Both the position numbers and the translations under genes were made by a program. Of a stretch of 64,000 nt of DNA, positions 1 to 64,000 are shown piece after piece (within the stretch, counting starts at the first letter, position 1; every line of letters starts with the position of its first letter). This stretch comes from an uncultured Anaerolinea sp. (GTDB lineage Bacteria; Chloroflexota; Anaerolineae; Anaerolineales; UBA4823): contig CAYQDU010000002.1 of NCBI GenBank assembly GCA_964416275.1, positions 1,282-65,281 on the forward strand, in the 5' to 3' direction. The notes beneath the pieces are model-generated. The model was not told the origin of the DNA. It saw nothing but the letters and a program-made list of their open reading frames with translations, and did not search any database.

Positions 1-389
1 CGCTGAAAGTGCGCCCGCTTGATTTCATCGACAAGATAATACAGAGAAGGCGCATCTTCTTTTCGGAGCACCCTCAATGAATAACGCCGGCGCAGCTCTT
101 CAAGGACGGGGCGTTCACTTTTTCCTCTTTGATACGTGCAGTTCTCTAAGCCGATCCAGGTCAGGCTTTCATAAAAAACGTGGTTGGGGTCTTGCTGGAG
201 GAAGGCGAAAAAACGCTGCAACTGCGGGTAATCATAATACCTGTGCGCCGCGCCGACGATGTAATTCCAGTACAGATCGGCCTTCCCAGCACCGTCGTAT
301 CCATCGAAGTCCGGCCAGAAGGAATAATCTCCGGAAGCATTCCAGATAATATTTGCAGCCCTGCGTTTTTCCCGGCTTTGATATTCCAT
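1..389 (-). CDS. hypothetical protein, N-terminal part only (gene runs off window start); possible vWA/NorD-CobT-like partner of the adjacent AAA ATPase
   Basis: Own translation of the minus strand from ATG at 389 (MEYQSREKRRAANIIWNASGDYSFWPDFDGYDGAGKADLYWNYIVGAAHRYYDYPQLQRFF...) stays open to position 1. It is absent from the ORF track because it has no in-window stop. The function guess rests only on its position directly downstream of a MoxR/CbbQ-type ATPase. Confidence 0.45.
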   Translation of the reverse strand, partial: MEYQSREKRRAANIIWNASGDYSFWPDFDGYDGAGKADLYWNYIVGAAHRYYDYPQLQRFFAFLQQDPNHVFYESLTWIGLENCTYQRGKSERPVLEELRRRYSLRVLRKEDAPSLYYLVDEIKRAHFQ

Positions 390-482
390 AATCCATTCGT
401 CAAAAGCAGCTATTCGGCCGCAGCTCTGGCCGCCCTGCCTCCTCGGCTTTCAGCCCACCGGCGGGGCCGGATCGGTGCATGG

Positions 483-1520
483 CTAAGCCAATACCGTGAA
501 AATATCATCTCTGGCAAGATTCTCCGGTATCCTCAGGCGAATGACGTCGTCGACCAGTTGCCACTCAAAATCATCAAAAGATTTATTGGTTATTCCCATT
601 TGCAGGGCTTTACCAGCCGGCAGACCCCGATCCATCAGATGAATGGCCGAAATCAGCCCTCGCAGATCGACCGATTTGGTGGAAATTTCAGAGTTCTCAC
701 TCTTCTTTTGTAAATCCTGGAAAAGCTCAATGAACTGCCTCAGGTAATCTTGTTTCAGGTTTGGGAATTCCCGCTGCAAGAGTTTCCTGAGGTTATCGGG
801 GGAGATGTTGGGCATTTTGATAATCATAAAACGGGAAGCCAGGGCTTCATTAAGCTCTCTGGTACCCGCATACCCATAATTCATGGTAGCGATAAATCGG
901 GTGAAGCCATCCAGGGTGATCTTGTCATAGCCAGGAACGTCAATAATGCGCCGGAAATCCAGCGTTGCGTGAAGCACCGCCAGGGATTCGTTCTTCGCCA
1001 TGTTGATTTCATCGAGGACCCCAAAACCCCCGTTGATCGCGCACTCATAAATTGGGCCATGCCGCTGAACCACCCGGCCATTTTCAAAAGTATCGGTGCT
1101 GATGAGCGAAGATGAATCGATGTTGATGTGAAACGAAATATCCCAGCTTGGGCGGCCAAAGGCGGCCGCGAGATTCTCAGCCAGGATATTCTTGCCGGTG
1201 GCCTTTGGGCTGACCAGAAGCAGGTTTTCGCCACACAGCAGGGCCGTAATGGCGGCCTCCCAGACCTCGTTCCCATAGTAATAGAACCTCGGTTTGGGGA
1301 TCCGGTATACAAGGTCAGGATTCACCCCAGCGTGTTCTCGGATCAGAGCAATTTCTGCTATCAGGTCTTCGCGGATGCCCTCGCGCCTCAGAAAATCTAG
1401 CAATTCGCACCTCCGGTTGTCTTCTATTGTATCCCGTTCTGCGATTCCTGGATTTACGACCCCAGATGGTTCGCCAGGGTTGGCTGCCGGGGCAGGGTTT
1501 GGTTGGCCGCGGCGCGGCAA
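483..1520 (-). CDS. AAA+ ATPase, MoxR/CbbQ/NorQ-like (AAA_5 type) with deviant Walker A
   Basis: Track ORF of 345 aa. AAA core: LLLVSPKATGKNILAENLAAAFGRP (Walker A-like), GFGVLDEINMAKNESLAVLHATLD (Walker B plus sensor region), FIATMNYGYAGTRELNEALASRF. The track start at 1520 is TTG. An alternative TTG at 1403 follows a GGAGG (CCTCC at 1410-1414 on the + strand) and would give about 306 aa. Confidence 0.75.
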   Translation of the reverse strand: MPRRGQPNPAPAANPGEPSGVVNPGIAERDTIEDNRRCELLDFLRREGIREDLIAEIALIREHAGVNPDLVYRIPKPRFYYYGNEVWEAAITALLCGENLLLVSPKATGKNILAENLAAAFGRPSWDISFHINIDSSSLISTDTFENGRVVQRHGPIYECAINGGFGVLDEINMAKNESLAVLHATLDFRRIIDVPGYDKITLDGFTRFIATMNYGYAGTRELNEALASRFMIIKMPNISPDNLRKLLQREFPNLKQDYLRQFIELFQDLQKKSENSEISTKSVDLRGLISAIHLMDRGLPAGKALQMGITNKSFDDFEWQLVDDVIRLRIPENLARDDIFTVLA

Positions 1521-1560
1521 GAAGCGGGATAGGAAAGCAACCTTTCCGCCAGGTTTCTAC

Positions 1561-1607
1561 CGAAAAGGATCAGGACGCGCTGCAACGCCGCGTCCTGATC
1601 CTTTTCG
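1561..1607. repeat. perfect 19-bp-stem inverted repeat (CGAAAAGGATCAGGACGCG / CGCGTCCTGATCCTTTTCG, 9-nt loop)
   Basis: Read directly from the sequence. It lies between the USP-like gene stop (1679) and the ATPase start. No T-tract follows on the minus strand, so a terminator role is uncertain. Confidence 0.6.
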
Positions 1608-1678
1608 AAGTCAGCCAGGCGCCGTTTCCCGTTTGCTAGAATAACCCGCGTCAATACGCCAGAGGTCAGAGCAGTGGG

Positions 1679-2227
1679 TTATCGCTCCTTGATCAGGGCG
1701 GCTTCCAAAACCATCCAACCCTGCCCGGCCAGGTCGAGCTGATCGATCCAATCCATCGCTTTCTGGTTCAACAAGAAGCTGTTTGGCCCATGCTTGCCGA
1801 CCAGGATCAACGGGTAGGGCAGTTTAGCGGCAAAATCTTCTAAGGGCTGCGCGCCGGCTTCGCTTTCATCCCATTGATAGCCCATCACCACCAGGTCAAG
1901 CTGGTGCTTATGGAAGCAGCGTGTTAGCTCTACCTGGTATTGTCCCTCGCACAGCTTGAACGCCACCTGAGTGTAATCGCCCAGCTTCGGATCGTAATAA
2001 CTGCGCAATTGGTACTCCAGCCGCGTCAGCAGTTCAGGGGTAATCGGCGCCGCCTGGGTGGGGTGAAAGAGATCATCGTTCACCACATCCCGCCGCAGCA
2101 AGAAAGGGGAGTGCAGCCAGTGGCAAATATTGAGTTGCCAGGCATGCTTTTGCGCCAGCCGGAAGGCGTAGTCAAACGCCCATTCGTCGCTCTCGGTCAG
2201 GTGCGTACACAAACCCAGGATTGTCAT
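1679..2227 (-). CDS. universal stress protein-like (adenine nucleotide alpha-hydrolase fold), weak assignment
   Basis: Track ORF 1679..2242; the likely start is ATG 2227 (MTILGLCTHLTESDEWAFDYAFRLAQKH...). The USP-like pattern is a beta1 hydrophobic run followed by S/D, then DLVVMG and PLILVG near the C-terminus. Pattern recognition only. Confidence 0.45.
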   Translation of the reverse strand: MTILGLCTHLTESDEWAFDYAFRLAQKHAWQLNICHWLHSPFLLRRDVVNDDLFHPTQAAPITPELLTRLEYQLRSYYDPKLGDYTQVAFKLCEGQYQVELTRCFHKHQLDLVVMGYQWDESEAGAQPLEDFAAKLPYPLILVGKHGPNSFLLNQKAMDWIDQLDLAGQGWMVLEAALIKER

Positions 2228-2267
2228 TTTCGGCCTCCTCAAAATTTCTCAGCCAGCTTAATTTTGC

Positions 2268-2484
2268 GGCTCTCCCAAATTCACCGGGAAAGAAGCTATG
2301 GCTCTTCCGCCGAAGGCGGAAACTTTTCTATGTTTTGGGGAAATTGTGGGGCTATGCTCCACAATTTCCCCAAAACATAACTTTTTCCCCGGCGAAGCTG
2401 GAAGAGTCGAAGTTATCTTGGATGGCCCTTGCGTGGCCGCAAGGACCATCCAAGATAGGAAATCTCGCTTTCAGCGGAAGAGCC
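2268..2484. repeat. cluster of nested palindromic repeats (type-1 element 2300-2408 with inner hairpin 2333-2375; second hairpin 2414-2457; terminal GCGGAAGAGCC arm 2474-2484)
   Basis: Outer arms are GGCTCTTCCGCCGAAGGCGG and CCGGCGAAGCTGGAAGAGTC. The inner 17-bp perfect stem is TTTTGGGGAAATTGTGG/CCACAATTTCCCCAAAA. The same architecture recurs at 31374, 32787, 32906 and 34433. Confidence 0.85.
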
Positions 2485-4324
2485 GCTTTTGCAAACTTCC
2501 GTCCGCCGGCAGCCCGGCCGCTTGCACCGACTGATCAACCGGCGCGGCGTGGCAGGTAGAGCAAACCGCCAGTTCTGGCCGCGCCTGTACCGCCGCCTCC
2601 CGCTGATGGCAGGTCAGGCACCGGCCGTGCATGGCATCCTTATATCCACCTGCTATGGGGTCAAAGGCCGCCTGGCCTTCCACTGGTAGCATATCCACAT
2701 GGCACTCCTGGCAGGCGGCGGCGGCGCGATGCTCGCCCAGATGGCACTCACCGCACGCCGCATTGCCCCCCAGGGCGGCTGTGTGGCGGGTGTGGTCGAA
2801 GATCGAAACGGGAAGGTTGTAATCAGTATGGCACTCGGCGCAGGCGGTGGCCTGGTCGTTGGGTTTCGCCAGGTGGTGGCAGGCGGTGCAGGCTGCGCCT
2901 GGATTTCCGCTTTCGGCATCCTGCTCTGCCAGCCTGGCCTGATGATCGGCGTGCGGAAATACCACACCGATCCCATCCCGGTCGCCGTCGATGGTCAGCC
3001 TCTCCCAGCCTAACGCCCGGCTGACGGGCGTTGGCGATACCATCTTGCCCTGCACCAGCCTCCCCGGCAGGAAGGCTACAGTTAACGCAATCGCCAGCAC
3101 CGCCGCCCCAGAGCGGGCCGCAAAAATGCCGCGCCAGGATGAACTGGTCAGCTGCCCACCTGGCGCGAACGCCGGACGGGCAGCCTCAGGCTGCTTGCCG
3201 GCCGGCAGTTCATCCTGCAGCACCGCCAGCCGCTCGGCAAACAGCAGGTAGACCAGCCCGGCGGCGGCCGGGATGGCAAAGGCGATGACGATCTCCAGCA
3301 GGGCCGGCTGGTAACCGGCTGCGCCGGGCAGGCGCATGGTGAACAGGCTGAGCGACATGCGCTGGCTGAGGATGCCGCCAATCGCCAGCAGGGCGCTGGT
3401 CACCAATCCCTGGGGAGCGCTGCGGATCTTCGCCGACAGCAGCAGCCCGGCTGGCAGCAGCCCGCCCAGCGTGATCTCGACGACAAACCACAGGCTTTGC
3501 CAGGAGCCGTCCAGCCCACCCGGCAGTACGCTGCGCCAGGCCAGGTCGCCCAGGCGCAGCGCCAGGTACAGCCACAGGGCTGCCCCGCCAATCTTTCCCA
3601 AGCGGCTCAGCAGTTCCCCATCCGGCGGGCGATTGAACAGGCGCTGGGCCAGGAAACCCTCCACAATCAGGGCCATCATCCCGGCGGCAATTGCTGATAT
3701 GAAGAACAGCACCGGGATGAGTGGGCTATACCACAGCGGATGCACCCGGTGGGGCATAATCAGGAACAGCGCCCCCAATGACGACTGGTGCAGGGTGGAA
3801 AGCACAATCCCGGCAATCACCAACGGCAAGACGGCATGATGCAGCCAGCCGGCGAGGCGCTGAAATAGGGATCGCTGGAACCAGGGATGCTCCAGGATGA
3901 CCGGAGCAAACTCCAAGATCAGCGCCGTGAGATACAACATCACGCACCAGGCGATCTCGAACATCACCGAATGATGCTGCCAGTGGATGATAGGCATGTA
4001 GATGTGCCAGGGCAGACCCAGGTCGAAGATCAGCGAGATGACAAACGAGCTGTAGCCCAGCAGCGCTAGCAGAATGGCCCGGCGCAGCACCGGCCGGTAG
4101 CGTTCCAGATGGAAGATATACACCATGGCGGCAACGCTGAACCCACCGCCAGAAAGCGCCACAAAGCACAGCTTAAAGGCGATCCACAGCCCCCAGGGAG
4201 CGGCGTCGTTCAATCCAGTCGTCGCACCTAATCCAAGTCCAAAACGCAAAACAGCGGCCACCAGACCAGCAAAGGAGGTAGCCCACAGGATGTCTTTCGT
4301 CCACTTCAAGGCTGTATGTTGCAC
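2471..4324 (-). CDS. NrfD/HybB/DsrP-type polytopic quinone-interacting membrane subunit fused to a C-terminal hexaheme cytochrome c domain
   Basis: 617 aa. The N-terminal ~400 aa are multi-TM with NrfD-like sequence (LWIAFKLCFVALSGGGFSVAAMVYIFHLERYRPV..., HWQHHSVMFEIAWCVMLY). The C-terminus carries six CxxCH motifs: CTACH, CAECH, CGECH, CQECH, CLTCH, CSTCH. Confidence 0.8.
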   Translation of the reverse strand: MQHTALKWTKDILWATSFAGLVAAVLRFGLGLGATTGLNDAAPWGLWIAFKLCFVALSGGGFSVAAMVYIFHLERYRPVLRRAILLALLGYSSFVISLIFDLGLPWHIYMPIIHWQHHSVMFEIAWCVMLYLTALILEFAPVILEHPWFQRSLFQRLAGWLHHAVLPLVIAGIVLSTLHQSSLGALFLIMPHRVHPLWYSPLIPVLFFISAIAAGMMALIVEGFLAQRLFNRPPDGELLSRLGKIGGAALWLYLALRLGDLAWRSVLPGGLDGSWQSLWFVVEITLGGLLPAGLLLSAKIRSAPQGLVTSALLAIGGILSQRMSLSLFTMRLPGAAGYQPALLEIVIAFAIPAAAGLVYLLFAERLAVLQDELPAGKQPEAARPAFAPGGQLTSSSWRGIFAARSGAAVLAIALTVAFLPGRLVQGKMVSPTPVSRALGWERLTIDGDRDGIGVVFPHADHQARLAEQDAESGNPGAACTACHHLAKPNDQATACAECHTDYNLPVSIFDHTRHTAALGGNAACGECHLGEHRAAAACQECHVDMLPVEGQAAFDPIAGGYKDAMHGRCLTCHQREAAVQARPELAVCSTCHAAPVDQSVQAAGLPADGSLQKRLFR

Positions 4325-5101
4325 TCAGGCCTCCTTTGACTGGCGGGCGGCGCGGGCTTCCTGGGCCTGGATGCGCCGTCCGATGATCCACAGCAGACCG
4401 GTCATCAGCCCGGCCGTGGCTGCTGCCAGCGAGGGAACCTTGTTCAGCCACATCTCGCTCAGATCCGGCAGCGGTTGGGTTCCCAGCGCTCCACCGGCCT
4501 GGTGCGCCAGGCCCAGGAAATCCAGCGAGACATCGGAAATATACAGCACCGACGCGCCACCGGCATCCTGTTCGCCATACACCACCGGCAGGTACTTATC
4601 GGGAGCTTCATCGATGCGCTGGTGAGCAATGCGCAGCAGATCACTCCGCTCGCCAAAGGTCAACACCTGCTGCGGACAGGCTTCCACGCACGCCGGAAGC
4701 TGCCCCTGCGTCACCCGCCCGTAGCACAGGGTGCATTTGCGCACCAGCGGCGCCGCCGAATCCCACTGGTAGCGCGGGATGCCGTACGGACAGGCCATCA
4801 TGCAATAGCGGCAGCCCATACAGCGGCTGCTGTCATAGATCACCGGCCCCAGATCAGTCTTGACCATCGCCCCCACCGGGCAGACCGAAACGCAGGCCGG
4901 CTCCAGGCAGTGGCGGCAGAACTTGCGCACCGGGCTGCCGTCTGCGGTGTACACAATCGCAGACCAGCGGTTGGCTGATAGGCCGTCGCCTATCTGCTGC
5001 GCGGTTGGGGTATCCGCGCCCAGATAATTGGCCTGTGTACAGGCATCTACGCACCGATTGCAGCCGTTGCAGCGCGTCACGTCCACCAGGATACCAATCA
5101 T
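4325..5101 (-). CDS. 4Fe-4S ferredoxin-type iron-sulfur subunit (DsrO/HybA/PsrB family) with C-terminal TM anchor
   Basis: Four Cys clusters: CNGCNRCVDAC, CRHCLEPACVSVCP, CMGCRYCMMACP, CTLC...CVEACP. The C-terminal hydrophobic helix is LAAATAGLMTGLLWIIG. The start ATG overlaps the upstream stop. No N-terminal twin-arginine signal is visible. Confidence 0.85.
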   Translation of the reverse strand: MIGILVDVTRCNGCNRCVDACTQANYLGADTPTAQQIGDGLSANRWSAIVYTADGSPVRKFCRHCLEPACVSVCPVGAMVKTDLGPVIYDSSRCMGCRYCMMACPYGIPRYQWDSAAPLVRKCTLCYGRVTQGQLPACVEACPQQVLTFGERSDLLRIAHQRIDEAPDKYLPVVYGEQDAGGASVLYISDVSLDFLGLAHQAGGALGTQPLPDLSEMWLNKVPSLAAATAGLMTGLLWIIGRRIQAQEARAARQSKEA

Positions 5102-5802
5102 AGCTTGCGTCCCTCCGGCCCATACAGGCTGTGGATCGTTTCGCTGCCGCCCTGGCGGGTAAAATGCCAGGCCACTTCGCTGCTCAGGCGGATGAGCGGA
5201 TACAGCACGCAGTGGGCGACTTTGGTGAAGGGGATCAGCGCCAGCAAGAGCAGCCCGTTCAGCACGTGGAACAGCATCAACCGGTCATAGGGGATCGGGT
5301 TCCAACCGCGCCCGGCCAGAAAGCCAGAGAGGAAGATGTTGAGGATAAACACCAGCAACAGATAGTCCATGCCTTTGCTCAGCCGGCGCGAGCTGAGCAC
5401 ATAGATGCGGTGCAGCAGCAGGAACAGCCCGCAGCCAATCGTCAGCAGGGTCAACCCATCAAGAATTGGCTTGGGGATCGCCATCCAGGCAAACCCCAGG
5501 TTGGCGCGCAGCAGATCCAGGTGGTTGGCCAGGAACAGCCCGGCCAGCAGGATGCCGATGTGAAAGCCATACGAGGCGTAGCTGTACAGTCGGCGGGTCT
5601 GGTGGATGCGCCGCACCGGAAACAGCCAGGATAGCGTTTCGCTCAGGATGCGGGCATAGGGGATGCGCCGGTCGCCGGCCCGGCGAATGGCGGCCGCCAT
5701 GCCCCAGATCGATAAAACGACCAGGCGCAGCAGCCCCAGGATGAGGAGGGTCAGCACAAAGCGGGCTATCGGCCCGGTGGCAAGGGTAAGCCAGGCAGGC
5801 AT
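5098..5802 (-). CDS. NarI/DsrM/HmeC-like dihaem cytochrome b membrane subunit
   Basis: 234 aa with about 5 TM helices. His pairs sit within TM helices (FHIGILLAGLFLANH; FHVLNGLLLLALIPFTKVAH, spacing 18 as in NarI helix V). It lies next to an HdrD/DsrK-like protein. Confidence 0.6.
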   Translation of the reverse strand: MPAWLTLATGPIARFVLTLLILGLLRLVVLSIWGMAAAIRRAGDRRIPYARILSETLSWLFPVRRIHQTRRLYSYASYGFHIGILLAGLFLANHLDLLRANLGFAWMAIPKPILDGLTLLTIGCGLFLLLHRIYVLSSRRLSKGMDYLLLVFILNIFLSGFLAGRGWNPIPYDRLMLFHVLNGLLLLALIPFTKVAHCVLYPLIRLSSEVAWHFTRQGGSETIHSLYGPEGRKL

Positions 5803-5820
5803 AGGCGTTGGGTCTCCGGT

Positions 5821-7206
5821 TTATAGTTTAATCGCCCGTAGCACCAGGTCGTGGACCCCCACGATCTGGACCGGGGCCTTGTAGTAATCCATCAATTCGC
5901 GCAATTGCTTCTTGCAGTTGGCGCACGGGGTCGCCACAATCTGCGCGCCGGTAGCCAGGATCTGCTCAGCCTTCAGCTTGCCAGAAACCTGCATCCGGAA
6001 ATCGTGGGTCTCATCCAGCGATACCAGCCCGCCCCCGCCGCCGCAGCAGTAGTTCTCGGCGCCGTGCGGCGTCATCTCTACAAAATCTTTGACGAAGCTC
6101 TTCAAGATCTGGCGCGGCTGGTCGACGATCCAGCCGGAGCGGGCGATGTTGCACGGGTCGTGGTAGGTTACCCGTTCGGTCACCGCGTCCGGGTCGAGGG
6201 TCAATTTTCCCTGCTGGATGGCCTGCCAGGTCAGCTCGAGGACGCTCACCACCGGCAGGGCCTGTTCCTGGGCGAAGACCGGCACGAACTGGCGCGCCGA
6301 GCGCGCTGCGTGTCCGCACTCGCCCACCAGGATTTGCTTGGCCTGCAGCCGCCGCGCCTCGCCCACCAGCTTGCCGATGATGCGCTCTAGCACCCAGTCG
6401 TTGTAGAACAAACCGTAGTTGATGCCATCAAAGTAGCCCGAGCCAATCGTCCAGTTGGTTTGCGTGGCGTGCAGCACGGCCGCATTGCCCATCAGGGTAT
6501 CGGCCTCCATCAGGTAGTCGCTGACGGCCGGGAAGAAGATATAGTCGGCGCCTTCCTGATCCACCGGGAACTTCACTTCAGCGCCCTTCATGTCAGCCAC
6601 TTCTTCTTCCAGGAACTCCAGGTTGTCCATCAGCGCCGGCAGGGGGATGGCCGAGGTGTTGCCGGTCTTGCCTTCCAACTGCTCGCGCACCGAAACTACC
6701 AGGCCCTTGGGGCTGATCCCGGCCTCGCTGAAGATATAGCGCCCCAGGTGGGTCATCAGGGCATGATCGACGCCCATCGGGCAGGCAATCTTACAGCGCC
6801 GGCAGGCCGAGCAGCGGTAAAAGACTTCCGCCATCTCATCAATGGTTGCTTCGGTAAGCGCCTGGGAACCAAACAGGCGGGCGCGCAGCGCCCCACCGGG
6901 GGTGAAATACTGGCGGTAGACCTCCAGCAGCAGGTTGGTGCGGTAGCAAGGCACGTCGCGTAGGTCGCCGCTGACCTGGTAAACCTGGCAGGCGGCCGCG
7001 CAGCGCCCGCACTTGCTGCTGGTGTGGGCGTACAGATCGAGCAAGAAACCGTAATTGCTGTGCTGCAAAATAGCGCCAAAAGCATTCAGGAAACGGATGA
7101 TCCTATCGCCGGCTGAGGCAGCTTGCGGCTCTACATGATAAAAGGCCTTCGGCTTAGCAGCCAGCTGGATGTTAGAACTGGAGGCGGAAGCTGGTGAAAT
7201 CGTCAT
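5821..7206 (-). CDS. HdrD/DsrK/HmeD-like (Fe-S)-binding protein with CCG domain
   Basis: 461 aa. Ferredoxin-like motifs CGRCAAACQVY and CSACRRCKIACPMG. The C-terminal Cys-rich CCG region is DPCNIARSG ... NYCCGGGGGL ... TPCANCKKQL. Confidence 0.8.
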   Translation of the reverse strand: MTISPASASSSNIQLAAKPKAFYHVEPQAASAGDRIIRFLNAFGAILQHSNYGFLLDLYAHTSSKCGRCAAACQVYQVSGDLRDVPCYRTNLLLEVYRQYFTPGGALRARLFGSQALTEATIDEMAEVFYRCSACRRCKIACPMGVDHALMTHLGRYIFSEAGISPKGLVVSVREQLEGKTGNTSAIPLPALMDNLEFLEEEVADMKGAEVKFPVDQEGADYIFFPAVSDYLMEADTLMGNAAVLHATQTNWTIGSGYFDGINYGLFYNDWVLERIIGKLVGEARRLQAKQILVGECGHAARSARQFVPVFAQEQALPVVSVLELTWQAIQQGKLTLDPDAVTERVTYHDPCNIARSGWIVDQPRQILKSFVKDFVEMTPHGAENYCCGGGGGLVSLDETHDFRMQVSGKLKAEQILATGAQIVATPCANCKKQLRELMDYYKAPVQIVGVHDLVLRAIKL

Positions 7207-7228
7207 AAATGCTCCTTACGAAAAGCGC

Positions 7229-7780
7229 CTATTCTCCCGCAGCCCTGGCCGGGGCGGGCGGCAGGATCAGGATGGCGATGCCCGTCTCTGCGCCCGGGTT
7301 GCGCCAATGCTGGTATCCATCGCCGATAAAGGTCAGGCTATCGCCTGGGCTAAGCTCATAGCTCTTATCATCGACCTCGTAGACGACCTGGCCGCAAATA
7401 CACAGCACCGTCTGGCTGACCGAGTTCGATAGGCCGCAAGCCGACTGTGCAGGCGCGGCTGGCTGCTTCCCTTTTGTCATCCGCGCCAACGAGCGCACTC
7501 CCTCACTGGTCAGGGCCGGGATCAAGCCATCTGCGGCCCGGTTGACAATTACTTCGGTGGAGCAGGCGTCTCGAAATAACGCGCTGGCCGAGACGCCCAG
7601 GGCATGGGCGATCTTACACAGCGTCTCGATAGTGGGGGCCACCTGGCCGCGCTCCACCAGGCTGATGGCATTCGATGACAGGTCGCAGCCCATAGCCAGC
7701 TGGCGCAGCGTCAGGCCGTTCTCTTTGCGCAGTTGGCGAACTCTTTCGCCAACCATCCGCCACGACTCTCGTTCAGCCAT
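7229..7780 (-). CDS. XRE-family HTH transcriptional regulator with C-terminal cupin domain
   Basis: HTH region: LRKENGLTLRQLAMGCDLSSNAISLVERGQVAPTIETLCKIAHALGV. Cupin-like C-terminus: YELSPGDSLTFIGDGYQHWRNPG. The track start at 7798 is TTG; ATG at 7780 (MAERESW) is preferred. Confidence 0.8.
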   Translation of the reverse strand: MAERESWRMVGERVRQLRKENGLTLRQLAMGCDLSSNAISLVERGQVAPTIETLCKIAHALGVSASALFRDACSTEVIVNRAADGLIPALTSEGVRSLARMTKGKQPAAPAQSACGLSNSVSQTVLCICGQVVYEVDDKSYELSPGDSLTFIGDGYQHWRNPGAETGIAILILPPAPARAAGE

Positions 7781-7830
7781 AGACACGCTCTTATACAAAA
7801 CAATGTGAATTTCAGTTCAATTTCAGCTTA

Positions 7831-7859
7831 AAATTACCAAATTTTTATTGATATGTCAA
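7831..7859 (-). promoter_or_regulatory. candidate sigma70-type promoter for the 7229..7780 regulator (TTGACA-N17-TAATTT on the minus strand)
   Basis: The reverse complement of 7831-7859 reads TTGACA TATCAATAAAAATTTGG TAATTT. It sits in an AT-rich divergent intergenic region. Sequence pattern only. Confidence 0.35.
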
Positions 7860-7914
7860 GTATGATATTGATACTCTGCCGATGGTCAGCGTCGATACCC
7901 AAGAAATTGGGTAT

Positions 7915-7943
7915 TTGTCAGGCGGCTGAAATCGGGTTAGAAT
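7915..7943 (+). promoter_or_regulatory. candidate sigma70-type promoter for the 7984..8592 regulator (TTGTCA-N17-TAGAAT)
   Basis: TTGTCA at 7915-7920, a 17-nt spacer, TAGAAT at 7938-7943, about 40 nt upstream of ATG 7984. Sequence pattern only. Confidence 0.4.
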
Positions 7944-7983
7944 CAGGCCCAGTCCATCTCATCACGAAAAGAGCTAGATTTTC

Positions 7984-8592
7984 ATGCCATCGAAAACAAC
8001 CCTGGGTGCAAAACTGCGCTATATCCGAGACGAACGCGGCCTTTCTCAGCGCGACCTGGCGCAAAAGGCGGGCATTTCTACCAACTCTGTCAGCCTGATC
8101 GAAAGGGATGAGAACTCTCCCAGTGTGGCCACCCTGCAGGCCCTGGCAAGCGCCCTGGCTGTAAAAATGAGCTACTTCTTTGACGACGAAGAACCGCAGA
8201 GCGTGCTGCATGTAAAACCTGGCAAGCGGCCGGTCATCAGCAACAAAGGCGTACAGATCGAAGGCCTGGGCGGAGAGCTGAGACGCCAGGAATTGGAGCC
8301 GTTCCTGATCACGTTAGCGCCGCGTTCTGGCAGCGGCGACCGGCAGGTGGTCCATACCGGGCATGAATTCGTTTACTGCTTGCAGGGTAGGGTGGAGTAC
8401 ATCATCGACGGCAACGTCCACGAGCTTGAAGAAGGCGATTTTTTACTTTTCGAAGCCCATCTCCCCCACATCTGGCGCAACACGTCCGACCAGGAGGCCC
8501 GCTTTGTACTGGTCTTACAGACTCCCGGTCAATCCTCCGAGCCGGTAGAGCGCCATTTCCGCAGCTATCCTTCTCTGCCTTATATTGGTTGA
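7984..8592 (+). CDS. XRE-family HTH transcriptional regulator with C-terminal cupin domain
   Basis: HTH region: IRDERGLSQRDLAQKAGISTNSVSLIERDENSPSVATLQALASAL. Cupin: HTGHEFVYCLQGRVEYIIDGNVHELEEGDFLLFEAHLPHIWRN. Confidence 0.85.
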   Translation: MPSKTTLGAKLRYIRDERGLSQRDLAQKAGISTNSVSLIERDENSPSVATLQALASALAVKMSYFFDDEEPQSVLHVKPGKRPVISNKGVQIEGLGGELRRQELEPFLITLAPRSGSGDRQVVHTGHEFVYCLQGRVEYIIDGNVHELEEGDFLLFEAHLPHIWRNTSDQEARFVLVLQTPGQSSEPVERHFRSYPSLPYIG

Positions 8593-8666
8593 GGCAAATG
8601 AGGCCCAGATCTTTCAGATATTTCCCCATGCAAAACGGACGGCCGCGCCGCCCGTCTGAAGATCAA

Positions 8667-8722
8667 GGCTCTTCCGGCTTTGCCAAAGTACCGCACCAAA
8701 TCTCGCCTTTGGCGGAAGAGCC
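8667..8722. repeat. minimal copy of the type-1 repeat (arms GGCTCTTCCGGCTTTGCC / GCCTTTGGCGGAAGAGCC without the long inner hairpin)
   Basis: Read directly from the sequence. It is followed (to about 8800) by sequence resembling the M4 tail module (AACCCATGCAGGG). Confidence 0.7.
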
Positions 8723-8816
8723 AGAAGTTCTCTAAGGGGCCGTTAGGCGGCTGCGCCGCGCAACAACCCATGCAGGGAGAGATGCCACGGGCGGGGCCGG
8801 GCAGATAGAGCAAGAG

Positions 8817-9797
8817 ATGCTAAGTTTATACAAGCTCGAGGTGTTCAATACAGTGGCGGCCGAGGGCAGCTTTAGCCGAGCAGCGAAACGCCTGAGGCTG
8901 ACCCAGCCGGCCGTGAGTCAGCACATCCGCGATCTGGAATCAACCTTAGGTCAGGAACTTTTTGAAAGAGGAAATCGCGGCGTTACCCTGACGCCCGCCG
9001 GCGAGCTTCTACTCGACTATACACGCTGCATCCTGCATCTATTGAGCGAGGCGGAAAATGCGCTCACCACATTCAATAGACGTTCCAGCGGATCACTGAC
9101 GATTGGGGCCACCCCAGGGGTGGGCGTTTATCTGCTTCCCGAATGGGTTCAACAGTTTCGAACGCGCTACCCGCAGATCATGGCTGTGATGCGAACGGGG
9201 TCCACTTCTCAGATCGCTGCCGAAGTGCGTGACGGAGGGTTGGATTTTGGTCTGATCGAGGGAGAACTGTCTCCCGACCCACCGTTACAGGTTTTGCCTT
9301 TTCGAAACATCGAGCTGCGCCTGATCGTGCGTGAAGGACATCCGTTGTCACGCTCCCCCTCGGTGGCTATTACCGACCTGGATAGGCAGGCATTTATTGC
9401 TCGCCCCGCCGGCAGCCATACCCGCCAGTGGACCGACCAGCTTTTCGCGCAAAACGGGGTTATGCCTGAAGTAGTTGCCGAATTCGATAACCCTGAAGCG
9501 ATCCTCCAGGCGGTGGCAGCCGGGTTGGGTATCAGCCTGCTGCCAGACTGGGCTTTACCAACCGGGTCGAGCGGCAGATTACGGGCAATCCCAGTTGTAG
9601 GGGCCAGCTTGCAGCGTACCCTCAAGCTGCTCTGGAGCGACATTGTACCGTTTAAGCCCGCCGCGCAGGCCTTTTTATCTCACCTGATAGACCTTTATCC
9701 GGTATTGAGCCAGGGGTTAAGCCTGACCAGGCGTGATCTGCTGGAGTTTTCGCAGCGCAGCGACTATCGAGCAAGCCGGAGCTGTTTACCCGAATGA
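8817..9797 (+). CDS. LysR-family transcriptional regulator
   Basis: N-terminal HTH: LEVFNTVAAEGSFSRAAKRLRLTQPAVSQHIRDLESTLGQELFER. The remainder is a LysR substrate-binding domain of typical length. Confidence 0.9.
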   Translation: MLSLYKLEVFNTVAAEGSFSRAAKRLRLTQPAVSQHIRDLESTLGQELFERGNRGVTLTPAGELLLDYTRCILHLLSEAENALTTFNRRSSGSLTIGATPGVGVYLLPEWVQQFRTRYPQIMAVMRTGSTSQIAAEVRDGGLDFGLIEGELSPDPPLQVLPFRNIELRLIVREGHPLSRSPSVAITDLDRQAFIARPAGSHTRQWTDQLFAQNGVMPEVVAEFDNPEAILQAVAAGLGISLLPDWALPTGSSGRLRAIPVVGASLQRTLKLLWSDIVPFKPAAQAFLSHLIDLYPVLSQGLSLTRRDLLEFSQRSDYRASRSCLPE

Positions 9798-9884
9798 TGG
9801 GAGTGCGCCGGCGGAATTCAGCGCCAGGCTGCGCAGGGCGTGGGCCGCTATAGAGCAAGGAAGCGCCGAAGAAAGGCGGAAGAT

Positions 9885-11105
9885 ATGATAAGTTCCGATT
9901 TTATCACCACCTATATTGGAACCTATACCCGGCGCGAGTCATTTGTAGACGGCAAGGCCGAAGGCATTTACATCTATCGCCTGGATCTTCGCTCCGGCGG
10001 ACTGACCCACACCGCCACTGTAACCGGCGAAGGCGCGGTTAATCCGTCATATCTGGCGTTCGGGCCCAGCAAGCGCTATCTCTATGCAGTCAACGAGATC
10101 ACCCGAGGCGCAGGCCCGCATGGGACTGTCAGCGCCTTTGCCGTCGATCCGGTGACCGGCGGGTTGCGTTACCTGAACCAGCAGTCCACGGTTGGGCTAT
10201 CACCGTGCTATGTGAGCGTCGAGCCGGAAGGCCGCTACTGCCTGGCGGCGAACTATGAGAGCGGCAGCGTCAGCGTTTTGCCGATCCGCGAAGACGGGTC
10301 CTTGGGAGAGACAACTGATACGATTCAGTTTTCCGGTTCCGGACCTAATGTCGAGCGACAGGAAGGCCCGCATGCCCACATGATTGCGCCTGCCCCTTAT
10401 GACCGTCTCATTCTGACTATCGACCTGGGCGCAGACCGGCTGATGGCGTTCTATCTCGATCTGGAACGGGGCAGGCTAAGCCCGGCTGCTTCTGCGTGGA
10501 CGCAGTTTCCTCCCGGCGCCGGCCCGCGCCACCTCGCCTTTCACCCCCGCCAGCCATTCGTCTACGTCATCAATGAACTTCAATCCACGGTCACCGTTTT
10601 CCAATATCTGGGGATCTCCCGGCTTCGCCGGGAAAAAAGTACAATTTGGGGATCAGCGCGCAACGCAGCCGCGCAAAGACCTCCAAACACAGAAGAAATC
10701 CCACCTGCAACCGAAGAGCCATATCAGGAAGGGCAGAGCCTGTTTAAGAGGGTACAGGTCATTTCAACCCTGCCCACCGATTTCACCGGACAAAACCTGG
10801 GCGCAGCAATCCGGGTTGCACCCTCGGGGCGCTTTGTCTACGCATCCAATCGGGGTCACAACAGCCTGGCGATCTATGCCGCCGACCCGGAGACTGGCCG
10901 GCTATCCCTGATTGGACACCAGCCAACGCAGGGCGCTGCGCCGCGCGATTTCAATATCGACCCAACCGGCGCACTGCTGCTGGTTGCCAACCAGGACTCG
11001 GACACGCTGGTCACCTTCTGGATCGATCCCGATTCCGGTACGCTGCGGGCAGCCGGGAGCGTGGCGACGCCAACGCCGGTTTGCATCCAACTGGCTGACG
11101 CATGA
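9885..11105 (+). CDS. lactonase-family 7-bladed beta-propeller protein (6-phosphogluconolactonase YbhE-like) carrying a repeat-derived in-frame insertion
   Basis: YIGTYT... GIYIYRLD start, NPSYLAF, SPCYVSV, GPRHLAFHP, repeated propeller blades, and a C-terminal PRDFNIDPTGALLLVANQDSDTLVTF. Start ATG 9885 is preferred over the track start 9840. Confidence 0.8.
   Translation: MISSDFITTYIGTYTRRESFVDGKAEGIYIYRLDLRSGGLTHTATVTGEGAVNPSYLAFGPSKRYLYAVNEITRGAGPHGTVSAFAVDPVTGGLRYLNQQSTVGLSPCYVSVEPEGRYCLAANYESGSVSVLPIREDGSLGETTDTIQFSGSGPNVERQEGPHAHMIAPAPYDRLILTIDLGADRLMAFYLDLERGRLSPAASAWTQFPPGAGPRHLAFHPRQPFVYVINELQSTVTVFQYLGISRLRREKSTIWGSARNAAAQRPPNTEEIPPATEEPYQEGQSLFKRVQVISTLPTDFTGQNLGAAIRVAPSGRFVYASNRGHNSLAIYAADPETGRLSLIGHQPTQGAAPRDFNIDPTGALLLVANQDSDTLVTFWIDPDSGTLRAAGSVATPTPVCIQLADA
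10611..10720. repeat. degenerate type-1 repeat copy inserted in frame inside the lactonase CDS
   Basis: GGGATCTCCCGGCTTCGCCGGGAAAAAAG...TTTGGGG...CCAAACACAGAAGAAATCCCACCTGCAACCGAAGAGCC. The right flank is nearly identical to intergenic copy 34506-34541 (AAACACAGAAGAATTCCCACCTTGGGCAGGAGAGCC). Confidence 0.75.
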
Positions 11106-11138
11106 AAACGGCGCTGGCGCGATCACTTTTCGCTGGCC

Positions 11139-12443
11139 TCAGGCCGGCTTCTTTTCAGCCACGCCCCTCGAAGACCGCCCACCTTGTTTGATGATATAGA
11201 CCAGCGCCAGGGAAAGCAGCGCCAGCCCCAGGAAAAGGCTGAAGCCCGAAGCATATCCATGCATCCCCTGGCTGCGCACGATGGCGCCCAGCACGGGCGG
11301 GATCACAAACCCGCCGAATGCGCCCAGCCCACCGACCCAGCCAGTGACTCCACCCACCGCATCTGGGGCCGCCTGGGGAGTCAGCTTAAACACCGCCGCG
11401 CTCCCAATCCCCATCCCAAAGGCCAGCAGCAATTCGGCGCTCAGCGCTCCGGGCAAACCAGCAGCAAAGCGCATCAGCCCGGCGCCCGACAGGATGAACA
11501 GCAGGGCGATCGCAATGGTATTCTCACCGCCCAGCCGATCCGACAATCGGCCGCCCACAACCCGCATCAGCGAGGCGGTAATAGAGAACAAGCCTGTCAG
11601 CGCGCCGGCCTGAAGTACACCGAGGCCCTGATAGGCGACCCAATAAGTGGGCAGCCAGGCGGTAAGCGCCACAAACCCGCCAAACGTGGTGAAATAGATC
11701 CCCACCAGCGCCCAGGTCATCCAGCGCCGCGCCGAGCGTGAAAGGCTGACAACCAGGCTGCCAGAAGGGAAAATTTGCTGGCCGGCCTTCCGCGCCGTTT
11801 CAAGAGCCGGGCCGGGAGCCATACCCTGGGCGACCAGCTGGAAGTACGGCGCGTTCAGGCCGAAGCGATAATACAGCCCGGTTCCAACAGCCAGAAGCAG
11901 AAACCAGTCCAGGTAGGAAGCGCCCAGACCAAGCTGCACCAGCGCAACCGGCAGCACAAACGTAAAGACCCCCGGCGCCAGATTGCCCAAACCGGCATAC
12001 ACCCCTAATGCAGCGCCCTGACGCTCTTTTAGATGCCAGTAAGACAGCGTGCTGGCCCCCACCGAAAAGGTAGCAATCCCGCACCCGCTCAGCACCGCCA
12101 GGAACAGCAGCAGCGGATAGAGGCCGGGAGACAGCCGGTCTGGATAACTCCACAGGATTACGGCGGTCAGCCCGCCCATCCCCAACAGAGCCAGCGCCAG
12201 CAGGATCAGGAAAGGCTTGCGTCCGCCGGTGGCGTCCACCCAGGCGGCAAACGGGATGCGCAGCAGCGATCCTGATAACGACGGGGCGGCCACCAGAAAA
12301 GCGGTCATCATGGGAGTCAGCCCCAGGCCGTCTTTAATCCGCGCTACCGTTGGCCCAAACAACGCCACTGCGGCAAAGCCAAAGAAGAAACCAATGGTTG
12401 CGCCTGTCAGAGCGCGAGCAGAATTGCCTCGAATTTCATTCAT
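11139..12443 (-). CDS. narK: MFS nitrate/nitrite transporter (NarK/NasA-like)
   Basis: 434 aa with 12-TM MFS architecture (GFFFGFAAVALFGPT..., WVDATGGRKPF loop motif). It lies 15 nt downstream of narI on the same strand. The symbol is assigned from family resemblance plus context. Confidence 0.75.
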   Translation of the reverse strand: MNEIRGNSARALTGATIGFFFGFAAVALFGPTVARIKDGLGLTPMMTAFLVAAPSLSGSLLRIPFAAWVDATGGRKPFLILLALALLGMGGLTAVILWSYPDRLSPGLYPLLLFLAVLSGCGIATFSVGASTLSYWHLKERQGAALGVYAGLGNLAPGVFTFVLPVALVQLGLGASYLDWFLLLAVGTGLYYRFGLNAPYFQLVAQGMAPGPALETARKAGQQIFPSGSLVVSLSRSARRWMTWALVGIYFTTFGGFVALTAWLPTYWVAYQGLGVLQAGALTGLFSITASLMRVVGGRLSDRLGGENTIAIALLFILSGAGLMRFAAGLPGALSAELLLAFGMGIGSAAVFKLTPQAAPDAVGGVTGWVGGLGAFGGFVIPPVLGAIVRSQGMHGYASGFSLFLGLALLSLALVYIIKQGGRSSRGVAEKKPA

Positions 12444-12458
12444 GTTGGCACCCCAGGT

Positions 12459-13151
12459 CTATGATCGTTCTGGCATCTTCACCCGCCTGGCCCGCACCAC
12501 AATTTGCCAGGGCCGGAACAGGTAGCCGAGCGGGTAGGTGAGGATATGCACCAGCCGGCTGAACGGGAACACGATGAGCAGCGCAAAGAAATTGAAGACG
12601 TGCAGCCGGATCACAAACGGCAGCGGCGCAACCAGGGTGATCTGGGGTTGAAAGGTCAGCAGCGACCACAGGTAAGGGGTGAAAATCGCCGTGAACCAGG
12701 TGGAGCCGAAGCGGTAAACGGATGCCGTCCAGATGCCCGTAATGACCGACACCAGCAGCAGCGCCAGCACCACCCAGTCCATCGCAGAACTCACGACGCG
12801 CACTCGCCGCTCGCCAAACCGCCGCCAGACCAGGATCAGCAGCCCGCCCAGCGCCCAAATCGCCAGCCCCAGGCCCGTCAGCTCCAGCAGATACAACCGC
12901 AGGGGCTGAGCGTTCCAGGCCCGGATGGTGTTAGGGAAGAACAGCGCCGCCAGATGACCCAGCAAAATCAGCACGACGCCCCAATGAAACGAGATTGATC
13001 CCCAGTAAAGCTTCCTGCGCTCTAACAGTTGCGATGATAGGCTGGAGATAGTGAACGGTCGAAAGATCGACCGGTACACCAAGCCGACGATAAAGGCGGC
13101 CAGCGCCAGATATGGGAAGATCAAAAACAGGATTGTGTTCCAATCGATCAT
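12459..13151 (-). CDS. narI: respiratory nitrate reductase gamma subunit (cytochrome b)
   Basis: MIDWNTILFLIFPYLALAAFIVGLVYR..., HWGVVLILLGHLAALFFP and the C-terminal FSRLVHILTYPLGYLFRP are typical NarI. The ATGA overlap with the narJ stop is at 13148-13151. Confidence 0.9.
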   Translation of the reverse strand: MIDWNTILFLIFPYLALAAFIVGLVYRSIFRPFTISSLSSQLLERRKLYWGSISFHWGVVLILLGHLAALFFPNTIRAWNAQPLRLYLLELTGLGLAIWALGGLLILVWRRFGERRVRVVSSAMDWVVLALLLVSVITGIWTASVYRFGSTWFTAIFTPYLWSLLTFQPQITLVAPLPFVIRLHVFNFFALLIVFPFSRLVHILTYPLGYLFRPWQIVVRARRVKMPERS

Positions 13152-13651
13152 ATCTTCTGCCCTTCCAGTGCCTCTATCAATCCCAGGTAAGGGTTGCTGC
13201 TATCTTTCTCACGCAAACGAGCGGCCATTTTTTCAAGCGCCCGGTTGAACACCTGCCCCAGTTCGTCCGGAATGAAGCCGGCGGCGATGCAGCGCAAGAC
13301 CGGCGCCAGGTGATCGGGCAGTTCTCCGCCTGTCTCCACACCAGCCTGGCGGCAGGCTGCCTGCATCTGCGTCAGGAAGTTGCCCCGCCTGTAATCTTCG
13401 CCCCAGATATGGAAACCGATATAGGGCGGGGTAAGGGGGTCCAGGTCCCAGGTGCGGGTGTACAGTTCCTCCCATTCGCCCAGGCTCAGCCGCCCAACCT
13501 GCGCCAGGAAGCCCAGCAATGCGGCTCGCCGGGGATGCGCCGCCAGGCGACCGGCATCCAGGGTGAGCTGTTCGTGCAGGCCCGCAAACGGATAGCGAAA
13601 GGCGTCGGCATAGATGGCATAGGTCGCATCGCTGATGGTTGGGGTGATCAT
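13148..13651 (-). CDS. narJ: nitrate reductase molybdenum cofactor assembly chaperone
   Basis: 167 aa between narH and narI, with typical NarJ/TorD-like size and position (YAIYADAFRYPF..., LPDHLAPVLRCIA). Confidence 0.8.
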   Translation of the reverse strand: MITPTISDATYAIYADAFRYPFAGLHEQLTLDAGRLAAHPRRAALLGFLAQVGRLSLGEWEELYTRTWDLDPLTPPYIGFHIWGEDYRRGNFLTQMQAACRQAGVETGGELPDHLAPVLRCIAAGFIPDELGQVFNRALEKMAARLREKDSSNPYLGLIEALEGQKI

Positions 13652-13654
13652 GGT

Positions 13655-15163
13655 TCACTCCCCACGCCGCGGCGCTTGCAGGTAGCCCAGCCCGGCCTCG
13701 CCCTTGTGGGCCAGCGGGTCGCGCAGCGCTTCCACCGATAGCTCGCGGTGATAAGGGGGCAGCAAAAAGCGCTCGTCGAGGGTGGGCAGCGTGGTCAGGC
13801 GGTAGATGGCCTCTGCCTGGGCGGCGTCCAGCCCGGCCTCGACCAGCATGGCTTGCGTGGCCTCGTCCACATCACCTTCAACGCTCTGGCGCCGCTTATA
13901 GGCGCGCACCGCCAACAGCTTGCGCAGGATTGTGCGAATCGGGGCTTCATCACCGGCGCTGAACAGGTTTGCCAGGTATTTCACCGGCATACGGGCATCG
14001 TCCAGGTGGCGGAACAGCTCAAAGTCGTGAGCGTCATCGGATAGATCCAGTTTATACAGCCCTTCTTCGATTACGCTGACCACCGGTGAGAGCGGCAGGA
14101 TGTAGAACATCATCGCCAGCGTGCGGAATTCGGGATGCAGCGGCAGGGCCAGCCCCCACTGCTTGACGAACTTATAGACGGGCGATTTCTGGGCAGCCTC
14201 GATCCAGCCGGCATCCAGGCCGCTATCATAAGCGGCGGCGATCACCTGCGGGTCGAACGGGTCGAGGATAGCCGCCCGCTGCGCCGCCGCCAGATCGCGA
14301 GCTGGCCCCATAGCCGCTTCAGGCAGCCGGTCGGCGTCGTACAACAGCACGCCCATGTAGCGAATGCGCCCTACGCAGGAATGGGCGCAGGCCGGCGCCT
14401 GGCCGGTTTCCAGGCGTGGGAAGCACAGGATGCACTTCTCAGACTTGCCAGTGGCCCAGTTGTAATACACTTTCTTATAGGGGCAGGCAGCCACGCACAT
14501 GCGCCAGGCGCGGCACTTGTTCTCGTTCACCAGCACCACGCCGTCTTCGCTGCGCTTATAGATCGCCCCGGATGGGCAGGCGGCCACGCAGGCCGGGTTC
14601 AGACAGTGGTTGCAGATGCGCGGCAGATAGTTGAACACCAGCCGTTCCAGCTCGCTCAACTGCTCGCGCACCGTTTCCGGCAGGCCGTCCAGGTTCAGGT
14701 CGTTCTCGGCATACAGCTTCGACCCGCCCAGATCGTCATCCCAATTGGGGCCGCCCTTAATTTCCATCGGCTGCCCGGTAATCATCGAGATGGGGATAGC
14801 GGTGGGCTGGTCATCGCCGGCCGGGGCGTCGAACAGGTCCTTATACCGGAAAGTGAACGGCTCGTAGTAATCGTCCAGCTCCGGCAAGCTGGGGTTGTAG
14901 AAAAGTTTGAGCAGCCCGCCCAGCCTGGAGTGCAGGCGCAGGCGCAGCGCGCCATCCTTCATCTCCCATCCGCCGCGGAAATGCTGCTGATCTTCCCACT
15001 GGGTTGGGTAGCCGGTTCCTGGGCGGGTCTCGACGTTGTTCCACCACATATATTCCGCGCCCTTGCGGTCTGTCCACAGGTTCTTGCAGGCCACCGAGCA
15101 GGTATGGCAGCCGATACACTTATCCAGGTGGAAAAGCATGCTCATGTGCGCGCGTACTTCCAT
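13655..15163 (-). CDS. narH: respiratory nitrate reductase beta subunit (Fe-S)
   Basis: MSMLFHLDKCIGCHTCSVACKNLWTDRKGAEYMWWNNVETRPGTGYP, CNHCLNPACVAACPSGAIYKRSEDGVVLVNENKCRAWRMCVAACPYKKVYYNW. Canonical NarH. Confidence 0.95.
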   Translation of the reverse strand: MEVRAHMSMLFHLDKCIGCHTCSVACKNLWTDRKGAEYMWWNNVETRPGTGYPTQWEDQQHFRGGWEMKDGALRLRLHSRLGGLLKLFYNPSLPELDDYYEPFTFRYKDLFDAPAGDDQPTAIPISMITGQPMEIKGGPNWDDDLGGSKLYAENDLNLDGLPETVREQLSELERLVFNYLPRICNHCLNPACVAACPSGAIYKRSEDGVVLVNENKCRAWRMCVAACPYKKVYYNWATGKSEKCILCFPRLETGQAPACAHSCVGRIRYMGVLLYDADRLPEAAMGPARDLAAAQRAAILDPFDPQVIAAAYDSGLDAGWIEAAQKSPVYKFVKQWGLALPLHPEFRTLAMMFYILPLSPVVSVIEEGLYKLDLSDDAHDFELFRHLDDARMPVKYLANLFSAGDEAPIRTILRKLLAVRAYKRRQSVEGDVDEATQAMLVEAGLDAAQAEAIYRLTTLPTLDERFLLPPYHRELSVEALRDPLAHKGEAGLGYLQAPRRGE

Positions 15164-15200
15164 CGTCTTCTCCTATCGTTTCGATTGACCATCAGGAACA

Positions 15201-18200
15201 CTAAAATTCCACCTGATCGAGCTTGCGAACGAACACAAAGGTATCGCGGTTCACGCCCGTCGGCCCCCAGTAGTTGAACGCATAGGAAAACTGGGCGTAA
15301 CCGCCGCTCATCAGCACCGGCTTGAGCCGGATCCGGGTCATCGAGTTATTCATCCCTGCCCGGCGGCCGCGCCCCGGCGACTTCGGAATGCCAACCGTAC
15401 GTTCGGTGGCATGATAGACAAACACCGTCCCGGCCGGGATGCGGGCGGAAACGCTGGCCCGCTGCACAAATACACCGTTGTCGTTGTACAATTCGACCCA
15501 GTCATTGTCCTCGATGCCCAGTTCGGCCGCGTCTTTATCATTGAGCCAGACGGGGTAGCCGCCGCGCGATAGGGTCATCATGCGGTGGTTCTCCGAGTAG
15601 GTGGAGTGAATGCTCCACTTGCCATGCGGCGTAATGTAATTGAACAGCTTGCCGTGCTGCCCGGCCAGGAGGCTCTGGTCAGCATCGCTGACCATCGTGT
15701 GGTCGGGCTTGGGCTTGTAGACCGGTAGATGCTCGCCCCAGGCCAGGTAGCTCTCGTGATCCAGATAAAAATGCTGCCGCCCGGTAAGCGTGCGCCATGG
15801 CACCAGCCGGTCCACATTGAGCGTAAACGGCGAATACGCGCGGCCCTGATTGACAATGGCCGACCAGGTGGGCGCGGTCAGCACCCGCCGGGGCTGGGAG
15901 ACAAGGTCGGCAAACGAGTAGCGCACATCGCGCAGCCCTGCGGCCAGGTCGGTTAATTCCAGGCCGGTCTTATGCTCTTCTAACGCAAAGGCGCGGTGGG
16001 CCAGCTCGCCGTTGGAGGCCGGGTCCAAGCGCAGGATGGCATTGGCAGCCTGGCGGGCTTCCTCCAGCGAGGGATAGCACACCGGCTCAGCTTTCGAGCC
16101 ATCCGGCCCGCTGCCATTCCCGTTCGCCCGGGGCCATGATTTGCCAAAGGTGCGCGGCTGCTGGGCCAACAATGCCTGATATTCATCTGCGACCGGAATC
16201 GTCAGCCCATGCGCGTTTACCCCGTTCTGCTCGACGCCGCGCCCCAAACTGACCATACACTCGTACAGGCTGGTATAGTCACGCTCGATGACCCGGAACT
16301 TGGGCATTGTCTTTCCAGGGATCGGTTCGACTTCGCCAGTCTTCCAATCCTGCACCGTCGGCTGAGCCAGCTCGTCGGGGGTATCGTGCTGCAAGGGAAG
16401 CATGACGATGTCTTTGACCGGCTGGCGCAGATGGACGCGCGCAAATTCGCTGACCTTAAACGCCACCGCCTTGTAGATTTCCCAATCGCTCTTCGATTCC
16501 CATGCCGGCGGTACAACCGCCTGCATGGGGTTGATAAACGAATGCAGATCGGTGGTGTTCAGATCGTCTTTTTCGTACCAGGTGGCGGCCGGCAGCACCA
16601 GGTCCGAGTACAGCGCCGAGGTATCCATGCGGAAGTTCAGGTCTACCACCAGGTCGAGCTTGCCGGTGGGGGCCTGGGGATGATAGGCAACTTCGGAGGT
16701 GCAGCCCTGGGCCAGTTCGGCGGCGATGGTGTTGCTGTGCGTTCCCAGGTAATGGCGCATAAAGTATTCATGGCCCTTGGCGCTGGCGCCGATGGCGTTG
16801 CCGCGCCAGATGAACCACACCCGGGGCCAGTTTTCCGGCGCGTCTGGGTCTTCTACGGCGAACTTCAGGCGGCCCTGCTTCAACTGCGCCACAACGTGGT
16901 TGATGATCTCGGCGTCGGTAGCGGCCCCCTGATCCTGAGCTTCTTTGACCACAGCCAGCGGGCTGCGGTTGAACTGGGGGAAGAACGGCAGCCAGCCGCG
17001 CCGCACCGCTCGCACCTGATGATCGATGGTATGACCGCCGGCCAGGTCTGTTGCTCCGCCCGGCAGTGCATCGTAAGCGGCAAAGCCACGCTCGTAGCGC
17101 CATTGGTCGGAATGTACATAATGGAAGGAAGGCGTGTTCTGCTGGCGGGAAGCCATGCCCCAATCGCCGGCAAAAGCAATCGCGCCCCAGGAGGCGTGAT
17201 TAACCAGCTTCTCCTGCCCCACGTAGTGCGCCAGCCCGCCGCCGTTCACGCCCACGCTGCCGGTCAGCATCAGCGCTGTGATGGCCGAGCGATAGATCAG
17301 GTTGTTGTGATACCAGTGATTGGCCCCTGCGCCGATGATGACCAGGTTCTTGCCGTGGGTCTTCTCGGCATTGTGGCCCCACTCTCTGGCAAAGCGCAGC
17401 AGGGTGTCGCGGTGAATGCCGGTCAGCGACTCTTGCCAGGCGGGCGTGTAGCAGGCCTCCTCGTCATACGACTGCGGATACTCACCCGGCAGGCCGCGCC
17501 CCACCCCAAAGCGGGCCATGGTCAGGTCGAACACCGTCGCCACGGCCACGCGCCCGGCGCTGGTCTGCACGTAGCGCACCGGAACGCCGCGCCGCAAAAC
17601 CGTTCCGCTTTCAAAGGCGTCGAAGCCTAATTCCAAGACATCGTCATGCGCATCGAGGAAGCTCAATTCCGGGTCAAGCGCCGCGCTGGTGCTGGCGTCT
17701 TCCATCTTCAGGTTCCACTTGCCTGGGTCTTGCTTGCTCCAGCGAAAGCCAATACTGCCCTTCGGCATGCGAGCGGTATCGCTGGCCCGATCCCAGACCA
17801 GCAGCTTCCAATCCCCATGTTCCTCATCGGCATAGTCTGCCAGGCGGTTAGCGCGCAGGTATCGGCCGGGCGCAGCCCTCACCCCTGGCCCCTCTCCCCT
17901 GCCGGGAGAGGCGAAGCCCAAACCTTCTTGCCCCATCTCATCAGGGGAGGCGAGGGGAATCTCCACCAAAAAGGGCATATCGGTATACTGCTTCAGATAC
18001 GCATTGAAATACGGCGTCTGCCGGTCAACATAGAATTCTTTGAGCAGCACATGGTTGACCGCCATCCAAAAAGCGGCGTCTTGTCCAGCGTGTACCGGGA
18101 TCCAGTAATCGGCATATTTAGCCACCTGCGAAAAATCGGGCGAAAAAACCGTCAGCTTGGCCCCCGCGTGGCGCACTTCGGAGATGAAATGCGTGTCGGG

Positions 18201-18938
18201 CGTGCGGGTCATGTTCAGGTTGGCGCCCATAACGGCAATAAAGCGGGCGTTGTACCAGTCGGCCGATTCGTGCACGTCGGTCTGCTCTCCCCACACCTCC
18301 GGGCTGGCCGGCGGCAGGTCGCAGTACCAGTCATAGAAGCTCATCGGCACGCCCCCCAACAGCGATAGGAAACGGCTGCCGGCGGCGTAGCTGATCTGCG
18401 ACATGGCCGGAATGGGCGAAAAGCCCACCACCCGGTCGGGGCCGTACTGCTTGACCGTATAGATCACCGAGGCGGCAATAATTTCCAACGCCTCGTCCCA
18501 GGAGATGCGCCGGAAGCCGCCTTTGCCGCGCGCCGTCTGAATGGCGCGCCGCTTTTCCGGGTCAGAGACAAGCACCGCCCAGGCGGCCACCGGGTCGCTG
18601 TACTGCTTGCGCGCTTCCCGCCAGGCGTCGATCAGCGTCCCGCGCCCGTAGGGGTATTTCACCCGGATCGGGCTGTACAGATACCACGAGAAGCTGATGC
18701 CGCGCTGGCAGCCGCGCGGCTCATAAGGAGGCAGGCCGGCTTCAAGCTGCGGGTAATCGGTGGCCTGCAGCTCCCAGGTGACGATGCCATCTTTGACGAA
18801 CACCTCCCACGAGCAGCTCCCGGTGCAGTTCACGCCATGCGTGGTGCGCACACGCCGGTCGTGCTGAAAACGGTTGCGATAAAATTCCTCCCACTGACGC
18901 TCAGCGGGCGATTCGACATCCTTAGTCCACTCATCCAT
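15201..18938 (-). CDS. narG: respiratory nitrate reductase alpha subunit (Mo-bisMGD), cytoplasmic Nar/Nxr type, with an in-frame repeat-derived insertion
   Basis: FS0 motif [23 protein letters not shown]. 1245 aa. No twin-arginine signal. Followed by narHJI. Confidence 0.95.
17873..17962. repeat. palindromic repeat (arms CCCCTCTCCCCT / AGGGGAGGCGAGGGG) embedded in frame in narG, encoding ...[28 protein letters not shown]...
   Basis: The arms match the arms of the intergenic element at 37743-37878 (TCTCATC..AGGGGAG.GAGGGG). There is an internal small hairpin CCTCTCCC-CTGCC-GGGAGAGG. Confidence 0.65.
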
Positions 18939-18962
18939 CGGGGTCTTCTCCCATTTGTTCGG

Positions 18963-19826
18963 TTATACAGATTGGGCTGCGCCGCGGCCACGGCGGACAC
19001 GTTCGGCCGCCGATGTTGCCCAGCGCGGCCGGAAGGCCAGCATGACGACGAACAAGAGCAGCGTCAGGCCGGCGCCAATGATCGAGAACCAGGTCCCAGG
19101 CGTCACCAGAGCGGTGGGCGGCGGGAGCGCATCGCTGGCCTTGAAATACGCGATCAAGTCGGCCTGTTCCTGCGGCGAGAGGGGTTTATTCAGGAACGGG
19201 CCGGCCATGGTTGGGAAAGTGATCTGGTTCAAATTGGCGGTCAGGCCAGCCTCGCCGTAACGCTGCAGCACATGGGTCAGGTCTGGGCCCAGGCCGCCGC
19301 CGCCCAGGGGAACGACGCCCTGCACCGTATGGCAGGCCAGGCAGGCCGGGCCGCCGGCGCCCTGCGTCGTCTGTCCTATGAACAGCCGCCGTCCTGCCTC
19401 CGCGTCGCCCCCCGGCAGGCTCGCCGCCGGGCTGGTGGGCGCAGCCCCCACGCCGCCAGGGTTCTCCAGGTAAGCCAGCAGGGCCGCCACATCGGCTTCC
19501 GATAAGCCCAGGTTTGGCATAGGCACCTGGTTATTCTCGGCAAGCAACTGCTGCGCCACGGGGTCTCCAGAAGCAATCATCTTGTCTGGAGCGGAGATAA
19601 AACTGTGCAGCCAGTTCAGGTCTCGGCGCCGAGTCACGCCCTGCAAATCTGGCCCAACCAGTCTGCCGCTGCCAATCGTATGGCACGCGGCGCACTTTTG
19701 CCGGAACAGGGCCTGCCCATCCTGGGCGCTTTGCGCATCCAACCCGGCTGCGGCTGGCGAGAGCCGGGAGGCCAGCGCAAATGCGCTCATACAAAACAGC
19801 AGCACGGCAAGCAAATAACGTTTCAC
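18963..19826 (-). CDS. membrane-anchored dihaem cytochrome c
   Basis: Signal peptide MKRYLLAVLLFCMSAFALA. Two CxxCH motifs (CAACH, CLACH). C-terminal TM WFSIIGAGLTLLLFVVMLAF. GTG start at 19826 with GGAGGAA 5 nt upstream. Its stop lies 24 nt upstream of the narG start. Confidence 0.8.
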   Translation of the reverse strand: MKRYLLAVLLFCMSAFALASRLSPAAAGLDAQSAQDGQALFRQKCAACHTIGSGRLVGPDLQGVTRRRDLNWLHSFISAPDKMIASGDPVAQQLLAENNQVPMPNLGLSEADVAALLAYLENPGGVGAAPTSPAASLPGGDAEAGRRLFIGQTTQGAGGPACLACHTVQGVVPLGGGGLGPDLTHVLQRYGEAGLTANLNQITFPTMAGPFLNKPLSPQEQADLIAYFKASDALPPPTALVTPGTWFSIIGAGLTLLLFVVMLAFRPRWATSAAERVRRGRGAAQSV

Positions 19827-19868
19827 AGAGTTCCTCCGCTGGTTGGTTCTTCAAATGTCTGTTTTGCG

Positions 19869-20222
19869 TCAATCCTGGATCGGCAACCGGTAGATCAAAT
19901 CCAAAAAATCATGCCGGCTGGCCGCGGCCAGGTGTGAGCTGTAGATCTGCACCTGGTTGTTATCCAATGTCACCCGCAGAATTGGCAAGTTCGGATACTC
20001 ATCCAGGATTTGGGCGGTCAGACGCGATAAAGATTCACTTGTTTTGCCCTCATCGGCCAAAATGACCAGGTCGGGGGCGGCCTGTCTTAGCTTTTCCATG
20101 AAGGTGTCATCCACCCGCCAGTGGCCGGCCAATTCCAGGTCGTCAAGCTGGTTGAGCATTTGCTCGACGCCTTCCCCCAACAGGCCTTTTGCGCTAAACA
20201 GGAGAATTCGCTTTTTCCTCAT
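19869..20222 (-). CDS. small CheY-like receiver-fold protein with degenerate active site (pseudo-receiver), weak assignment
   Basis: 117 aa. RILLFSAKG (no acidic pair), DLVILADEG, PILRVTL. The receiver-like beta/alpha periodicity lacks the conserved DD and K. Confidence 0.35.
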   Translation of the reverse strand: MRKKRILLFSAKGLLGEGVEQMLNQLDDLELAGHWRVDDTFMEKLRQAAPDLVILADEGKTSESLSRLTAQILDEYPNLPILRVTLDNNQVQIYSSHLAAASRHDFLDLIYRLPIQD

Positions 20223-20243
20223 GCCCGACCTCCATCCGATACG

Positions 20244-20768
20244 TCACAACACCGTCGTTTTGAGGGTTTCTGCTTCACCAGCTTTATGCTTCGACAACCA
20301 GGCTGTCCCGGCTTCTTCCCGCGCCGCCCGGCCCTGCCATTCATCGCGTTCGGCGCGCCAATGCAGCATCTCTCCAATGCCGGATGCGGCCAGCACGAAC
20401 GATAGGGTCAGCCCGATGGGATATGCCAGCGCCAACAAGCCGGCCAGCGAAAGCGCCACCCACGTTCCGGCGCAGGTGGGGCAGCACAGCAGCTCGCTAA
20501 TCACCCGTTGCAGCCCGCGCCCGCACGCCTCCACCGACTTGCCCGCGCCGCTCGAATCATCGACCACATCAGTAAACGGGGCCCGCAGCCAGCTAAAAAT
20601 AAAGTTATAGGCCACCGCTCTACCGCCGCGAAATGCCGCTACGCCGACCAGGATCAGGGCCAGCGGATCGTGCAGCACCTGCGGGCTGGCGGATAAGGCC
20701 AGCAGGCTGACCGCGCCCATGAAAAGGAGCAGCAGCAAGACCAGATAGACGCCGATGCGTTGATTCAT
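20244..20768 (-). CDS. DUF1360-like small membrane protein
   Basis: Start moved to ATG 20768 (MNQRIGVYLVLLLLLF...), which forms an ATGA overlap with the upstream cytochrome c stop. FRGGRAVAYNFIFSWLRAPF ... ELLCCPTCAGTWVAL resembles DUF1360. Confidence 0.55.
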   Translation of the reverse strand: MNQRIGVYLVLLLLLFMGAVSLLALSASPQVLHDPLALILVGVAAFRGGRAVAYNFIFSWLRAPFTDVVDDSSGAGKSVEACGRGLQRVISELLCCPTCAGTWVALSLAGLLALAYPIGLTLSFVLAASGIGEMLHWRAERDEWQGRAAREEAGTAWLSKHKAGEAETLKTTVL

Positions 20769-21937
20769 GGCTGCAGCGTTCTCAGCCAGGCGATGATATC
20801 GGCAATCTGCTGCTCGGTCAGGCGGTCGGCAAAACCAGCCATGGCGGTTCCAGGGCGGCCGGTCTGGATGAAGTGCAGCAGGTCGGCGCTCGTTTGGCCC
20901 TGTACAAAGGCGCTGTTGTGCAGCGGCAGGCCCACCCCACCTTCGCCCTGCTGTCCATGACAGGCGGCGCATTGCGCCAAAAAGAGCTGATTGCCGGTCT
21001 GCGGGTCGCCAGGAGGCCAGTTCTGCTTGAGATCGGCCAGGGCCTGGGCGGCGCCTTTCACCTCCCCGGCCTGAATTTGGGCCAGGATGGATTGCAGCAA
21101 ACTGGCGGCCTGGCCCTGGCTGACCTCTATCGCCCGCTTCAGATGAAGCTGAGCGCTGGCCGGATCATCCTGAGAAAGGGCAAAGCGGGCCTGGTCGAGC
21201 AGCTGCGTCACAGAATAGGCAGGCTGGACGGCTTTCCCTGCTCGCCAGGCGCCAATCAGCGCTACCAGGTCGTCGATTTGCGCCGGCGAAAGCACCGTTC
21301 CCCAGGTGGGCATCCCCCTGGCCGGGCGGCCATTGGCGATCACGCTGCGGTACCAGTCATCGCCAAAGCTGCCCAGCCGGGCCGCATCATTCAGGGCGGG
21401 AATGCCGGGGTTGCCGCCGCGGCCATCTTCGCCGTGGCAAACCACACAGGTCGAGGCAAACAGCAGCGCGCCCTGGGCCGGGTCCGCCGGGCGGGCCGCG
21501 GCAGGCAAGATTTCGGGGGCGGTTGGCTCCCAGGCGCGCATAAACGCCACCACGTCGCGGATCTCCTCATCGGTCAGCGGGCCGCCAAAGTCCACGCTCC
21601 AGGATGGCATCTGCGTATTCGGCACACCCGAACGAACGACCGAAAAGAAGACCGTATCAGAAGTATTTTTCAACACCTTGCGGTTGTTCAACGCCGCGCC
21701 AACCCCGCCTTCGCCGCTGTTTCCATGGCAGGCGGCGCACTGTGCGGCATAGGTTTTCTCGCCGCGCGCGATGCGATCTTCCTGGATCAGGGCGGCGGCC
21801 CCGCCCAGGCGTTGGCCTTCTCCAAGCCAGTAGATACCCAGGCCAAACAGAATCAGCAGCGCCAGCGTCAGCCCAGCGACCTGAAGCCCGGTGTAATCCT
21901 CACGCTCGACAATTGGTTGGATGCGTGCGCCATTCAT
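20765..21937 (-). CDS. membrane-anchored trihaem cytochrome c (three class I cyt c domains)
   Basis: CAACHGNSGEGG, CVVCHGEDGRGG, CAACHGQQGEGG. N-terminal TM LQVAGLTLALLILFGLGIYWL. Start moved to ATG 21937 (MNGARIQ), 2 nt after the Rieske stop. Confidence 0.8.
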   Translation of the reverse strand: MNGARIQPIVEREDYTGLQVAGLTLALLILFGLGIYWLGEGQRLGGAAALIQEDRIARGEKTYAAQCAACHGNSGEGGVGAALNNRKVLKNTSDTVFFSVVRSGVPNTQMPSWSVDFGGPLTDEEIRDVVAFMRAWEPTAPEILPAAARPADPAQGALLFASTCVVCHGEDGRGGNPGIPALNDAARLGSFGDDWYRSVIANGRPARGMPTWGTVLSPAQIDDLVALIGAWRAGKAVQPAYSVTQLLDQARFALSQDDPASAQLHLKRAIEVSQGQAASLLQSILAQIQAGEVKGAAQALADLKQNWPPGDPQTGNQLFLAQCAACHGQQGEGGVGLPLHNSAFVQGQTSADLLHFIQTGRPGTAMAGFADRLTEQQIADIIAWLRTLQP

Positions 21938-21939
21938 CG

Positions 21940-22443
21940 TCACACCTTCAGCGCCTGACCCGGCTGATACGAACTGCGCTCGACCGGCCGGCTGGTGTCT
22001 ACCCACACCTCGCCGTTCACCACCTTAACCGGGAAGATGTCCATCGGACGCGGCGCCGGCCCCCCGGCGACCTCGCCCTTCGAATTGAACAACGAGCCAT
22101 GACAGGGGCAGTGAAACTGGCCTTCCGCTTCTGCATACGGCACCGAGCAGCCCAGGTGGGTGCACTTCTGGTACAGCGCCAGCAGCCCGTCGGCAGTGTG
22201 GCTGATGTAAAAACGGCCGGCCAGGACGCGGTTCACGCTGCCGGGTGGGAACTCTTGCAATGTTCCGGCGTAGACCATCCCCCCAAATCCCTGGGCTTGG
22301 GGTGGGCGCAGGAATTTGAGCAGCGCTCCCATCCATGCGCCGCCCAGGGCCGCCAGGCTGCCGGCAAAGGCAACCCCCAGGAACTCGCGCCGGCTAAAGG
22401 CCTGCATTTTGGTTTTTAGAGTTGTATGAGTTGTGGCATTCAT
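21940..22443 (-). CDS. Rieske 2Fe-2S subunit of a cytochrome bc/b6f-type complex
   Basis: Tat-like SRREFLGVAF. Rieske boxes CTHLGCSVPY and CPCHGSLF. Confidence 0.9.
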   Translation of the reverse strand: MNATTHTTLKTKMQAFSRREFLGVAFAGSLAALGGAWMGALLKFLRPPQAQGFGGMVYAGTLQEFPPGSVNRVLAGRFYISHTADGLLALYQKCTHLGCSVPYAEAEGQFHCPCHGSLFNSKGEVAGGPAPRPMDIFPVKVVNGEVWVDTSRPVERSSYQPGQALKV

Positions 22444-22505
22444 TCCGCATCGGCTCCCATTTTCATCCCGTCGAAGAGGGTTAAATTCGGCGCTGTCATC
22501 GTTGT

Positions 22506-23273
22506 TTAGAGATTATCCAGAGGGCTGTAGCCGCCGGGCATATTCCACGGCCAATACAGGTGAAAACCAGGGCCGCGGAAGAAGAAACCGATCAGCGTAA
22601 ACACCACCGCCGAGACAAACAGCAGCGTGAACAGGGCGATCATCATCTCTCTGGCATTCGGCCGGTAGCGGCGCAGCGCCAGCGGCGGCGCAGACACGAT
22701 CAAGCCCATCATCAACGCCGGGATGATGATTTGCGCCACCCAATCGGGCGTGAGGCCGCGCAGCAGCTCGCGCGGCGGGAAAGCGTTATCAAGCAAGACG
22801 TAAACCGGCATGACCACCAGCGCATACAGGGCGGTCAGCAGGGCAATCTTCCGGCCGCGCCGGGAAGTAAACCAGCGTCCAGAGCCTTGCCGGCTGTTAT
22901 CCAGGTAGGGGATTGCCAGCACAAACAGCACCATGATCGTGGGCAAGATGACAGCCATCAGGGTGGGGTGGCCGTGTTCTAGCATTTCCTGCAGGCCCAT
23001 AAAATACCAGGGCGCTTTGGCCGGGTCGGTAGTGGTATTGGGGTTGGCAAACGCTTCCAGCGGCGCATTCCGCCCGATAGACATAAACAGCAGCGCCGCT
23101 CCTAAAATCAGCGCCAGCAAGATTTCAATCAGGGCCACCACCGGGAAGGCAAACACGGTGTTATCGGGGCCTTTTTCGACCATCGTGGTCGGCGCGCCGC
23201 GCACCAGTTCTACCAATGTATAGGTCTTTACGCCGTTTTGAGGAAAAGCGTTTTTTTCAGGAAGCTGAATCAT
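22506..23273 (-). CDS. cytochrome b C-terminal domain / subunit IV-like protein
   Basis: PAKAPWYFMGLQEMLEH (PEWY-type motif region), multi-TM. The start overlaps the cyt b6 stop (23270-23273). Confidence 0.85.
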   Translation of the reverse strand: MIQLPEKNAFPQNGVKTYTLVELVRGAPTTMVEKGPDNTVFAFPVVALIEILLALILGAALLFMSIGRNAPLEAFANPNTTTDPAKAPWYFMGLQEMLEHGHPTLMAVILPTIMVLFVLAIPYLDNSRQGSGRWFTSRRGRKIALLTALYALVVMPVYVLLDNAFPPRELLRGLTPDWVAQIIIPALMMGLIVSAPPLALRRYRPNAREMMIALFTLLFVSAVVFTLIGFFFRGPGFHLYWPWNMPGGYSPLDNL

Positions 23274-24013
23274 TGCGCCAGTTCCTTTCGATCATCATCC
23301 TGGGCCGCCAGGCCGCCGTCTTTGCGCACTCGCCATAGATGCACGCTGGTCAACAGGGCGATGCCCAGGGGGATAAAAATGACGTGCAGGGCATAGAAGC
23401 GAGTGAGCGCCGGCTGCCCGATTTCCGGGCCGCCCAGCAGGAAGGACTTGACCACCTGGCCGCCCACCGGCGCATACCCGGCCACGCTGGTTCCCACCGT
23501 GATGGCCCAGTAGGCAAGCTGATCCCACGGCAGCAGATAGCCGGTGAAACTGGCGCCAAATGTCAGCAAGAGCAGCATCACCCCGATCACCCAGTTGAAC
23601 TGGCGCGGCGGCTTATACGCGCCGGTGTAGAACACCCGCGCCATGTGCAGCACCACCACAAGCACCATCAGGTGCGCGCCCCAGCGGTGCATATTGCGCA
23701 GCAGCTGCCCAAACGACACCGCGGTTTGCAGGCGCACAATATCACTGTACGCATGCTCCACGGCCGGGGTGTAGTAGAACATCAGCAGCATCCCGGTCAG
23801 CGTCAGGGCGGCAAAGGCCAGCACAGACAGCACGCCCAATCCGAACGAATAGGCCCAGCGCAGGCTCTTACGACTCACCTTGACGGGGTGGAGATGAAAA
23901 AACAGGCTGCTGGTCATCACCAGCGAACGATCCAGCGGATTATCCGGCCAGCCATGCCGAAAAATCGAGCGCCATACCCGCGATTGGGTCACGTATTGAA
24001 CGACCTGACTCAT
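23270..24013 (-). CDS. cytochrome b6-type (N-terminal four-helix) cytochrome b
   Basis: LRNMHRWGAHLMVLVVVLHMARVFYTGAYKPPRQFNWVIGVMLLLLTFGASFTGYLLPWDQLAYWA ... FYALHVIFIPL. The start overlaps the stop of the upstream oxidoreductase (ATGA at 24010-24013). Confidence 0.9.
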   Translation of the reverse strand: MSQVVQYVTQSRVWRSIFRHGWPDNPLDRSLVMTSSLFFHLHPVKVSRKSLRWAYSFGLGVLSVLAFAALTLTGMLLMFYYTPAVEHAYSDIVRLQTAVSFGQLLRNMHRWGAHLMVLVVVLHMARVFYTGAYKPPRQFNWVIGVMLLLLTFGASFTGYLLPWDQLAYWAITVGTSVAGYAPVGGQVVKSFLLGGPEIGQPALTRFYALHVIFIPLGIALLTSVHLWRVRKDGGLAAQDDDRKELAQ

Positions 24014-26007
24014 GCCACACTCCCTTCATACGCTAAGGTTTCCCGAAAGCGAAAGGCTTCCATCGTGATCGCCCCCGTTGGGCAGCGCCTGGCGCACAAC
24101 CCGCAGCGGGTGCATATCGTATCGTCCTTAATCATGGCCGCCAGAGACGATGAATTACCCGCCGCATCAAGCAGAGCAGCCGCCTCGCCAGCGCCGGCTA
24201 AAGATTGGGCCAAAACGATCTTCAAACAATCCCATGGGCAGACATCTACACAGCCGTTACACAGGATGCACTTCGAGCCGTCGAATACGGTGTTGATGCC
24301 GCACTCCAGGCAGCGCAGCGCCTGGAAGTGAGCGGCATCTTCAGGATAGCTCGATTCGATTTGCGCAAGCCCGGTGCGGCGTTCCAGCGGCGTGGAGGGC
24401 GGCCTGGCGCGCATGTAATCCAGCCAGCCGGCGGGCATCTGGTGATCGGGGATCTCCGTCCAGGCGGTGGATAGCCCGGTTTTCAGCCGGCGGCCCTGCA
24501 GGGTTTCTTCGATGCCCAGGGCGGCAATGTGTCCATCGCGTACGGCGTGGATAATCAGGCGCGGGCCATAGGCGGCGTCTCCCCCGGCAAAAATATTGGC
24601 AACCGAGGTGCGCCCCGTTGCCGGGTCGATTGCTACCAGCCCGCGCGGGGTAACCTGAATATCCTCCGCGCCCTTCAACAGGCTCAGATCGGCGGCTTGC
24701 CCAATCGCCAGGATGATGCTGTCGCACTCCCACACGCGCTCGCTGCCCGGCACAAGGCGCGGGTTAAAGCGCCCGGTTTCATCGAACACACTGGCTACGT
24801 CGATGACTTCCAGCCCGGTCACCCGGCCGCCTGGCCCGATGATCCGCACCGGCCCGTGCCGGGGGTGAATGTGAATGCCTTCTTCCAGCGCTTCGTCTAA
24901 CTCCTGGCGCGAGGCCGGCATTTCGTCCCAGGATTCCAGGGCGATAATGCTTACTTCGGCCACGCCCAGGCGCAGCGCCGTGCGGGCCACATCCAGGGCG
25001 GTATGCACGGCCTCGCTCTGTTCTTCGGCGGCTTCCGCCTTTGGCGCAGCGCTGGTTTTTGCCGCCGGGGCCGCCGCAGCGGCAGCAATCCCCAGCCGCA
25101 GCGCCGTGCGCGCCGCATCCATCGCCACATCGCCGCCGCCCACCACGACCACCCGCTTGCCCAAATCGACGCGGTATCCCAGGTTGTAGTTCAGCAGCAA
25201 GTCCACGGCCGGGATGACCCCATCCAGCGTGACGCCTTCAAGGTTCAACCGGCGGCCCTGCATCAACCCCACGCCCAGGTAGAGGGCGTCGAAGTCCTGG
25301 CGCAACTGCGAGAGCGGAAGATCCACTCCAATGCGGGTCTCAAAGCAGAATTTGACCCCCAGAGAGCGGATCGATTCGACTTCCATATCCATGGCGTCCC
25401 AATCCACCCGGTAGATCGGCACGCCCAGGCGCATCATGCCGCCCGATTTGGAGGAAGCGTCGAACACGGTGACTTCATGTCCCAGCAGAGCCAGGTCGTG
25501 AGCGGCTGTCAGCCCGGAAGGCCCTGCGCCGATCACCGCCACGCGGCCGATGCGCCGTCCCGGCTGTTCGGCCAGCGCGGCCAGGGTTTCCCGCGACCAG
25601 CGGGCCGTTGAGAAATCCATACCCGGCGCGCCCGGCCCATGTCCCAACTGGCTGCCGGCCAGCAGGAACTGCGCCGAGGCCTCTCCGCCAGGCATGCGGC
25701 GCACCGATTCTGGCCCATAGCGTTCGGTCAGGACGCGCTTCAACGGGCGGATGGCAACCGGCTGGCGTTCGGGGCCAAAATCGCCGCGGCGGCATGCGGC
25801 TTCGCACGGCGCGCCGCAAATCTGGCCGCATACCGTAGACAGCGGGTTGGGATCGTGGGCAATCTGATAGCCCAATTCATACTCCCCGCGCCACAGCGCC
25901 TGAAGATAGCCGCGCGCATCGGTTAGCACCGGGCAGGCCGCCTGGCATTTCACCATCTTGCGATAATATTCTGCATCGGGAACAATGACGGGATATTTTG
26001 CTTCCAC
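24010..26007 (-). CDS. GltD/NfnB/SudA-like NAD(P)H-dependent FAD oxidoreductase with N-terminal 4Fe-4S region and C-terminal 2x[4Fe-4S] ferredoxin domain
   Basis: CQAACP...NPLSTVCGQICGAPCEAACRR; VAVIGAGPSGLTAAHDLALLGHEVTVFDASSKSGGMMRLGVPIYR; GGGDVAMDAARTALRLG; C-terminal CLECGI...CILCNGCVDVCP and CTRCGLCARRCP. The track start is GTG 26028. GTG 26007 follows GGAGG with 5-nt spacing and is preferred. Confidence 0.85.
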   Translation of the reverse strand: MEAKYPVIVPDAEYYRKMVKCQAACPVLTDARGYLQALWRGEYELGYQIAHDPNPLSTVCGQICGAPCEAACRRGDFGPERQPVAIRPLKRVLTERYGPESVRRMPGGEASAQFLLAGSQLGHGPGAPGMDFSTARWSRETLAALAEQPGRRIGRVAVIGAGPSGLTAAHDLALLGHEVTVFDASSKSGGMMRLGVPIYRVDWDAMDMEVESIRSLGVKFCFETRIGVDLPLSQLRQDFDALYLGVGLMQGRRLNLEGVTLDGVIPAVDLLLNYNLGYRVDLGKRVVVVGGGDVAMDAARTALRLGIAAAAAAPAAKTSAAPKAEAAEEQSEAVHTALDVARTALRLGVAEVSIIALESWDEMPASRQELDEALEEGIHIHPRHGPVRIIGPGGRVTGLEVIDVASVFDETGRFNPRLVPGSERVWECDSIILAIGQAADLSLLKGAEDIQVTPRGLVAIDPATGRTSVANIFAGGDAAYGPRLIIHAVRDGHIAALGIEETLQGRRLKTGLSTAWTEIPDHQMPAGWLDYMRARPPSTPLERRTGLAQIESSYPEDAAHFQALRCLECGINTVFDGSKCILCNGCVDVCPWDCLKIVLAQSLAGAGEAAALLDAAGNSSSLAAMIKDDTICTRCGLCARRCPTGAITMEAFRFRETLAYEGSVA

Positions 26008-26081
26008 AATTGCCTCCAATATAAGCACAGAATATCAGGCCGGCCGCCTCCCTGCCATCCGTCGCAACGTAGTGGAAGAAT

Positions 26082-26115
26082 GAAAGAAGAGCGATGTCCG
26101 CATCGCTCTTCTTTC
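26082..26115 (-). terminator. 15-bp perfect stem / 4-nt loop hairpin, probable terminator of the narL-like gene
   Basis: GAAAGAAGAGCGATG-TCCG-CATCGCTCTTCTTTC. On the minus strand it is followed by ATTCTTCC. It lies downstream of the response regulator stop (26282) and upstream of the oxidoreductase start. Confidence 0.45.
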
Positions 26116-26149
26116 AAAAGAATTAGGGCTATTCTGGCTTAGGGAAGGC

Positions 26150-26275
26150 GCCTCAGGCTGAACAGCAGCGCTCTCCGAAACCGGGGTGGAGACGCCTGGC
26201 GAGCTTCGCCGAAAGAGATGTTGCGCGGATTTTGTCGCCCTTCGGGCGACAAAATCCGCCTTCGGCGGAAGAGCC
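26150..26275. repeat. mosaic repeat: inverted M4 tail module + H2 hairpin (26226-26258, UUCG-type loop) + type-1 arm GCCTTCGGCGGAAGAGCC
   Basis: CGGATTTTGTCGCCC-TTCG-GGGCGACAAAATCCG is a perfect 15-bp stem. GGTGGAGACGCCTGGCGAGCTTCGCCGAAAGAG is the reverse complement of the module seen at 31764-31797 and 52508-52535. Confidence 0.8.
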
Positions 26276-26281
26276 ACACCG

Positions 26282-26935
26282 TCATAACAGGCCGCGCTGG
26301 CGGGCAACCTGCGCCGCCCGCCGGCGGTTGCTGACGTGCAGCTTGGCCAGGATATTGCGCATGTGGGTCTTAACCGTATGTAGACTCAGCGACAGGCTGG
26401 CGGCAATCTCCTTATCGCTTTGGCCGGCTGCGGCCAGCGCCAACACCGCCCCCTCGCGTTCGGTCAGCCGGTCGCGCTCGGCCTCGCTCTCATCGGGGGC
26501 AATGCGACTCAGCCGGCGAAACTCTTCCAATATATGCACCGCTATCGCCGGATCAATCGGCGCTTCGCCAACGGCCGCGCCGCGCAGGGCAGCCACCATT
26601 TCTTTGGCGCGCATGTTTTTGAGCAGATAGCCGCGCGCTCCGTTCTTAATGGCCTGGAAAAGCTTGTCTGGCTCTTCACGCACCGTCAGGATCAGGACAA
26701 CCGTTTCCGGGCAAGCCTGCACGATCTGCCGGGTGGCTTCCAGACCGTCCAGTACCGGCATCTGAATATCCATCAGGATGATATTGGGGCAAAGCTCGCG
26801 GGCTTTGACCACGGCCTCCAGCCCGTCCTCTGCTTCGCCAACTACTTCCATATCCGGCTGGGCGGCAATGATTCCCGCCAGGCCCTCGCGAAACAGGCAG
26901 TGATCATCGGCCAGCAAAACTCGCAGCTTCGGCAT
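26282..26935 (-). CDS. NarL/FixJ-family response regulator (REC + LuxR-type HTH)
   Basis: LRVLLADDHCLFREG..., ILMDIQMPVLDG, C-terminal LTEREGAVLALAAAGQSDKEIAASLSLSLHTVKTHMRNILAKL. Confidence 0.9.
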   Translation of the reverse strand: MPKLRVLLADDHCLFREGLAGIIAAQPDMEVVGEAEDGLEAVVKARELCPNIILMDIQMPVLDGLEATRQIVQACPETVVLILTVREEPDKLFQAIKNGARGYLLKNMRAKEMVAALRGAAVGEAPIDPAIAVHILEEFRRLSRIAPDESEAERDRLTEREGAVLALAAAGQSDKEIAASLSLSLHTVKTHMRNILAKLHVSNRRRAAQVARQRGLL

Positions 26936-26947
26936 GGCGCCACCTCT

Positions 26948-28870
26948 TTACAGGTCCATCCCCGGCCGCAGCGGCCAGGTGAGCGTAATACAGGTTCCTT
27001 CCCCACGCCCGGTGACTATTTCCAGACGCCCATCCAACTGGGCGGCGCGGGCCTGCAGGATCTTCAATCCAAAGTGCCGGCGGCTATCATCGCCGGGTTG
27101 ACGCTGGTCGAACCCGCAGCCGTCATCTTCAATCTTCAGCTCGGCTGCATCGCCTGTGAGGCTCAGCTTCAGGCCAACGTGTTTTGCCTGCGCGTGCCGC
27201 CGGATATTAATGAGCGCTTCCTGCACAACCCCCAGCACATTCCGGGTATCCTCTTCGGGCAAGAAAAGCACGCCGGGCAAATCAACCTGCCAGCCCTGAT
27301 CTGACGGGCTTGCCAGGTTCATCTGCGTAATCAGCTCTTCCAGCCGCGCTTGCAAACTGGTAGGGGCTGGCGGCTCATCCACCAGGCTGGCAATTGTCTG
27401 GCGCACTTCGGTCGAGGCTCGGCAGATGCGCTCATACGCCTGGCTCAGCGTCTGCCCGGCCGCAGTCTGGTCGCCATTTTCCAGGCGGTCGCCGGCCTGA
27501 TCGACCAACAGGCCAATCGAATCGATGGTTTGGGCCAGGCCATCGTGCATAGCGGCGGCGATGCGCTGGCGCTCTTCGATGGCGGCCAGCCGTTCGGCCT
27601 GCCGGTACAGGCGAGCGTTCTCGATAGCTACCGCGGCCGCCCCGGCCAGGCGTTCCAACAAACGCGGCGCATCGGCGTTGAAGGCCGCCTCACGTTGGCT
27701 GCCCACGCACAGCGCGCCAATCCGGCGCTGGTCAATCCATAAGGGCGCCACCAGGTGGCTGCGCCGGAACTGCATTTCCACAACGCCGCAGGTTCCCAGG
27801 GCCTGTGCGGCCGGACACTGCTGCACGGTATGCTGGTTCAGGATCGCTCGAACAAATGGGTTGGCCGCATCGGCCGCGGGACCCAGGGCCGAATCTTCCG
27901 GCCCGCTGTTCGAGCGCAGGCGCAGCAACTGCTGATCGTCGTTCAGCAGGCAGAGGAAGGCGGTATCGGCTTTCAGCAGGCTGTGCGCCTTCTCGGTAAC
28001 CGAGCGGAAGACAGCATTCAGATCGAGGCGTGAGGTAATTTCCCGGCTGACTTCGTAGAGCGCGTCCAGTTCCAGCGTGCGCTCATCCACGCGCGCCTCC
28101 AGGGTCTGATTCCAGCGCAGCAGATCCAGGTGAGCGGCAAGCAGGTCGCGGCGCATGGAGTCAAAGGCCCGCGCCAGGTCGGCCATTTCGAGCGGGCCAG
28201 CGACCGGGACCCCGGTTTCCAGGTCTCCGCTGCCGATCCGGGCGGTGGCCGCTTTAAGCGCCGCCAGCGGGCGCAGGATCGAGCGGCGCGCCACCCAGAT
28301 TCCGCCCAGCAGCAGCAGCGACGCCCCCACGAAGAAACCGCCCTGCGCCCAGGCCAGCGCGGCAGAGCGCCGGCCGGCTGCATCCTGATACAGGCGCGCC
28401 AGCAAGTCTGCGTCTGCCAAAAGCACCGCCGACTGCGACTGCACATCTACCAGCCAATTGTTAGCGCCAGAAGGGGCGGCTTGGACGGCCTGGAGAGTCT
28501 TGTGAAAGGCCTGCCATTCACCCGCCAGGCGCAGCAGATGCGCTTGAATATCGGCCGCGCTGGCGGCCGGCAGCGTCACGGTCTGATTGGCGGGATAATG
28601 CACCGGCCCGCCATACCGCAAAGCTTGCAGCGTTTCTTCAAAGGCCCGCATGGCCTCGTTCAGCGCTTCTTGCTCCGCCGGGCTGCGCGCCGGCTCGACC
28701 GCCAAGCGGGTCATCCACTGGATCAGCATCCGCTGCCGGCCGGCCAGGTTGATCGCCAGCGCGTCGGACGATTGCCCCCTGAGGCCCCAGATTGTCCCCC
28801 CAGCCGAGATAATTACCAGCAGGAAGAAGGACAGAAAAATCAGGTTGAGCTGCCCGGAAATGCGGTTCAT
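26948..28870 (-). CDS. NarX-like sensor histidine kinase (TM - PilJ/NarX-type periplasmic P-box domain - HAMP - GAF - HisKA_3 - HATPase)
   Basis: Start moved to ATG 28870 (MNRISGQLNLIFLSFFLLVIISAGG). P-box-like AINLAGRQRMLIQWMTRLA. HAMP region ILRPLAALKAATARIGSGDL. GAF-like middle region. H-box ERQRIAAAMHDGLAQT. The ATPase G-boxes lie near the C-terminus. Confidence 0.8.
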   Translation of the reverse strand: MNRISGQLNLIFLSFFLLVIISAGGTIWGLRGQSSDALAINLAGRQRMLIQWMTRLAVEPARSPAEQEALNEAMRAFEETLQALRYGGPVHYPANQTVTLPAASAADIQAHLLRLAGEWQAFHKTLQAVQAAPSGANNWLVDVQSQSAVLLADADLLARLYQDAAGRRSAALAWAQGGFFVGASLLLLGGIWVARRSILRPLAALKAATARIGSGDLETGVPVAGPLEMADLARAFDSMRRDLLAAHLDLLRWNQTLEARVDERTLELDALYEVSREITSRLDLNAVFRSVTEKAHSLLKADTAFLCLLNDDQQLLRLRSNSGPEDSALGPAADAANPFVRAILNQHTVQQCPAAQALGTCGVVEMQFRRSHLVAPLWIDQRRIGALCVGSQREAAFNADAPRLLERLAGAAAVAIENARLYRQAERLAAIEERQRIAAAMHDGLAQTIDSIGLLVDQAGDRLENGDQTAAGQTLSQAYERICRASTEVRQTIASLVDEPPAPTSLQARLEELITQMNLASPSDQGWQVDLPGVLFLPEEDTRNVLGVVQEALINIRRHAQAKHVGLKLSLTGDAAELKIEDDGCGFDQRQPGDDSRRHFGLKILQARAAQLDGRLEIVTGRGEGTCITLTWPLRPGMDL

Positions 28871-28911
28871 AAAACTTCTCAATCTTCTGGTCGTTACGGC
28901 CTGTATTCCGA

Positions 28912-29436
28912 TCAGGAACGACCTGCCTCCCGCGCGTTGAAAGCCGCCCACCAGCCCGCGGCAGCCAGCGGCGGGCCGAGCGAGAACACGAATGCAACCG
29001 CCAGCCGCCAGCCGCCAGCCAGCTGCGCCGGCCACAACCCGGTGAGCGGCAGCAGCGAGCACAGCAGCGCTGCTGCCGCAACGGTCAGCCAGCGTATCCC
29101 GGCCGGCCGCCGGCCAGCCTGTTCCGCCCAGGCTGCCAGCAGCCCCAGGGTAATAAACCCCAGCAGCAATCCATGCAGATAAAGGATACGCAGACCGGCC
29201 GCTTCGGCCCACAGCGCCAGGGGTTTAATCGCCGCCGCCGCCAGCATTCCCGCCGTAAGCGCCAGGAATACGAGCGGGCTGCGCCAGCGCGGCAGCGCCG
29301 GCCACAGCCGCCGGGCATGCAGGAACAGTCCACCGGCGGCCAGCAGCCCACCCAACCCGGCCAGAGTGCGCAGGTCTGGCGGCACAATATCCGGCGGCAG
29401 GCCCAGCACGAAACTCAATGGCAGGCCCAGAATCAA
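28912..29436 (-). CDS. small polytopic membrane protein (about 174 aa), either translationally coupled to, or a frameshifted C-terminal continuation of, the upstream membrane protein gene
   Basis: This is the only coding-looking frame across 28912-29432 (LVFLALTAGMLAAAAIKPLALWAEAAGLRILYLHGLLLGFITLGLLAAW...). A TTG at 29436 overlaps the TGA of the upstream ORF (TTGA). The start choice is inferential. Confidence 0.4.
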   Translation of the reverse strand: MILGLPLSFVLGLPPDIVPPDLRTLAGLGGLLAAGGLFLHARRLWPALPRWRSPLVFLALTAGMLAAAAIKPLALWAEAAGLRILYLHGLLLGFITLGLLAAWAEQAGRRPAGIRWLTVAAAALLCSLLPLTGLWPAQLAGGWRLAVAFVFSLGPPLAAAGWWAAFNAREAGRS

Positions 29437-31298
29437 AGCGGGTCTTCCCAATCCGACTGGCTCTGCGCCAGCTCTGGTCGGGAGGCATACGCCAGCCCTA
29501 ACAGGCCCAGCGCCGCCCACCCGTTTGAGAACAGTTCCAGAAACAGGTGCACAGCGGCTGAAGTCCAAAAGACATCCTCCACTTTCAGCGCCGCCAGGAT
29601 GGCCCGGCCCCACGCCCCACAGGAGGCCGCCAGCAGAAACGCCAGCGCCCAGCGCCACAGCTTTAGCGGGCGTGAGCGGGGCGCGTTCCGTACCGTCCGG
29701 TAGAAATCGAAGGCAAAGACATACCAGGCAATCATGTTCAGGCTGGAGAAAATAACCGCTACCGGCAGGTTTGCCGCCCCCACCGCCACGCTGGAATAGC
29801 CCCAGCGAAAGAAGAGCGGGTACGAGGCCAGCCCCAAAATCAAGGCCGCCGCTGCGGCAAACCACAGGCGGCGCGGCGCAAGCCGCCCGGTTAGCGAGGG
29901 GAGGCGCGCCGCGATCAGCCCCATCAGGGCCGGCGTGACCCAGGAAAAGTACATCAGGTGCGAGTGCGCATGGCGCACATGGGTCAAATCGACGCTGGCC
30001 GGGAAGCCCTGCCACATCCACCAGCGCATCAGCGATCCGGTCAGCCCGGCGACGATGAACATCGCCAGAGCGGCCGGGAACAGCGCCCGCCCCAGCCATT
30101 GCTCGGTCTTTCCCATCTCACGCGCCGGCTCCAGGCGCCGAACAGGCTCGTGCGCCGCCCGCCCGCGCAGCACGGCCGCAGCGGCGGCGCCCATAAACAG
30201 CAGAATTGCCAGCCCATTAAGCAGCCCGCCCCAGGCGCGCAAACCGGGCAGCGCCAGCAGATCGCCGGCCACGCGCATCGCCAGGGAAAGGTGCAGCCCG
30301 GCCAACGGCAGGTAAAATTTATCCGTATACGCAATTGGCGCGCCTAAGATGGCCGGGAAGATGATCGGCGCGTGAGCAAAGATCATCGAAAAGACAAACC
30401 CCAGGAAAACCGTATGCAGAAAGGCGTCGTAATGAAACCCGGCCGGAGTGACCTCAAAGGTAATCCCCATCAGCCCGGCGATGGCAAGCCAGCCATACCC
30501 GGCGAGCAGGCTGGCCGCCGCAAAGCGCGGCAGCCCGGTTTTGCGGATGGTGAAGCGGGCAATATCGTAGCGCAGCAGCCAGGCAGCCAGGGCGAACATC
30601 CCCACAGAAGTCAGGCGCACCCCCAGGTCGGGCAGCGCCAAACTGACCAGCAATCCTGCCACAAAGATCGCCGCGGCCCCCAGGAAAAGGCGCTCGATGA
30701 ACCGGGTGTGGCGCGCCAGGCGACCCAGCTCCAGGCGCTCTCCGGTGATGGTCAGAACCAGGAAGGCGGCCCACCACAAGACCAGGCGGTACACCGGCCA
30801 GCCGGCCAGCCATAAGAGGTTGCCGACCGCCCAGGCCGCCGCGCCGCCGGCCATCGCTCGCGTATACATGGCCGGTTGCTGGCGCACGATAAACAGAAAT
30901 ACTCCCACCAGGCCCAGGCTGCCAGCCAGCAGCAGCGCGGCCGGCAGCGGGCCGGCAACCCCGGCCAGCAGCAGCGCCCCGCCCAGGCCGCTCAGCGCCG
31001 GCGCAGCAAAGCTCCACAGGCGGCGCAGAGCCACGGCCCGTTCCAGGCTGATCAGCGCGCCGAAAAATCCAGACACCATCAGCGGCCCATGCGCGCCAAT
31101 AAGCTGCGGCTGAAAAACCGGCCAGCGCCAGCCGATGCGGATCCAGCCAGCCCAGATTGCCCCCAACAGCATCAATATCGAGGCAGCCAGGATTGGCAAG
31201 ATCAACGCCTTCAGCGGGAAGTGTCTGGCGGCGCGTTTATCCTGGCGGGAGGCTTCTCCGGAGAGTTGTGCAGATTGATTCCTGACAGGCGCGCCCAT
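29433..31298 (-). CDS. large polytopic membrane protein with repeated intramembrane His motifs (function unknown; distant NnrS-like resemblance is unverified)
   Basis: 621 aa with more than 14 predicted TM helices. Repeated H-x3-[LFM]-x-G-[FW]-type motifs: AHGPLMVSGFFG, LHTVFLGFVFSMIFAHAP, HAHSHLMYFSW, VHLFLELFSNGW. Confidence 0.6.
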   Translation of the reverse strand: MGAPVRNQSAQLSGEASRQDKRAARHFPLKALILPILAASILMLLGAIWAGWIRIGWRWPVFQPQLIGAHGPLMVSGFFGALISLERAVALRRLWSFAAPALSGLGGALLLAGVAGPLPAALLLAGSLGLVGVFLFIVRQQPAMYTRAMAGGAAAWAVGNLLWLAGWPVYRLVLWWAAFLVLTITGERLELGRLARHTRFIERLFLGAAAIFVAGLLVSLALPDLGVRLTSVGMFALAAWLLRYDIARFTIRKTGLPRFAAASLLAGYGWLAIAGLMGITFEVTPAGFHYDAFLHTVFLGFVFSMIFAHAPIIFPAILGAPIAYTDKFYLPLAGLHLSLAMRVAGDLLALPGLRAWGGLLNGLAILLFMGAAAAAVLRGRAAHEPVRRLEPAREMGKTEQWLGRALFPAALAMFIVAGLTGSLMRWWMWQGFPASVDLTHVRHAHSHLMYFSWVTPALMGLIAARLPSLTGRLAPRRLWFAAAAALILGLASYPLFFRWGYSSVAVGAANLPVAVIFSSLNMIAWYVFAFDFYRTVRNAPRSRPLKLWRWALAFLLAASCGAWGRAILAALKVEDVFWTSAAVHLFLELFSNGWAALGLLGLAYASRPELAQSQSDWEDPL

Positions 31299-31373
31299 GA
31301 ATTAACTGCTCCTGGCTGAGATCGCTTGACAGATTAAGCTTGTTGCCCGCGGCAGCCGGAAGAACGGACTTTT

Positions 31374-31480
31374 GGCTCTTCCGCCGAAGGCGAGAATTTT
31401 TCTATCTTTGGGGTTGTCGCCTAGCTACGCCAGGCGACAACCCCAAAGACAATTTCTTTCCCGGCGAAGCCGGAAGAGCC
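31374..31480. repeat. full type-1 nested palindromic repeat (inner hairpin 31407-31447)
   Basis: GGCTCTTCCGCCGAAGGCG ... TTTGGGGTTGTCGCCT-AGCTACGCC-AGGCGACAACCCCAAA ... CCGGCGAAGCCGGAAGAGCC. The inner stem is a perfect 16 bp. Confidence 0.85.
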
Positions 31481-31678
31481 GCTTTTTCTGCTGGCGGGTA
31501 ATATTTCCGAGCTATTGTATCTCTTTAAGGGTTCTACGGGATGGGCAATTTGCGGCTATGTTTGCCTTATTGGTTCGAATCTCCCGCGTTGGTTCGCTCT
31601 TGTGGAACCCCCATGTCTCGATTTCCCCGCTCAACCGCCGGGCGCCGCTGCGGGGACCACCCGATTAAACCGTGGAAC

Positions 31679-31818
31679 CGGCATGATGCTCTTCAAGCGA
31701 CCCCCCAAAAGAGATGCTGCGGAGGTTTTGTCGCACTTCGGGCGACAAAATCCAAGATCAATCCTCTTTCGGCAAAGCTCGCCAGCCACCTCCACCCCGG
31801 TTGCATGGGGAGCTAACC
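31679..31818. repeat. mosaic repeat: degenerate H3 + H2 hairpin (31724-31753) + M4 tail
   Basis: Collinear with 52423-52559 (…CTCTTCAAGCG…AAAAGAGATG…TTTTGTCGC…GCGACAAAATCC…CTCGCCAG.CACC.CCACC..GGTTGCATGGG.AGCTA.CC). Confidence 0.8.
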
Positions 31819-31898
31819 TGCTGCGCGCGCCGCTACGCCCAGAGCGGCTATGATACAATTCACTGGTCGATAGAGCCATTTTGCGGCAGGAGGGCAAT

Positions 31899-32315
31899 AT
31901 GAGCGACTTTGCAGAGCAGCGCGAGGCAACGATCCAGCACATCTTAGACACCGCCCACACCATTGCGGTGGTGGGGTTCTCTTCTAAATCCGACCGGGCC
32001 GGGTATTACGTCCCAGCCTATTTGCAGCAGCAGGGCTACCGCATCACCCCAGTGAACCCGGCCTTGCAAGAGGGGCTGGGTCAAACAGCCTACCCAGACC
32101 TGGCAGCCATCCCTGAACCGGTCGATCTGGTGCTGCTGTTCCGGCGCAGCGAGGACGTGCCGCCCTTTGTCGAGCAGGCTATCCAGATTGGGGCCAAAGC
32201 GGTATGGATGCAGTCAGGCATCGTCAACTTGCAGGCGGCTCAGGCCGCCCGCCAGGCCGGTCTGGCGGTGGTGATGGATGCCTGTATGATGGTCGAACAC
32301 CGCTTCCGCAATTGA
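31899..32315 (+). CDS. CoA-binding domain protein (YccU/YneT family)
   Basis: IAVVGFSSKSDRAGYYVPAYLQQQGYRITPVNP ... AKAVWMQSGI. ATG 31899 is preceded by AGGAGGG. Confidence 0.85.
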   Translation: MSDFAEQREATIQHILDTAHTIAVVGFSSKSDRAGYYVPAYLQQQGYRITPVNPALQEGLGQTAYPDLAAIPEPVDLVLLFRRSEDVPPFVEQAIQIGAKAVWMQSGIVNLQAAQAARQAGLAVVMDACMMVEHRFRN

Positions 32316-32325
32316 GCCAACCGCC

Positions 32326-32751
32326 TCACCCGATGGTGAGCAGGATAATCCCGCCCAGGGTCAGCAGCCCTCCCAGGACGGTCTTCCAGGTAAGCGGCTC
32401 GCCGCCCAGCAGCACCCCCAGCAAAGCCCCAAACAGGGGCGAGGTGAAGGCAATGGGCATGACTTTGGTCAGCGGAGCGCCTTTGATGGCGGCGTAGTAG
32501 CACAGCATCCCCACGGACCCGGCTACCACCCCGCCGCCCAGCACCATCATCAGCAGCGCCTTGGGCCCGGCCTGCGGTACGGTCTTCCACTGGGGGAAGC
32601 TGACAATGCCCAGCACGATCAGCGCCACCGCGGTGCGAATGGTGATGCCCATCTGCGGCGAGAGGTTGCCCAGGTGCAGGCCCTTCTTCTCAAAATATCC
32701 CCCCATGCCCCAGGCCATAGCGGTCAGCAAAGCCAGCAGTTGCGGTTTCAT
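32326..32751 (-). CDS. small EamA-domain (DMT superfamily) membrane transporter
   Basis: 141 aa, 4-5 TM. MKPQLLALLTAMAWGMGGYFEKKGL ... is typical of a single EamA domain. Confidence 0.7.
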   Translation of the reverse strand: MKPQLLALLTAMAWGMGGYFEKKGLHLGNLSPQMGITIRTAVALIVLGIVSFPQWKTVPQAGPKALLMMVLGGGVVAGSVGMLCYYAAIKGAPLTKVMPIAFTSPLFGALLGVLLGGEPLTWKTVLGGLLTLGGIILLTIG

Positions 32752-32786
32752 GATTTCTCCTTTTTAGCCATCTATTCGAGAGTTTT

Positions 32787-32993
32787 GGCTCTTCCGCCGA
32801 AGGTGGGGATTTTTCTATATTTTTAGGAAAATGTGCGGCTACGCCGCACATTTCCCCAAAAATAACACCTCTTTCCCGGCAAAGCCGGGAGAGCCAAACT
32901 TTTTTGGCTCCTCCACCGCAGGCGGTTTTTTTCTATATTTTGGGGTTGCTATGCGGCGTAGCCGCATAGCAACCCCAAAATCGGACTGCTCTC
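32787..32993. repeat. two tandem type-1 nested palindromic repeats (32787-32895 with hairpin 32821-32861; 32906-32993 with hairpin 32938-32980)
   Basis: Copy 2 has a perfect 19-bp inner stem, TTTTGGGGTTGCTATGCGG-CGTAG-CCGCATAGCAACCCCAAAA. Copy 1 stem is TTTTAGGAAAATGTGCGG-CTACG-CCGCACATTTCCCCAAAA (2 mismatches). Confidence 0.9.
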
Positions 32994-32997
32994 TTTT

Positions 32998-34293
32998 CTA
33001 TCCGTTTTGCATAAGAGCCGCCGCCCGGCGGCCGATCTCTACGGCGAAGTTGGTGCCGCGATCCCACGGGTAGACCTGGCTCATGCTGGCAAAATACAGG
33101 CCGGGAATGGGCGTCTGGATAGCCGGGATGTTTTTGGAATGATTAACCAACGGGATAGGCTGGGCATAGGCGGTGCGGAACAGCCAGCTTTTGCGCACCC
33201 ACTCGGGTTTGAAATCGGGGTTGATGCGGCTCAGGGCGGGCAGATAGCGGGCCAGCAGCTCGTCCTGGCTGAGGCGGAAATATTCGTGGTCGGTTTCCAG
33301 GTAATCGCCCAGGTACAGGATGTGATCGCCGCCGAAGTATTCCGGCTTGAGGTAGTTGGTATGCTCCACCAGGGCCAGAAAGGGGAACCCAGCCGACTTG
33401 GGCAGGTTGTACCAGTAATAGCCCTGGGTGGAAAGCTGGTGTTTCAAGGCCAGCACCATCACCACCGCGCCCATGCTCTTGAGGGCCAACAGTCCGTCCA
33501 GGTAGGCCGGGGGCAGGTCAGGGGCCAGGCGAGCCAGCAGGGCCGGAGAGGTGGTGGATAACACCTGGTCGAAGCGCTGCTCGGCCCCGTTGACCTGCAC
33601 CGCCAGCCCGCCCTGCGGGTGGGCGGCGATCTGCGTCACCGGGGTCCGAAGCTGGATCTGCACTCCCATCTCTTGCAGGCGAGCGGCAAAGCGGTCTGCA
33701 AAAGCCTGGAAGCCGCCCTTGAACGTGCCAAGCCGGGTGGTGCGGGTCTTGAGGCGGGCCCACATCCAGGCCATGTTGACCTGGCGGGCGTAGCGCTCGC
33801 CAAACTTGCCCACCAGCATCGGCTCCCACATCAGTTCATAGACCCGGTTCCCGGCCCACCGGCGCATCCACTCGTCAGTGGTGTATTTCTCCAGGGCGCG
33901 CCAATTGTTGCCCAGGCGCAGGTACAGCCCCACCAGCCCAAAGCGGGCCTTGTTGATGCCCCAGCCCAGGCCGGGGAACAGGATCGCCTTGAGGATCGAG
34001 TCGAACGGGTAGAATTTGCCCTGGTGGTACATGACGGTATAGGGCCGGGGAAAGATTACGTCGTCTTTCCAGCCCAGTTCATCGATCAGGCCCAGCATGT
34101 GCTGGTCGCTGGCGAACCAGTGGTGGTAGAACTTCTCGACGCTCCACTCCCAATGGGGTTCTTTGAACCCGGCTGCCAGCCCACCCACCTCGCCGCTGGC
34201 TTCGAAGATGGTCACGTTGCGCCCGGCCCGGCGCAGGTCATAGGCCGCGGCCATTCCGCCGATCCCGGCCCCGATGATGGCAATGTTTTTCAT
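32998..34293 (-). CDS. NAD(P)/FAD-dependent oxidoreductase (amine oxidase / phytoene desaturase-like fold)
   Basis: MKNIAIIGAGIGGMAAAYDLRRAGRNVTIFEASGEVGGLAAGF dinucleotide-binding motif, 431 aa. Confidence 0.8.
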   Translation of the reverse strand: MKNIAIIGAGIGGMAAAYDLRRAGRNVTIFEASGEVGGLAAGFKEPHWEWSVEKFYHHWFASDQHMLGLIDELGWKDDVIFPRPYTVMYHQGKFYPFDSILKAILFPGLGWGINKARFGLVGLYLRLGNNWRALEKYTTDEWMRRWAGNRVYELMWEPMLVGKFGERYARQVNMAWMWARLKTRTTRLGTFKGGFQAFADRFAARLQEMGVQIQLRTPVTQIAAHPQGGLAVQVNGAEQRFDQVLSTTSPALLARLAPDLPPAYLDGLLALKSMGAVVMVLALKHQLSTQGYYWYNLPKSAGFPFLALVEHTNYLKPEYFGGDHILYLGDYLETDHEYFRLSQDELLARYLPALSRINPDFKPEWVRKSWLFRTAYAQPIPLVNHSKNIPAIQTPIPGLYFASMSQVYPWDRGTNFAVEIGRRAAALMQNG

Positions 34294-34345
34294 AAAATGT
34301 TCCTTCTCAGTTTTTGGGCGGGTACCACCCCATTAAACTGTAAAG

Positions 34346-34541
34346 CAGGCATGGCGCTCCTCGAGCGCCTTCAAAAAAGATGGCACGTGGACTTTGTCGC
34401 ACGAGGTACGGCGAAATCCCCTGAATATCTCTGGCTCTTCTGGCTTCGCCGGGGAAGAAGGTATGTTTTGTGGAAACTGTGTGGCGTAGCCACACAGTTT
34501 CCACAAAACACAGAAGAATTCCCACCTTGGGCAGGAGAGCC
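34346..34541. repeat. mosaic repeat: H3 hairpin + degenerate H2 + full type-1 element (34433-34541, inner hairpin 34466-34508)
   Basis: The inner stem TTTTGTGGAAACTGTGTGG-CGTAG-CCACACAGTTTCCACAAAA is a perfect 19 bp. It shows a G-to-T change in the conserved TTTTGGGG foot, compensated by C-to-A in the partner arm. Confidence 0.9.
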
Positions 34542-34597
34542 ATATCTCTTTCCTGGGCTTCGAGCGCCCCGGCCATCGGCGCAGGCGCGGGAAGAAT

Positions 34598-35605
34598 TCA
34601 GGCTTCGGATCTGGCCCCGGCCACGGCCTCGTTCCAGTCGATGCCTTTACGCAGCATATAATACCCACCCAGCAGGGTGATGGGCGCCCACAGGGCCACG
34701 TGCAGCACCAGGGTATAGGCCGCAGCAAGGGCTTTATCCACCCCGTAGGCTTGCAGCACGGCAATGCCAGGGGCGTCGAATGTACCAACATAACCCGGCG
34801 CCGAAGGGATGGTCGTCGCCAGATTGACGATCCCATTCATCAGCATCAGGGCAAAGAAGCTGACCTGGAACGGGAAGGCGTGCATCACGAACCAGTATTT
34901 GGCCGTTTCTAGCAGCCAGATTACGATGGAAGTGACAAAGACCATCAAAATCTGGCGCGGCGAGCGCAGGGCCTCCAGCCCGCCCAGGAAGCGCTCAGCC
35001 AGGGCCAGCAGCTTCTGGCGGAAGCGGTGCGGAACGAACAGGTTTACCATGCGCCGGAACAACCCCAGGCTGGTTTCGGGGAACATGGCAGCCAGCAGAA
35101 AGACCGCCAGCGCCCCCAGGAACACGAATGTGCCGATCAGGGCCAGGCTGCGGATGTCGCCCACAAAGCCAGAGCTGTGGGTCAGGCGGGCCAGTTCGGG
35201 TAGGTTGATGAACACGAAGCCCAGCATGACGACTCCGTCAAAGACCCGCTCGACGATGATCGTCGCCAGCGAGGCCGAGATCGGCACATCTTCTTCGCGT
35301 TTCAGCACCACCGCCCGCAGCACCTCGCCGGCCCGGGCCGGCAGGATGTTGTTGCCGAAGTAGCCAATCGTCACAGTGGGGAACAATCGCCCGGTGGGGA
35401 TCGACTTGAGCGGTTTGAGCAGGTGGTGCCAGCGCCAGGCGCGGGCCCACACGCCCACAAAATACACGGCGATGCCCGGAAGCAACCACAGGTAGTTGGC
35501 CTGGGCCATCGCTGCGCCCAGTTCGTTCAGGCGCAGCCCGCGCAGGGCCAGCCATAGAAAGACCAGGCTAATCAGAACTCCTAACCAGAATTGCCAGCGT
35601 TTCAT
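34598..35605 (-). CDS. flippase-like / lysylphosphatidylglycerol synthase TM-region family membrane protein (UPF0104)
   Basis: MKRWQFWLGVLISLVFLWLALRGLRLNELGAAMAQANYLWLLPGIAVYFVGVWARAWRWHHLL is a typical N-terminus for this family. 8 or more TM helices. Confidence 0.7.
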   Translation of the reverse strand: MKRWQFWLGVLISLVFLWLALRGLRLNELGAAMAQANYLWLLPGIAVYFVGVWARAWRWHHLLKPLKSIPTGRLFPTVTIGYFGNNILPARAGEVLRAVVLKREEDVPISASLATIIVERVFDGVVMLGFVFINLPELARLTHSSGFVGDIRSLALIGTFVFLGALAVFLLAAMFPETSLGLFRRMVNLFVPHRFRQKLLALAERFLGGLEALRSPRQILMVFVTSIVIWLLETAKYWFVMHAFPFQVSFFALMLMNGIVNLATTIPSAPGYVGTFDAPGIAVLQAYGVDKALAAAYTLVLHVALWAPITLLGGYYMLRKGIDWNEAVAGARSEA

Positions 35606-35763
35606 CGTAGGGGCAATTATACCCGCTGCCAGGCCGGAATACCGAGCCTGGGCAGACGGTTGGGTAGAGAGCCGCCTCCGCCGGTCAGGCTCATCAGGAT
35701 TAGCTTCGCAGTTTAGCCGGGCAGCGTCTGCAAACCATCCAATATAGGTTTAAAATACAAGGC

Positions 35764-37239
35764 ATGAACGTTATCCGTCGTTATGGGCTGAGGCTGGGCC
35801 TGCTGATCCTCGCATTGGCGGCTGTCGGCCTGGCCGTTGTGATTTTGTTTGGTTTCCCGCGCCTGGTAGACGCTTCGCCGGCGGATGGGGCGGTGGACGT
35901 ACCGGTCAATGCAGCGCTGCGCCTGACCTTTTCGCGCTCGATGGAGGTCGCCTCGGTGCAGGAACGCCTGCGCCTGACCCCCGCAGTGGAAGGGAGCTAT
36001 AGCTGGGAAGGCGATACGCTGGTCTTCACCCCCGCCAGAGGCTGGCCGTCGGGCGCGGTGATCCAGGTGCAGTTAGAGGCCGGGGCCCCGGCTTCCGGGT
36101 TCCCCGCGCTGCGCCTGCGCCGCGAGTGGCGGGCGGCTTTCACCGTCTGGCAGCCGGGGTTGGCGTTCTTGTATCCGTCCACCGGCCCGGCCAACGTGTA
36201 TCTCTACCGCCCGCAGGCCGCCAAAAATACGCCTCTGACCAACGCCATTGCCGGGGTGTTGGATTACGTCGTCGCCCCGGATGGCCGCGCTTTGTATTAC
36301 AGCACACCTCGCTCGGAAGGCGGCAGCCAGATCATGCGCCAGCCTATCCCCGAACGCAGCGCCCCCCAGATCCGCCCAACCTCAACGGCAAGCGCGGCGA
36401 CCGCCCCGCCGGCGCTCTTGCCCCAGCCTCAGGCGGCGCTGATTTGCCCGCAGGCCGCCTGCCAGGCGCTGGCGCTCTCGGCTCATCAGGAGTACCTGGC
36501 CTACGAGCGCATCGTCCAGCCCGGCGGGGAAGGCCTGGCCGCGCCCCAGGTCTGGTGGGTGGCCCTGGACCCGCAGACCGGGCTGGCCGCCGGGCAGCCC
36601 ACCCTGGCCGGCTCGCCCGACCACCAGACCATCGAGCCAATCTGGTCGCCGGATAATCGCCTGACGTTCTACGACAGCCAGGCGCAGGCGTATATCACCC
36701 TCGACCCGGCCAGCGGGCGCACGGTGCGCTTCGCCAACCAGACCGGGCAGAGCGGCGATTGGCAGCCCGACGCAGCAGCTTTCGTGGCCCCAGAGATTTT
36801 CTTCCTCGATCCCGGTTCGGCTTCCGGGGTTTCTGGCCTGGAACGCCTGGCCGACAGCCACCTGCTGCGCTACGACCCGCGCTCCGGCCAATCGCAAGAC
36901 CTGACCGGCGTGGATGGCATCGAAGACGCCTCTCCGGCCTTCTCGCCGGATGGGGCTTTCCTGGCCTTTGCTCGCAAATATCTGGATGCCCGCCGCTGGA
37001 CTCCGGGGCGGCAGATCTGGCTGATGGACCTCAAGACCAACCAGGCCCGCCCGGTGACAGCCGACGTGATTTACAATCACTATGACCTGCGCTGGAGTTT
37101 CACCAGCGACCGGCTGGCTTTTGCGCGCTTCGATCAAAGCACGTTGAACGAGCCGCCGGAAGTGTGGATGCTCGACCTGACCAGCGGCGAACTGAGCCAG
37201 GTCGTGGTCGGAGGATATAACCCCCAATGGCTGCCCTGA
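35764..37239 (+). CDS. membrane-anchored protein with SbsA-type Ig-like domain and TolB/PD40-like beta-propeller repeats
   Basis: N-terminal TM LGLLILALAAVGLAVVILF. ASPADGAVDVPVNAALRLTFSRSM (Big_5-like). WSPDNRLTFYD and FSPDGAFLAFAR (PD40-like). Confidence 0.65.
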   Translation: MNVIRRYGLRLGLLILALAAVGLAVVILFGFPRLVDASPADGAVDVPVNAALRLTFSRSMEVASVQERLRLTPAVEGSYSWEGDTLVFTPARGWPSGAVIQVQLEAGAPASGFPALRLRREWRAAFTVWQPGLAFLYPSTGPANVYLYRPQAAKNTPLTNAIAGVLDYVVAPDGRALYYSTPRSEGGSQIMRQPIPERSAPQIRPTSTASAATAPPALLPQPQAALICPQAACQALALSAHQEYLAYERIVQPGGEGLAAPQVWWVALDPQTGLAAGQPTLAGSPDHQTIEPIWSPDNRLTFYDSQAQAYITLDPASGRTVRFANQTGQSGDWQPDAAAFVAPEIFFLDPGSASGVSGLERLADSHLLRYDPRSGQSQDLTGVDGIEDASPAFSPDGAFLAFARKYLDARRWTPGRQIWLMDLKTNQARPVTADVIYNHYDLRWSFTSDRLAFARFDQSTLNEPPEVWMLDLTSGELSQVVVGGYNPQWLP

Positions 37240-37742
37240 TCGTCCCCGGCGCGCCGGCGCCCAACTTCAGCCTGCCCGACCTGGACGGAAGGCTGTATCA
37301 TCTTTCCGCGGCCCGCGGCCAGATCGTAATTCTCAACTTCTGGTCGGCCGAATGTTCCTGGTCGGAGCGGGCCGATCAAGACATTCTGGCTGCCTTGCCG
37401 GGCTGGGGTCCCAGCGTGGCGTATTGGCCCATTGCCGCCAATCGCGCCGAATCGCTGGATGAACAGCGCCAGGCGGCCCAACAGCGCGGCCTGCCCCGCC
37501 TGCTGCGTGACGCCAACCAGCAGGCGGCGAACGCCTATGGCGCGCAGACTACTCCGCACCTGTTCGTAATCGACCCACGGGGCGGGCTGGCCTACCAGGG
37601 CGCTTTGGACGACATGACCTTTGGCCGCCGCAGCCCCACTCAGCCCTATCTGCGCCAGGCTGTGGCCGCCCTGCTGGCCGGCCGACGCCCCGACCCGTCC
37701 CAGACCGCCCCCTACGGCTGCACCATCGTGCGCTTCGAGTGA
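37227..37742 (+). CDS. thioredoxin-fold redoxin (AhpC/TSA family) with CxxS active-site variant
   Basis: APNFSLPDLDGRLYHLSAARGQIVILNFWSAECSWSE ... TTPHLFVIDPRG. It overlaps the upstream gene end by 13 nt. Confidence 0.75.
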   Translation: MAALIVPGAPAPNFSLPDLDGRLYHLSAARGQIVILNFWSAECSWSERADQDILAALPGWGPSVAYWPIAANRAESLDEQRQAAQQRGLPRLLRDANQQAANAYGAQTTPHLFVIDPRGGLAYQGALDDMTFGRRSPTQPYLRQAVAALLAGRRPDPSQTAPYGCTIVRFE

Positions 37743-37878
37743 CCCTCCCCCCGCCCCCTCGCCGAGATGAAGGTGGACTTGCGCCCCAGTGAAAATACAG
37801 GCTGGGGAGTTGGATCGGCAAAGCCGATCCAACTCCCCAGCCCAGCTATCCTCTCTCATCTGAAAGGGGAGAGAGGGG
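37743..37878. terminator. nested palindromic element exactly filling the convergent intergenic gap; the inner perfect 17-bp hairpin (37802-37840) is a likely bidirectional terminator
   Basis: CTGGGGAGTTGGATCGG-CAAAG-CCGATCCAACTCCCCAG. Outer imperfect inverted arms are CCCTCCCCCCGCCCCCTCGCCGAGATGA and TCTCATCTGAAAGGGGAGAGAGGGG. The flanking stop codons are at 37740-42 and 37879-81. Confidence 0.7.
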
Positions 37879-40023
37879 TCAGCCCTTGTACTGCTGGTGA
37901 TACTTAATCAGCCACTCCTGAGGGTTGAGCGGAACGTCGCCCGAACCAGGGTGCAGCATCTCGTAGCTCCCATCGGGGTGCATCAGACGCGTCTTGCGGT
38001 TGGCGTGCAGGTAGGTCTCCAGCACATCGTCGCGCAGATAGCGAATCAGGCGCTTATCCTGCACCGGGAATAGCACCTCTACCCGCCAGTTGATGTTGCG
38101 CGGCATCAGGTCGGCGCTGCCGGAATAAATTTCCTCCTGCCCGCCGTTGCAGAAATAATAAATGCGGCTGTGCTCCAGGAAACGCCCTACCACGCTGATA
38201 ACCCGGATGTTTTCGCTGATGCCTTTCCGACCGGGGCGCAGGCAGCACATGCCGCGCACGATCAAGTCGATTTTTACCCCGGCCTGGGAAGCCTCATACA
38301 GCTTGCGGATCATGCGCGGGTCTACCAGCGAGTTCATCTTCATAATCATCGACCCGCAGCGGCCCTGGCGCTGATGCTCGATCTCGCGGTCGATCAGTTC
38401 TTCCATGCGCTGGCGCAGGTTGAGCGGGGCCACCAGCAGCTTGCGATAGATTTTCTGGGTCGAATACCCGGTCAGATAGTTGAACAGGTCGCTGGCGTCG
38501 GCGCCAATATCTTCGTCGGCGGTAAACATGCCCACGTCTTCGTACAGCGTGGCCGTCACCACATTGTAATTGCCGGTCGCCAGGTGCAGGTAACGCCGGA
38601 TGCGGTCTTCCTCCCGGCGCACCACCAGGGCGATCTTGGAGTGAGTCTTTAGCCCCAGCAGGCCATAGATCACATGCACGCCTTCTTTTTCCAGCATCCT
38701 GGCCCAGGTAATGTTGCTCTCTTCATCGAAGCGGGCCTTCAGCTCGACCAGAACGGCCACTTCTTTGCCGTTCTCGCGAGCTTCCAACAAAGCGTCAACC
38801 ACGGGTGAATTGCGCCCCACCCGGTAGAGGGTCTGCTTGATCGCCAGCACATCGGGGTCGCGCGCTGCAGAGCGCAAGAAATCGACCACCGGCTTGAATG
38901 AGTCGTAAGGATGATGCACCAGCAGGTCTTGCTGGCGGATAGCGGCAAACAGGCCGCCATCCAGCCCATCGCGGCTATCGGTACGCAGCGGGAGGGGGAT
39001 GGTGGGCTTGAAGGGCTGGTCTTTTAATGTTATATCATCCAGGCCGTGCAGCGCGATCAAATCGCTCAACCCCAGCGGCCCGCTGACGGTGTAAATGTCG
39101 CGCCGATCCATTTCCAGGTTTTCCACCAGGATGTCGCGGATGCGGGTGGGCATGTTTTCGACCACCGACAGGCGCGTGACCGATCCGAAGCGGCGCTGGC
39201 GCACGCTCTGCTCGATGCTTTCCAGCAGGTCGCCAGCCTCCAATTCCTGGATCACCATATCGGCGTCACGCGTCACCCGGAAGGGGTGCGCCTCGACGAT
39301 CTCCAGGCCAGGGAAGAGCTTTTCCAGGTTGGCAATCACCACCTGTTCCAGCCAGACAAAATAGTGCTTGAGGGGCGGCGTGCCATCTTTCCGCAAACTG
39401 CCCGACGAGCGCTTGACCGGCACCAGGCGTGGTAGGGTCTTTGGCACCTTGATGCGCGCAAACCGCTCGCGGCCTTCTTCATCGCGGATCACCACCGCCA
39501 GGTTCAGGCTTAGATTCGAGATATGCGGGAAGGGATGGCCGGGGTCAAAGGCCAGCGGCGTCAGCACCTTCGAGACCACCTCGTCGAAGTAGCTGTCGGC
39601 CATCTCTTTCTGGCGGGCGGTGAGGGCGCTGTAATTCATCAGGTAGATCCCAGACTGAGTCAGTTGGGGCAAAAGCTCGTCCAGGCATTCGCGCATCTGG
39701 CTCATCAACTGACCCGCCGCTTTGCGGATCTCGGCCAGGGCGCGCACCGGGGGCGTGCCATCGGCCGGCAGGTCGATCACGCCGGATTCGACCTGCTTGC
39801 GGATGCCGGTCACGCGCACCATAAAGAATTCATCCAGGTTCGAGCTGACGATAGACAGGAACTTAACCCGCTCCAGGAGCGGGTTGGTTTCATCCTGCGC
39901 CTCTTGCAGCACGCGCCGGTTGAATTCGAGCATACTCAATTCACGGTTGATGTAATACTGGGGGTCGTGCAGATCAATCTGGTTGGGAGAAAGATCTTCC
40001 TGCGTGTCAAGAATCTCTGCCAT
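37879..40023 (-). CDS. ppk1: polyphosphate kinase 1
   Basis: 714 aa. YINRELSMLEFNRRVLQEA, FLSIVSSNLDEFFMVRV, and two PLD-like C domains (KTHSKIALVVRRE; LEHSRIYYF). Confidence 0.95.
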   Translation of the reverse strand: MAEILDTQEDLSPNQIDLHDPQYYINRELSMLEFNRRVLQEAQDETNPLLERVKFLSIVSSNLDEFFMVRVTGIRKQVESGVIDLPADGTPPVRALAEIRKAAGQLMSQMRECLDELLPQLTQSGIYLMNYSALTARQKEMADSYFDEVVSKVLTPLAFDPGHPFPHISNLSLNLAVVIRDEEGRERFARIKVPKTLPRLVPVKRSSGSLRKDGTPPLKHYFVWLEQVVIANLEKLFPGLEIVEAHPFRVTRDADMVIQELEAGDLLESIEQSVRQRRFGSVTRLSVVENMPTRIRDILVENLEMDRRDIYTVSGPLGLSDLIALHGLDDITLKDQPFKPTIPLPLRTDSRDGLDGGLFAAIRQQDLLVHHPYDSFKPVVDFLRSAARDPDVLAIKQTLYRVGRNSPVVDALLEARENGKEVAVLVELKARFDEESNITWARMLEKEGVHVIYGLLGLKTHSKIALVVRREEDRIRRYLHLATGNYNVVTATLYEDVGMFTADEDIGADASDLFNYLTGYSTQKIYRKLLVAPLNLRQRMEELIDREIEHQRQGRCGSMIMKMNSLVDPRMIRKLYEASQAGVKIDLIVRGMCCLRPGRKGISENIRVISVVGRFLEHSRIYYFCNGGQEEIYSGSADLMPRNINWRVEVLFPVQDKRLIRYLRDDVLETYLHANRKTRLMHPDGSYEMLHPGSGDVPLNPQEWLIKYHQQYKG

Positions 40024-40053
40024 GCGCCACCTGAAAGATTATCGAAGAAGGTT

Positions 40054-40839
40054 TTATTTCTTTTTCTTCTTCTTCGCTTCGCTTTTCTTGTCGTCTTTCT
40101 TCTTCGGCTTTTCTGGCTCTGCAAATGGGTCAAACTTCAGCTCTTGCGAGAGCTTATCGACCAGAGTGCGCAGAATCTTGACCCGGGCATAGGGCTTCGA
40201 ATTGGCTTCGACCACCGTCCACGGGGCCGAGAGCGTGCTGGTTTTGAGCAGCATCTCATTGACCGCTTCTTCGTACTGCGGCCATTTTTCGCGGTTGCGC
40301 CAGTCTTCATCGGTCAGCTTCCAGGAGCGGCGTTTATCTTCGGAGCGCGATTCGAAACGGCGCAACTGTTCGTCTGGGTCGATGTGCAGCCAGAACTTGA
40401 ACAGAATTGTACCAAAATCTACCAACTGGCGCTCGAAATTGTTGATCTCCCGATAGGCGCGCTTCCATTCAGCCTCGCTGCAAAAGCCCTCGATTCGCTC
40501 GACCATCACCCGCCCGTACCAAGAGCGGTCGAAGATGGCGATCTGCCCGGTTTCGGGCAGGCGGTTCCAAAAGCGCCACAGGTAATGGTGAGTGGCTTCG
40601 TCGCCCTTAGGGGCGGCGACCGAATATACCACGAAGCCGCGCGGGTCAAGCTTCTCGGTGACGCGGCGGATCGCCCCGCCCTTACCGGCCGCGTCCCAAC
40701 CCTCAAAGACGACAGCCACCGGGCGCTGCTGCATATACACCTGGTAGGCGAGCTGATACAGGGCGACCTGATAGCGGATGAGCTGCTGTTCGTACGCATC
40801 CGGCGAGAGAGTCAGGGAGAGATCAAGGGAAGATAACAT
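40054..40839 (-). CDS. ppk2: polyphosphate kinase 2 family protein with Lys-rich C-terminal tail
   Basis: VVFEGWDAAGKGGAIRRVTEKLDPRG (Walker A), FDRSWYGRVMVERIEGF, lid region. The tail is EPEKPKKKDDKKSEAKKKKKK. Confidence 0.9.
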   Translation of the reverse strand: MLSSLDLSLTLSPDAYEQQLIRYQVALYQLAYQVYMQQRPVAVVFEGWDAAGKGGAIRRVTEKLDPRGFVVYSVAAPKGDEATHHYLWRFWNRLPETGQIAIFDRSWYGRVMVERIEGFCSEAEWKRAYREINNFERQLVDFGTILFKFWLHIDPDEQLRRFESRSEDKRRSWKLTDEDWRNREKWPQYEEAVNEMLLKTSTLSAPWTVVEANSKPYARVKILRTLVDKLSQELKFDPFAEPEKPKKKDDKKSEAKKKKKK

Positions 40840-40865
40840 TGGATTTAGGGGTTAGGATCTCTGAT

Positions 40866-41696
40866 TCAGGCTTGAGGGGTGAGGGCTACGGGCTCGTCTG
40901 TCTCATCGTCGGCCAGTTCGCCTTCGTCTGCGGCCGGTTGTCCGTCGGCCGGCTCGCCGTCGTCCACATGCGGCAGAACCAGGGGCGGCCAGTCCAAGCG
41001 TTCTTCCAGGGCGGCCACGACAGTCTGGTAGATTTTGATCCAGGTAAAGCGGCGGTGGGTGGCCTCCACAATCGTCCAGGGTCCCCACTCGGTTTCGGTG
41101 CGCTCGAAGGCTTCTTCGTAGGCCAGCAGCCAATCGTCGTAGCGGTAATGATGTTCCCAGTCTTCAGGGCTGACGTGCCAGGCGCTGAGCGGGTCTTTGG
41201 TCAGCTTATTGAAGCGCTGCTTCTGCTCGGCCTTCGAGATGTGCAGGAAGAATTTGAGGATCAACGCCCCGTCGTCGGCCAGGGCGCGCTCGAAGTCGGT
41301 AATGTCACGATAGGCCCGCCGCCATTCCTCTTCAGGGGTCAGCCCCTCCACCCGCTCGACCAGCACGCGCCCGTACCAAGAGCGGTCGAAGATGGCCCAC
41401 TCGCCGCGGGCAGGAATCTTATTCCAGAAGCGCCACAGCCAGGGACGTTTCTTTTCGTAAGTGCGGGCGGCCCGGATGGGATAGAGCTTGTAGCCGCGTG
41501 GGTCGAGGGCGCTGGTGAGCTTCTGGATGGAGGTGCCTTTACCGGCTGCGTCCCAGCCCTCGAACAGAATGACAACCGGGATGTGTGCGTCCCAGGTGGC
41601 CTTCTGAATTTCATACAGGCGCTCTTCCAGGCGCGGCGCCCAGGCTTTATAGAGCGATTTGCCTATATTGCGGTTGAGGTCGAGTTTTTCCAGCAT
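40866..41696 (-). CDS. ppk2: polyphosphate kinase 2 family protein (second paralog)
   Basis: VILFEGWDAAGKGTSIQKLTSALDPRG, FDRSWYGRVLVERVEGL. Start moved to ATG 41696 (MLEKLDLNRNIGK); the track start is 41774. Confidence 0.9.
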   Translation of the reverse strand: MLEKLDLNRNIGKSLYKAWAPRLEERLYEIQKATWDAHIPVVILFEGWDAAGKGTSIQKLTSALDPRGYKLYPIRAARTYEKKRPWLWRFWNKIPARGEWAIFDRSWYGRVLVERVEGLTPEEEWRRAYRDITDFERALADDGALILKFFLHISKAEQKQRFNKLTKDPLSAWHVSPEDWEHHYRYDDWLLAYEEAFERTETEWGPWTIVEATHRRFTWIKIYQTVVAALEERLDWPPLVLPHVDDGEPADGQPAADEGELADDETDEPVALTPQA

Positions 41697-41730
41697 TAGC
41701 AGGCCCTGTCGGTTGGGGAAAAGGGAGAAA

Positions 41731-41810
41731 GCGGGGTATTTTCTACTACTTAATATTATACCCCCGCCTGTCAAGGGTTGCGTACTCGCCCTTTTGACAG
41801 GTGGGGGTAT
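41731..41810. promoter_or_regulatory. three copies of the GGGGGTAT/ATACCCCC motif, including a 20-bp imperfect inverted repeat (41758-41777 / 41789-41810), between dps and ppk2
   Basis: GCGGGGTAT (41731-39), ATACCCCCGCCTGTCAAGGG (41758-77), CCCTTTTGACAGGTGGGGGTAT (41789-810). The role (dps terminator versus ppk2 operator) is not determinable from sequence. Confidence 0.45.
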
Positions 41811-41878
41811 GGCTGGCAGGCAGCGCCGCCATTCACGCCCACCCGGCTTCGCGCCTCGTGGAGCGGCAGCGGCGGTTG

Positions 41879-42430
41879 TTACGCGTCTAACTGGGTATGG
41901 GCCTCAAGGAACCACAGCGCTTTATCCAGATCGCGGGAAACTTCAACGAATAGATCGGAAGTATCCATATCCTCAGCCTGTTCGGCCTGGTCGATGGCTT
42001 CGCGGGTAGTGCGAGCCAGGGCGGCATAGCAATCAGCCAGCAGACGGACACTGTCCAGGCTGCCCAAGGCAGCAGCGGGCAGGTCTTTCAGGCGCGAGGC
42101 GCCAGCCGCCATGCGCACCGTGCCAGTCGCTACCCCGCCCAGGGCGACCGCGCGCTCGGCAATCGTGTCTACATGACCCAGCAGAGTTTCAGCCAGGTCG
42201 TCGTATAGTTCATGAAGCTGAAAGAACTCCGGGCCTTTGACATTCCAATGGGCCTGTTTCGTCAGGCTGTACAGATCGAACACATCGGCCAGTTGTTGGT
42301 TCAGCAGGTCGATCATCTGCCGGCGATTTTGCTCGGGCATATCGTGCCGGGTAGCCAGCATCTGGCGGGCCTTCCCGTCTTTCGCAGCACTGCGCTGGGT
42401 GGCCTTGGCATCATCCGTTTTGGTCGGCAT
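41879..42430 (-). CDS. dps: Dps-family DNA-binding ferritin-like protein
   Basis: LNQQLADVFDLYSLTKQAHWNVKGPEFFQLHELYDDLAETLLGHVDTIAERAVALGG is canonical Dps. GGAGGAAAT precedes the ATG. Confidence 0.9.
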   Translation of the reverse strand: MPTKTDDAKATQRSAAKDGKARQMLATRHDMPEQNRRQMIDLLNQQLADVFDLYSLTKQAHWNVKGPEFFQLHELYDDLAETLLGHVDTIAERAVALGGVATGTVRMAAGASRLKDLPAAALGSLDSVRLLADCYAALARTTREAIDQAEQAEDMDTSDLFVEVSRDLDKALWFLEAHTQLDA

Positions 42431-42707
42431 ATTTCCTCCTTAAACTCAAATCCTCAAACGGAAAATCGTTGTTCCAGGTTGTTCCAAACAGTTTCATCGT
42501 ATCATCACTTGTACCACCCAGCAATAAGGAGGTTCCCTATTGCCGGACATAAAACCGGTAGCGCGTCTCTTGCATGGTTAAAATAGAATCGTTACACTGC
42601 AACCCATGTTGTTTTCGCAATCAAAGTTGATTTCGCCAACCGTTATGGCAAATTGATTTTTACTGAAATTAAACTTTCTTAATTGATAATCCCGTTATAA
42701 TAGTACT

Positions 42708-43313
42708 GTGGCAGTTGTGGTTTTGCAGCTCATCGAAACCAATCCGAAGGGTGGCGATAAACCGTTTTGTTGTCCATTCTGCGGCGGCTCAGATATTCTC
42801 CGGTGGGGACAGGCATCGCGCAGCGTCAACGACACCAAGCCGGTGAACGTCACCATTGTGCGCTATTATTGCAACTACTGTCACAGTACATTTCGCTATT
42901 ACCCGAAGGGGATCGACAATTCTAAATATTCGGAACGGGTGCGCCGGTTGGCGGCCCTGTTCTGGCTGATGGGCCTGAGCGTGCGCGACGTGATCGACGT
43001 ATTCAACGAGCTCGAGGTGACGCTGAACCGCATGACCATCTGGCGGGAAGGCCAGAAGCTGGTAAACGAGCTGAACACGCTCAAGTCGTTGACCCCCAGC
43101 CTGCGCCTGTCGATTGACAAGACCGGGGGGATTTCCAACCGGCCCGGCGGCAATGTGCTGCTGGTACTCAGCCTGGCAAACGGCAAGACGGCCATCCTTG
43201 GCTCGGTCAATTCTACCGATCCCAAAGCGGTGATCGCCTGGCTGACGCCCATCCTGGATGAGATGAATATTGGCATCAACGCCACTGGCACGCGCGAGTT
43301 CTTCTCGAATTGA
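42708..43313 (+). mobile_element. truncated zinc-ribbon + HTH DDE transposase fragment (IS1595/IS1-like N-terminal architecture)
   Basis: 201 aa, GTG start. CCPFCGG...YYCNYCHSTF zinc ribbon. HTH-like LMGLSVRDVIDVFNELEVTLNRMTIWRE. First DDE-like segment SIDKTGG...NVLLVLSLANGKTAILGSV, then the ORF ends. It lies in an AT-rich island. No IS ends were identified. Confidence 0.4.
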
Positions 43314-43862
43314 CGGCCAGTCTGGGGAGTGAAAAGCGGTGCAACCTGGCGGAGGAGCACCCACCGATAGGGCCGCAAGCCATTTATTGTGCATTTGACC
43401 TGTATATACGATTTATTGATGCACCCGATCGTTAATCTAAAAATATTGCAACCTACCGATTCTGGGACAACCAATTTTGGGACAAATGCCGAAATAGTCT
43501 TGTCAGCGCAGGAAAAATGCGCAATAATAATTATGACTTAAGTACTACTACAATGGATTACCTGGCAAATTCAGTTCGGTGCAAGCCATCCCTAGAACAA
43601 TAAGCCAGCCGGACACCAGGGGGCTGCCACAGGCGTAAATCATTCCATGCACTATCGCTTGCCTGTCGATTGACGCGCCGAGAAATTCGGTGCAGTGTTT
43701 GCATCTCAACCTGCAAGATGTTACGGATCGAAGTGTGAGGCCAAACGACAAGAGAGCCAAGAACCCAAAATAAAAAGGCCCCCTTTTACCGTGGAGGCGT
43801 TGATCCTCAGGATAAGATTGGTCGCTGTACGAGATGATTGTAAGCCTGAGAGGAGCCAATAG

Positions 43863-43895
43863 CGAAACCGGCCGCGTGGTCGGTTTCGTTTGTTT
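43863..43895 (+). terminator. rho-independent terminator-like hairpin + T-tract
   Basis: CGAAACCGGCC-GCGT-GGTCGGTTTCG followed by TTTGTTT. Confidence 0.5.
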
Positions 43896-44275
43896 AATCA
43901 TCTACACCTGCATCCTGATCCATCAACTGTTCCGTTTTACCGTGATGTCCGATCTTACCGGTACTGGCTTAAACTGAAAAGAGCCGGGTTGTCGGAAGCA
44001 TCCAGGAGACAGTTAATATTGGTAGCGCATCGCTTGATCCCGACAATTGCGTGCAAATCTTACCCGATTATCCAATGACCCCACGACACCTGGCTGTGTC
44101 GGGAGGGCGGAGCGCGAAAAGCAAAAACCTCTACGCTGACCATAAAATTTATTCGACTTGAATGATGTTCCATCCTTCAAGTCTTCATGTGGATGCAATG
44201 ATCCATAGGCGGTATTCTGGTCGCTAACAAGATTCCAGTCTGGGGGGAGGAATAGCCTATGGGGAGCAAATAGCG

Positions 44276-44305
44276 AAACCGGCCACAGATGGCCGGTTTT
44301 TTAAT
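44276..44305 (+). terminator. rho-independent terminator-like hairpin + T-tract
   Basis: AAACCGGCC-ACAGAT-GGCCGGTTT followed by TTTAATTT. The 5' flank GGAGCAAATAGCGAAACCGGCC is nearly identical to the flank of the 43863 hairpin. Confidence 0.55.
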
Positions 44306-44440
44306 TTAAATTGGTAGAAAAAGCGGTTGAATCGGACGCCAGAAGTGTGATAGGATCGTAAAAAGACCGGGGTAGAAAAAATAATGAGCCGGTTTGATCG
44401 TCGTCATAGCGCTGGATGAGAATCGAAAACAAAGGCTTCT

Positions 44441-46687
44441 ATGACTACTCAGAATGATGTCGAGCTGCGCTGGGTGTTCAATGCCATCCTGCGCCGTTTT
44501 TGGGTCATTATCGTTTGCGCCGTACTGGTTGCGCTGCTTGCCGCGCTGGCCGCCTATTCGCTGCCGCTGACCTACAGCGCCAGCGTCAAACTGGTGGTTG
44601 AACCCTCCAAAGACAGCCGCTCGAACGAATATGATACCCTGGCGGCGGCCGAACGACTGGCTTTTACATACAGCCAGATGATGAAGAACACCACCGTTTT
44701 GCAAACCGTGATCGGAAAGATGGGGCTATCTGGAACGCCGGAAGCGCTGGCAAAGCGCATCACAGCCGAGCCGATCAAAGATACCCACATGATCCTGCTC
44801 ACGGCCGAAGACGCGTCGCCCGAAAAAGCGGCTGCCCTGGTCAATACCCTGGCCGAGGTCTTCATCCAGTATAACCAGAACTTGCAGATGGAGCGCTACA
44901 GCAGCTCCTTAAGTGATAACCAGAAAAAGATGGACGACTTCCAGGCGCTGCTGGCCCAGGCCCAGGCTCAAATTGACGCCCTGACCACCCAGCGCTCGGA
45001 CAATGAAATCCAGTTGAGCGCCCTGAAAGAGCAGCAAATCGAGACGAAAGCCGATTACCGCGCCCTGCAGCAAAACCAGGCTGCGGTACAGATCCAGGCG
45101 CAACAGCTCGAAAACCACGTGACGATTGCTGAGGCGGCCCTGCCGGCGATGGACAGCCGCCTATCTCGGAGCAGCATAGTGACGGCCACCCTGCTGGTCA
45201 ATCAAAACCCGGTGGTGGAGGGAAGCGATTACTCGGCCATCCTGGCCGGGCAAAGCCTGGCCTCCACTTACAGCCAGGTGGTCGTCTCTCGCCCGGTGGT
45301 CGAAGCGGCCCTGGCCCAGGTGAGATCGCAGCAAACCTACGAGGACGTGATCGGGCGTCTCAGCGCCAGGGCCGTTCCGAACACGCTGCTCATCAAGCTG
45401 ATGATGAGCGGCCCGAATTCGGGCGAAACAGCCAAGCTGGTGAACGGCATCGCCCAGGAATTCATCCAGCAGACCAAAGCCAAGTACCAGAAGGTATACG
45501 ACGATAAGCTGGCCGGGTTCGAAAGCCAGATGCAGGCCCAATTGACCCTGATCCAGCAGACCGAAGCCCAGATCAGCACCCTATCTTCCAGCATCGCCCA
45601 GGCCGGGATCGAGATCTCGCGCCAGGAAAATCTAATCAGCGGCTATCAGAACGACATCCGTTCGTTGGAGCAAAATGAAGAGCGCATCCGCCTGGAAATG
45701 GTGCAGGCGGTCGATTCGATCTCGCTGGTAGAGAGCGCCAACCCGCCCAAGAAACCCGTCCAGAACCGGATGCTCACGGTGGCAATTGCCGGGGTAGTGG
45801 GCGGGATGCTGGGGGTAGCGTTCGTCTTTGTGCTGCAATACATGAACAACAAGATTCAAACAACCGAGGAGGTCGGCGCGCTCCTGGGGCTGAACGTACT
45901 GGGGACCATTGGCCGGCGCACCCGGGCCGAGCCGGAACTGCTGACCGAAACCCAGTTCTATACCCCCCTGGCCGAGCAGTTCAGCGTGCTTGCTACCCGC
46001 ATCCAACATGCGCTGCGTTCCGGCCCCGCCCACAGCCTGCTGCTGGTCAGCAGCCCCACCGCCTCGGAGGGCAAGTCGTTTATCTGCGCCAACCTGGCCC
46101 TGGCGCTGGCAAATACGGGCCTGCACATCGCACTGATCGACGCCGATCTCAGAAAACCGCGCATTCACCAGCTATTCGGGCTGAAAGAATCCACCGGCCT
46201 GGCCGACGTGATGTATCGCAAAGCGTCTGAGATCGGGTTTACCTCGGCCGGGGGCGGCAACCTGCAAGTTCTGGCGGGCGGCAGCGAGTGCGATAACCCC
46301 AGCCAGGTCTTGAACTCGCCTCAATTGGCTAACTTTTTCCAGACCATCAAGCAGAACGTAGACCTGGTGATTGTCGATTGCCCGCCCATTCTGCCGGTCG
46401 CCGATACGCAAATCCTATCGGTTCATGCGGATGAGTTTTTGATGGTCGTCCGCTCTGGCAAAACTTTTATCCGGGCGGCGCAAGAAGCCAGAATTATTCT
46501 GGAGCAGACCGGCGTGAAGCTATTGGGGGGCGTACTCAACGATATTCCCCAGCGTTCCGATCACAGCTATTACTACCGCTATTATTCCAATGAGAGCAAG
46601 CCGAAGAAACGGACGCTCCCCGGCCTCGTTGGAACTCGCGCGGGAGAATTGTTCCAGAGCGGACTCAAGAAAATCCCTCGCCGCTGA
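44441..46687 (+). CDS. polysaccharide co-polymerase (Wzz/GumC-type) fused to BY-kinase (tyrosine autokinase) domain
   Basis: N-terminal TM plus chain-length determinant, long coiled-coil, second TM, then LLVSSPTASEGKSFICANLALALANTGLHIALIDADLRKP (Walker A/A') and VDLVIVDCPPILPVADT (Walker B). Confidence 0.9.
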   Translation: MTTQNDVELRWVFNAILRRFWVIIVCAVLVALLAALAAYSLPLTYSASVKLVVEPSKDSRSNEYDTLAAAERLAFTYSQMMKNTTVLQTVIGKMGLSGTPEALAKRITAEPIKDTHMILLTAEDASPEKAAALVNTLAEVFIQYNQNLQMERYSSSLSDNQKKMDDFQALLAQAQAQIDALTTQRSDNEIQLSALKEQQIETKADYRALQQNQAAVQIQAQQLENHVTIAEAALPAMDSRLSRSSIVTATLLVNQNPVVEGSDYSAILAGQSLASTYSQVVVSRPVVEAALAQVRSQQTYEDVIGRLSARAVPNTLLIKLMMSGPNSGETAKLVNGIAQEFIQQTKAKYQKVYDDKLAGFESQMQAQLTLIQQTEAQISTLSSSIAQAGIEISRQENLISGYQNDIRSLEQNEERIRLEMVQAVDSISLVESANPPKKPVQNRMLTVAIAGVVGGMLGVAFVFVLQYMNNKIQTTEEVGALLGLNVLGTIGRRTRAEPELLTETQFYTPLAEQFSVLATRIQHALRSGPAHSLLLVSSPTASEGKSFICANLALALANTGLHIALIDADLRKPRIHQLFGLKESTGLADVMYRKASEIGFTSAGGGNLQVLAGGSECDNPSQVLNSPQLANFFQTIKQNVDLVIVDCPPILPVADTQILSVHADEFLMVVRSGKTFIRAAQEARIILEQTGVKLLGGVLNDIPQRSDHSYYYRYYSNESKPKKRTLPGLVGTRAGELFQSGLKKIPRR

Positions 46688-46722
46688 AACCACCGGGCTT
46701 ACCCCTTGCCCCCTGCCAATCG

Positions 46723-47379
46723 ATGAAACCCCAAAAACTGATGCTGTGGACCATTGGTTTGCTCTTGTTGGTCGCCCTGGCGGCGGCTTTGCGCATCCCC
46801 TTCCTGCGCGCCGTGGGAGATTTCCTGGTCATCCAGGACGATCTACACCCGGCCGACATCCTGCACGTTGTCAGCGGGCCGGATTATCGCACCGATTACG
46901 GCATCGAGCTGGTGCAGCAGGGTTACGCTAAGACTATCTTCTTCACCGGCCCCTGGTGCGACGAGGTTCAGGATGTACACGCCGATCGCGGCAAGCTGCG
47001 GGCGCTGAACCAGGGCATTCCCACCGCCGCCATCTTTACCGACGCGACCCCCATCACCAGCACGTACGCGGAAGCCCTGCGCCTGAAGGTTTTGATCGAC
47101 CAGAGCGCCGCCCCGGTGCACTCAGTCATCGTAGTCAGCGATCCATTCCACATGCGGCGCGCTCAATGGACCTACCGCCGGGTGTTAGGCAAAGATATCG
47201 AGATTCAGATGGCGCCCGTCCCCTTCGAGAAGACCACCTTCCGCCGCCGCTGGTGGGAAGACCGGTATTCCGTCATCGCCGTACGCGAAGAATACACCAA
47301 GTACGTGTACTACCTGGCGCGCTACGGGCTGGCCTGGGGGCCGTTATCAAACTGGCTGGCAACCTTCGACCAGGAGTAA
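46723..47379 (+). CDS. DUF218 / YdcF-ElyC-SanA family protein
   Basis: N-terminal TM. ADILHVVSGPDYRTDYGIELVQQGYAKTIFFTG ... VIVVSDPFHMRRA. Confidence 0.8.
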   Translation: MKPQKLMLWTIGLLLLVALAAALRIPFLRAVGDFLVIQDDLHPADILHVVSGPDYRTDYGIELVQQGYAKTIFFTGPWCDEVQDVHADRGKLRALNQGIPTAAIFTDATPITSTYAEALRLKVLIDQSAAPVHSVIVVSDPFHMRRAQWTYRRVLGKDIEIQMAPVPFEKTTFRRRWWEDRYSVIAVREEYTKYVYYLARYGLAWGPLSNWLATFDQE

Positions 47380-47387
47380 GCCGAACA

Positions 47388-48920
47388 ATGATCGCAGAAC
47401 CCGCCCTGCAGCTGCAAACTCTGCCTGCCCCCCAGGCTTGCGAGCGCCAGACCCCAGTCGTCCTCGACCTGATCCGCGCCCTGTGCGAAGGCCTGGCGGC
47501 CGAGGCGATCAGCTACTGCCACTGGAAAAGCAACGCCGCCCTCGACCGTTCAGCGTGCGGCAAGAACGACCTCGATCTACTGGTGGCCCGCGCCGACGCC
47601 GACCGCTTCTTTGCCCTGATCTACCGCCTGGGGTTCAAAGAGTTTTACAGCCCCAGCGACTACGGCGCGCCGGGCGTCGCTAACTATTACGGGTATGACC
47701 GCCCATCGCTGCGGTGGGTGCACCTGCACGTCCATTTTCAGCTCATGGTGGGCAACGACTTCACCAAGAGCTACCACCTGGCCGTAGAGAAAGCCTACCT
47801 GGCTTCGGCCTTCCAGCAGGGGCTGTTTCGCATCCCTGCCCCGGAATTCGAACTGATCGTTTTCACCATCCGCATGACCCTCAAGCATTCCACCTGGGAT
47901 GCAATCCTGGGCCGGCAGGGTGCGCTATCGTCCAGCGAGCAGCAAGAACTGGCCCAGCTTTCTGGCGATGCTCACAGGGAAAAGGTCTACCGCCTGCTGG
48001 CCGAGAACTTCCCCAGCCTCAACCAGGCGCTGTTCGAGGCCTGCCTGGGATCGCTGCAAGCCGGGGCCGGGTTTGCGGCCCGCGTGCGCAGCGCACAGGG
48101 TCTGCTGCGGGCGCTGGCGGCCTGCAGCCGCCGCAGCCGCTTAGCCGATTTGTGGCTGCAGGCCGGGCGCCGGGCGCTGGCGGCCTATCAAAACCGGGTG
48201 CGGCGGCAGAAAAGCCGCATGCGCCCCGCCAAAGGCGGCCTGTTGATCGCCTTTGTGGGCGGCGATGGAGCCGGCAAGACCACCGCCGTGGCCGAAACCC
48301 AGGCCTGGCTCGCGAAATACGTTTCGGCGCCCAGGGTTCACCTGGGCAAACCGGACTGGTCGGGCCTGACGATCCTCATCCGGGGCGGGTTGAAGGTCGG
48401 CACACTCCTGCGGCTGTATCCGTTTGTGAACCTTTCGTGCGATCAGATGCTCGACCTCGATCACCTGGCGTTCCCCGGTTACCCCTGGCTGCTGCGCGAG
48501 GTCTGCACCGCCCGCGACCGATTTCTGACCTACCGCCAGGCCCGCAAGCTGGCATCCAACGGCGGCCTGGCGCTGTGCGATCGCTTTCCGCTGCCCGAAA
48601 TTCGGCTGATGGATGGCTTGTACCCCATCGACCAGTTTCCGCGCCTGTTCCCAGACAAGTTCTGGGTGAAGCCCCTGCTTGCCCTCGCCCGCCGCTATTA
48701 CCAGGCTATTGCATCGCCCGATTTGCTGCTTGTCTTAAGAGTCCATCCAGATACAGCCGTACAACGCAAGACCGATGAAGCGCCTGCGTACGTGCAGGCT
48801 CGCACAGAAGAGATCTGGGGTCTGCCCTTTGTCGCTCCCCAGGCCATCGTCATCGACGCCAATCAGGATATTCAGACGGTTCAAGCAGCCATTCGAGATG
48901 CGATATGGGCGGCCATCTAA
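47388..48920 (+). CDS. two-domain protein: minimal nucleotidyltransferase-fold N-terminus + thymidylate-kinase-like P-loop C-terminus
   Basis: Start moved to ATG 47388 (the track ORF begins at 46956, inside the previous gene). The NTase-type motif is CGKNDLDLLV (G-x2-D-x-D). The P-loop is LLIAFVGGDGAGKTTAVAETQAWL. Domain calls come from motif recognition only. Confidence 0.55.
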   Translation: MIAEPALQLQTLPAPQACERQTPVVLDLIRALCEGLAAEAISYCHWKSNAALDRSACGKNDLDLLVARADADRFFALIYRLGFKEFYSPSDYGAPGVANYYGYDRPSLRWVHLHVHFQLMVGNDFTKSYHLAVEKAYLASAFQQGLFRIPAPEFELIVFTIRMTLKHSTWDAILGRQGALSSSEQQELAQLSGDAHREKVYRLLAENFPSLNQALFEACLGSLQAGAGFAARVRSAQGLLRALAACSRRSRLADLWLQAGRRALAAYQNRVRRQKSRMRPAKGGLLIAFVGGDGAGKTTAVAETQAWLAKYVSAPRVHLGKPDWSGLTILIRGGLKVGTLLRLYPFVNLSCDQMLDLDHLAFPGYPWLLREVCTARDRFLTYRQARKLASNGGLALCDRFPLPEIRLMDGLYPIDQFPRLFPDKFWVKPLLALARRYYQAIASPDLLLVLRVHPDTAVQRKTDEAPAYVQARTEEIWGLPFVAPQAIVIDANQDIQTVQAAIRDAIWAAI

Positions 48921-49633
48921 ACGTTGCACCCCACAAGCGGTTCTCCAACGCTTACGTGATCGAATTCGTAGGCCCGGCCGGCGCTGGTAAATCCTCGCTG
49001 ACGCGCACGATGGCGGAGGCCAATTGTCGGGCCAGGCCGTCCAATCCGCCCGATTTCCACGCCCCCGCCATGCTGCCGTTTTTCATCCTCAACATCTTGC
49101 AAACCACCCCACACCTGCTGCGCTTCATCCAGACGACAGAGCCAGGCCCGAATTATGCCAGCCAGTTAGCCTCCATCGTCATCCTCAACGGCTGGCGCCG
49201 GCGGCTGGGCAAAAGTTACACCCCGGCGGGCGACATTGTGCTGCTGGATCAAGGCCCGGTTTATTTATTGACCGATCTGTTCGAGATGAACCCTGCTTAC
49301 GCCCGCCACCCAGCCATCCAAACGTGGCAGGCCGATCTCTACCAGCGCTGGGCGTGCGCCATTGATCTGGTCGTCTGGCTGGATGCGCCCGATGACATCC
49401 TGACCGAGCGTATCCGCAGCCGCCAGAAGCAGCACATCATGAAATCCGAAACGGACCGCGACGTACACGAGTTTCTCGCGCTGTGCCGGGAAGCCCTGGA
49501 TCAGACGCTGCTAAAACTCTCGCGGATCAACCGCTCGTTGAAAATTTTAGAATTCGACACCGCCCAACTCTCGCCTTGTTTGATCGCCAACCAGGTTTTT
49601 GCCTGCCTGGGGCTGATCGAAGAAGCCTGTTGA
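48905..49633 (+). CDS. P-loop kinase-like protein (deoxynucleoside/shikimate-kinase-like fold)
   Basis: YVIEFVGPAGAGKSSLTRTMAE (Walker A), IVLLDQGPVY, VVWLDAPDDILTERIRSRQKQH (lid-like). It overlaps the previous gene by 16 nt. Confidence 0.5.
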   Translation: MGGHLNVAPHKRFSNAYVIEFVGPAGAGKSSLTRTMAEANCRARPSNPPDFHAPAMLPFFILNILQTTPHLLRFIQTTEPGPNYASQLASIVILNGWRRRLGKSYTPAGDIVLLDQGPVYLLTDLFEMNPAYARHPAIQTWQADLYQRWACAIDLVVWLDAPDDILTERIRSRQKQHIMKSETDRDVHEFLALCREALDQTLLKLSRINRSLKILEFDTAQLSPCLIANQVFACLGLIEEAC

Positions 49634-49705
49634 ACGATAAAGAAGGCTCCATTGTCATCCCGTATCCTGCGCAGCCTGCCCAAGCCGGGCCTGATCTTCA
49701 ACCTC

Positions 49706-51250
49706 ATGTCGGGCGATAACCTGACCAAAAAGGCGTACCTCAATGCGCTGACCGCCATTCTGGATTATGGGGCCACGCTGTTGGTGGGATTCCTGATGAC
49801 GCCGCTGCTGGTGGCCGGGCTGGGCGATTATTTCTACGGGCTGTGGCAAATCCTGAACCGGCTGGTGGGCTACCTGACCCCCGCCAGCGGCCGCCCGGCC
49901 CAGGCCCTCAAATGGACTCTGGCGAATCTGCAAGAGTCGGACGACGATGCCCTGAAGCGGCGGCAGGTGGGCAGCACCCTCCTGGTCTGGCTGATCTTCC
50001 TGCCTTTGATGGCGGTAAGCGGGGCGGCGCTGGCCTGGCTGGCGCCAGGATGGCTGAACATCGAGGCATCCTATGTGGCGATTGCGCGCCTGACCATCGG
50101 CCTGCTGGTGGGCAACGTGATTGTCTACAGCCTGGCGACTACCCCGCAGTCGATCCTGGAAGGGCAGAACCTGGGCTATAAGCGGATGGGCCTCTCGGCG
50201 GTGATGGTGTTCGTGGGCGGCGGCGTTACCTGGCTGGCCCTGTATCTTCACACCGGGATCATCGGGGTAGCGGCGGCGGTGCTGATTTCGACCGTCTTGA
50301 ACGGTCTGTTCTACCTCAAAGTGGCCTACGATTTCTTGCCCTGGCTGGGCGTGGCGCGCCCCCTGCGGCAAGAGGTGCGCGGCTTCCTGGGCCTGAGCGG
50401 CTGGTTCCTGGCCTGGAACCTGGTAACCAGCCTGATGTTCACCAGCGACGTGGTGGTATTGGGCATCCTCAGTTCGGTCGAAGCGGTTACCAGCTACACC
50501 CTCACCAAGTATGCGCCTGAAATGCTCATCAGCCTGATTGCCATCGTGGTCTTTGGCATCACCCCTGGCCTGGGCGGGCTGGTGGGCAGCGGCAACCTGA
50601 AAAAGGTGGCCGAGGTGCGCGGCGAGATTATGGCGATGTCTTGGCTGTTGGTCACGGCCATGGGGGCGGCCATCCTGCTCTGGAACCGCACCTTTCTGAC
50701 CCTGTGGGTGGGCAACGGCTATTACGCCGGCGCGCTGCCTGGCCTGCTCATCACCCTGGCGGTGGTGCAGTTGGCGCTGATCCGCAACGACGGCAACGTG
50801 ATCGACCTGACCTTGCAGCTCAAGCGCAAAGTGATCTTCGGCCTGCTGTCGGTGGTTGTATCGGTGGCTGCAGCCGCCCTGCTGCTGACATATTTTCACC
50901 TCGGCGTCATCGGCATCTGCCTGGGGACGATCTTCGGCCGCCTGCTGCTCAGTTTTGGCTACCCCATCTTTGTGGGCAATTTCTTGCAGCTCCCCTTTCG
51001 GCGGCAGCTATGGAGCGCCATCCGCCCGGGAGCCTTTGTGATCGCCTTCTTTGGGCTGATCTGCACCCTGGAACAGTGGAACGCCCAAAGCGGCTGGCTC
51101 CGGGTCTCCGGTTGGCTCGACTTTTTCTTCTATGCCGGGCTTTCCGGCCTGGTCTTCCTTCTGCTGGCCTTTTACGGCGGGCTGAACGCCCGGCAGCGCA
51201 AGCTGGTCTTTATGCGCCTGCGGCTGGCTTTCAGCAAGGTTTCGGGTTGA
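49706..51250 (+). CDS. wzx: Wzx-type oligosaccharide flippase (MOP superfamily)
   Basis: 12-14 TM helices, polysaccharide-biosynthesis-protein-like N-terminus (KKAYLNALTAILDYGATLLVGFLMTPLLVAGLGDYFYGLW). ATG 49706 is preferred; the track start is TTG 49652. Confidence 0.75.
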   Translation: MSGDNLTKKAYLNALTAILDYGATLLVGFLMTPLLVAGLGDYFYGLWQILNRLVGYLTPASGRPAQALKWTLANLQESDDDALKRRQVGSTLLVWLIFLPLMAVSGAALAWLAPGWLNIEASYVAIARLTIGLLVGNVIVYSLATTPQSILEGQNLGYKRMGLSAVMVFVGGGVTWLALYLHTGIIGVAAAVLISTVLNGLFYLKVAYDFLPWLGVARPLRQEVRGFLGLSGWFLAWNLVTSLMFTSDVVVLGILSSVEAVTSYTLTKYAPEMLISLIAIVVFGITPGLGGLVGSGNLKKVAEVRGEIMAMSWLLVTAMGAAILLWNRTFLTLWVGNGYYAGALPGLLITLAVVQLALIRNDGNVIDLTLQLKRKVIFGLLSVVVSVAAAALLLTYFHLGVIGICLGTIFGRLLLSFGYPIFVGNFLQLPFRRQLWSAIRPGAFVIAFFGLICTLEQWNAQSGWLRVSGWLDFFFYAGLSGLVFLLLAFYGGLNARQRKLVFMRLRLAFSKVSG

Positions 51251-51256
51251 GCGGCG

Positions 51257-52372
51257 ATGAAACAGGTTCAGAACCGGCTGGCGATTTTCCTGCATGGCCT
51301 GTACGAAGGCGGGGCCGAACGGACGATCCTCAACCTGGCCCAGGGATTGGCCGGGTGCGGCGTGGCGGTCGATCTGGTGCTGGCGCGGGCAGTTGGCCCG
51401 TTTCTGCCCCAGGTTCCCCCGCAGGTGCGCCTGGTCGATTTGCAGGCCGGGCGAATGCTGAGCAGCCTGCCGGCCCTGGTGGGCTACCTGCGCCGCGAGC
51501 GCCCGGACGCCCTGCTTTCGGGCATCGACTATACCAACCTGATCGCCATCCTGGCCCGGCGGCTGGCGGGGCGGCCCCGGCGGCTGGTGGTGGTCGAGCA
51601 TAATACCCTTTCCCGCCGGGTTGGCGATATGCCCGCCGCCTACCGCCGGCTGCTGCCGGCGCTCATGGGCCGGGCCTACCCCTGCTCTGATTGGGTGGTG
51701 GCGGTATCTCAGGGTGTGGCCGACGACCTGGTTCGCATGATCGGCCTGCGCCCGGAGCGCATTCGGGTCATCTCCAACCCGGTCATCACCCCCGATGTGC
51801 AGCAAAAAGCCCAGGCCTGGCTGGAACACCCCTGGTTCCAGCCAGGGCAGCCGCCGGTCTTGATCGCCGTGGGCCGCCTGACGGCTCAAAAAGACTTCCC
51901 CAACCTGCTGCAAGCGTTTGCCCGGCTGCGCCAGGCCCGGCCCGTACGCCTGATGATCCTGGGCGAAGGGGAAGCCCGCCCGGCGCTGGAGGCCCAGGCG
52001 GCGGCCCTGGGGCTGGCAGGCGAGATCAGCCTGCCAGGGTTTGTCGATAACCCCTACCCGTATATGGCGCACGGAGCGGTCTATGTCCTATCCTCGCAGT
52101 GGGAAGGGCTGCCCACCGTGTTGATCGAGGCCCTGTACTGCGGCCTGCCCATCGTGGCGACCGACTGCCCCAGCGGGCCGAGAGAAATTCTGCAAGCCGG
52201 GCGGTTTGGGCGGCTCGTTCCGATGGGCGACGCCGGGGCGCTGGCCGCAGCCATCGAAGACGCCCTGGATGGGCGGGTTGCGCCCGCCCCGACAGCCAGT
52301 TGGGCCCCCTATACCCTGGAACACACTCTCGACCAATACCGGCAAGTCTTGTTTGAAGTATCCCCTCATTAA
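51257..52372 (+). CDS. glycosyltransferase family 4 (GT-B)
   Basis: LSSQWEGLPTVLIEALYCGLPIVATDCPSGPREIL (E-x7-E region). Confidence 0.9.
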   Translation: MKQVQNRLAIFLHGLYEGGAERTILNLAQGLAGCGVAVDLVLARAVGPFLPQVPPQVRLVDLQAGRMLSSLPALVGYLRRERPDALLSGIDYTNLIAILARRLAGRPRRLVVVEHNTLSRRVGDMPAAYRRLLPALMGRAYPCSDWVVAVSQGVADDLVRMIGLRPERIRVISNPVITPDVQQKAQAWLEHPWFQPGQPPVLIAVGRLTAQKDFPNLLQAFARLRQARPVRLMILGEGEARPALEAQAAALGLAGEISLPGFVDNPYPYMAHGAVYVLSSQWEGLPTVLIEALYCGLPIVATDCPSGPREILQAGRFGRLVPMGDAGALAAAIEDALDGRVAPAPTASWAPYTLEHTLDQYRQVLFEVSPH

Positions 52373-52380
52373 ACTATGGA

Positions 52381-52559
52381 GGCTCTTCCGGCTTCGCCGG
52401 GAAAGAAGAGCTACTGTGGAACAGGCATGGCGCTCTTCAAGCGCCATCAAAAAGAGATGTTACGTGGATTTTGTCGCCCGAAGTGCGACAAAATCCACGA
52501 GTAATCCTCTCTGGGCAAGGCTCGCCAGTCACCCCCACGGTTGCATGGGAAGCTACCCT
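52381..52559. repeat. mosaic repeat: type-1 left arm + H3 hairpin (52427-52447) + H2 hairpin (52465-52497) + M4 tail
   Basis: GGCTCTTCCGGCTTCGCCGGGAAAGAAG; ATGGCGCT-CTTCA-AGCGCCAT; TGGATTTTGTCGCCC-GAAG-TGCGACAAAATCCA; CTCGCCAGTCACCCCCACGGTTGCATGGGAAGCTACCC. Confidence 0.85.
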
Positions 52560-52571
52560 GTTTGAAAACGC

Positions 52572-53795
52572 ATGATTAACCGGATTTTGCTCTGGCTATC
52601 GCTGGCGCTGATCTTCAGCATCCCCTGGGAGGATATGATCAGCCTGCCCGTCATCGGCTCGATGGCCCGGCTGGCCGGGATGGTGGTCTTTGCGGCCTGG
52701 GCCGGCAAGACGCTGCTCACCGGGCGGCTGCGCAAGCCGCATCTGTTCCACGGGCTGGTGTATTTCTTTCTGATGTGGACCATCCTGGGCCTGTTCTGGA
52801 CGTATGGATTTGCAGAAACCAAGGCCCGCGTCATCACCTACAGCCAACTGCTGCTCATGACACTCATTTTCTGGGATACCTATCGCACGCCCGGCGCGCT
52901 CAACGCCGCCTTGCAAGCATACGTCTTTGGGGCCTGGGTGGGCGTGGGCAATATGCTGATGAACTTCCTGTCTGGCGTGCGCATCGACGCGTATGAAGTG
53001 GGGCGCTACAGCGCCAGCGGGGTCAACGCTGGCGATTTTGTGATCCTGCTGACCCTGGCGCTGCCGATGGCCTGGTATCTGGCGCGGTTCGCCAGAGGAT
53101 ACACCCGTAGCCGGGCGCTGCGCGTCATCAACTATGCCTACGTGCCGGTGGCTGGGTCGGTGGTCTTCCTGACCGGCAGCCGCCTGTCGCTGTTTGTGAT
53201 CATCCCAGCCCTGCTGTACGTCTTCGGCACCCTGATCCAACCCCGGCGCATCCTGACCAGCATGCTGATGTTGATCGCCCTGACCGGGGCGCTGCTGATC
53301 TTCCAGTCGTTCATCCCCGAAGCCACCTGGGCCCGGCTGACTTCGGCGGGGTCGTCCATCTCTTCGGGCGACCTGGGCGGGCGGGTTCCCCTGTGGAAAG
53401 AAAGCCTCAAGGCGTTTGCCGAACATCCCATCACCGGGGTGGGCAGCGGGGCCTTTCGAGTGGTCAACCCCTACAAGGCGGTGGCCCATAATACATATCT
53501 TTCGGTGCTGGCCGAGCAGGGGCTGGTTGGGTTTGGCCTGTTCGCCGCCATTCTGGCAGTAGTCTTTTTGGCTGCGATGCAGCACCCGCGCCGCGAGCAG
53601 CTCTTCTGGGTGACGACCCTGGCGGTTTTGCTGGTTGGGATTACAGTGCAGACCTGGGAGTTCACCAAGACCACCTTCTTGATCTTCAGTCTGGTGGTCA
53701 TCGGCGCCAACGTGACCGAGCCGCAGGCGGCGGAAGCCGCTCCGGCTCCGGCTGTCCCGGCCAGGCAAACTGCGGAAGGAAGGCTGGGCGTATGA
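52572..53795 (+). CDS. O-antigen ligase/polymerase family membrane protein (Wzy-like)
   Basis: 10 or more TM helices. HNTYLSVLAEQGLVGFGLF is the signature of the Wzy_C/O-antigen ligase domain. Confidence 0.8.
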   Translation: MINRILLWLSLALIFSIPWEDMISLPVIGSMARLAGMVVFAAWAGKTLLTGRLRKPHLFHGLVYFFLMWTILGLFWTYGFAETKARVITYSQLLLMTLIFWDTYRTPGALNAALQAYVFGAWVGVGNMLMNFLSGVRIDAYEVGRYSASGVNAGDFVILLTLALPMAWYLARFARGYTRSRALRVINYAYVPVAGSVVFLTGSRLSLFVIIPALLYVFGTLIQPRRILTSMLMLIALTGALLIFQSFIPEATWARLTSAGSSISSGDLGGRVPLWKESLKAFAEHPITGVGSGAFRVVNPYKAVAHNTYLSVLAEQGLVGFGLFAAILAVVFLAAMQHPRREQLFWVTTLAVLLVGITVQTWEFTKTTFLIFSLVVIGANVTEPQAAEAAPAPAVPARQTAEGRLGV

Positions 53796-55231
53796 ACCTG
53801 CGCCAGTCAGGCCTGGTGGTGTGCCTGCTGCTGGCAGCCTGCCGGCCGGCGGTCGGGGCGGCTGCGCCTACGGCCTCGCCCACGAGCGCGCCCACCCAGG
53901 CGCGCCCGGCCCAGGCAACGAGCGCCGCGCCCGCCGCCCCGCTGGCCTTTCCGGGGGCCGAGGGCTTTGGAGCGCACAGCCTGGGCGGGCGCGGCGGGCA
54001 GGTGATCGAGGTCACCACCCTGGAAGATCATGGCCCCGGCTCGCTGCGGGCCGCCATCGAAGCTGAGGGGCCGCGCCTGGTGGTCTTCCGCATCGCCGGG
54101 ACGATTGAAGTCGAAACCGCCCTGGAGATCGCCCACCCCTACATCACCATCGCCGGGCAGACCGCCCCCGGCGATGGGATTACCCTCAAGAACGCTCCAT
54201 CCAACCCCGACGGCCCGCTGATCGTCAACACCCACGATGTGATCCTGCGCTACATCCGCTCGCGGCCCGGCCCGCCAGCCGGCCCATCCGAAAATGGGGA
54301 TGCCATTGAAATCCTGGGCGATGCCGCCCATAACGTCATCGTCGATCACTGCTCGTTTAGCTGGGCCATCGACGAGGTTGCTTCCATCTGGTACGCGGCG
54401 CGCGACATCACCTTGCAGTGGTCAATCATCTCTGAGGGGCTGCATTGCAGCCGGCACACCAAGGGCTGCCACAGCATGGGGCTGATCGTAGGCAGCACAG
54501 GCGCGAAGGACATCAGCATCCATCACAACCTGCTGGCCTCCAATCACGAACGCAACCCCCTGGTCGAAACCAGCGGTGTGGTGGATGTGGTGAACAACGT
54601 CATCTACAATGCCTGGGGGTCTCCAGCCCTGGTATCCGACGAGTACGGGCCGGTCTCGGCCAACTATGTAGCGAATTATATGCGCTTCGGGCCAGATAGC
54701 GACCCCAGCAAGAGCCTGGTGAGCGTGCAAAATGAGGCCGGGAACGGGGCGCAGGTGTATGTAACAGGCAATATCACCCCCCGACGGCCCTCCGACGACC
54801 TGGACCAGGCCCTGGCCGTCAAACCTGAGGCGCGCCAGTGGATCGTGAGCCAGCCCTTCCCGGCGGCCCCGGTCGCCGCCCAACCGGCGCAGCAAGCCTA
54901 CGAGCGGGTTCTGGCCGAGGCGGGGGCCAGCCTGCGCCTGGACGAGCAGGGCGCAGCCATCTCCCGGCGCGATGCGGTCGACCAGCGCATTGTGAGCGAA
55001 GTCCAGGCCGGGACCGGCAAGATCATCGACGACCCGGCCCAGGTGGGCGGCTGGCCCAGCCTGGCCCCCGGCGCCCCCTACCCCGACGCAGATCACGACG
55101 CTATGCCCGACGCCTGGGAGCAGCAGTATGGCTTTGATCCGCACAACGCCTCCGACGGCCCGGCCGACGCCGATGGAGACGGCTATACCAACGTCGAAGA
55201 ATTCCTCAATGGTTCTAACCCCTTACAGTGA
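53792..55231 (+). CDS. secreted/lipoprotein pectate-lyase-fold polysaccharide lyase with C-terminal Ca-binding (thrombospondin type 3-like) repeats
   Basis: Lipobox-like LLLAAC. FPGAEGFGAHSLGGRGGQVIEVTTLEDHGPGSLRAAIE...RLVVFRIAGTIE (PL1-like). DADHDAMPDAWE and DADGDGYTNVEEFLNGSNP. Confidence 0.7.
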   Translation: MNLRQSGLVVCLLLAACRPAVGAAAPTASPTSAPTQARPAQATSAAPAAPLAFPGAEGFGAHSLGGRGGQVIEVTTLEDHGPGSLRAAIEAEGPRLVVFRIAGTIEVETALEIAHPYITIAGQTAPGDGITLKNAPSNPDGPLIVNTHDVILRYIRSRPGPPAGPSENGDAIEILGDAAHNVIVDHCSFSWAIDEVASIWYAARDITLQWSIISEGLHCSRHTKGCHSMGLIVGSTGAKDISIHHNLLASNHERNPLVETSGVVDVVNNVIYNAWGSPALVSDEYGPVSANYVANYMRFGPDSDPSKSLVSVQNEAGNGAQVYVTGNITPRRPSDDLDQALAVKPEARQWIVSQPFPAAPVAAQPAQQAYERVLAEAGASLRLDEQGAAISRRDAVDQRIVSEVQAGTGKIIDDPAQVGGWPSLAPGAPYPDADHDAMPDAWEQQYGFDPHNASDGPADADGDGYTNVEEFLNGSNPLQ

Positions 55232-56867
55232 CGCACGTCCAACCAATCGAAAACTGCGTTTAGGCCTCCTGATCGACTCGCTGGAGGTCGAAGCCTGGGT
55301 GTTTCGCTGCCTGGAAAAACTCCTGGCCGCTCAGATTGCAGACCTGGCTGTTCTGATTCTCAACGCCGATGCGCCGCGCCAGGGCAGGGATGAGCGGCTG
55401 CCGTGGGCGTATCGCCTGTACAACCGGGCCGATGCAGCCCTGTTCGGGCTAGCCCCCAGCGCGTTCGAAAAGAAGTCGCTGCGCCTCCTGCTCCCCGAAG
55501 TGCGCCTGATGTCGGTACGGCCCGAATACCGGGAGCCCGGCTGTGAGATCGCCCCGGCCGACGTGGCCTGGATCAAAGGCGAAGACCTGGACCTGCTGCT
55601 CAACTTCGGATTCGACGGCCTGGGCGGGCAGATTGCCGCCGCGGCCCGCGGCGGGGTCTGGGCCTACGCCTGGGGACAGGGCGGCGTCCCGGCGGGATAT
55701 TGGGAGGCGTTGTATGGCTTGCCGGAGACCGCCGCGGCGGTGGTGCGGGTCTGCAAGCCAGACGAGCGGCAGGTTTTAGCCCGCGCCTGGCATTTCACGT
55801 ACCCGTTCTCGGCGGCGCGCAATTGCAACGCCCTGTATTGGGAGGCAAGCAGCCTCCTGCCCCGGCTGGTGAGCCGCCTGCAGCGCCAGGGCCAGGCCGC
55901 CTTCTTTGCCAGCCTGCCAGACGAAGCCGCCCCGGCGGAAATGAAGCCAGCCCCGGCCGGCCGGCAGATTGTCCGAATGGCGGCCCGCATCGGGCGCGAA
56001 GCCTACCGGCGCACCGCTACCCGTCCAACCTGGTACCTGCGGTTTGGGCTGCAGGCCGCGCCGTTGAGCGGCGAGCTGCAAAATGCGATTGCCGGCTTCG
56101 CCTCGCTCCGCCCGCCCAAAGATCGCTTCTGGGCCGACCCACACGTGGTTTTCGAGAACCATACCTACTACGTGTTTGTGGAAGAGTACCTGTATGCGGC
56201 GCGCAAGGGGCACATCTCGGTCATCGAGATCAGGCCCGACGGCAGCTATCGTCCACCGGAACGGGTCTTGGAGACCGATTATCATCTATCGTACCCGTTC
56301 GTGTTCAACTGGCAAGGCCAGTATTATTTGATCCCCGAATCGGCCCATCACCATACGATTGACCTGTACGAATGCGTTGAATTTCCGCGGCGCTGGAAGT
56401 TCTGCCTGAGCCTGATGGAGAACGTGCGGGCGGTGGATACCACCCTGTTCTACCACCAGGATCGCTGGTGGCTGTTCACCGCCCTGAGCGAAGAAGGCCG
56501 CGCCGTGATGCCATCGGAACTGCATCTATTCTCCGCCCCGCATTTCCTGACCCGTGATTGGACCCCCCACCCCCATAACCCGGTCGTCGCCGACATCAAA
56601 AAGGCCCGCCCGGCCGGGCGCATCTTTCAGCGCCAGGGGAAAATCTATCGCCCATCGCAGTATTCGCATGGTGTGTATGGATATGGTTTCGACCTGAACG
56701 AGGTGCTGACCCTCTCGCCAGACGACTACGCCGAAAGACGGGTTTGCGCGGTGCGCCCCACCTGGGAAGATGCCGTCTACGGCGCGGCGCGGGGCACCCA
56801 CACCTTCGCCCAGGTTGGCGATCTGACCATGATTGACGCATTTACCTACCGGAGCAGGTTGCAATGA
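55209..56867 (+). CDS. two-domain hypothetical protein (formyltransferase-like N-terminus; GH43-like/beta-propeller-like C-terminus)
   Basis: Start moved to ATG 55209. DLDLLLNFGF resembles a formyltransferase core. The C-terminal part is DRFWADPHVVFENHTYYVFVEEY ... YPFVFNWQGQYYLIPES ... DRWWLFTA. Assignments are tentative. Confidence 0.45.
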   Translation: MVLTPYSDARPTNRKLRLGLLIDSLEVEAWVFRCLEKLLAAQIADLAVLILNADAPRQGRDERLPWAYRLYNRADAALFGLAPSAFEKKSLRLLLPEVRLMSVRPEYREPGCEIAPADVAWIKGEDLDLLLNFGFDGLGGQIAAAARGGVWAYAWGQGGVPAGYWEALYGLPETAAAVVRVCKPDERQVLARAWHFTYPFSAARNCNALYWEASSLLPRLVSRLQRQGQAAFFASLPDEAAPAEMKPAPAGRQIVRMAARIGREAYRRTATRPTWYLRFGLQAAPLSGELQNAIAGFASLRPPKDRFWADPHVVFENHTYYVFVEEYLYAARKGHISVIEIRPDGSYRPPERVLETDYHLSYPFVFNWQGQYYLIPESAHHHTIDLYECVEFPRRWKFCLSLMENVRAVDTTLFYHQDRWWLFTALSEEGRAVMPSELHLFSAPHFLTRDWTPHPHNPVVADIKKARPAGRIFQRQGKIYRPSQYSHGVYGYGFDLNEVLTLSPDDYAERRVCAVRPTWEDAVYGAARGTHTFAQVGDLTMIDAFTYRSRLQ

Positions 56868-58048
56868 TAACCGAAATGGTGAAAGAGACAACTGCCTTAA
56901 ACGCTTCCACCGCCCGGCCGCGGGTACTGGTCTCCGGGCATTTGCCCCCGCCAGTGGGCGGGATTGCCACCTATTTCCTGGCCCTGGTGAACTCAGAACT
57001 GCCCGAACTGGTGGATTTTGCGTTCGTTCAAACCAGCACGCAAAAGCGCGCCCTGGCCGACAGCGGGCGCTTCAACCTGCGCAACCTGCTGTGGGCGGCC
57101 CAGGACTGCGCTCGCTTTGCCGCCGCCGTGCTGAAACATCGCCCCCAGGTGGTGCATATCTCCACTGCCTTCGGCGTTTCGTTCCTCAAACACAGCCTGT
57201 GCGTGTGGATCGCCCGGCTAGCGGGCTGCCGGGTGCTGCTTCACCCCCGCTGCAGCATCAGCGTGCTGTATCTGAACCGCTCGAAGCTGGGCCGCTGGTA
57301 TTTCCGCCAGGTGGTGCGCCAGACCAGCGGCGTGCTGGCCCTATCGCGCGAGTGGATGCAACTGAAGTCCATCGTCCCGTCTTGCACGGTCTATTACCTG
57401 CCCAATGCTATTGACCAGACCCCCTACCGCCCAATTGCATCCGAGCGGCTGGCGCGCCCGGCCGGCCAGCCGCCGCTGCGCCTGCTCTATCTGGGCTACC
57501 TGGGCCGCGATAAGGGCAGCTTCGACCTGGTGGAAGCCGCCCGGCTTTTGCAAGCCGCCGGCCAATCGTTTCACCTCGACTTGGTAGGCGATGAGCTGCA
57601 TCCTGGCGAAAAGGCCGAATTGAGCCGCCGGATCGAGGCCGCCGGGCTGGAAGATTGCGTACAGGTGCACCCGCCCGCTTATAACCAGGAGAAGCTGGCC
57701 TTTTTCCGCAACGCCGATCTATTCATCTACCCCTCACACCACGAAGGGCTGCCCAATGCGGTCATCGAGGCTATGGCCTGCGCCCTGCCGGTTATCGCCA
57801 CCCGGGTGGGCGGCATCCCCGACCAGGTGCAGGAGGGGGTCAACGGCTTTCTCTCCGAGCGGGGCGACGCCCCGGCCCTGGCGGCTTCTGTGCAGAAGCT
57901 CCTGGCAGACCCGGCCCTGCGCCGAAAGATGCAGATCGCCAGCGCCCGACTGGCGCGCGAACAATACGATATGACCCTGTACGTGCCACGCCTGGCGGCG
58001 TTGTATCGCCAGGTGAACGCCGACGGTCAGCCGTCGATCGCCCATTGA
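56864..58048 (+). CDS. glycosyltransferase family 4 (GT-B)
   Basis: PSHHEGLPNAVIEAMACALPVIATRVGGIPDQVQEGVNGFL. Confidence 0.9.
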   Translation: MITEMVKETTALNASTARPRVLVSGHLPPPVGGIATYFLALVNSELPELVDFAFVQTSTQKRALADSGRFNLRNLLWAAQDCARFAAAVLKHRPQVVHISTAFGVSFLKHSLCVWIARLAGCRVLLHPRCSISVLYLNRSKLGRWYFRQVVRQTSGVLALSREWMQLKSIVPSCTVYYLPNAIDQTPYRPIASERLARPAGQPPLRLLYLGYLGRDKGSFDLVEAARLLQAAGQSFHLDLVGDELHPGEKAELSRRIEAAGLEDCVQVHPPAYNQEKLAFFRNADLFIYPSHHEGLPNAVIEAMACALPVIATRVGGIPDQVQEGVNGFLSERGDAPALAASVQKLLADPALRRKMQIASARLAREQYDMTLYVPRLAALYRQVNADGQPSIAH

Positions 58049-58081
58049 CCTTTTCCATTCTTCCAGTCGGCCCTGTTCCCC

Positions 58082-59371
58082 ATGCGCATCCTGTTTATTG
58101 CTCCCCATTACGCCCCCGATCTTGGTCCCAGCGCCCCGCTGTTCGTCCTGCTGGCCGAAGACCTGGCGCAGCGCGGCCACGCGGTGACGGTGGTGACCAC
58201 TGTGCCGCATTACCCCAGCGGGCAGGTTTCGCCGGGGTATCGCGGGTTCAAGAATTTCCATTCGGTCGAAAACGGGGTTGAAGTCATTCGGGTGGCGCTG
58301 CCTTCGGTGAAGCGCGCCAACCTGGTCTATCGGTTGGCCCAGTTCCTATGCTACCAACTGCGCGCCACGCTCGCCATCTTGACCCGCAGCTACGATGTGG
58401 CCTTGGTGGCAAACCCCTGTCTGTGGGTCTGGCTGCCGTTCTGGTGGGCGGTTGCGGTGCGGCGCAAACCAGGGGTCTATTCGGTCTACGATGTTTACCC
58501 CGATGTGGGAATTGCGTTGGGCATCTTTCGCCATCGGCTGGTAATCCGGGCGGTAGCGGCTCTGGAGGGCTACTGCCTGCGGCGCGCCCAGGCGGTGCAT
58601 GTGCTGGCCGATTCGTTCCGCCCGGGTCTGCGGGCGCTGGGCGTGGCGGATGCGAAGATGAAAACCATCCCGGTGTGGGTTGATACGCGCTTCATTCGCC
58701 CGCTGCCCCGGCAGAACGCCTTCTCGCAGGCGCACGGGCTGGATACAGCCTTTACGTTGCTCTACGCCGGGAACATGGGCTATTCGCAGGGCCTGGAAGA
58801 CCTGATCGAGGCCGCCCGGCAGATGCAAGCCGAGCCAGACGTGCGCTTTGTGCTGGTTGGCGATGGGGCTTCGCGGGAAAAGCTGGTGCAGATGGCTGCC
58901 CGGTACGCGCTAAAAAACGTGATCTTCCTGCCCTTCCAACCGCGGGCCGGGCTGCCCGAAATGATGGCCAGCGCCGACGCAGCTTTTGTCGGCCTGCGCA
59001 AAGAGGTGGGCAATGATTCGCTGCCCTCTAAGATTTTCTCCATCCTGGCAAGCGGGCGGCCGATCCTGGCAAGCGTGGATGAGGCCAGCGAGGCCGGCCG
59101 CCTGATCTGCCAGGCCGAAGCCGGGATATGCCTCCCGCCGGGCGACCCGGCCCGGATTGTGGAGGCCGTGCGGCGCTTGAAAGCCGAGCGATCGCTGGGC
59201 GAAACCCTGGGCCAGAATGGCCGGCGCTGGGCGGAAGCCCATCATTCGCCCGCCTCGGCGGCCGAGAATTTCGAGGCTCTGCTGCGCCAGGCCATGCAGA
59301 TCAAAACGCCAGCCTGGCAGCCCAGGCCTGAAAATACAATATCGAAACGTTCGGAAAGGATCGACCCATGA
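58082..59371 (+). CDS. glycosyltransferase, WcaI-like (GT4)
   Basis: MRILFIAPHYAPDLGPSAPLFVLLAEDLAQRGHAVTVVTTVPHYPSG. Confidence 0.85.
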   Translation: MRILFIAPHYAPDLGPSAPLFVLLAEDLAQRGHAVTVVTTVPHYPSGQVSPGYRGFKNFHSVENGVEVIRVALPSVKRANLVYRLAQFLCYQLRATLAILTRSYDVALVANPCLWVWLPFWWAVAVRRKPGVYSVYDVYPDVGIALGIFRHRLVIRAVAALEGYCLRRAQAVHVLADSFRPGLRALGVADAKMKTIPVWVDTRFIRPLPRQNAFSQAHGLDTAFTLLYAGNMGYSQGLEDLIEAARQMQAEPDVRFVLVGDGASREKLVQMAARYALKNVIFLPFQPRAGLPEMMASADAAFVGLRKEVGNDSLPSKIFSILASGRPILASVDEASEAGRLICQAEAGICLPPGDPARIVEAVRRLKAERSLGETLGQNGRRWAEAHHSPASAAENFEALLRQAMQIKTPAWQPRPENTISKRSERIDP

Positions 59372-60318
59372 ATCCGACCTACTTCGCCGAATGGTTGCGC
59401 CGCCAGGGGCGCCGGGTGGTGCAAACCAAAAGCAGCTATTGGTATGAAGCCAGCCGCCGGGTGTACCAGGCTTTCCCCTATCACTGGCTCATTTATCCAT
59501 CGCAGGCGGAACTGGACGATTTTCTACGCAGCCAGGGAGCGATTGCGCTGCGCTACTCCACCGGCGTAGAGACGCCCCCCGGCATGCTCAGCTACCACGC
59601 GGTGTACGAAAAGCCCACCTATCGCCTGGAAGACCTGGACCGGCGCTCGCGGCAGAACATCCATCACGGGCTGAAGAACTGCCGGGTGGAGCAGATCTCG
59701 CTGGAGCGGCTGGCCGAAGATGGCTGGGAACTGGAGAACGATACGGTCGACCGCCAGCAGCGCGGGACGCCGATGCAGAGGGCCGCCTGGCAGCGGCGCT
59801 GCCTGGCGGCGGCCGACCTGCCCGGCTTTGAGGCCTGGGCGGCGATTGTAGACGGCCGCCTGGCCGCCACCCTGCTCTCGTTCCAGATGGACGATTGCTG
59901 CGAACTGATCTCGCAGCAGTGCAAGCGCGACTTCCTGCCCGCCCGGGTCAACAACGCCCTGACCTACATTGTCACCGAAACCATGACCCGCCGCCCCGGC
60001 ATCCACTCGATCTTTTACACCCTGCAATCGCTGGACGCCCCGCCCACGGTGGATGAATTCAAATTCCGCATGGGTTACGAGCCAAAGCCGGTGCGCCAGC
60101 GGGTTGAGTTTACTCCCCTGCTGCGGCCCCTGGCGACCGCATCTACCCTGGCCGGGGTGAGCTGGCTGCGGCGCAAGTTCAGCGAGAACGAATCGCTGGC
60201 AAAAGCCGAAGGCATGTTCCGCTTCTACATGGAAGGCAAGAAAGACCTGGGCTGCCAGCCCTGCCCGCCCTGTTTGGAGCCGTATCGCAACAGCCTGCTC
60301 TCTGCCCAGCCGGCCTGA
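59368..60318 (+). CDS. FemAB/CelD-like GNAT-fold acyltransferase (tentative)
   Basis: 316 aa, located in the EPS locus. The central region (FEAWAAIVDGRLAATLLSFQMDDCCELISQ) resembles BioF2-like/CelD-like acetyltransferases. Weak. Confidence 0.4.
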   Translation: MNPTYFAEWLRRQGRRVVQTKSSYWYEASRRVYQAFPYHWLIYPSQAELDDFLRSQGAIALRYSTGVETPPGMLSYHAVYEKPTYRLEDLDRRSRQNIHHGLKNCRVEQISLERLAEDGWELENDTVDRQQRGTPMQRAAWQRRCLAAADLPGFEAWAAIVDGRLAATLLSFQMDDCCELISQQCKRDFLPARVNNALTYIVTETMTRRPGIHSIFYTLQSLDAPPTVDEFKFRMGYEPKPVRQRVEFTPLLRPLATASTLAGVSWLRRKFSENESLAKAEGMFRFYMEGKKDLGCQPCPPCLEPYRNSLLSAQPA

Positions 60319-60403
60319 ATCTATGGAGGCGGCGCCTCTGTGCGGCGCCGCCCCGGTAGATTGAAATATTCCCGCCCCTGTTTCAGACCCCAGGATATTC
60401 ACC

Positions 60404-60928
60404 ATGAATCAAATGAATGGCTGCCAGATGCCCGGTTTGCCGCGCATGAGCGCCGGCGACCTGCCTTTAGAGCCGCAACCGCTGAAATTAAAGATCAAGC
60501 GCCTGCTGGCTTATCCCTGGAACTATGGGGTCAAAAAGTGGTTGAAAGCATTGTACGCCTGGCAAATGAAGAGGAGGAACCAACAAGATCATACAGGTAC
60601 CCCGGTGGTAAAGACCGCACCCATCGAGTTGCACCCTGGCGACAGGGTGCGGGTGCGCAGCCTGGAGGAAATCCAGGCCACGCTCGATCCGTGGAAGGAA
60701 CTGCGCGGCTGCGCCTTTCTACCCTACATGGCTGAATACTGTGGTACGACCCAGCGGGTATTGAAGCCGGTGGAACGGTTTTTGGATGAGCGCGACTACA
60801 AGGTCAAGCGGGCGCGCGGTGTGGTTCTGCTAGAGAGCGTGATCTGCAACGGCACGCCGGTGTTTGGCCGCTGCGACCGCGGCTGCCATCTGTTCTGGCG
60901 GGTCGAATGGCTTGAGAAAATAGAATAG
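60404..60928 (+). CDS. hypothetical small protein with C-terminal Cys/His cluster
   Basis: 174 aa with coding-like composition. LHPGDRVRVRSLEEIQATLD ... CNGTPVFGRCDRGCHLFWRVEWL. No family recognised. Confidence 0.5.
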   Translation: MNQMNGCQMPGLPRMSAGDLPLEPQPLKLKIKRLLAYPWNYGVKKWLKALYAWQMKRRNQQDHTGTPVVKTAPIELHPGDRVRVRSLEEIQATLDPWKELRGCAFLPYMAEYCGTTQRVLKPVERFLDERDYKVKRARGVVLLESVICNGTPVFGRCDRGCHLFWRVEWLEKIE

Positions 60929-60941
60929 AAGGAGCATAACA

Positions 60942-62516
60942 ATGCGTGGGGAAAACGTCATGCGCCTCAACAAAGCGGGATATTTGACTTCCTTTGGCCT
61001 GGCGATCAAAAGAATCTTCGACATCGTGTTGTCGGCGATCTTGCTGATTCTTTTGCTGCCATTCTTTGGGCTGATCGGCCTGGCGATTAAAAGCGATTCA
61101 GCCGGCCCGGTGTTCTTCAGCGGTAAGCGGATTGGGAAAAATGGCCGGGTCTTCAAAATTCTGAAGTTCCGCACCATGTTCGAGACCAGCGCCAGCTACC
61201 AGGGGCCGCGCGTCACCGCCCAGGATGATCCGCGCATCACCCCCCTGGGCCGCTGGCTACGCGACACTAAACTGAACGAACTGCCCCAGTTCTGGAACGT
61301 CTTGATTGGCGAAATGAGCCTGGTTGGGCCGCGGCCCGAAGACCCTATGATTGCCAAGACCTGGCCGCGCGGGGCGCGCGAAGAAATTCTGTCAGTGCGC
61401 CCCGGCATCACCAGCCCGGCCTCGGTGCTGTATCACAACGAGGAAACCATCCTTCATTCGAAAGACGTGTTGGAAAAATACCTCAAAGAACTCAGTCCCG
61501 ATAAGCTGCGCCTGGATCAACTTTATGTGCGCTATCGTTCGTTCTGGCTGGACCTGGACATTCTGATGTGGACGTTCTTCATCATGCTGCCGCGCATCGC
61601 CAGCTATTCGCCGCCCGAAGAACTGCTCTTCCTGGGGCCGATCTCGCGCCTGATCCGCCGCTATATGAACTGGCTGATCGTGGATATGGTGATAACGTTC
61701 TTCGCCCTGGGGATTGCCAGCCTGATCTGGCGGCTGTCTGGCCCGCTGAACCTGGGCTGGGCGTTGATCTCGCTCCTGGCCCTGGGGGGAGCCTTTATCT
61801 TCAGCCTGATGGGGGCGGCCTGGGGCATCAACCGGGTCAACTGGGACAAGGCTTCGCTGCAAGAGATGTTCCGTCTGCTGCCGCCCTGGCTGGCGGCCAC
61901 CCTGATCCTGGCAGGAGCCAACTATATCCTGGGCGTGGTTCCGGCCGGGCTGGTCATTGTGGCCGCCCTGCTGGCCCTGGGCGGGTTTGTCCTGTCGCGC
62001 TACCGCCAACGTTGGACATCGGAGCTGACCGGGCAGGTGCGGCAGGCGCTGGTCAAGTCGCAGGCCGCCCGCGAGCGGGTGTTAATCGTCGGGTCGGGCC
62101 GCACGGCCGAACACATCGCCTGGGTGCTGAACCACCCCGGCTATTCCGACCAGCTGCAGGTGGTGGGCTTCATCGACGACGACCTGACCACCCAGGGGAT
62201 GCGCATCTATGGAGCCCGGATCATCGGCGTGCTGAAAGACCTGCCGCGGCTGCTGTTGAAATACGACATTGGCCTGGTCATCCTGGCCGATCACCGCATC
62301 CACTATCACGACTTTATGGAGCAGACCCAGATCGGCCAGCTTTCGACGGTTAAGGTATTGATTGCCCCTGACATCTACGGGTCGGTGAATTTGTTGGTTC
62401 CCGGCCTGAACGGAGCTTCCGGCAACGAAACGGATGATCTGCAGGCGGTCAAAGAACTGCCCTGCCGGTTTTGCCTGGCCCGTCAAAATCATTCCACCGA
62501 AGACGCCGTTCGGTAA
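60942..62516 (+). CDS. polyprenyl-phosphate sugar-1-phosphate transferase (bacterial sugar transferase domain) with atypical domain order
   Basis: N-terminal Bac_transf domain (KRIFDIVLSAILLILLLPFF...VFKILKFRTM...LPQFWNVLIGEMSLVGPRPE), then about 5 TM helices, then a Rossmann/CoA_binding_3-like region RVLIVGSGRTAEHIAWVL...VVGFIDDD...GLVILAD. AAGGAG precedes the ATG. Confidence 0.85.
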   Translation: MRGENVMRLNKAGYLTSFGLAIKRIFDIVLSAILLILLLPFFGLIGLAIKSDSAGPVFFSGKRIGKNGRVFKILKFRTMFETSASYQGPRVTAQDDPRITPLGRWLRDTKLNELPQFWNVLIGEMSLVGPRPEDPMIAKTWPRGAREEILSVRPGITSPASVLYHNEETILHSKDVLEKYLKELSPDKLRLDQLYVRYRSFWLDLDILMWTFFIMLPRIASYSPPEELLFLGPISRLIRRYMNWLIVDMVITFFALGIASLIWRLSGPLNLGWALISLLALGGAFIFSLMGAAWGINRVNWDKASLQEMFRLLPPWLAATLILAGANYILGVVPAGLVIVAALLALGGFVLSRYRQRWTSELTGQVRQALVKSQAARERVLIVGSGRTAEHIAWVLNHPGYSDQLQVVGFIDDDLTTQGMRIYGARIIGVLKDLPRLLLKYDIGLVILADHRIHYHDFMEQTQIGQLSTVKVLIAPDIYGSVNLLVPGLNGASGNETDDLQAVKELPCRFCLARQNHSTEDAVR

Positions 62517-62662
62517 ATCCATTGTTTTGTCTGGCTTAGTTGAAACATTCTAAGGAGGGGTCTATTGCAATGTTCACCTGTCTTGTTAACCCATCGCGCG
62601 CCAAAGCAGAACGGTCGAATGAAACTGAATTTTCTTCCGATTTCTAGCGAAAGGGAAACAAA

Positions 62663-64000
62663 ATGACTAGTCGCCTTTTGACTCTTAAAAGATTAGCCAG
62701 CGCCTTCATGATAGCGAGCTTAATGCTGGCCTGGATCGTGGTTCCCGCCCCGGCGGCCACCAGCGAACTGCTGAACCAGGGGTTTGAAGCAATCGGTTTC
62801 CCGCCTACCAATTGGGCGGCCACCAGTTGGGAGCGCAGCACCTCTCAAGAACATGGCGGCAGCGCTTCAGCCCGCGGCACCAGTTCTTCCGGCACGCTCA
62901 CCACCCCCGACCTGAATACCACCGGCGCCCTGGGGATTGTCGTGGATTTCTACTACTATCGGGATTGGATGAACGGCGCGCTCTCCGTGTCTTACTGCGT
63001 AGGAACTAGCTGCACGCAGGCCAGCGATCTCAGCAGCAGCAGCACCGGCTCGTGGCAGCACTATCAGGCTACGATCACGGATGCGACCTACCTCAACAAG
63101 ACCAACTTTCGGGTGCGCTTCACCGGCGGCGGCGGTAATTATTCCCGCGCCTATGTCGATGATGTGGTGATCACCAAAGACACTGGCGAGCTCCTGACCG
63201 TCACCAAATCCGGCTCCGGCAGCGGCACGGTCACCAGCAATCCGACCGGGATTAACTGCGGCTCCACCTGCTCTAAGGCCTTCCCCGCCTCGCCTGCGGT
63301 CGTGCTGACCGCCGCCGCCTCCGGCGGCTCGACCTTCACCAGTTGGACCGGCTGCGATTCGACCAGCGGCAACACCTGCACCGTAGCGATGAGCGCCGCC
63401 AAGACGGTCAACGCGGTGTTCACGGCTGCCGTCCCCTGCTACGCCCTGACCCTGACTCACACCGGTTCGGGCAGCGACCCGGCCGCCAGCCCAGCCAACT
63501 CGACCGGCTGCGCGGTGGGCTACTACACCGCCGGGCAGGCTATCAACCTGAGCGGGGCCGTCCCCGTCTCTGGCTGGACGATTGGTGGTTGGAGCGGCAC
63601 ATCCAACGACGCCAGCACCGCCGCCACCAACGCCCTGGTCATGCCGGCCGCCGCCCAAACCGCGGCGGTCAACTACACCCGCATCCCTATCACCTACTAC
63701 GTTGACAATACCAACGCCGCCTGCTCCGACGCCGGGGCGGGCAGCCTGGCGGTTCCCTTCTGCACCATCACCCGCGGCGGCCAGCTGGCGATTGCCGGCG
63801 ACACCGTCCACGTCTTGCACGGCACGTATGCGGAAGTGGTTTCGCCAGACGGCAACGGCGCGGTCGGTTTCCCGCTGACCTTCAAGGCCGACCCCGGTGT
63901 GACCGTGACCGGCAGCCCAATCGTTGATTCCTTTGGCTTTTCCGTCAACAGCAAAAGCTACCTGGTGATCGACGGTTTCAATGTGACCGGCACGAAATAC
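62663..64000 (+). CDS. secreted protein, partial (runs off window end): signal peptide, N-terminal jelly-roll-like region, two divergent InlB-B-repeat-like modules, right-handed beta-helix start
   Basis: Own translation from ATG 62663 (MTSRLLTLKRLASAFMIASLMLAWIVVPAPAA...) is open to 64000. VTKSGSGSGTVTSNPTGINCGSTCSKAF...FTSWTGC...CTVAM...VNAVF, and YYVDNTNAACSDAGAGSLAVPFCTITRG...GDTVHVLHGTY. It is absent from the ORF track because it has no in-window stop. Confidence 0.75.
   Translation, partial: MTSRLLTLKRLASAFMIASLMLAWIVVPAPAATSELLNQGFEAIGFPPTNWAATSWERSTSQEHGGSASARGTSSSGTLTTPDLNTTGALGIVVDFYYYRDWMNGALSVSYCVGTSCTQASDLSSSSTGSWQHYQATITDATYLNKTNFRVRFTGGGGNYSRAYVDDVVITKDTGELLTVTKSGSGSGTVTSNPTGINCGSTCSKAFPASPAVVLTAAASGGSTFTSWTGCDSTSGNTCTVAMSAAKTVNAVFTAAVPCYALTLTHTGSGSDPAASPANSTGCAVGYYTAGQAINLSGAVPVSGWTIGGWSGTSNDASTAATNALVMPAAAQTAAVNYTRIPITYYVDNTNAACSDAGAGSLAVPFCTITRGGQLAIAGDTVHVLHGTYAEVVSPDGNGAVGFPLTFKADPGVTVTGSPIVDSFGFSVNSKSYLVIDGFNVTGTKY

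Follow-up and report, generated by a model that had tools for sequence, protein, structure and literature searches.

Probable in-frame insertion of a 109-bp MITE within a lactonase gene of an uncultured Chloroflexota bacterium

Can a short mobile repeat enter the gene of a conserved enzyme, leave the reading frame open and lengthen the protein by a segment that the fold accommodates? This question is raised by a lactonase gene in a 64,000-nt stretch of DNA (hereafter, the window) from an uncultured Chloroflexota bacterium. The original prediction, made from the sequence of the window, held that a copy of a repeat found elsewhere between genes lies in frame within this gene at 10611–10720. The repeat sequence that it quoted is present as written, and we refined the element to 10612–10720 (Table 1). 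Four lines of evidence bear out the claim that an intergenic repeat has a copy in frame in the lactonase: the match to a repeat model, an 8-bp duplication, the absence of the segment from homologs, and structure prediction. We consider it very probable that a 109-bp MITE inserted in the gene with an 8-bp duplication, kept the frame and added an extra loop to the protein.

Table 1. Coordinates, within the window, of the lactonase gene, its repeat copy and other copies of the repeat
Feature	Position	Strand	Details
Lactonase gene (host of the insertion)	9885–11105	+	ORF of 406 aa plus stop; 6-phosphogluconolactonase/YbhE-type seven-bladed β-propeller
Type-1 repeat (MITE) copy in the lactonase gene	10612–10720	+	109 nt; R1 model match and gap-free alignment
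Target-site duplication, left copy (original target)	10604–10611	+	8 bp; ATATCTGG
Target-site duplication, right copy	10721–10728	+	8 bp; ATATCAGG
Left arm (terminal inverted repeat region)	10612–10641	+	GGATCTCCCGGCTTCGCCGGGAAAAAAG...; 25/30 identical to consensus
Decayed central palindrome	10642–10689	+	26/43 identical to consensus; stem interrupted
Right arm	10690–10720	+	...CAGAAGAAATCCCACCTGCAACCGAAGAGCC; 24/31 identical to consensus
Intergenic reference copy	34433–34541	+	109 nt; perfect (8/8) duplication ATATCTCT; 124.9 bits
Intergenic copy	31374–31480	-	107 nt; 116.4 bits
Intergenic copy	32787–32895	-	109 nt; 119.2 bits
Degenerate copy, 10 nt beyond 32787–32895	32906–33019		48.3 bits
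Copy with duplication GAAGCTAT / GAAGTTAT (7/8)	2300–2408	-	109 nt; R1 model match
Minimal copy, two arms only	8667–8722	+	56 nt; 35 bits, E = 4e-6

The repeat copy in the lactonase gene

Membership of the segment in the repeat family was assessed with a covariance model, R1, built from four intergenic copies only (34433–34541, 31374–31480, 32787–32895 and 2300–2408). R1 matched 10612–10720 on the plus strand over model positions 1–109 with 50.5 bits (22 bits on the opposite strand); the predicted similarity to the repeat is thus statistically supported over its full length (E = 6e-10). The lactonase copy aligns to the intergenic copies with zero gaps and has the same orientation as the copy at 34433. 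For the left-arm 17-mer, CCGGCTTCGCCGGGAAA, the window has six matches at ≤2 mismatches, against an expectation of 0.04. Compared with the consensus of three 109-nt copies, the lactonase copy is identical at 75 of 104 positions (72%), with 77–83% identity in the arms and 60% in the centre; the intergenic copies are 88–92% identical to the consensus. The right 36 nt had been described as nearly identical to the flank of the copy at 34433. This is slightly overstated, as 29 of the 36 positions agree (81%), and the description holds for the first 22 nt, of which 21 match 34506–34527 by BLAST.

The window contains at least seven copies of the repeat, about eight, of which one is intragenic. The copy at 34433 lies between two minus-strand genes; a 372-codon frame that crosses it was rejected as coding because it is antisense to a real gene, and the copy is therefore intergenic. 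The copy at 2300–2408 is nested in, and interrupts, an older copy at 2268–2484. The lactonase gene is preceded by a gene for a LysR-type regulator, and the minimal copy lies 95 nt upstream of the latter. Rfam holds no family for the repeat.

The two 8-bp sequences that abut the lactonase copy are identical at seven of eight positions, an agreement with a chance probability of about 4e-4 by our own arithmetic. The ends of the copy itself are partly degenerate (GGATCTCC... and ...GAAGAGCC). Element and duplication together add 109 + 8 = 117 nt, or 39 codons, and the downstream frame is kept for this reason. The frame through the copy contains no stop codon, and three of the four canonical intergenic copies are likewise open in this frame. 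In the lactonase, the copy would be translated as most of residues 243–281, from which the tryptic peptides STIWGSAR and NAAAQRPPNTEEIPPATEEPYQEGQSLFK are predicted.

A search of 5.8 billion proteins returned thousands of lactonase relatives, and the best 120 were considered. These are mostly about 368 aa long, against 406 aa in the window, and share 62–69% BLAST identity over the whole query; in the few longer homologs that were aligned, the extra residues lie elsewhere, chiefly at the N terminus. Alignments were made with 15 and with 48 homologs (69–75% identity over aligned columns). Among the 49 sequences of the larger alignment, 39 consecutive columns are filled by the window protein alone, flanked by the conserved strands TVTVFQY and LFKRVQVISTLP. 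The hydrophilic read-through stretch of about 40 aa that had been noted between these strands is as described, and the insert is exactly 39 aa long. Its reported absence from the lactonase family also holds: no equivalent of the 39-residue segment occurs in any of the 48 aligned homologs or in the solved PDB structures of relatives. Deletion of 10612–10728 in silico leaves TAT CTG GAA GGG CAG AGC, which encodes YLEGQS and resembles the homolog turn Y-x-E-Q-Q-G in length and character. Judged from this reconstruction, the empty site can be restored, as would be expected of a classical insertion event.

The segment might instead be a lineage-specific lactonase loop that resembles the repeat by chance, or the gene might have given birth to the repeat family. 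Such an origin would fit the centre of the copy, which is only 60% like the consensus, and a predicted fold of the copy that is no more stable than those of shuffled sequences. It does not account for the full-length match (E = 6e-10) to a model built without the copy, the exact canonical length of 109 nt in a gap-free alignment, or the 7/8 direct repeat placed exactly at the element ends. Furthermore, excision gives back the loop length and sequence of the homologs, and the family occurs across many Chloroflexota genomes, where its copies have duplications of their own at sites unrelated to this one. We regard a lineage-specific loop as highly improbable, and effectively refuted.

Contigs from four independent samples encode the 406-aa protein in identical form. 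Two of the four contigs differ from the window elsewhere, and none does so inside the gene. Words of the region were found in 20 public runs from at least 13 studies, comprising wastewater, biofilm, sludge, sediment and manure metagenomes. Two of these 20 runs are labelled with a named organism. The original prediction had proposed a check for strain-level polymorphism at the site. In the eight metagenome runs examined, every contig that crosses the site has the insert, and neither an empty-site joint nor an empty-site allele was found; among the four contigs there was no sequence variation inside the lactonase gene, and hence no dN/dS. In all populations covered by these metagenomes, the insertion is fixed. 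Metagenome depth was about 10-fold higher over the left arm only, which indicates that the same communities contain numerous further copies whose left arm is similar. A search for RNA data returned two runs of unknown type.

Short-read contigs break within the repeat in some runs (in run X7, for example, they end at 10675 and start again at 10722), as might be seen if a repeat copy had been misjoined into the gene. Against an artefact of this kind, contigs from independent samples and assemblers cover the full insert at 100% identity, and the many unique substitutions in the copy mean that it cannot be a collapsed consensus. We therefore see hardly any chance that the insert was created by assembly.

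The protein, its added loop and the decay of the copy

The ATG at 9885 is the start codon of the lactonase, consistent with the N termini of its homologs. The protein matches PF10282 in Pfam (E = 6.6e-111), with the match broken into two stretches around the insert. Its relatives in the PDB (3fgb, 3scy, 6igb, 4qrj, 3hfq, 6nau and 1ri6) also align as two blocks, skipping query residues ~242–290. The profile match and the predicted propeller fold both support the assignment to PF10282.

A structure was predicted with AlphaFold2 using the 49-sequence alignment (mean pLDDT 87, pTM 0.86). In the model, the seven-bladed propeller is intact, and the strands that flank the insert (residues 235–241 and 287–294) are confident; they are the third and fourth strands, in sequence order, of blade 5. 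The insert was modelled as a low-confidence helix (residues 244–262; 10-residue blocks over 241–270 average pLDDT 70, 61 and 56); beyond it, the chain is disordered, acidic and rich in proline, with pLDDT <50 at residues 269–281. Foldseek comparison with 3scy, 4qrj and 1ri6 gave TM scores of 0.91–0.94 when normalised to the target and about 0.8 when normalised to the query, a difference that corresponds to the unaligned insert. The predicted product of the gene is thus a propeller to which 39 residues have been added as a loop, in the hairpin that joins strands three and four of blade 5. The possibility raised in the original prediction, that the insert forms an inter-blade loop, does not agree with the model, in which it lies inside one blade. 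In a propeller, the third–fourth-strand hairpin lies on the outer edge, at a distance from the central channel that contains the active sites. We infer that an added loop is tolerated here because of this location.

The lactonase frame is open over 1,218 nt, with no stop and no frameshift. The 48 relatives have 108 invariant columns, 105 of which are kept in the window lactonase. At columns conserved at ≥90%, it keeps 196 of 214 (0.916; range among relatives 0.907–1.0, median 0.976). It is the most divergent sequence of its alignment and lies at the low end of conservation among the relatives. With its intact frame and retained family residues, the gene looks functional, and it does not have the appearance of a pseudogene, an outcome that would have undermined the original prediction.

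Inactivation of the lactonase by the MITE would leave such a frame only by coincidence, through the 117-bp length of the addition and a repeat poor in stops. That coincidence is easier to accept given that most frames of the repeat are open (4–5 of the six in the best copies), which makes an open frame weak evidence of selection. The rank of the window protein as the most divergent of its alignment, with fewer conserved columns than the median relative, points in the same direction. Several observations weigh more heavily for a working gene. The copy is old, yet the 1,218-nt frame has acquired neither a stop nor a frameshift; 105 of the 108 family-invariant residues are kept; the AlphaFold2 propeller is of high confidence around the insert; and the insert is markedly hydrophilic, as would be expected of a translated surface loop. 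On balance, we consider it unlikely that the gene is a pseudogene.

The age of the copy was judged from its sequence and its predicted folding. The central region of the intergenic copies forms a perfect stem of ~22 bp, and that of the lactonase copy forms an interrupted stem only. Folding energies of the intergenic copies lie at −56 to −71 kcal/mol (z = −7 to −10); that of the lactonase copy is −31.5 kcal/mol (z = −1.7), in agreement with the earlier observation that the inner hairpin is degraded. The small hairpin of the left arm remains intact in the fold (element positions 6–22; window positions 10617–10633), and that of the right arm (CCGCCTTCGGCGG in other copies) is lost. With 72% identity to the consensus, one mutated base in the duplication, and the loss of both the palindrome and the right-arm hairpin, the copy appears to be old, and it is probably now an immobile fossil.

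The insert peptide has a GRAVY value of −1.15 and contains five hydrophobic residues. The same frame in three intergenic copies yields GRAVY values of −0.31 to −0.47 and 11–14 hydrophobic residues; this comparison involves three copies only and, since the centre of each copy differs, they do not give the ancestral centre. The insert peptide would seem to have drifted, or to have been selected, towards a hydrophilic sequence. Within the limits of this small sample, the data favour a loop that is translated and tolerated and was smoothed after insertion.

We propose the following course of events. A non-autonomous 109-bp MITE would have entered the lactonase gene at the target ATATCTGG, duplicating 8 bp. 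The 117 bp added preserved the downstream frame, with a stop-free frame leading through the element. The resulting protein would carry a 39-residue loop in the blade 5 hairpin between the third and fourth (outermost) strands. Later, the copy lost its palindrome and its right-arm hairpin. The insert is most likely a tolerated passenger that has no function of its own. It is conceivable, but in our judgement very unlikely, that the 109-bp subfamily is pre-adapted to genes by its 117-bp addition and few stops, and that the insert was co-opted as a functional surface module. Such a module may, for example, consist of an amphipathic helix and an acidic, proline-rich tail for docking or localisation. 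If this were the case, the family would be the Chloroflexota counterpart of the Rickettsia palindromic elements (RPEs).

The MITE family and its probable mobiliser

The termini of the family, GGCTCTTCCG... and ...CGGAAGAGCC, are paired in the consensus fold. Across genomes, the terminal inverted repeats extend over ~24 nt (GGCTCTTCCGGCTTnnnCGGGAAA), with a small hairpin in each terminus. The interior is variable, giving element lengths of 56–150 nt, and the elements contain no transposase gene. Perfect 8/8 duplications, directly abutting GGCTC...GAGCC, flank nine different copies that come from related Chloroflexota genomes and metagenomes; the targets of these copies are all different and AT-rich. 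Copies were found in several Chloroflexota MAGs, and the family extends across several Anaerolineae and Thermoflexales genomes. On the basis of terminal inverted repeats, a duplication of fixed 8-bp length, small size, multiple copies and the lack of a transposase, we classify the repeat as a MITE. The central hairpin of ~22 bp in the window copies varies in sequence from copy to copy, with its self-complementarity kept; among four copies, 13 of 38 pairs are compensatory. The combination of varying sequence and perfect self-complementarity hints at a mechanism of hairpin-templated correction or selection.

A parent IS was sought as inverted termini 0.7–3.5 kb apart with matching 8-bp flanks, and among ORFs beside pattern matches. 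Neither the window nor 96 fetched loci (~0.74 Mb in all) yielded an autonomous ISL3 element or any transposase with the family termini. Candidates at L013, L049, L016, L018 and L033 were rejected, as they encode ordinary genes and no transposase. A motif screen for ISL3-like transposases likewise found nothing in the ~0.74 Mb. Duplications of 8 bp are produced by several IS families. This, and the fact that an ISL3 transposase was not found in any fetched sequence, would be in keeping with mobilisation by a non-ISL3 enzyme, such as one of the IS256, IS66, IS6 or IS1 families.

The ends of the repeat point to ISL3. Its termini begin GGCTCTT and are accompanied by an AT-rich 8-bp duplication, as in ISL3-derived elements. 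ISArsp7, a member of the ISL3 family, has inverted repeats that begin GGCTCTTCG and 8-bp direct repeats (PMC6305408). In an ISL3-associated MITE of Microcystis aeruginosa PCC 7806 and in its ISL3 partner, the inverted repeats likewise start with GGCTCTTCG and the direct repeats are 8 bp long (PMC11448079), and that MITE was assigned to ISL3 by the same combination of termini and direct repeats (PMC11448079). The first eight terminal bases of the present family (GGCTCTTC), taken with its 8-bp repeats, are those of ISL3 elements reported from two unrelated phyla, and an identical combination has already served to place the Microcystis MITE in ISL3. Since both the terminal motif and the 8-bp duplication match published ISL3 elements, we tentatively assign the mobilisation of the repeat to the ISL3 type. 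Its termini and duplication length make an ISL3-family transposase, acting in trans, the most probable mobiliser of the MITE; one from another family is a possibility to be taken seriously, although we think it the less likely one.

These two relatives also differ from the lactonase element. The Microcystis MITE is similar in that its terminal inverted repeat begins GGCTCTTC, in its 8-nt direct repeats and in being non-autonomous; its interior and host phylum are different, and its partner ISL3 transposase has been identified (PMC11448079). ISArsp7-type ISL3 elements share the terminal motif GGCTCTTCG... and the 8-bp direct repeat, but are ~1.45 kb long and encode a transposase, in contrast to 109 bp and no coding capacity of its own (PMC6305408).

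In-frame repeats in other genes and other bacteria

The lactonase case had been generalised in the original prediction, which, citing narG as a second example, held that repeats in this genome colonise coding regions. This part is not supported here. The narG product has ~21 extra residues compared with E. coli NarG, but the extra segment is unlike the repeat; it has no other copy in the window and no match to the repeat model, and it was rejected as a repeat copy. No other protein with the repeat in frame was found: concatenated open-frame translations of the copies, searched against 5.8 billion proteins, returned the lactonase itself only. When a profile of the lactonase-frame peptide was run against 1.84 billion representatives, the matches were three repeat proteins that are unrelated and match by chance through a short FP-D/N-x-E-I motif, together with one 74-aa ORF over a repeat copy. 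The reach of such peptide searches is limited by short queries and variable centres, and clustering at 50% identity can hide inserts. In related genomes, the long frames that cross copies in L019, L042, L005 and L012 contain no Pfam domain, and these copies were rejected as intragenic cases. The copy in L041 lies upstream of a deaminase domain, probably outside the real gene, and was rejected as intragenic. Colonisation of coding regions beyond the lactonase case is not supported.

Insertions of a comparable kind are known from other bacteria. In R. conorii, close to half of all RPE copies were inserted into ORFs of the genome, and a conserved peptide is encoded by each RPE (Ogata et al., 2000, summarised in PMC10969869). 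As far as that summary goes, the lactonase MITE resembles the RPEs in being a palindromic repeat of ~100–150 bp in frame in an ordinary metabolic gene, with an added peptide segment that is compatible with the fold of the host protein. In-frame insertion at a structurally tolerated site is thus a feature that it shares with them. The lactonase MITE departs from the RPEs in its clear terminal inverted repeats and its 8-bp duplications. Of about eight copies in the window, one is intragenic, and a conserved peptide shared by many genes was not found; the host belongs to the Chloroflexota, and no sequence relationship to RPEs was seen. Its defining features identify the element as a MITE with ISL3-like ends and not as an RPE.

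Coxiella burnetii QMITE1 and QMITE2 (PMC5896051), and intragenic ERIC and Anabaena MITEs (PMC10969869), are described in those sources as overlapping or lying in annotated genes and contributing in-frame residues. Where a QMITE case described there involves a gene of known function, it is a short overlap or a 3′-end extension; the cases in the middle of an ORF concern hypothetical proteins (PMC5896051). Unlike the QMITEs so described, the lactonase insertion is internal, lies in a well-conserved enzyme fold and has a reconstructable empty site. In-frame insertion of MITEs or palindromic repeats is already known, from Rickettsia, ERIC, Coxiella and cyanobacteria, and the lactonase case works alike.

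The finding extends in-frame MITE insertion to the Chloroflexota and leaves the current understanding of the process unchanged. For annotation, it is of use to know that such inserts split domain matches and break short-read contigs. The lactonase insert also offers a test case for the insertion tolerance of propeller loops, and the stages of its history are legible in the sequence: target, duplication, frame arithmetic, palindrome decay and hydrophilic shift. The analysis also describes a MITE family with ISL3-like ends across several Anaerolineae and Thermoflexales genomes, one copy of which would illustrate how, in a single step, a selfish repeat can add a complete surface loop to a conserved enzyme.

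Arrangement and termini of type-1 copies

The type-1 MITEs, which consist of terminal arms around a central palindrome, were found nested, in tandem and in a minimal form (see table). The younger of the nested copies is flanked by the duplication GAAGCTAT / GAAGTTAT, and the older copy has a centre of its own, a different perfect hairpin (2414-2457). The second copy of the tandem pair lacks one terminus. The LysR-type regulator gene (8817-9797) precedes the lactonase gene, and its promoter could be influenced by the minimal copy. The type-1 copy within the lactonase gene has a variant terminus, GGATCTCCCG. The same terminus begins a family member in locus L005 (5130-5239), from an uncultured Anaerolineaceae MAG; thus, the terminus of the lactonase copy may be a native variant rather than a mutation that followed insertion.

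Repeats, narG segments and riboswitch matches located in the window
Feature	Position	Strand	Remark
Nested type-1 insertion	2268-2484		younger copy 2300-2408 within older copy
Tandem type-1 pair	32787-32895, 32906-33019		spacing 10 nt
Minimal type-1 copy	8667-8722		56 nt, arms only; 95 nt upstream of LysR-type regulator gene
Type-2 copy	26179-26257	-	
Type-2 copy	31669-31802	+	
Type-2 copy	34337-34420	+	
Type-2 copy	52413-52540	+	
Stand-alone perfect intergenic hairpins	37800-37842, 1559-1607		stems 19-20 bp
narG extra segment, first	17877-17957	-	within narG 15201-18938
narG extra segment, second	about 16090-16165	-	within narG 15201-18938
c-di-GMP-II-GAG riboswitch aptamer (RF03169) match	43784-43882	+	41.6 bits
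c-di-GMP-II-GAG riboswitch aptamer (RF03169) match	44182-44292	+	53.4 bits

Type-2 repeats and other local features

The second intergenic repeat family, the type-2 repeat of the original prediction, has four copies in the window; the hairpin GGATTTTGTCGCCCGAAGnGCGACAAAATCC is conserved among them, and the tail ends in GCTCGCCAGnCACCnCCAC. In two of the four, an isolated type-1 terminus adjoins the copy (26250-26275 and 52381-52408); another copy lies shortly upstream of the full type-1 copy at 34433. A comparison with Rfam gave no convincing match to the type-2 repeat, the best being mir-548 (21 bits, E = 0.12).

Compared with E. coli NarG, the NarG encoded here has ∼21 additional residues near residues 328-354 and a second additional stretch near residues 925-950. 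The first narG extra segment holds a short inverted repeat, CCTCTCCC-GGCA-GGGGAGAGG; neither segment has a similar sequence elsewhere within the window. Outside 13485-13661, metagenome contig L001 matches the window at an identity above 99.8%, whereas ∼70 positions differ inside these 180 nt, which span the junction between narH and the narJ-like gene and the 5' part of the latter. The pattern resembles a local recombination patch or else a hypervariable segment. The two riboswitch matches lie on one strand at a distance of 400 nt, and both exceed the RF03169 gathering score of 40.

Central hairpins

The sequence of the central palindrome varies among the copies at 34433, 31374, 32787 and 2300, yet pairing is perfect in each. 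When these four copies were compared, 13 of the 38 pairs in the central stems were compensatory. At its apex the stem reads either GGC-GTA-GCC or the reverse complement of this sequence, indicating that the centre also occurs flipped. The stand-alone hairpins match the repeat model (R1, a covariance model built from four intergenic copies) in its central part only, so long perfect hairpins also occur in this genome without MITE arms. That the centres are variable but perfectly paired suggests either that hairpin-templated correction operates or that the hairpin is under strong selection.

Follow-up and report, generated by a model that had tools for sequence, protein, structure and literature searches.

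The 13 co-directional genes on the minus strand at positions 11139-26028 of the DNA analysed here are best explained as a nitrate-regulated respiratory gene string of Anaerolineales-like Chloroflexota. It combines two halves of known kind, a Thermus-type narC-narGHJI-narK operon and an "APWY-clade" split cytochrome b6/Rieske complex, whose fusion appears to be undescribed and suggests that electrons reach the nitrate reductase via a bc-type complex and not straight from quinol. The window, i.e. the whole stretch of 64,000 nt, originates from an uncultured Anaerolinea sp. (GCA_964416275.1, contig CAYQDU010000002.1, positions 1,282-65,281 of the forward strand; GTDB lineage Chloroflexota; Anaerolineae; Anaerolineales; UBA4823). 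Its relevant features are compiled in Table 1, with gene identities derived from Pfam, NCBIfam and PDB.

Table 1. Features of the nitrate-regulated gene string and of its upstream region, in the order of transcription.
Feature	Position	Strand	Characteristics
NarX-like sensor histidine kinase	26948..29212	-	Pfam: PilJ/NarX-type sensor, HAMP, GAF, HisKA_3, HATPase
NarL-like response regulator	26282..26935	-	Pfam: receiver + GerE/LuxR HTH
Two overlapping, mutually exclusive hairpins	26225..26269	-	directly 3' of the response regulator stop codon
Conserved composite leader	26057..26130	-	palindrome box + hairpin/T-run + GACGGAT box
NfnB/GltD-like flavoprotein	24010..26028	-	Fer4_20 + Pyr_redox_2 + C-terminal 2x[4Fe-4S]
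Cytochrome b6	23270..24013	-	four haem-ligand His
Subunit IV homologue	22506..23273	-	weak PF00032 match; 5 predicted TM helices; Qo motif APWY (PMC4122944)
Rieske 2Fe-2S protein	21940..22443	-	TAT motif SRREFLG; cluster motifs CTHLGC...CPCHGSLF
Trihaem class-I cytochrome c	20765..21937	-	N-terminal TM anchor; CxxCH at residues 67, 164, 323
DUF1360 membrane protein	20244..20768	-	
Stand-alone degenerate (pseudo-)receiver, pREC	19869..20222	-	117 aa; no Pfam match
NarC dihaem cytochrome c	18963..19826	-	2 CxxCH; signal peptide; C-terminal TM anchor; faces outward
NarG catalytic subunit of cytoplasm-facing respiratory nitrate reductase	15201..18938	-	TIGR01580, 1492 bits vs cut-off 1084
NarH FeS subunit	13655..15163	-	TIGR01660, 630 bits vs cut-off 524
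NarJ-like chaperone	13148..13651	-	weak: Pfam 22.5 bits vs 22.2; NCBIfam below cut-off
NarI dihaem b membrane subunit	12459..13151	-	above NCBIfam equivalog cut-off; His56/66/187/205 equivalents kept
NarK-family MFS nitrate/nitrite transporter	11139..12443	-	below subfamily cut-off

The gene order given in the original prediction holds, and all 13 open reading frames were found at their places. The described packing is equally real: four junctions are ATGA start/stop overlaps (24010-13, 23270-73, 20765-68 and 13148-51) and the other intergenic gaps measure 62, 2, 21, 42, 24, 37, 3 and 15 nt. For the trihaem cytochrome c, ATG 21937 is the most probable start, rather than GTG 22006 as first assumed; the DUF1360 gene most likely begins at 20768. 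Inside the string, promoter-like sites (5 observed, 4.5 expected) and terminator-like sites (19 observed, 17.4 expected) are about as frequent as chance predicts. In the window, no such signal above chance separates the Rieske/cytochrome b (R/b) half from the nar half, and their packing leaves no space for a regulatory region. We infer that the 13 genes are co-transcribed and that their products are physically associated. In one relative (L015), however, a complete second leader copy including the terminator-like hairpin is inserted between the genes for trihaem cytochrome c and pREC, so that the two halves are probably separate transcripts in at least one relative.

Pfam domains substantiate the predicted NarX/NarL-like pair upstream of the string. 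The kinase probably starts downstream of the listed GTG; its homologues at the equivalent position in relatives comprise 641-667 aa, and in 51 loci the NarL-like regulator is conserved ahead of the cluster. The shorter of the two hairpins behind the regulator gene is terminator-like (TCCGCCGAAGGCGGA followed by TTTTGT). The composite leader consists of a palindrome box (26130-26118), the left half of which is degenerate in the window, a hairpin with T-run (26113-26078) and the GACGGAT box (26063-26057). Its core motif was detected in 34-37 of 44 leaders between response regulator and first gene, and 5 of the 13 stem pairs covary (shuffles reaching the observed score: 0/500); a matching family was not found in Rfam. 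Where the R/b module is present, this common leader is located 5' of the flavoprotein (GltD) gene; where the module is missing, it is pREC or NarC that follows the leader.

The flavoprotein at the head of the module is composed of an N-terminal 2x[4Fe-4S] segment, FAD and NAD(P) Rossmann folds and a C-terminal 2x[4Fe-4S] ferredoxin domain, and is cytoplasmic, TM helix and signal peptide both being absent. Cytochrome b6 lacks the cysteine for haem ci, and its N-terminus is prolonged by a conserved stretch containing an invariant His51. The trihaem cytochrome c, likewise found in oxidase-linked modules, stands in the place of cytochrome c1/f. Among solved structures, those of Kuste4569 and Kustd1480 (9rk4, 9rk3) are closest to the Rieske protein; the motif CPCHGS-x-F is common to the window protein and Kustd1480, for which a potential of +335 mV was measured (PMC12954380). 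The Kuenenia stuttgartiensis clusters concerned (Kuste4569-4574 and Kustd1480-1485), which code for R/b complexes containing an NAD(P) oxidoreductase, also share with the module the split into b6 and a subunit IV of five helices, the replacement of cytochrome f by a multihaem cytochrome c and the Rieske serine in CPCHGS. In both cases the cluster itself includes the gene for a cytoplasmic flavoprotein with FAD, NAD(P) and four FeS sites, the window protein being likened to Kuste4570/Kustd1483 by architecture (PMC12954380). In contrast, the window encodes a trihaem class-I instead of a hexa- or octahaem cytochrome c and no HAO-like subunit, its cytochrome b6 is devoid of the haem ci cysteine with which the anammox complexes were modelled, the gene order differs, the partner is NarC-NarGHI, and the hosts are Chloroflexota and Acidimicrobiia rather than anammox Planctomycetes. 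Split cytochrome b and Qo motif also characterize the APWY clade of Kao & Hunte (2014), which already included Chloroflexi and the acidimicrobial Ilumatobacter; a flavoprotein subunit and a link to nitrate reductase were not described there (PMC4122944).

The nar half finds its counterpart in the narCGHJIK(T) operon on the nitrate respiration conjugative element of Thermus thermophilus, where the gene for a dihaem, C-terminally anchored cytochrome c likewise lies directly 5' of narG and narJ, narI and an MFS transporter come next (PMC7694296). The c-type cytochrome before narG, for which the original prediction saw no need in canonical NarGHI, thus corresponds to a known arrangement, and the two NarC proteins are 35% identical (E 2e-21). 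In both cases, a dedicated NAD(P)H-linked enzyme is also encoded next to nar, although the NADH dehydrogenase of Thermus (nrcDEFN) belongs to another family than the window flavoprotein. The Thermus cluster further differs by the absence of Rieske/b genes, complex III being reported as repressed during denitrification, by the regulators DnrS/DnrT/DrpAB in place of a NarX/NarL-like pair, and by the lack of both pseudo-receiver and DUF1360. The suspected pseudo-receiver nature of pREC is supported by a profile-profile comparison, in which it matched the NarL-type receiver encoded nearby (hhalign 95.7%, E 1e-8); its phospho-acceptor residues have been lost. pREC directly precedes NarC in 46 of 80 loci. 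In relatives, DUF1360 is encoded between narI and narK.

The search for the same gene order in relatives, as originally advised, revealed an adjacency kept across species. The complete colinear order is present in 12 of 80 NarC-centred species-representative genomes, or in 16 once partial contigs are included, i.e. in 16 of the 49 determinable species-level Chloroflexota genomes; the colinear loci show protein identities of 55-80%. Its repeated occurrence in these 16 genomes and in metagenome contigs (five additional colinear ones) shows that the arrangement reflects more than chance. Rearranged forms also exist, with narGHJI-narK upstream of the module (L090, L129, L154, L115 and L136) or NarC-narGH divergent to it (L137 and L151); the clade of L115, L136, L137 and L151 represents the Acidimicrobiia and thus a second phylum. 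The module is absent in 33 of the 49 determinable NarC-nar clusters (with 7 kb or more of sequence available upstream), i.e. in two thirds, which indicates that NarC-Nar works without adjacent R/b genes. Conversely, the module adjoins a ba3-type oxidase plus cytochrome c in six loci (L083, L164, L085, L086, L089 and L091) and a cytochrome c peroxidase in L165. The 27 determinable GltD-centred loci of clades A and B are distributed over 11 NAR, 10 COX, one NAR+COX, one CCP and four without such a context, and NAR and COX contexts are interleaved in the cytochrome b6 tree. These neighbourhoods beside oxidase and peroxidase genes imply that the nar operon has recruited a complex III of general use, and the proximity to cytochrome-c-dependent terminal enzymes implies that this complex transfers electrons in the forward direction, from quinol to cytochrome c. 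The originally proposed dedicated electron-transfer chain is partly supported by the conserved adjacency and the shared leader, but its R/b module is not nar-specific.

The opposite direction, in which the Nar-like enzyme acts as a nitrite oxidoreductase and delivers electrons via NarC to a backward-running R/b complex as in Nitrobacter-type NXR, is very improbable. NarC-type clusters do resemble the Nitrobacter nxr cluster (PMC7694296), and reverse running was suggested for the APWY complexes (PMC4122944). However, the observed neighbourhoods with oxidase, peroxidase and nar genes speak for a complex that runs forward. NarG scores above the narG equivalog cut-off and shares 74% identity with the experimentally characterised nitrate reductase of T. 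thermophilus, and a NarK-type transporter and a sensor pair of the NarX/NarL type are encoded alongside.

On this basis we propose a scenario to which we assign about an even chance. The lineage's own complex III would have been inserted between the NarX/NarL-controlled leader and the Thermus-type pREC-narC-narGHJI-narK operon. The complex of b6, subunit IV and Rieske protein would oxidise menaquinol at its Qo (APWY) site, the high-potential electron moving via the Rieske cluster to the membrane-anchored trihaem cytochrome c and further to the membrane-anchored dihaem NarC; from there it would be carried inward across the membrane by both NarI haems and reach NarG through NarH for the reduction of nitrate in the cytoplasm. 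The low-potential electron would pass over the b haems into the cytoplasmic NfnB/GltD-like subunit with its four FeS clusters and FAD, which would most likely reduce NAD(P)+ instead of, or besides, re-reducing quinone, corresponding to the quinol-based bifurcation proposed for anammox complexes. We infer both the transfer from trihaem cytochrome c via NarC to NarI and the way in which the NAD(P) branch runs. NarC-NarGHI is the only sink for reduced c-type haems within the operon. According to published potentials, electron transfer from menaquinol (ca. -70 mV) to nitrate (+420 mV) releases ca. 490 mV per electron, whereas that to NAD(P)+ (-320 mV) costs ca. 250 mV (PMC12954380, PMC6195509). 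The inward transfer from c haems to NarG opposes the membrane potential and is feasible only with c haems of fairly low potential; for Thermus, NarC was proposed to operate in the opposite direction by taking electrons out of Nar to nitrite/NO reductases (PMC7694296).

A somewhat unlikely but serious alternative is that both halves are co-regulated and electrically independent. NarGHI would then receive menaquinol electrons via NarI in textbook fashion, R/b would be co-induced for later cytochrome-c-dependent steps encoded elsewhere (nitrite, NO or N2O reductases, a peroxidase or a micro-oxic oxidase), and NarC would serve as maturation factor or electron exit, as proposed for Thermus (PMC7694296). 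All four NarI haem ligands and an arginine at the quinol-site position that corresponds to E. coli K86 (61/61 NarC-type NarI) are kept with or without the module; direct menaquinol oxidation by NarI may therefore still occur. The NarC-nar clusters without the module, its pairing with oxidase and peroxidase genes and the separate pREC-narC leader of L015 are also in line with independent systems. On the other hand, nir, nor, nos and nrf were not found among the Pfam-scanned ORFs of the 64-kb window (18 outside the cluster), and the packing of the two halves in the window argues for their connection. Moreover, nar adjacency was regained in three arrangements and two phyla, which exceeds the usual outcome of shared regulation, and all c-type cytochromes of the cluster are membrane-anchored, which favours fixed partners.

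The same supercomplex wiring is also conceivable with the flavoprotein as electron input, NAD(P)H feeding the quinone-reduction side or the b haems; we consider this improbable. Enzymes of the NfnB/GltD family are NAD(P)H flavoproteins that work reversibly, and the hosts are presumably heterotrophs rich in NAD(P)H. In Thermus, NrcE of the dedicated NADH dehydrogenase was linked to NarI by two-hybrid analysis (PMC7694296), and with NAD(P)H as input the products of the string would form an NAD(P)H:nitrate respirasome comparable to Nrc-Nar. [quoted passage not shown]

The original view that the fusion exceeds textbook nitrate respiration is supported with respect to the adjacency, but bc-dependent nitrate reduction has precedents. 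In haloarchaea and in the Methanoperedens model, Rieske and cytochrome b genes lie in or near the nar cluster, and electron flow from quinol via R/b and a carrier to Nar was proposed (PMC3509893, PMC4683180). These Nar enzymes, however, face outward (TAT-exported pNarGH) without NarI, the flavoprotein subunit is missing and the cytochrome b of the nar-linked haloarchaeal cluster is unsplit, whereas electrons in the window system would have to re-cross the membrane via NarI to the cytoplasmic NarG. The monoderm Streptomyces has a cytoplasm-facing Nar1 (NarGHI) that depends on the bcc-aa3 supercomplex and is co-purified with it (PMC7931247). For Nar1 and Campylobacter Nap, Rieske/b-dependent nitrate reduction was established by experiments, with unfused genes and without NarC-type cytochrome or NAD(P)-linked subunit (PMC7931247, PMC6195509). 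Compared to quinol oxidation by NarI alone, the route proposed here would add a Q-cycle/bifurcation step to the redox loop.

The 13 ORFs of the gene string, all on the minus strand, were recovered in the ORF list, and reading of all junctions confirmed the four ATGA start/stop overlaps and the postulated gaps of at most 62 nt, the remaining junctions measuring 62, 2, 21, 42, 24, 37, 3 and 15 nt. Sequence searches against Pfam, NCBIfam and the PDB bore out the gene names originally assigned. For the trihaem cytochrome c and the DUF1360 protein, the starts in the ORF list are probably too long, and the starts listed in the table, that of the trihaem cytochrome c lying two bases past the Rieske stop, are most likely the correct ones. 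Consensus scans for promoters and terminators over the string region yielded counts at chance level and hence speak neither for nor against a single transcript. For the dihaem cytochrome c and the flavoprotein, all nearest relatives come from Chloroflexota/Anaerolineales MAGs; short public contigs carry one 99–100% identical copy, and identity drops to 69–79% for the matches that rank next.

Features of the window and their coordinates
Feature	Position	Strand	Description
Second membrane redox module	2471-7206	-	NrfD-like membrane protein with fused C-terminal multihaem cytochrome c3 domain (617 aa); 4Fe-4S HybA-like protein (258 aa); ORF without Pfam match (234 aa); CCG-domain HdrD-like FeS protein (461 aa)
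Gene string	11139-26028	-	13 ORFs
ATGA overlaps	24010-13, 23270-73, 20765-68, 13148-51	-	start/stop overlaps within the string
Flavoprotein		-	NfnB/GltD family; Fer4_20, Pyr_redox_2, C-terminal 2x[4Fe-4S] domain
Other module ORFs		-	cytochrome b6; subunit IV homologue; Rieske protein; cytochrome with three CxxCH (favoured start ATG 21937)
Between module and narG		-	DUF1360; 117-aa protein without Pfam match; cytochrome with two CxxCH
DUF1360 gene	20244-20768	-	favoured start 20768
nar ORFs		-	NarG, NarH and NarI above NCBIfam equivalog cut-offs; weak NarJ; NarK-family transporter
narG	15201-18938	-	two stretches (residues about 326-355 and 923-955) inserted in comparison with Thermus NarG
Leader	26130-26057	-	composite element in the spacer behind the regulator gene
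Alternative hairpins	26225-26269	-	directly past the regulator stop
NarL-like regulator	26282-26935		receiver, GerE HTH
NarX-like kinase	26948-29212		PilJ/NarX sensor, HAMP, GAF, HisKA_3
ORF, 621 aa	29433-31298	-	no Pfam match at E <= 1e-5; close upstream neighbour of the sensor kinase gene; local AT skew unusually high
Polyphosphate kinases	37879-41774	-	polyphosphate kinase 1 gene, then two consecutive PPK2 genes
ORF, 654 aa	46956-48920	+	no Pfam match at E <= 1e-5
ORF, 532 aa	49652-51250	+	no Pfam match at E <= 1e-5

The nar half of the string shows the features of a respiratory nitrate reductase. NarG (TIGR01580, 1492 bits versus a cut-off of 1084), NarH (TIGR01660, 630 versus 524) and NarI (TIGR00351, 128 versus 106) exceed the respective NCBIfam thresholds, while the NarJ-like chaperone just passes that of Pfam (22.5 versus 22.2 bits) and stays below that of NCBIfam (36 versus 59). 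The equivalents of the NarI haem ligands H56, H66, H187 and H205 of E. coli are invariant. NarG aligns from residue 1 with the cytoplasmic NarG of Thermus, and direct reading of its N-terminus revealed no twin-arginine leader. Equivalog scores, the four histidine ligands and the lack of a TAT signal are consistent with a predicted cytoplasm-facing NarGHI. A nitrite-oxidising function of the complex is barely credible and the corresponding nitrite oxidoreductase identity was rejected, as NarG is over its full length 74% identical to the Thermus nitrate reductase and scores above the narG equivalog cut-off.

The c-type cytochrome in front of narG, a kind of protein originally noted as not needed by canonical NarGHI, turned out to correspond to NarC of Thermus. 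When plasmid records were searched by tblastn, the homologue of the dihaem cytochrome was located on megaplasmids of Thermus thermophilus, with narG as its immediate downstream neighbour; on pTHTHE1601, the annotated order is c-type cytochrome, narG, narH, chaperone, narI and MFS transporter, and its cytochrome shares 35% identity (E 2e-21) with that of the window. NarC has been described as a membrane-bound periplasmic dihaem cytochrome (PMC7694296). The window protein, encoded 24 nt ahead of narG, matches this description by a signal-like N-terminal segment, two CxxCH motifs and a C-terminal TM helix (residues 247–265) followed by a basic tail, and its haem domain is accordingly predicted to be membrane-anchored and outward-facing. 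Moreover, retrieval with a NarC profile revealed the NarC-narGHJI adjacency in all 80 species-representative loci, including MAGs labelled Geobacter, Acidobacteriota, Tectomicrobia, Rokuibacteriota and Thiomargarita. On the basis of the Thermus match and this adjacency, a cytochrome c ahead of narG is not new.

The 117-aa protein encoded directly upstream of NarC in 46 of the 80 loci was rightly addressed as a pseudo-receiver. A profile of 25 homologues aligned with that of the neighbouring NarL-type receivers over 111 columns (hhalign probability 95.7%, E 1e-8), yet the family has not preserved the residues corresponding to D10, D11 and D56; in the window protein, Phe, Ser and Ala stand in place of the acidic pair and the phospho-acceptor aspartate, and the position of the conserved K106 is a gap. 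A functional receiver was therefore rejected. The profile-profile comparison settled the question, since the single-sequence AlphaFold2 model was too weak (pLDDT 67) and found no Foldseek match at E ≤ 0.001. The DUF1360 gene lies between the trihaem cytochrome and pseudo-receiver genes only in the window and between narI and narK in relatives, and is thus considered as a nar-side gene that was moved here.

The other half of the string, the Rieske/cytochrome b (R/b) module, resembles the complexes of the anammox bacterium Kuenenia. The Rieske protein carries the motifs CTHLGC and CPCHGS and a TAT motif (SRREFLG, residues 17–23), and its top PDB matches are the Kuenenia proteins Kuste4569 (9rk4, E 2e-19) and Kustd1480 (9rk3, E 3e-16). 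In the CPCHGS-L-F segment the serine is present and the tyrosine absent, as in Kustd1480, for which a potential of +335 mV was measured (PMC12954380). Alignment of cytochrome b6 with that of 7r0w revealed the four b-haem histidine ligands. Haem ci (cn) was rejected as a constituent, because its ligand Cys of the CxGG motif is replaced by Gly in the window (FGLG instead of YCLG) and was found at this position in none of the 76 b6 homologues. His51, located in a conserved N-terminal extension, is invariant in the same 76 sequences. In anammox-type complexes, a histidine of the N-terminal b6 segment is modelled as ligand of an extra b haem at the dimer interface, and His51 may be the counterpart of this residue in Kuenenia (Kuste4571 His43). 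Subunit IV has five predicted TM helices (hydropathy peaks at residues 45–63, 103–121, 143–161, 182–200 and 210–228) and, like all 41 sequences compared, the Qo motif APWY. The APWY clade of split cytochromes b defined by Kao and Hunte includes Chloroflexi, Planctomycetes and the acidimicrobial Ilumatobacter; according to these authors, none of its members was characterised (PMC4122944).

The flavoprotein contains six invariant N-terminal-domain cysteines in two groups (Fer4_20), FAD and NAD(P) Rossmann motifs and two C-terminal CxxCxxCxxxC motifs; neither a TM helix nor a signal peptide was found. In the window its gene overlaps that of cytochrome b6 by ATGA, and the two adjoin each other in about 70 loci detected by tblastn. 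No R/b complexes other than those of Kuenenia have been described to combine multihaem cytochromes c and a five-helix subunit IV with an NAD(P) oxidoreductase on the cytoplasmic side; for them, bifurcation of quinol electrons was proposed, with NAD(P)+ and a high-potential compound as the two acceptors (PMC12954380). By domain make-up, the window module shares with them the FAD/NAD(P) flavoprotein and FeS chain encoded within the R/b cluster, the five-helix subunit IV and the Rieske protein with the high-potential serine; however, its cytochrome is a trihaem class-I protein, and both a HAO-like subunit and the haem ci cysteine are missing. A third flavoprotein-linked R/b type was observed at three metagenome loci (L135, L138 and L159), in the order flavoprotein, Rieske, b6 and subunit IV followed by large multihaem cytochromes; next in line at L138 are genes for a NarH-like protein and its partner, a molybdopterin enzyme only distantly related to NarG (22% identity).

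The same gene order was indeed found in relatives. The 15 window proteins were compared by tblastn with the 80 NarC-centred species representatives, using loci of 20 kb, which the roughly 18-kb cluster fills where the fusion is present. The full colinear arrangement of kinase, regulator, flavoprotein, b6, subunit IV, Rieske, trihaem cytochrome, pseudo-receiver, NarC, narGHJI and narK is present in 12 genomes and, cut at contig ends, in four others; five extra colinear clusters comprise three from exact-protein look-up and the metagenome contigs L084 and L092. Another 33 genomes, each with 7 kb or more of sequence available upstream, lack the module and run from kinase and regulator via pseudo-receiver and NarC to narGHJI. 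A flavoprotein-centred metagenome scan revealed that flavoprotein-b6-subunit IV-Rieske modules are widespread (32–66% flavoprotein identity). Some of them are linked to nar genes in other layouts, with narGHJI-narK located upstream of the module (L090, L129, L154, L115 and L136) or NarC-narGH diverging from it (L137 and L151); L115, L136, L137 and L151 fall in a clade that belongs to Acidimicrobiia (Ilumatobacter, Microthrixaceae).

The R/b module is not specific to Nar, which corrects the dedicated electron-transfer chain initially envisaged. At two loci (L083 and L164; 60–65% flavoprotein identity), the module is preceded by an operon for a ba3-type oxidase, comprising CoxIIa, COX2, haem O synthase and COX1, together with a small cytochrome c. 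At another (L165), the preceding genes are those of a cytochrome c peroxidase and of a cytochrome c, and tblastn searches with those oxidase proteins revealed further oxidase-linked modules in both clades. Among the determinable flavoprotein-centred loci, those of the Chloroflexota-type clade adjoin nitrate reductase genes eight times, oxidase genes six times, both together never, peroxidase genes once and none of these twice; the respective numbers for the Acidimicrobiia-type clade are three, four, one, zero and two. Nitrate reductase and oxidase contexts interleave on a neighbour-joining tree of cytochrome b6. The repeated placement next to cytochrome-c-fed terminal enzymes argues for the module acting as complex III of the lineage, and by analogy NarC might be the cytochrome-c entry point of Nar.

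The predicted NarX/NarL-like pair upstream of the string was verified by its Pfam domains, and a putative nitrate sensing by this two-component system is consistent with them. The 253-nt spacer between the pair and the first gene harbours a composite leader also found in the corresponding spacers of relatives. It starts with the palindrome AAGAACTAGTTCTT, of the form AAGAACTA(A/G)TTCTT with 7-2-7 site geometry, the left half-site being degenerate in the window, and continues with the hairpin AAAGAGCGAT...ATCGCTCTTTTTT and CATTCC, after which GAGGGATTC follows at a distance of about 15 nt. Of 44 spacers, 34–37 contain the core of the leader, the next gene being that of the flavoprotein, the pseudo-receiver or NarC, and the leader lies downstream of a NarL-like gene at about 35 other loci as well. 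The stem shows compensatory changes at 5 of 13 pairs, a covariation reached by no shuffle; the Rfam search produced only sub-threshold chance matches. A terminator, an attenuator or a terminator/operator/promoter cassette are candidate roles. Because the leader precedes Chloroflexota nitrate-respiration operons with or without the R/b module, the data indicate insertion of the module between an already existing nar leader and the genes of the pseudo-receiver and NarC. In the relative L015 (leader at L015:9335-9420) there are two full copies, the second between the trihaem cytochrome and pseudo-receiver genes, and its halves are probably separate units, each behind its own copy; in the window, there is no room for a second copy at this position. 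Directly past the regulator stop, two overlapping, mutually exclusive hairpins were observed, the first resembling a terminator in its short stem and T-run, the second having a 15-bp stem (GCGGATTTTGTCGCC / GGCGACAAAATCCGC) that would sequester the 3' arm and T-run of the first.

From the parts list, the topology signals and the conserved, recurrent and co-led adjacency we derive a mechanistic scenario of direct wiring from R/b via NarC to Nar, whose chances of being correct we regard as about even. Menaquinol would be oxidised at the APWY Qo site, and the high-potential electron would travel via the Rieske protein, trihaem c, NarC, the NarI haems, NarH and NarG to nitrate. The low-potential electron would pass over the b haems to the flavoprotein; if it returned to quinone instead, the Nar redox loop would still gain a Q cycle. 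Membrane anchoring is predicted for every c-type cytochrome of the string. In monoderm bacteria, membrane-anchored cytochromes c go along with fixed supercomplexes. Nar1 of Streptomyces requires bcc-aa3 and was co-purified with it (PMC7931247). On the other hand, each of the 61 NarI sequences retains every haem ligand and an Arg at the position of E. coli Lys86, whether or not the module is present, so that the quinol site does not discriminate between the two cluster types and NarI may still oxidise quinol directly. Furthermore, most NarC-type clusters are devoid of the module, and work on Thermus, where NarC is described as binding NarI and as required for maturation and attachment of NarG, places NarC on the exit path (PMC7694296). 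R/b and Nar might function independently under common regulation, which we consider somewhat doubtful.

A further uncertainty of direct wiring concerns the NAD(P) branch, which could run in either direction; the variant with NAD(P)H as input appears quite improbable. The step from menaquinone (about −70 mV) to nitrate (+420 mV) yields about 490 mV for each electron, and that to NAD(P)+ (−320 mV) costs about 250 mV (PMC12954380, PMC6195509); nitrate could thus drive NAD(P)+ reduction, as proposed for nitrite in Kuenenia (PMC12954380). The most far-reaching form of direct wiring is one membrane supercomplex performing quinol-based electron bifurcation with nitrate as driving acceptor, a speculative and on balance unlikely proposal. 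Per two menaquinols, two electrons would flow via the Rieske protein, trihaem c, NarC, NarI and NarGH to nitrate, and the other two uphill via the b haems and the FeS chain, making NAD(P)H.

Both halves of the string belong to known families. For nitrate reduction that depends on a bc complex, precedents exist with outward-facing Nar in haloarchaea and Methanoperedens (PMC3509893, PMC4683180), and in Streptomyces (PMC7931247) and Campylobacter Nap (PMC6195509). The haloarchaeal Rieske/cytb-pNar, a TAT-exported outward-facing NarGH without NarI, is solely a functional analogue, since NarG of the window is predicted to be cytoplasmic and NarI is present. The full texts searched, largely open-access, offered these partial precedents only; we found none that describes a cytoplasm-facing narCGHJI operon joined to an NAD(P)-linked R/b complex of the APWY clade, or that reports how this fusion recurs in Chloroflexota and Acidimicrobiia.

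The locus bears on the role of NAD(P)-oxidoreductase-bearing APWY-clade R/b complexes, uncharacterised beyond the anammox models, on the purpose of the extra cytochrome NarC and on bc-type feeding of cytoplasm-facing NarGHI, as hinted by Streptomyces Nar1. The natural gene fusion names likely partners and, with nitrate, a candidate driving acceptor, and its conservation in many Chloroflexota and re-creation in Acidimicrobiia, which have cultured members such as Ilumatobacter, provides testable organisms. If the bifurcation proposal were true, it would represent a pmf-independent "reverse electron transport" (or an extended Q cycle), assign a defined function to the anammox NAD(P)-linked R/b complexes and to NarC, and occur widely among Chloroflexota and Acidimicrobiia, O2 or H2O2 being other possible drivers. 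If the wiring itself is real, the expected H+/e− yield of nitrate respiration would change in abundant bacteria of wastewater, subsurface and sediment.

Follow-up and report, generated by a model that had tools for sequence, protein, structure and literature searches.

A triplex-motif repeat inside a Chloroflexota narG gene, probably copied into a permissive turn of nitrate reductase

The narG gene of an uncultured Anaerolinea sp., which encodes the alpha subunit of respiratory nitrate reductase, contains a stretch of DNA that is absent from its nearest relatives. As judged from protein and codon alignments, repeat-derived DNA has been inserted in frame into an otherwise canonical narG. Of the insert, 36 nt are a copy of a known G/C-rich repeat, the intrastrand triplex motif (TM), described as TMECO and earlier named BoxC or PIT (Holder et al., Nucleic Acids Res 2015, PMC4666352). 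We consider it likely that a TM repeat was copied into a turn of the NarG protein, and that it has been tolerated there. The same turn has received such repeats independently in several other bacterial lineages.

The host gene and the extent of the insert

The window, that is, the whole stretch of 64,000 nucleotides that was analysed, contains a nar operon with the following genes.

11139-12443, minus strand: MFS transporter gene (Pfam match), the last of the operon stretch 11139-15163
12459-13151, minus strand: narI (Pfam match), downstream of narG
13148-13651, minus strand: ORF of 167 aa in the narJ position, without a Pfam match
13655-15163, minus strand: narH (Pfam match), the part of the operon 3' of narG
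15201-18938, minus strand: narG, respiratory nitrate reductase alpha subunit, an ORF of 1245 aa with no internal stops
18963-19826, minus strand: cytochrome c gene directly upstream of narG; every relative examined has one there

The narG product matches the profile TIGR01580 over its full length (1492 bits; cut-off 1084) and can be aligned end to end, from residue 13 to 1244, with E. coli NarG (1Q16/1R27), an alignment in which the FS0 motif and the segment with the Asp ligand of Mo are kept. According to a neighbourhood comparison, the gene order of the nar operon is the same in relatives; the best match in a genome-collection scan with NarG was 78%, in an Anaerolinea thermophila MAG. The insert sequence is identical in contigs from all eight DNA runs examined, which were assembled independently and carry it at normal depth, and contigs without it were not found in these runs. 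Two sludge RNA-seq runs contain narG fragments 100% identical to the window, the RNA contigs falling outside the insert. Thus narG and its operon are intact, with reading frame and catalytic motifs preserved, and the gene does not look like a pseudogene. The insert itself is presumably translated.

How large is the extra segment? The insert and the elements discussed with it are as follows.

17871-17957, minus strand: the whole extra segment, codons 328-356 (29 codons), placed by protein and codon alignments and residue-to-coordinate mapping
17876-17911, minus strand: TM repeat copy of 36 nt, with no mismatch to the family core, matched by the "4G-variant" pattern
17904-17911, minus strand: A arm of the TM, coding sequence CCTCTCCC, an inverted repeat of 8 nt, 100% complementary
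17889-17899, minus strand: B arm of the TM, coding sequence GGGGAGAGGGG, complementary to the A arm and, imperfectly, to the outer arm at 17949-17957
17876-17885, minus strand: C arm of the TM, coding sequence GGGGTGAGGG, a mirror repeat of B and a member of direct-repeat family D1
17912-17957, minus strand: 5' part of the insert, 46 nt, coding sequence CCCCTCGCCTCCCCTGATGAGATGGGGCAAGAAGGTTTGGGCTTCG, starting with a TM-type "mismatch" A arm (CCCTCGCC)
17936-17957, plus strand: motif TCTCATCAGGGGAGGCGAGGGG, common in gapped form to 37854-37878
37743-37878, no strand assigned: nested palindrome of 136 nt with TM-like arms, intergenic between convergent genes

The eight closest homologues (82-83% identical) read FLVEL-DGS-RPGRY at this place and have four codons (DGSR) where the window narG has 29, which makes the latter longer by a net 25 codons, or 75 nt. 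E. coli NarG has 21 residues fewer at the same position, a turn of three amino acids is found in the eight closest and in most of the 120 homologues listed, and in the tree the window NarG is nested among sequences without the insert. The original prediction, made from the letters of the window, had supposed that canonical NarG is shorter here and had proposed an alignment with homologues as a check; the alignment bears it out, neither the nearest relatives nor E. coli having the segment. It had also described inverted arms with a small internal hairpin and a stop-free segment encoding a GEGPGVR-type peptide, and these too are present: on the minus strand the insert is translated without stops into such a peptide within the 1245-aa ORF, and on the plus strand there are a perfect 8-bp hairpin (17891-17898 / 17904-17911; CCTCTCCC / GGGAGAGG) and outer arms of 9 nt (17889-17897 / 17949-17957) that are 89% complementary. 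As RNA or DNA, the insert is predicted to fold no more stably than dinucleotide-shuffled sequence (z = +0.3 to -1.6), so that the case against chance comes from sequence matches.

The insertion site is a beta-hairpin turn of NarG, between the flanks ...FLVEI and RPGRYLRA..., and is one of three NarG loops whose length range is at least 25 aa. In an AlphaFold model (mean pLDDT 67.6) a strand gives way to coil, and the pLDDT stays under 50 across most of the insert. It was claimed that the insert forms a surface loop; its place in one of the three hypervariable loops stands, and surface exposure is plausible from this variability in length together with a low-confidence coil in a mediocre model. 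The insert is best described as a tolerated, probably translated and probably neutral passenger of a hypervariable loop.

The triplex-motif copy and the remainder of the insert

On the coding strand the TM copy reads CCTCTCCC-GGCAG-GGGAGAGGGG-CCA-GGGGTGAGGG, which corresponds to A arm, loop, B arm, 3-nt spacer and C arm. The family core GGAGAGGGG-N3-GGGGTGAGG is exact in this copy and is preceded by a complementary arm; searched as GGAGAGGGGNNNGGGGTGAGG, the core has one match without mismatch in the window, with 0.21 expected even if three mismatches are allowed. B and C are mirror-symmetrical at 9 of 10 positions, so the C arm could serve as third strand in a purine-motif triplex, where the exceptional position would give an allowed T*A-T triad. 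Five of the six reading frames of the TM are open, and the frame read in narG is free of stops. The same core occurs in more than 110 stretches of viral contigs, where the conserved block is CTCCCCTC(T/G)CC-loop-GGAGAGGGG-N3-GGGGTGAGG. A CRISPR-like origin was considered for the TM arrays in viral contigs, which have a 72-nt period, and was set aside, the repeating unit being the TM itself. An Rfam search of five TM-rich loci returned no family, and no described RNA corresponds to the element.

Of the eight DNA runs that carry the window, four (X3, X1, X4 and X5) contain 2 to 6 further contigs that match precisely the interval 17876-17911. The matches lie in both orientations, at genome-like depth, and the contigs continue into unrelated sequence beyond the 36 nt. 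As these contigs come from metagenomes or a mixed run, the TM copy is multi-copy in the source genome or its community. The original prediction had taken the repeat to be a palindrome of about 90 nt and had expected it elsewhere in the genome. What recurs, in further contigs of the same runs, is the 36 nt of 17876-17911; the outer arm (17943-17957) matches no other contig, and the 46 nt of the 5' part have no counterpart at 80% likeness or more in other contigs of these runs. A single TM does not account for this 5' part, which might derive from a second TM that has decayed or belong to a composite element. A "double A-arm" variant of the TM was rejected as its source, since a second arm is no more frequent upstream (9/143) than downstream (12/143), without enrichment. 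Nor is the motif TCTCATCAGGGGAGGCGAGGGG a widespread module, as it had no match in 207 loci examined and one in viral contigs.

The arm motif of the insert had further been equated with the arms of the palindrome at 37743-37878, which on the minus strand read CCCCTCTCTCCCC ... GGCGAGGGG-GCG-GGGGGAGGG. A gapped motif, TCTCATC-N0-4-AGGGGAG-N1-2-GAGGGG, does occur twice in the window, both times on the plus strand (17936 and 37854), and in none of 300 Markov-1 simulations, with the limit that it was derived post hoc from these same two sites; BLAST finds only shared 9-mers between the two elements. No assembled contig joins the narG insert to the palindrome, and in a related contig of run X3 the 136 nt are replaced by 35 unrelated nt. 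The palindrome would thus be related to the narG insert through short arm motifs only, and this is the weaker of the two relationships.

To what extent is the window copy a known element? TMECO has the same architecture, a C-rich arm, a loop of 3-6 nt, a complementary G-rich arm, a loop of 3 nt and a mirror G-rich arm, and its blocks have nearly the same sequence (CCCTCTCC / GGGAGAGG / GGGTGAGGG); some E. coli copies, for example CCCTCTCCCTGTGGGAGAGGGCCGGGGTGAGGGC, are near-identical to that in the window (PMC4666352). Both are dispersed and multi-copy, lie in both orientations, are patchy between close relatives and are tied to local rearrangement. However, the published pattern CCCTCNCCC-N3-6-GGGNGAGGG-N3-GGGNGAGGG fits neither the window copy nor any of the Chloroflexota narG copies, even with one mismatch per stem: these have GGGG-N3-GGGG, with one more G on either side of the spacer than the GGG-N3-GGG of TMECO. 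The strict pattern is found in the narG copy of Geomonas paludis and in E. coli TM no. 5. By its sequence, the window copy belongs as a variant to the broader class of G/C-rich TMs and is not a strict TMECO. It differs from the described copies also in location and host: the 23 TMs of E. coli K-12 are "always intergenic" and the census comprises 3610 copies in 262 proteobacterial genomes (PMC4666352), whereas the window TM lies inside an intact gene, presumably translated, and the copies found here belong to Chloroflexota and one Geomonas species.

Among other repeats, the RPEs described in PMC10969869 come close: they are palindromic repeats lying in frame in unrelated or essential genes, encoding a fold-compatible peptide and absent from orthologues, and the window TM is likewise in frame, free of stops, within an intact ORF and absent from orthologues. 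According to work of 2000 and 2002 as related in PMC10969869, and compared here by description, RPEs are about 100-150 bp long, confined to Rickettsia and conserved as a peptide; in contrast, the TM has 30-36 nt, occurs across phyla, is read in at least two frames and has so far narG as its only host gene. REP/RAYT elements and MITEs are also short, GC-rich, palindromic dispersed repeats, but the REP tag GTAG/CGTC is absent from the conserved TM edges (consensus CTCCCCTC...GGGGTGAGG), and the hallmarks of MITEs are missing, as the 36-nt unit has no terminal inverted repeats and the one clean junction has no target-site duplication.

Recurrence at the NarG turn and the origin of the insert

Five other Chloroflexota narG genes carry the same DNA element at this codon position; it is read in the GEGxGVR frame in four (P0020, P0040, P0057 and P0074) and in another frame, as GRGAGGEG, in P0048. 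A TM also occupies this position in the narG of Geomonas paludis, a gene 56% identical to that of the window and with flanks of its own. The sisters of the TM-bearing genes have an empty site, and P0020, like the window NarG, is nested among empty sequences in the tree. The presence of the element at one beta-hairpin turn in all these genes, in two frames, argues for at least four independent gains. Elsewhere in the family, P0069 has a TM-like peptide in a second hypervariable NarG loop, P0108 a decayed copy and L201 a tandemly expanded one. A metagenome scan for a narG junction with a TM yielded three narG contigs only, and TM insertion in narG is sporadic. The surroundings differ among hosts: the G. 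paludis locus has 11 TMs in 23.6 kb, 10 of them intergenic, with none in the syntenic 23.5 kb of G. edaphica, and 180 kb of Chloroflexota narG neighbourhoods hold a single TM outside narG (in L002). This rarity means that the narG site is over-represented relative to the local density of TMs, which hints at site preference or selection and not at tolerance alone. Across the loci examined, narG is the only host of an in-frame TM. All seven TM copies at the turn are in the sense orientation, which is not significant with about four independent events.

One pair of genes preserves a clean junction. In the empty gene L155 the sequence is GAA CTC/GAG GGC TTG and in the filled gene P0048 it is GAA CTC/30 nt/GAG GGC GTG, an exact insertion of 30 nt between native CTC and GAGGGC with no target duplication; this is a single pair of moderately diverged genes, and other pairs are not clean. 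No signature of transposase type is seen at the insertion. The native CTC and GAGGGC are the same bases with which the repeat consensus starts and ends, and with no target duplicated this suggests microhomology-guided copying. The course of events that we favour is thus that template switching or repair guided by microhomology copied a TM present at another place in the genome, so that its 36 nt came to lie in the codons of the beta-hairpin turn of NarG, together with, or followed by, some 40 further nt of partly TM-like DNA. Because the number of nucleotides gained is divisible by three and the frame has no stop, narG would have stayed intact and a Gly/Pro-rich loop would be read through, and because this loop is among the only three of NarG that are hypervariable for indels, the insertion would be tolerated. 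Other lineages would have gained the repeat independently at the same site, where older copies decay by mutation. Two further sources of an insertion rule were rejected as uninformative: at E. coli tauD-hemB alternative alleles replace the whole spacer, and the intergenic insertions of Geomonas consist of larger, composite pieces.

Does the recurrence reflect tolerance, or is the repeat drawn to this turn? The codons for (L/I)-(D/E)-G, CTC GA(G/C) GGC, look like the two ends of the repeat put together (5' CTC... and ...GAGGGC 3'), and a stalled or repairing polymerase might switch to a TM template and back at this site, or an enzyme might recognise it. That insertion is targeted or trapped by homology in this way, rather than mainly tolerated, is possible, if somewhat doubtful; it is compatible with the favoured course and would replace only its step of random insertion plus filter. 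The exact junction of P0048 and L155 agrees with it, as do the empty sites of several relatives (CTC GAC GGC or CTC GAG GGC), the net gain of 30 nt in three lineages, the scarcity of TMs around Chloroflexota narG genes otherwise, and the fact that the family's conserved 5' edge includes CTC, with C at 73%, T at 67% and C at 96% in positions -3, -2 and -1. However, the single clean junction stands beside P0020, P0040 and G. paludis, which need additional small deletions or replacements, the 5' junction of the window narG (ATT/CCCCTCGCC) does not fit, the TM of P0069 apparently lies in a different loop, and filled and empty states of an E. coli TM locus differ by replacement of the whole spacer, without a simple insertion rule. 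Moreover, with three permissive loops, four of five events would fall in one loop by chance with a probability of about 0.14. The more specific proposal, that TM/BoxC elements spread in general by template switching into sites mimicking their joined ends (CTC/GAGGGC) and that the (L/I)-(D/E)-G turn of NarG acts as a trap for them, we put forward as a speculation that is rather unlikely to hold.

The original prediction also proposed that the repeat has been exapted. The loop, or its DNA or RNA structure, would then be under selection, for example as a flexible Gly/Pro loop contacting a partner or as a hairpin or triplex at which transcription or translation pauses while cofactors are inserted. 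The convergent gain of the same element at the same site in two phyla, the identity of the insert in every run examined and the retention of synonymous positions (GGA GAG GGG ... GGG GTG AGG) across genes about 75% identical in protein could be read in this way, but recent copying from a conserved repeat family explains the nucleotide conservation equally well. Most NarGs, including the nearest relatives, do without the insert, copies decay (P0108), are duplicated (L201) and are read in two frames as unrelated peptides, and the predicted RNA and DNA folds are no stabler than those of shuffled sequence; in addition, neither promoter nor terminator activity of TMs was found in earlier work as cited in PMC4666352, nor a stable triplex in vivo (PMC4666352). 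Exaptation is therefore improbable, and the hypervariable loop, the unremarkable RNA fold and the decayed copies of other lineages fit tolerance instead. Still less credible is the view that nothing was inserted, the segment being ancestral and lost elsewhere, spread between narG genes by recombination, or an assembly artefact or part of a pseudogene. The super-clade of P0040, P0048, P0057 and P0074 does mix filled and empty genes, and some sharing by descent or recombination is possible there; yet the empty relatives keep the canonical D/E-G turn of distant clades, which precise loss could not restore, the window NarG and P0020 are each nested among empty sequences, and the divergent Geomonas gene has its own flanks. 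Artefact and pseudogene are at odds with the agreement of the eight independent assemblies at normal depth and with the intact ORF, catalytic motifs and operon.

Repeat DNA within a respiratory gene

Copying of a TM into a tolerant turn, the reading that we prefer, adds a new example of repeat DNA within a protein-coding gene and places the TM/BoxC family also inside an essential respiratory gene, where it is presumably read as protein. For annotation it carries a warning, since peptides of the types GEGxGVR and SPLPxGEG would be translated repeats and not domains. The turn of NarG after YTDMPFLV accepts 10-25 extra residues, which may be useful for engineering or tagging of NarG. The recurrent sites, together with one exact 30-nt junction between a filled and an empty gene, provide a testable lead on how such repeats are copied. 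If the turn does act as a trap, this would explain why repeats entered a single codon position on four or more occasions in two phyla, and filled and empty pairs of NarG genes would be natural material for studying the mechanism.

The extra segment of narG

The gene concerned stands in a same-strand operon consisting of a cytochrome c gene, narG, narH, an ORF of 167 aa in the narJ position (without a match in Pfam), narI and an MFS transporter gene. Its product, a canonical alpha subunit of respiratory nitrate reductase, scores 1492 bits against a cut-off of 1084 in a profile search with TIGR01580, and its alignment with E. coli NarG (1Q16/1R27) runs from end to end, the FS0 and Mo-ligand segments being kept. 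ORF, catalytic motifs and operon are all intact, which speaks against a pseudogene. At low depth, fragments with 100% identity to this narG, outside the insert, occur in two sludge RNA-seq runs, where DNA carry-over is possible.

Features of the window
15201-18938, minus strand: narG ORF, 1245 codons
17871-17957: extra segment of narG, 29 codons against 4 in relatives, a net gain of 75 nt (codon alignment)
17891-17898 / 17904-17911: perfect hairpin of 8 bp inside the narG insert
17889-17897 / 17949-17957: outer arms of 9 nt, 89% complementary
37743-37878: intergenic nested palindrome of 136 nt, flanked by convergent genes; inner stem of 20 bp, perfect

The original prediction was of a palindromic repeat inserted in narG at 17873-17962, and the inverted arms, the inner hairpin and the stop-free translation on the narG frame are all found as described. 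The fold energy of the insert as RNA or DNA is no better than that of dinucleotide shuffles, so structure statistics alone do not single it out. Canonical NarG is indeed shorter here, by 21 residues in the alignment with the E. coli protein. Among the best 120 NarG matches, mostly from Chloroflexota metagenome-assembled genomes (MAGs), the eight closest of those listed are 82-83% identical to the query and all lack the insert, and in most others listed the turn is 3-5 residues long. A neighbour-joining tree computed with the insert region left out places the query inside insert-less sequences. The segment is thus an insertion, as had been proposed.

The best NarG match in the genome collection, from an Anaerolinea thermophila MAG, is 78% identical. 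The window sequence also occurs in public DNA runs, one labelled with an organism (run X3, 'organism A') and others from wastewater, biofilm and sediment metagenomes, and contigs from eight such runs were compared with the narG region. This region is reproduced without any difference, the insert being identical in 8/8 runs, and no contig skips the insert. Exactly 17876-17911 is matched by 2 to 6 other contigs, on either strand and at similar depth, in runs X3, X1, X4 and X5, and these contigs then run on into unrelated sequence; 17912-17957 has no match in other contigs of the eight runs. Since only the former recurs, the repeated unit is a motif of 36 nt, and the predicted recurrence elsewhere holds for this unit and not for the rest. 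Run X3 also includes contigs, at similar depth, from a related second genome (90-95% alike), so that it is either an impure culture or one with paralogous regions.

The repeated unit and the remainder of the insert

The 3′ 36 nt of the insert read CCTCTCCC-GGCAG-GGGAGAGGGG-CCA-GGGGTGAGGG on the coding strand, that is, a C-rich arm A, a G-rich arm B and an arm C mirroring B. This is the three-block architecture, with nearly identical blocks, of the G/C-rich 'intrastrand triplex motif' (TM or TMECO, earlier BoxC or PIT), for which the pattern CCCTCNCCC-N3-6-GGGNGAGGG-N3-GGGNGAGGG has been published (Holder et al., 2015; PMC4666352). TM is present in 23 copies in E. coli K-12, 'always intergenic', and in 3610 copies across 262 proteobacterial genomes; in vitro it folds into a triplex, and it is tied to local genome instability; neither a function nor a mobility mechanism is known for it (PMC4666352). 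The G arms of the window copy are longer by one G on each side of the spacer, and it therefore fails the strict published expression, whereas a narG copy from Geomonas conforms to it. The core GGAGAGGGG-N3-GGGGTGAGG is very widespread, in at least 110 viral-contig stretches, many of them multi-copy; the viral matches listed share a conserved block, CTCCCCTC(T/G)CC-loop-GGAGAGGGG-N3-GGGGTGAGG, with unrelated flanks. The element matches no Rfam family. Accordingly, repeat DNA does lie within narG, although it is not the whole 90-nt 'palindrome' originally described but 36 nt of the known TM/BoxC family.

The 5′ part of the insert opens with a 'mismatch'-type TM arm, CCCTCGCC. Its arm motif had been likened to that of the palindrome at 37743-37878, and TCTCATC-N0-4-AGGGGAG-N1-2-GAGGGG does occur at exactly two window sites, 17936 and 37854 (0/300 simulated sequences), albeit as a motif defined from these two; by BLAST the two elements share 9-mers only. 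The gapped motif is absent from 207 fetched loci and occurs once in viral contigs. These sequence comparisons provide limited evidence for a true kinship of the two elements. The palindrome bears TM-like ends on the minus strand, CCCCTCTCTCCCC ... GGCGAGGGG-GCG-GGGGGAGGG. In a related contig of run X3, with flanks about 90% alike, 35 unrelated nt replace its 136 nt, which makes it an insertion/deletion polymorphism in itself; in three other runs the assembly is interrupted within the palindrome. For the 5′ part of the narG insert, the candidates are a second TM that has decayed, a piece of a composite element peculiar to this genome, and filler DNA. Origin from a 'double-arm' TM variant was unsupported when tested. 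A lone AGGGGTGAGGGCT, a TM C-arm only, lies at 40875-40887 beside an ORF end (short-BLAST E = 0.08) and may represent what is left of a TM or have matched by chance.

Recurrence at the same turn and the choice of site

TM is also found in other narG genes at the same β-hairpin turn; genes with and without it are called filled and empty here.

Peptides at the filled turn in other narG genes (P numbers, Chloroflexota homologues)
P0020: SPLPEGEGAGVRA, frame GEGxGVR
P0040: SPLPAGEGAGVRA, frame GEGxGVR
P0057: SPLLRGEGLGVRS, frame GEGxGVR
P0074: SPLPEGEGSGVRS, frame GEGxGVR
P0048: PSPDGRGAGGEGV, other frame, one-nucleotide shift
Geomonas paludis Red736 (phylum Desulfuromonadota; G. edaphica empty): SSSPLPLGEGQGEG

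As one DNA gives different peptides, the narG TM is an element at the DNA level. It can also expand in frame, since in a relative of P0074 (L201/L204, JGI metagenome contigs) the B-spacer-C portion is tandemly duplicated (SPLLAGEGSGVRS-ESAGEGSGVRS), and the narG of homologue P0108 retains a decayed copy. In the tree P0020 and the query each branch from within a set of empty sequences, empty genes are interspersed in the P0040/P0048/P0057/P0074 group, and Geomonas stands apart; this placement implies at least four independent gains. A metagenome-collection scan specific to the narG-TM junction returned three narG contigs only. TM in narG is thus sporadic and uncommon. The P0020 contig carries a second TM in the opposite orientation in its narG-narH spacer (L002 4662-4696); a different G/C-rich palindrome occupies the syntenic spacer of P0096 (L209).

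Why should the same turn be hit? Only three segments vary by at least 25 residues in the 121-sequence NarG alignment, the insert turn being among them, and homologue P0069 has a TM-type peptide (at the peptide level) in another of the three. The chance of 4/5 events falling in one of three permissive loops is about 0.14, so tolerance alone can account for the recurrence. In an AlphaFold model of mediocre quality (mean pLDDT 67.6), the FLVEI strand is followed by coil with pLDDT <50 over most of the insert. The other hypervariable loops are residues 931-954 (about 16077-16148) and 627-635. In the former, the query shares with its eight nearest relatives an N/G/S-rich expansion (23 aa; median 4) that does not derive from TM.

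The junction may be informative in this respect. At this turn P0048 has GAA CTC|CCCTCTCCTGACGGGAGAGGGGCCGGGGGT|GAG GGC GTG and its empty sister GAA CTC|GAG GGC TTG, an exact 30-nt insertion with no target duplication, and the native CTC and GAGGGC correspond to both ends of the repeat consensus. Such sequences hint at a site preference of TM for the NarG turn, and the junction, from one pair, fits transposition less well than it fits microhomology-guided template switching or repair. The net gain is 30 nt in P0020 and Geomonas too; junctions there are not clean. The intergenic sites compared in E. coli and Geomonas do not allow the rule to be generalised.

TM-rich loci elsewhere and the meaning of the narG copies

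The G. paludis locus holds 11 TM copies in 23.6 kb, 10/11 of them intergenic, and the syntenic stretch of G. edaphica holds none. About 1.1 kb missing in G. edaphica (18779-19900 of L145, the Red736 locus) contains seven copies, four of which are spaced regularly by 137-138 nt, suggesting that a larger TM-bearing unit is arrayed in tandem; another TM-bearing insertion, of about 143 nt, lies at 16370-16515. Two ORFs of about 1200 aa (2351-5962 and 9941-13585) are found 4 kb apart there, the downstream one being the TM-bearing narG homologue. Arrays in two IMG/VR contigs (L050 1749-2829 and L078 2324-3276), with a spacing of about 72 nt and conserved spacers (...cgtctttgctcgtcgtcggtgaggcttctc...), are tandem repeats around TM in viral-classified contigs. 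The tauD-hemB spacer of E. coli (L205-L207) has three alleles, TM as in K-12, TM with 51 extra nt, and a REP-like hairpin replacing the whole spacer, and about a third of E. coli genomes lack the full-length K-12 form.

The core idea of an in-frame repeat in narG encoding a GEGPGVR-type loop was right. Its exaptation, which had also been proposed, is not borne out: most NarGs do without the loop, copies undergo both decay and expansion, the element is read in two frames and the RNA fold is ordinary, and there is no indication of a selected role for the inserted loop. As a phenomenon, the closest analogue is the in-frame palindromic elements of Rickettsia. New here are the capacity of the TM family, described as intergenic in E. 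coli, to code for protein and its repeated arrival at one and the same NarG turn in two phyla.
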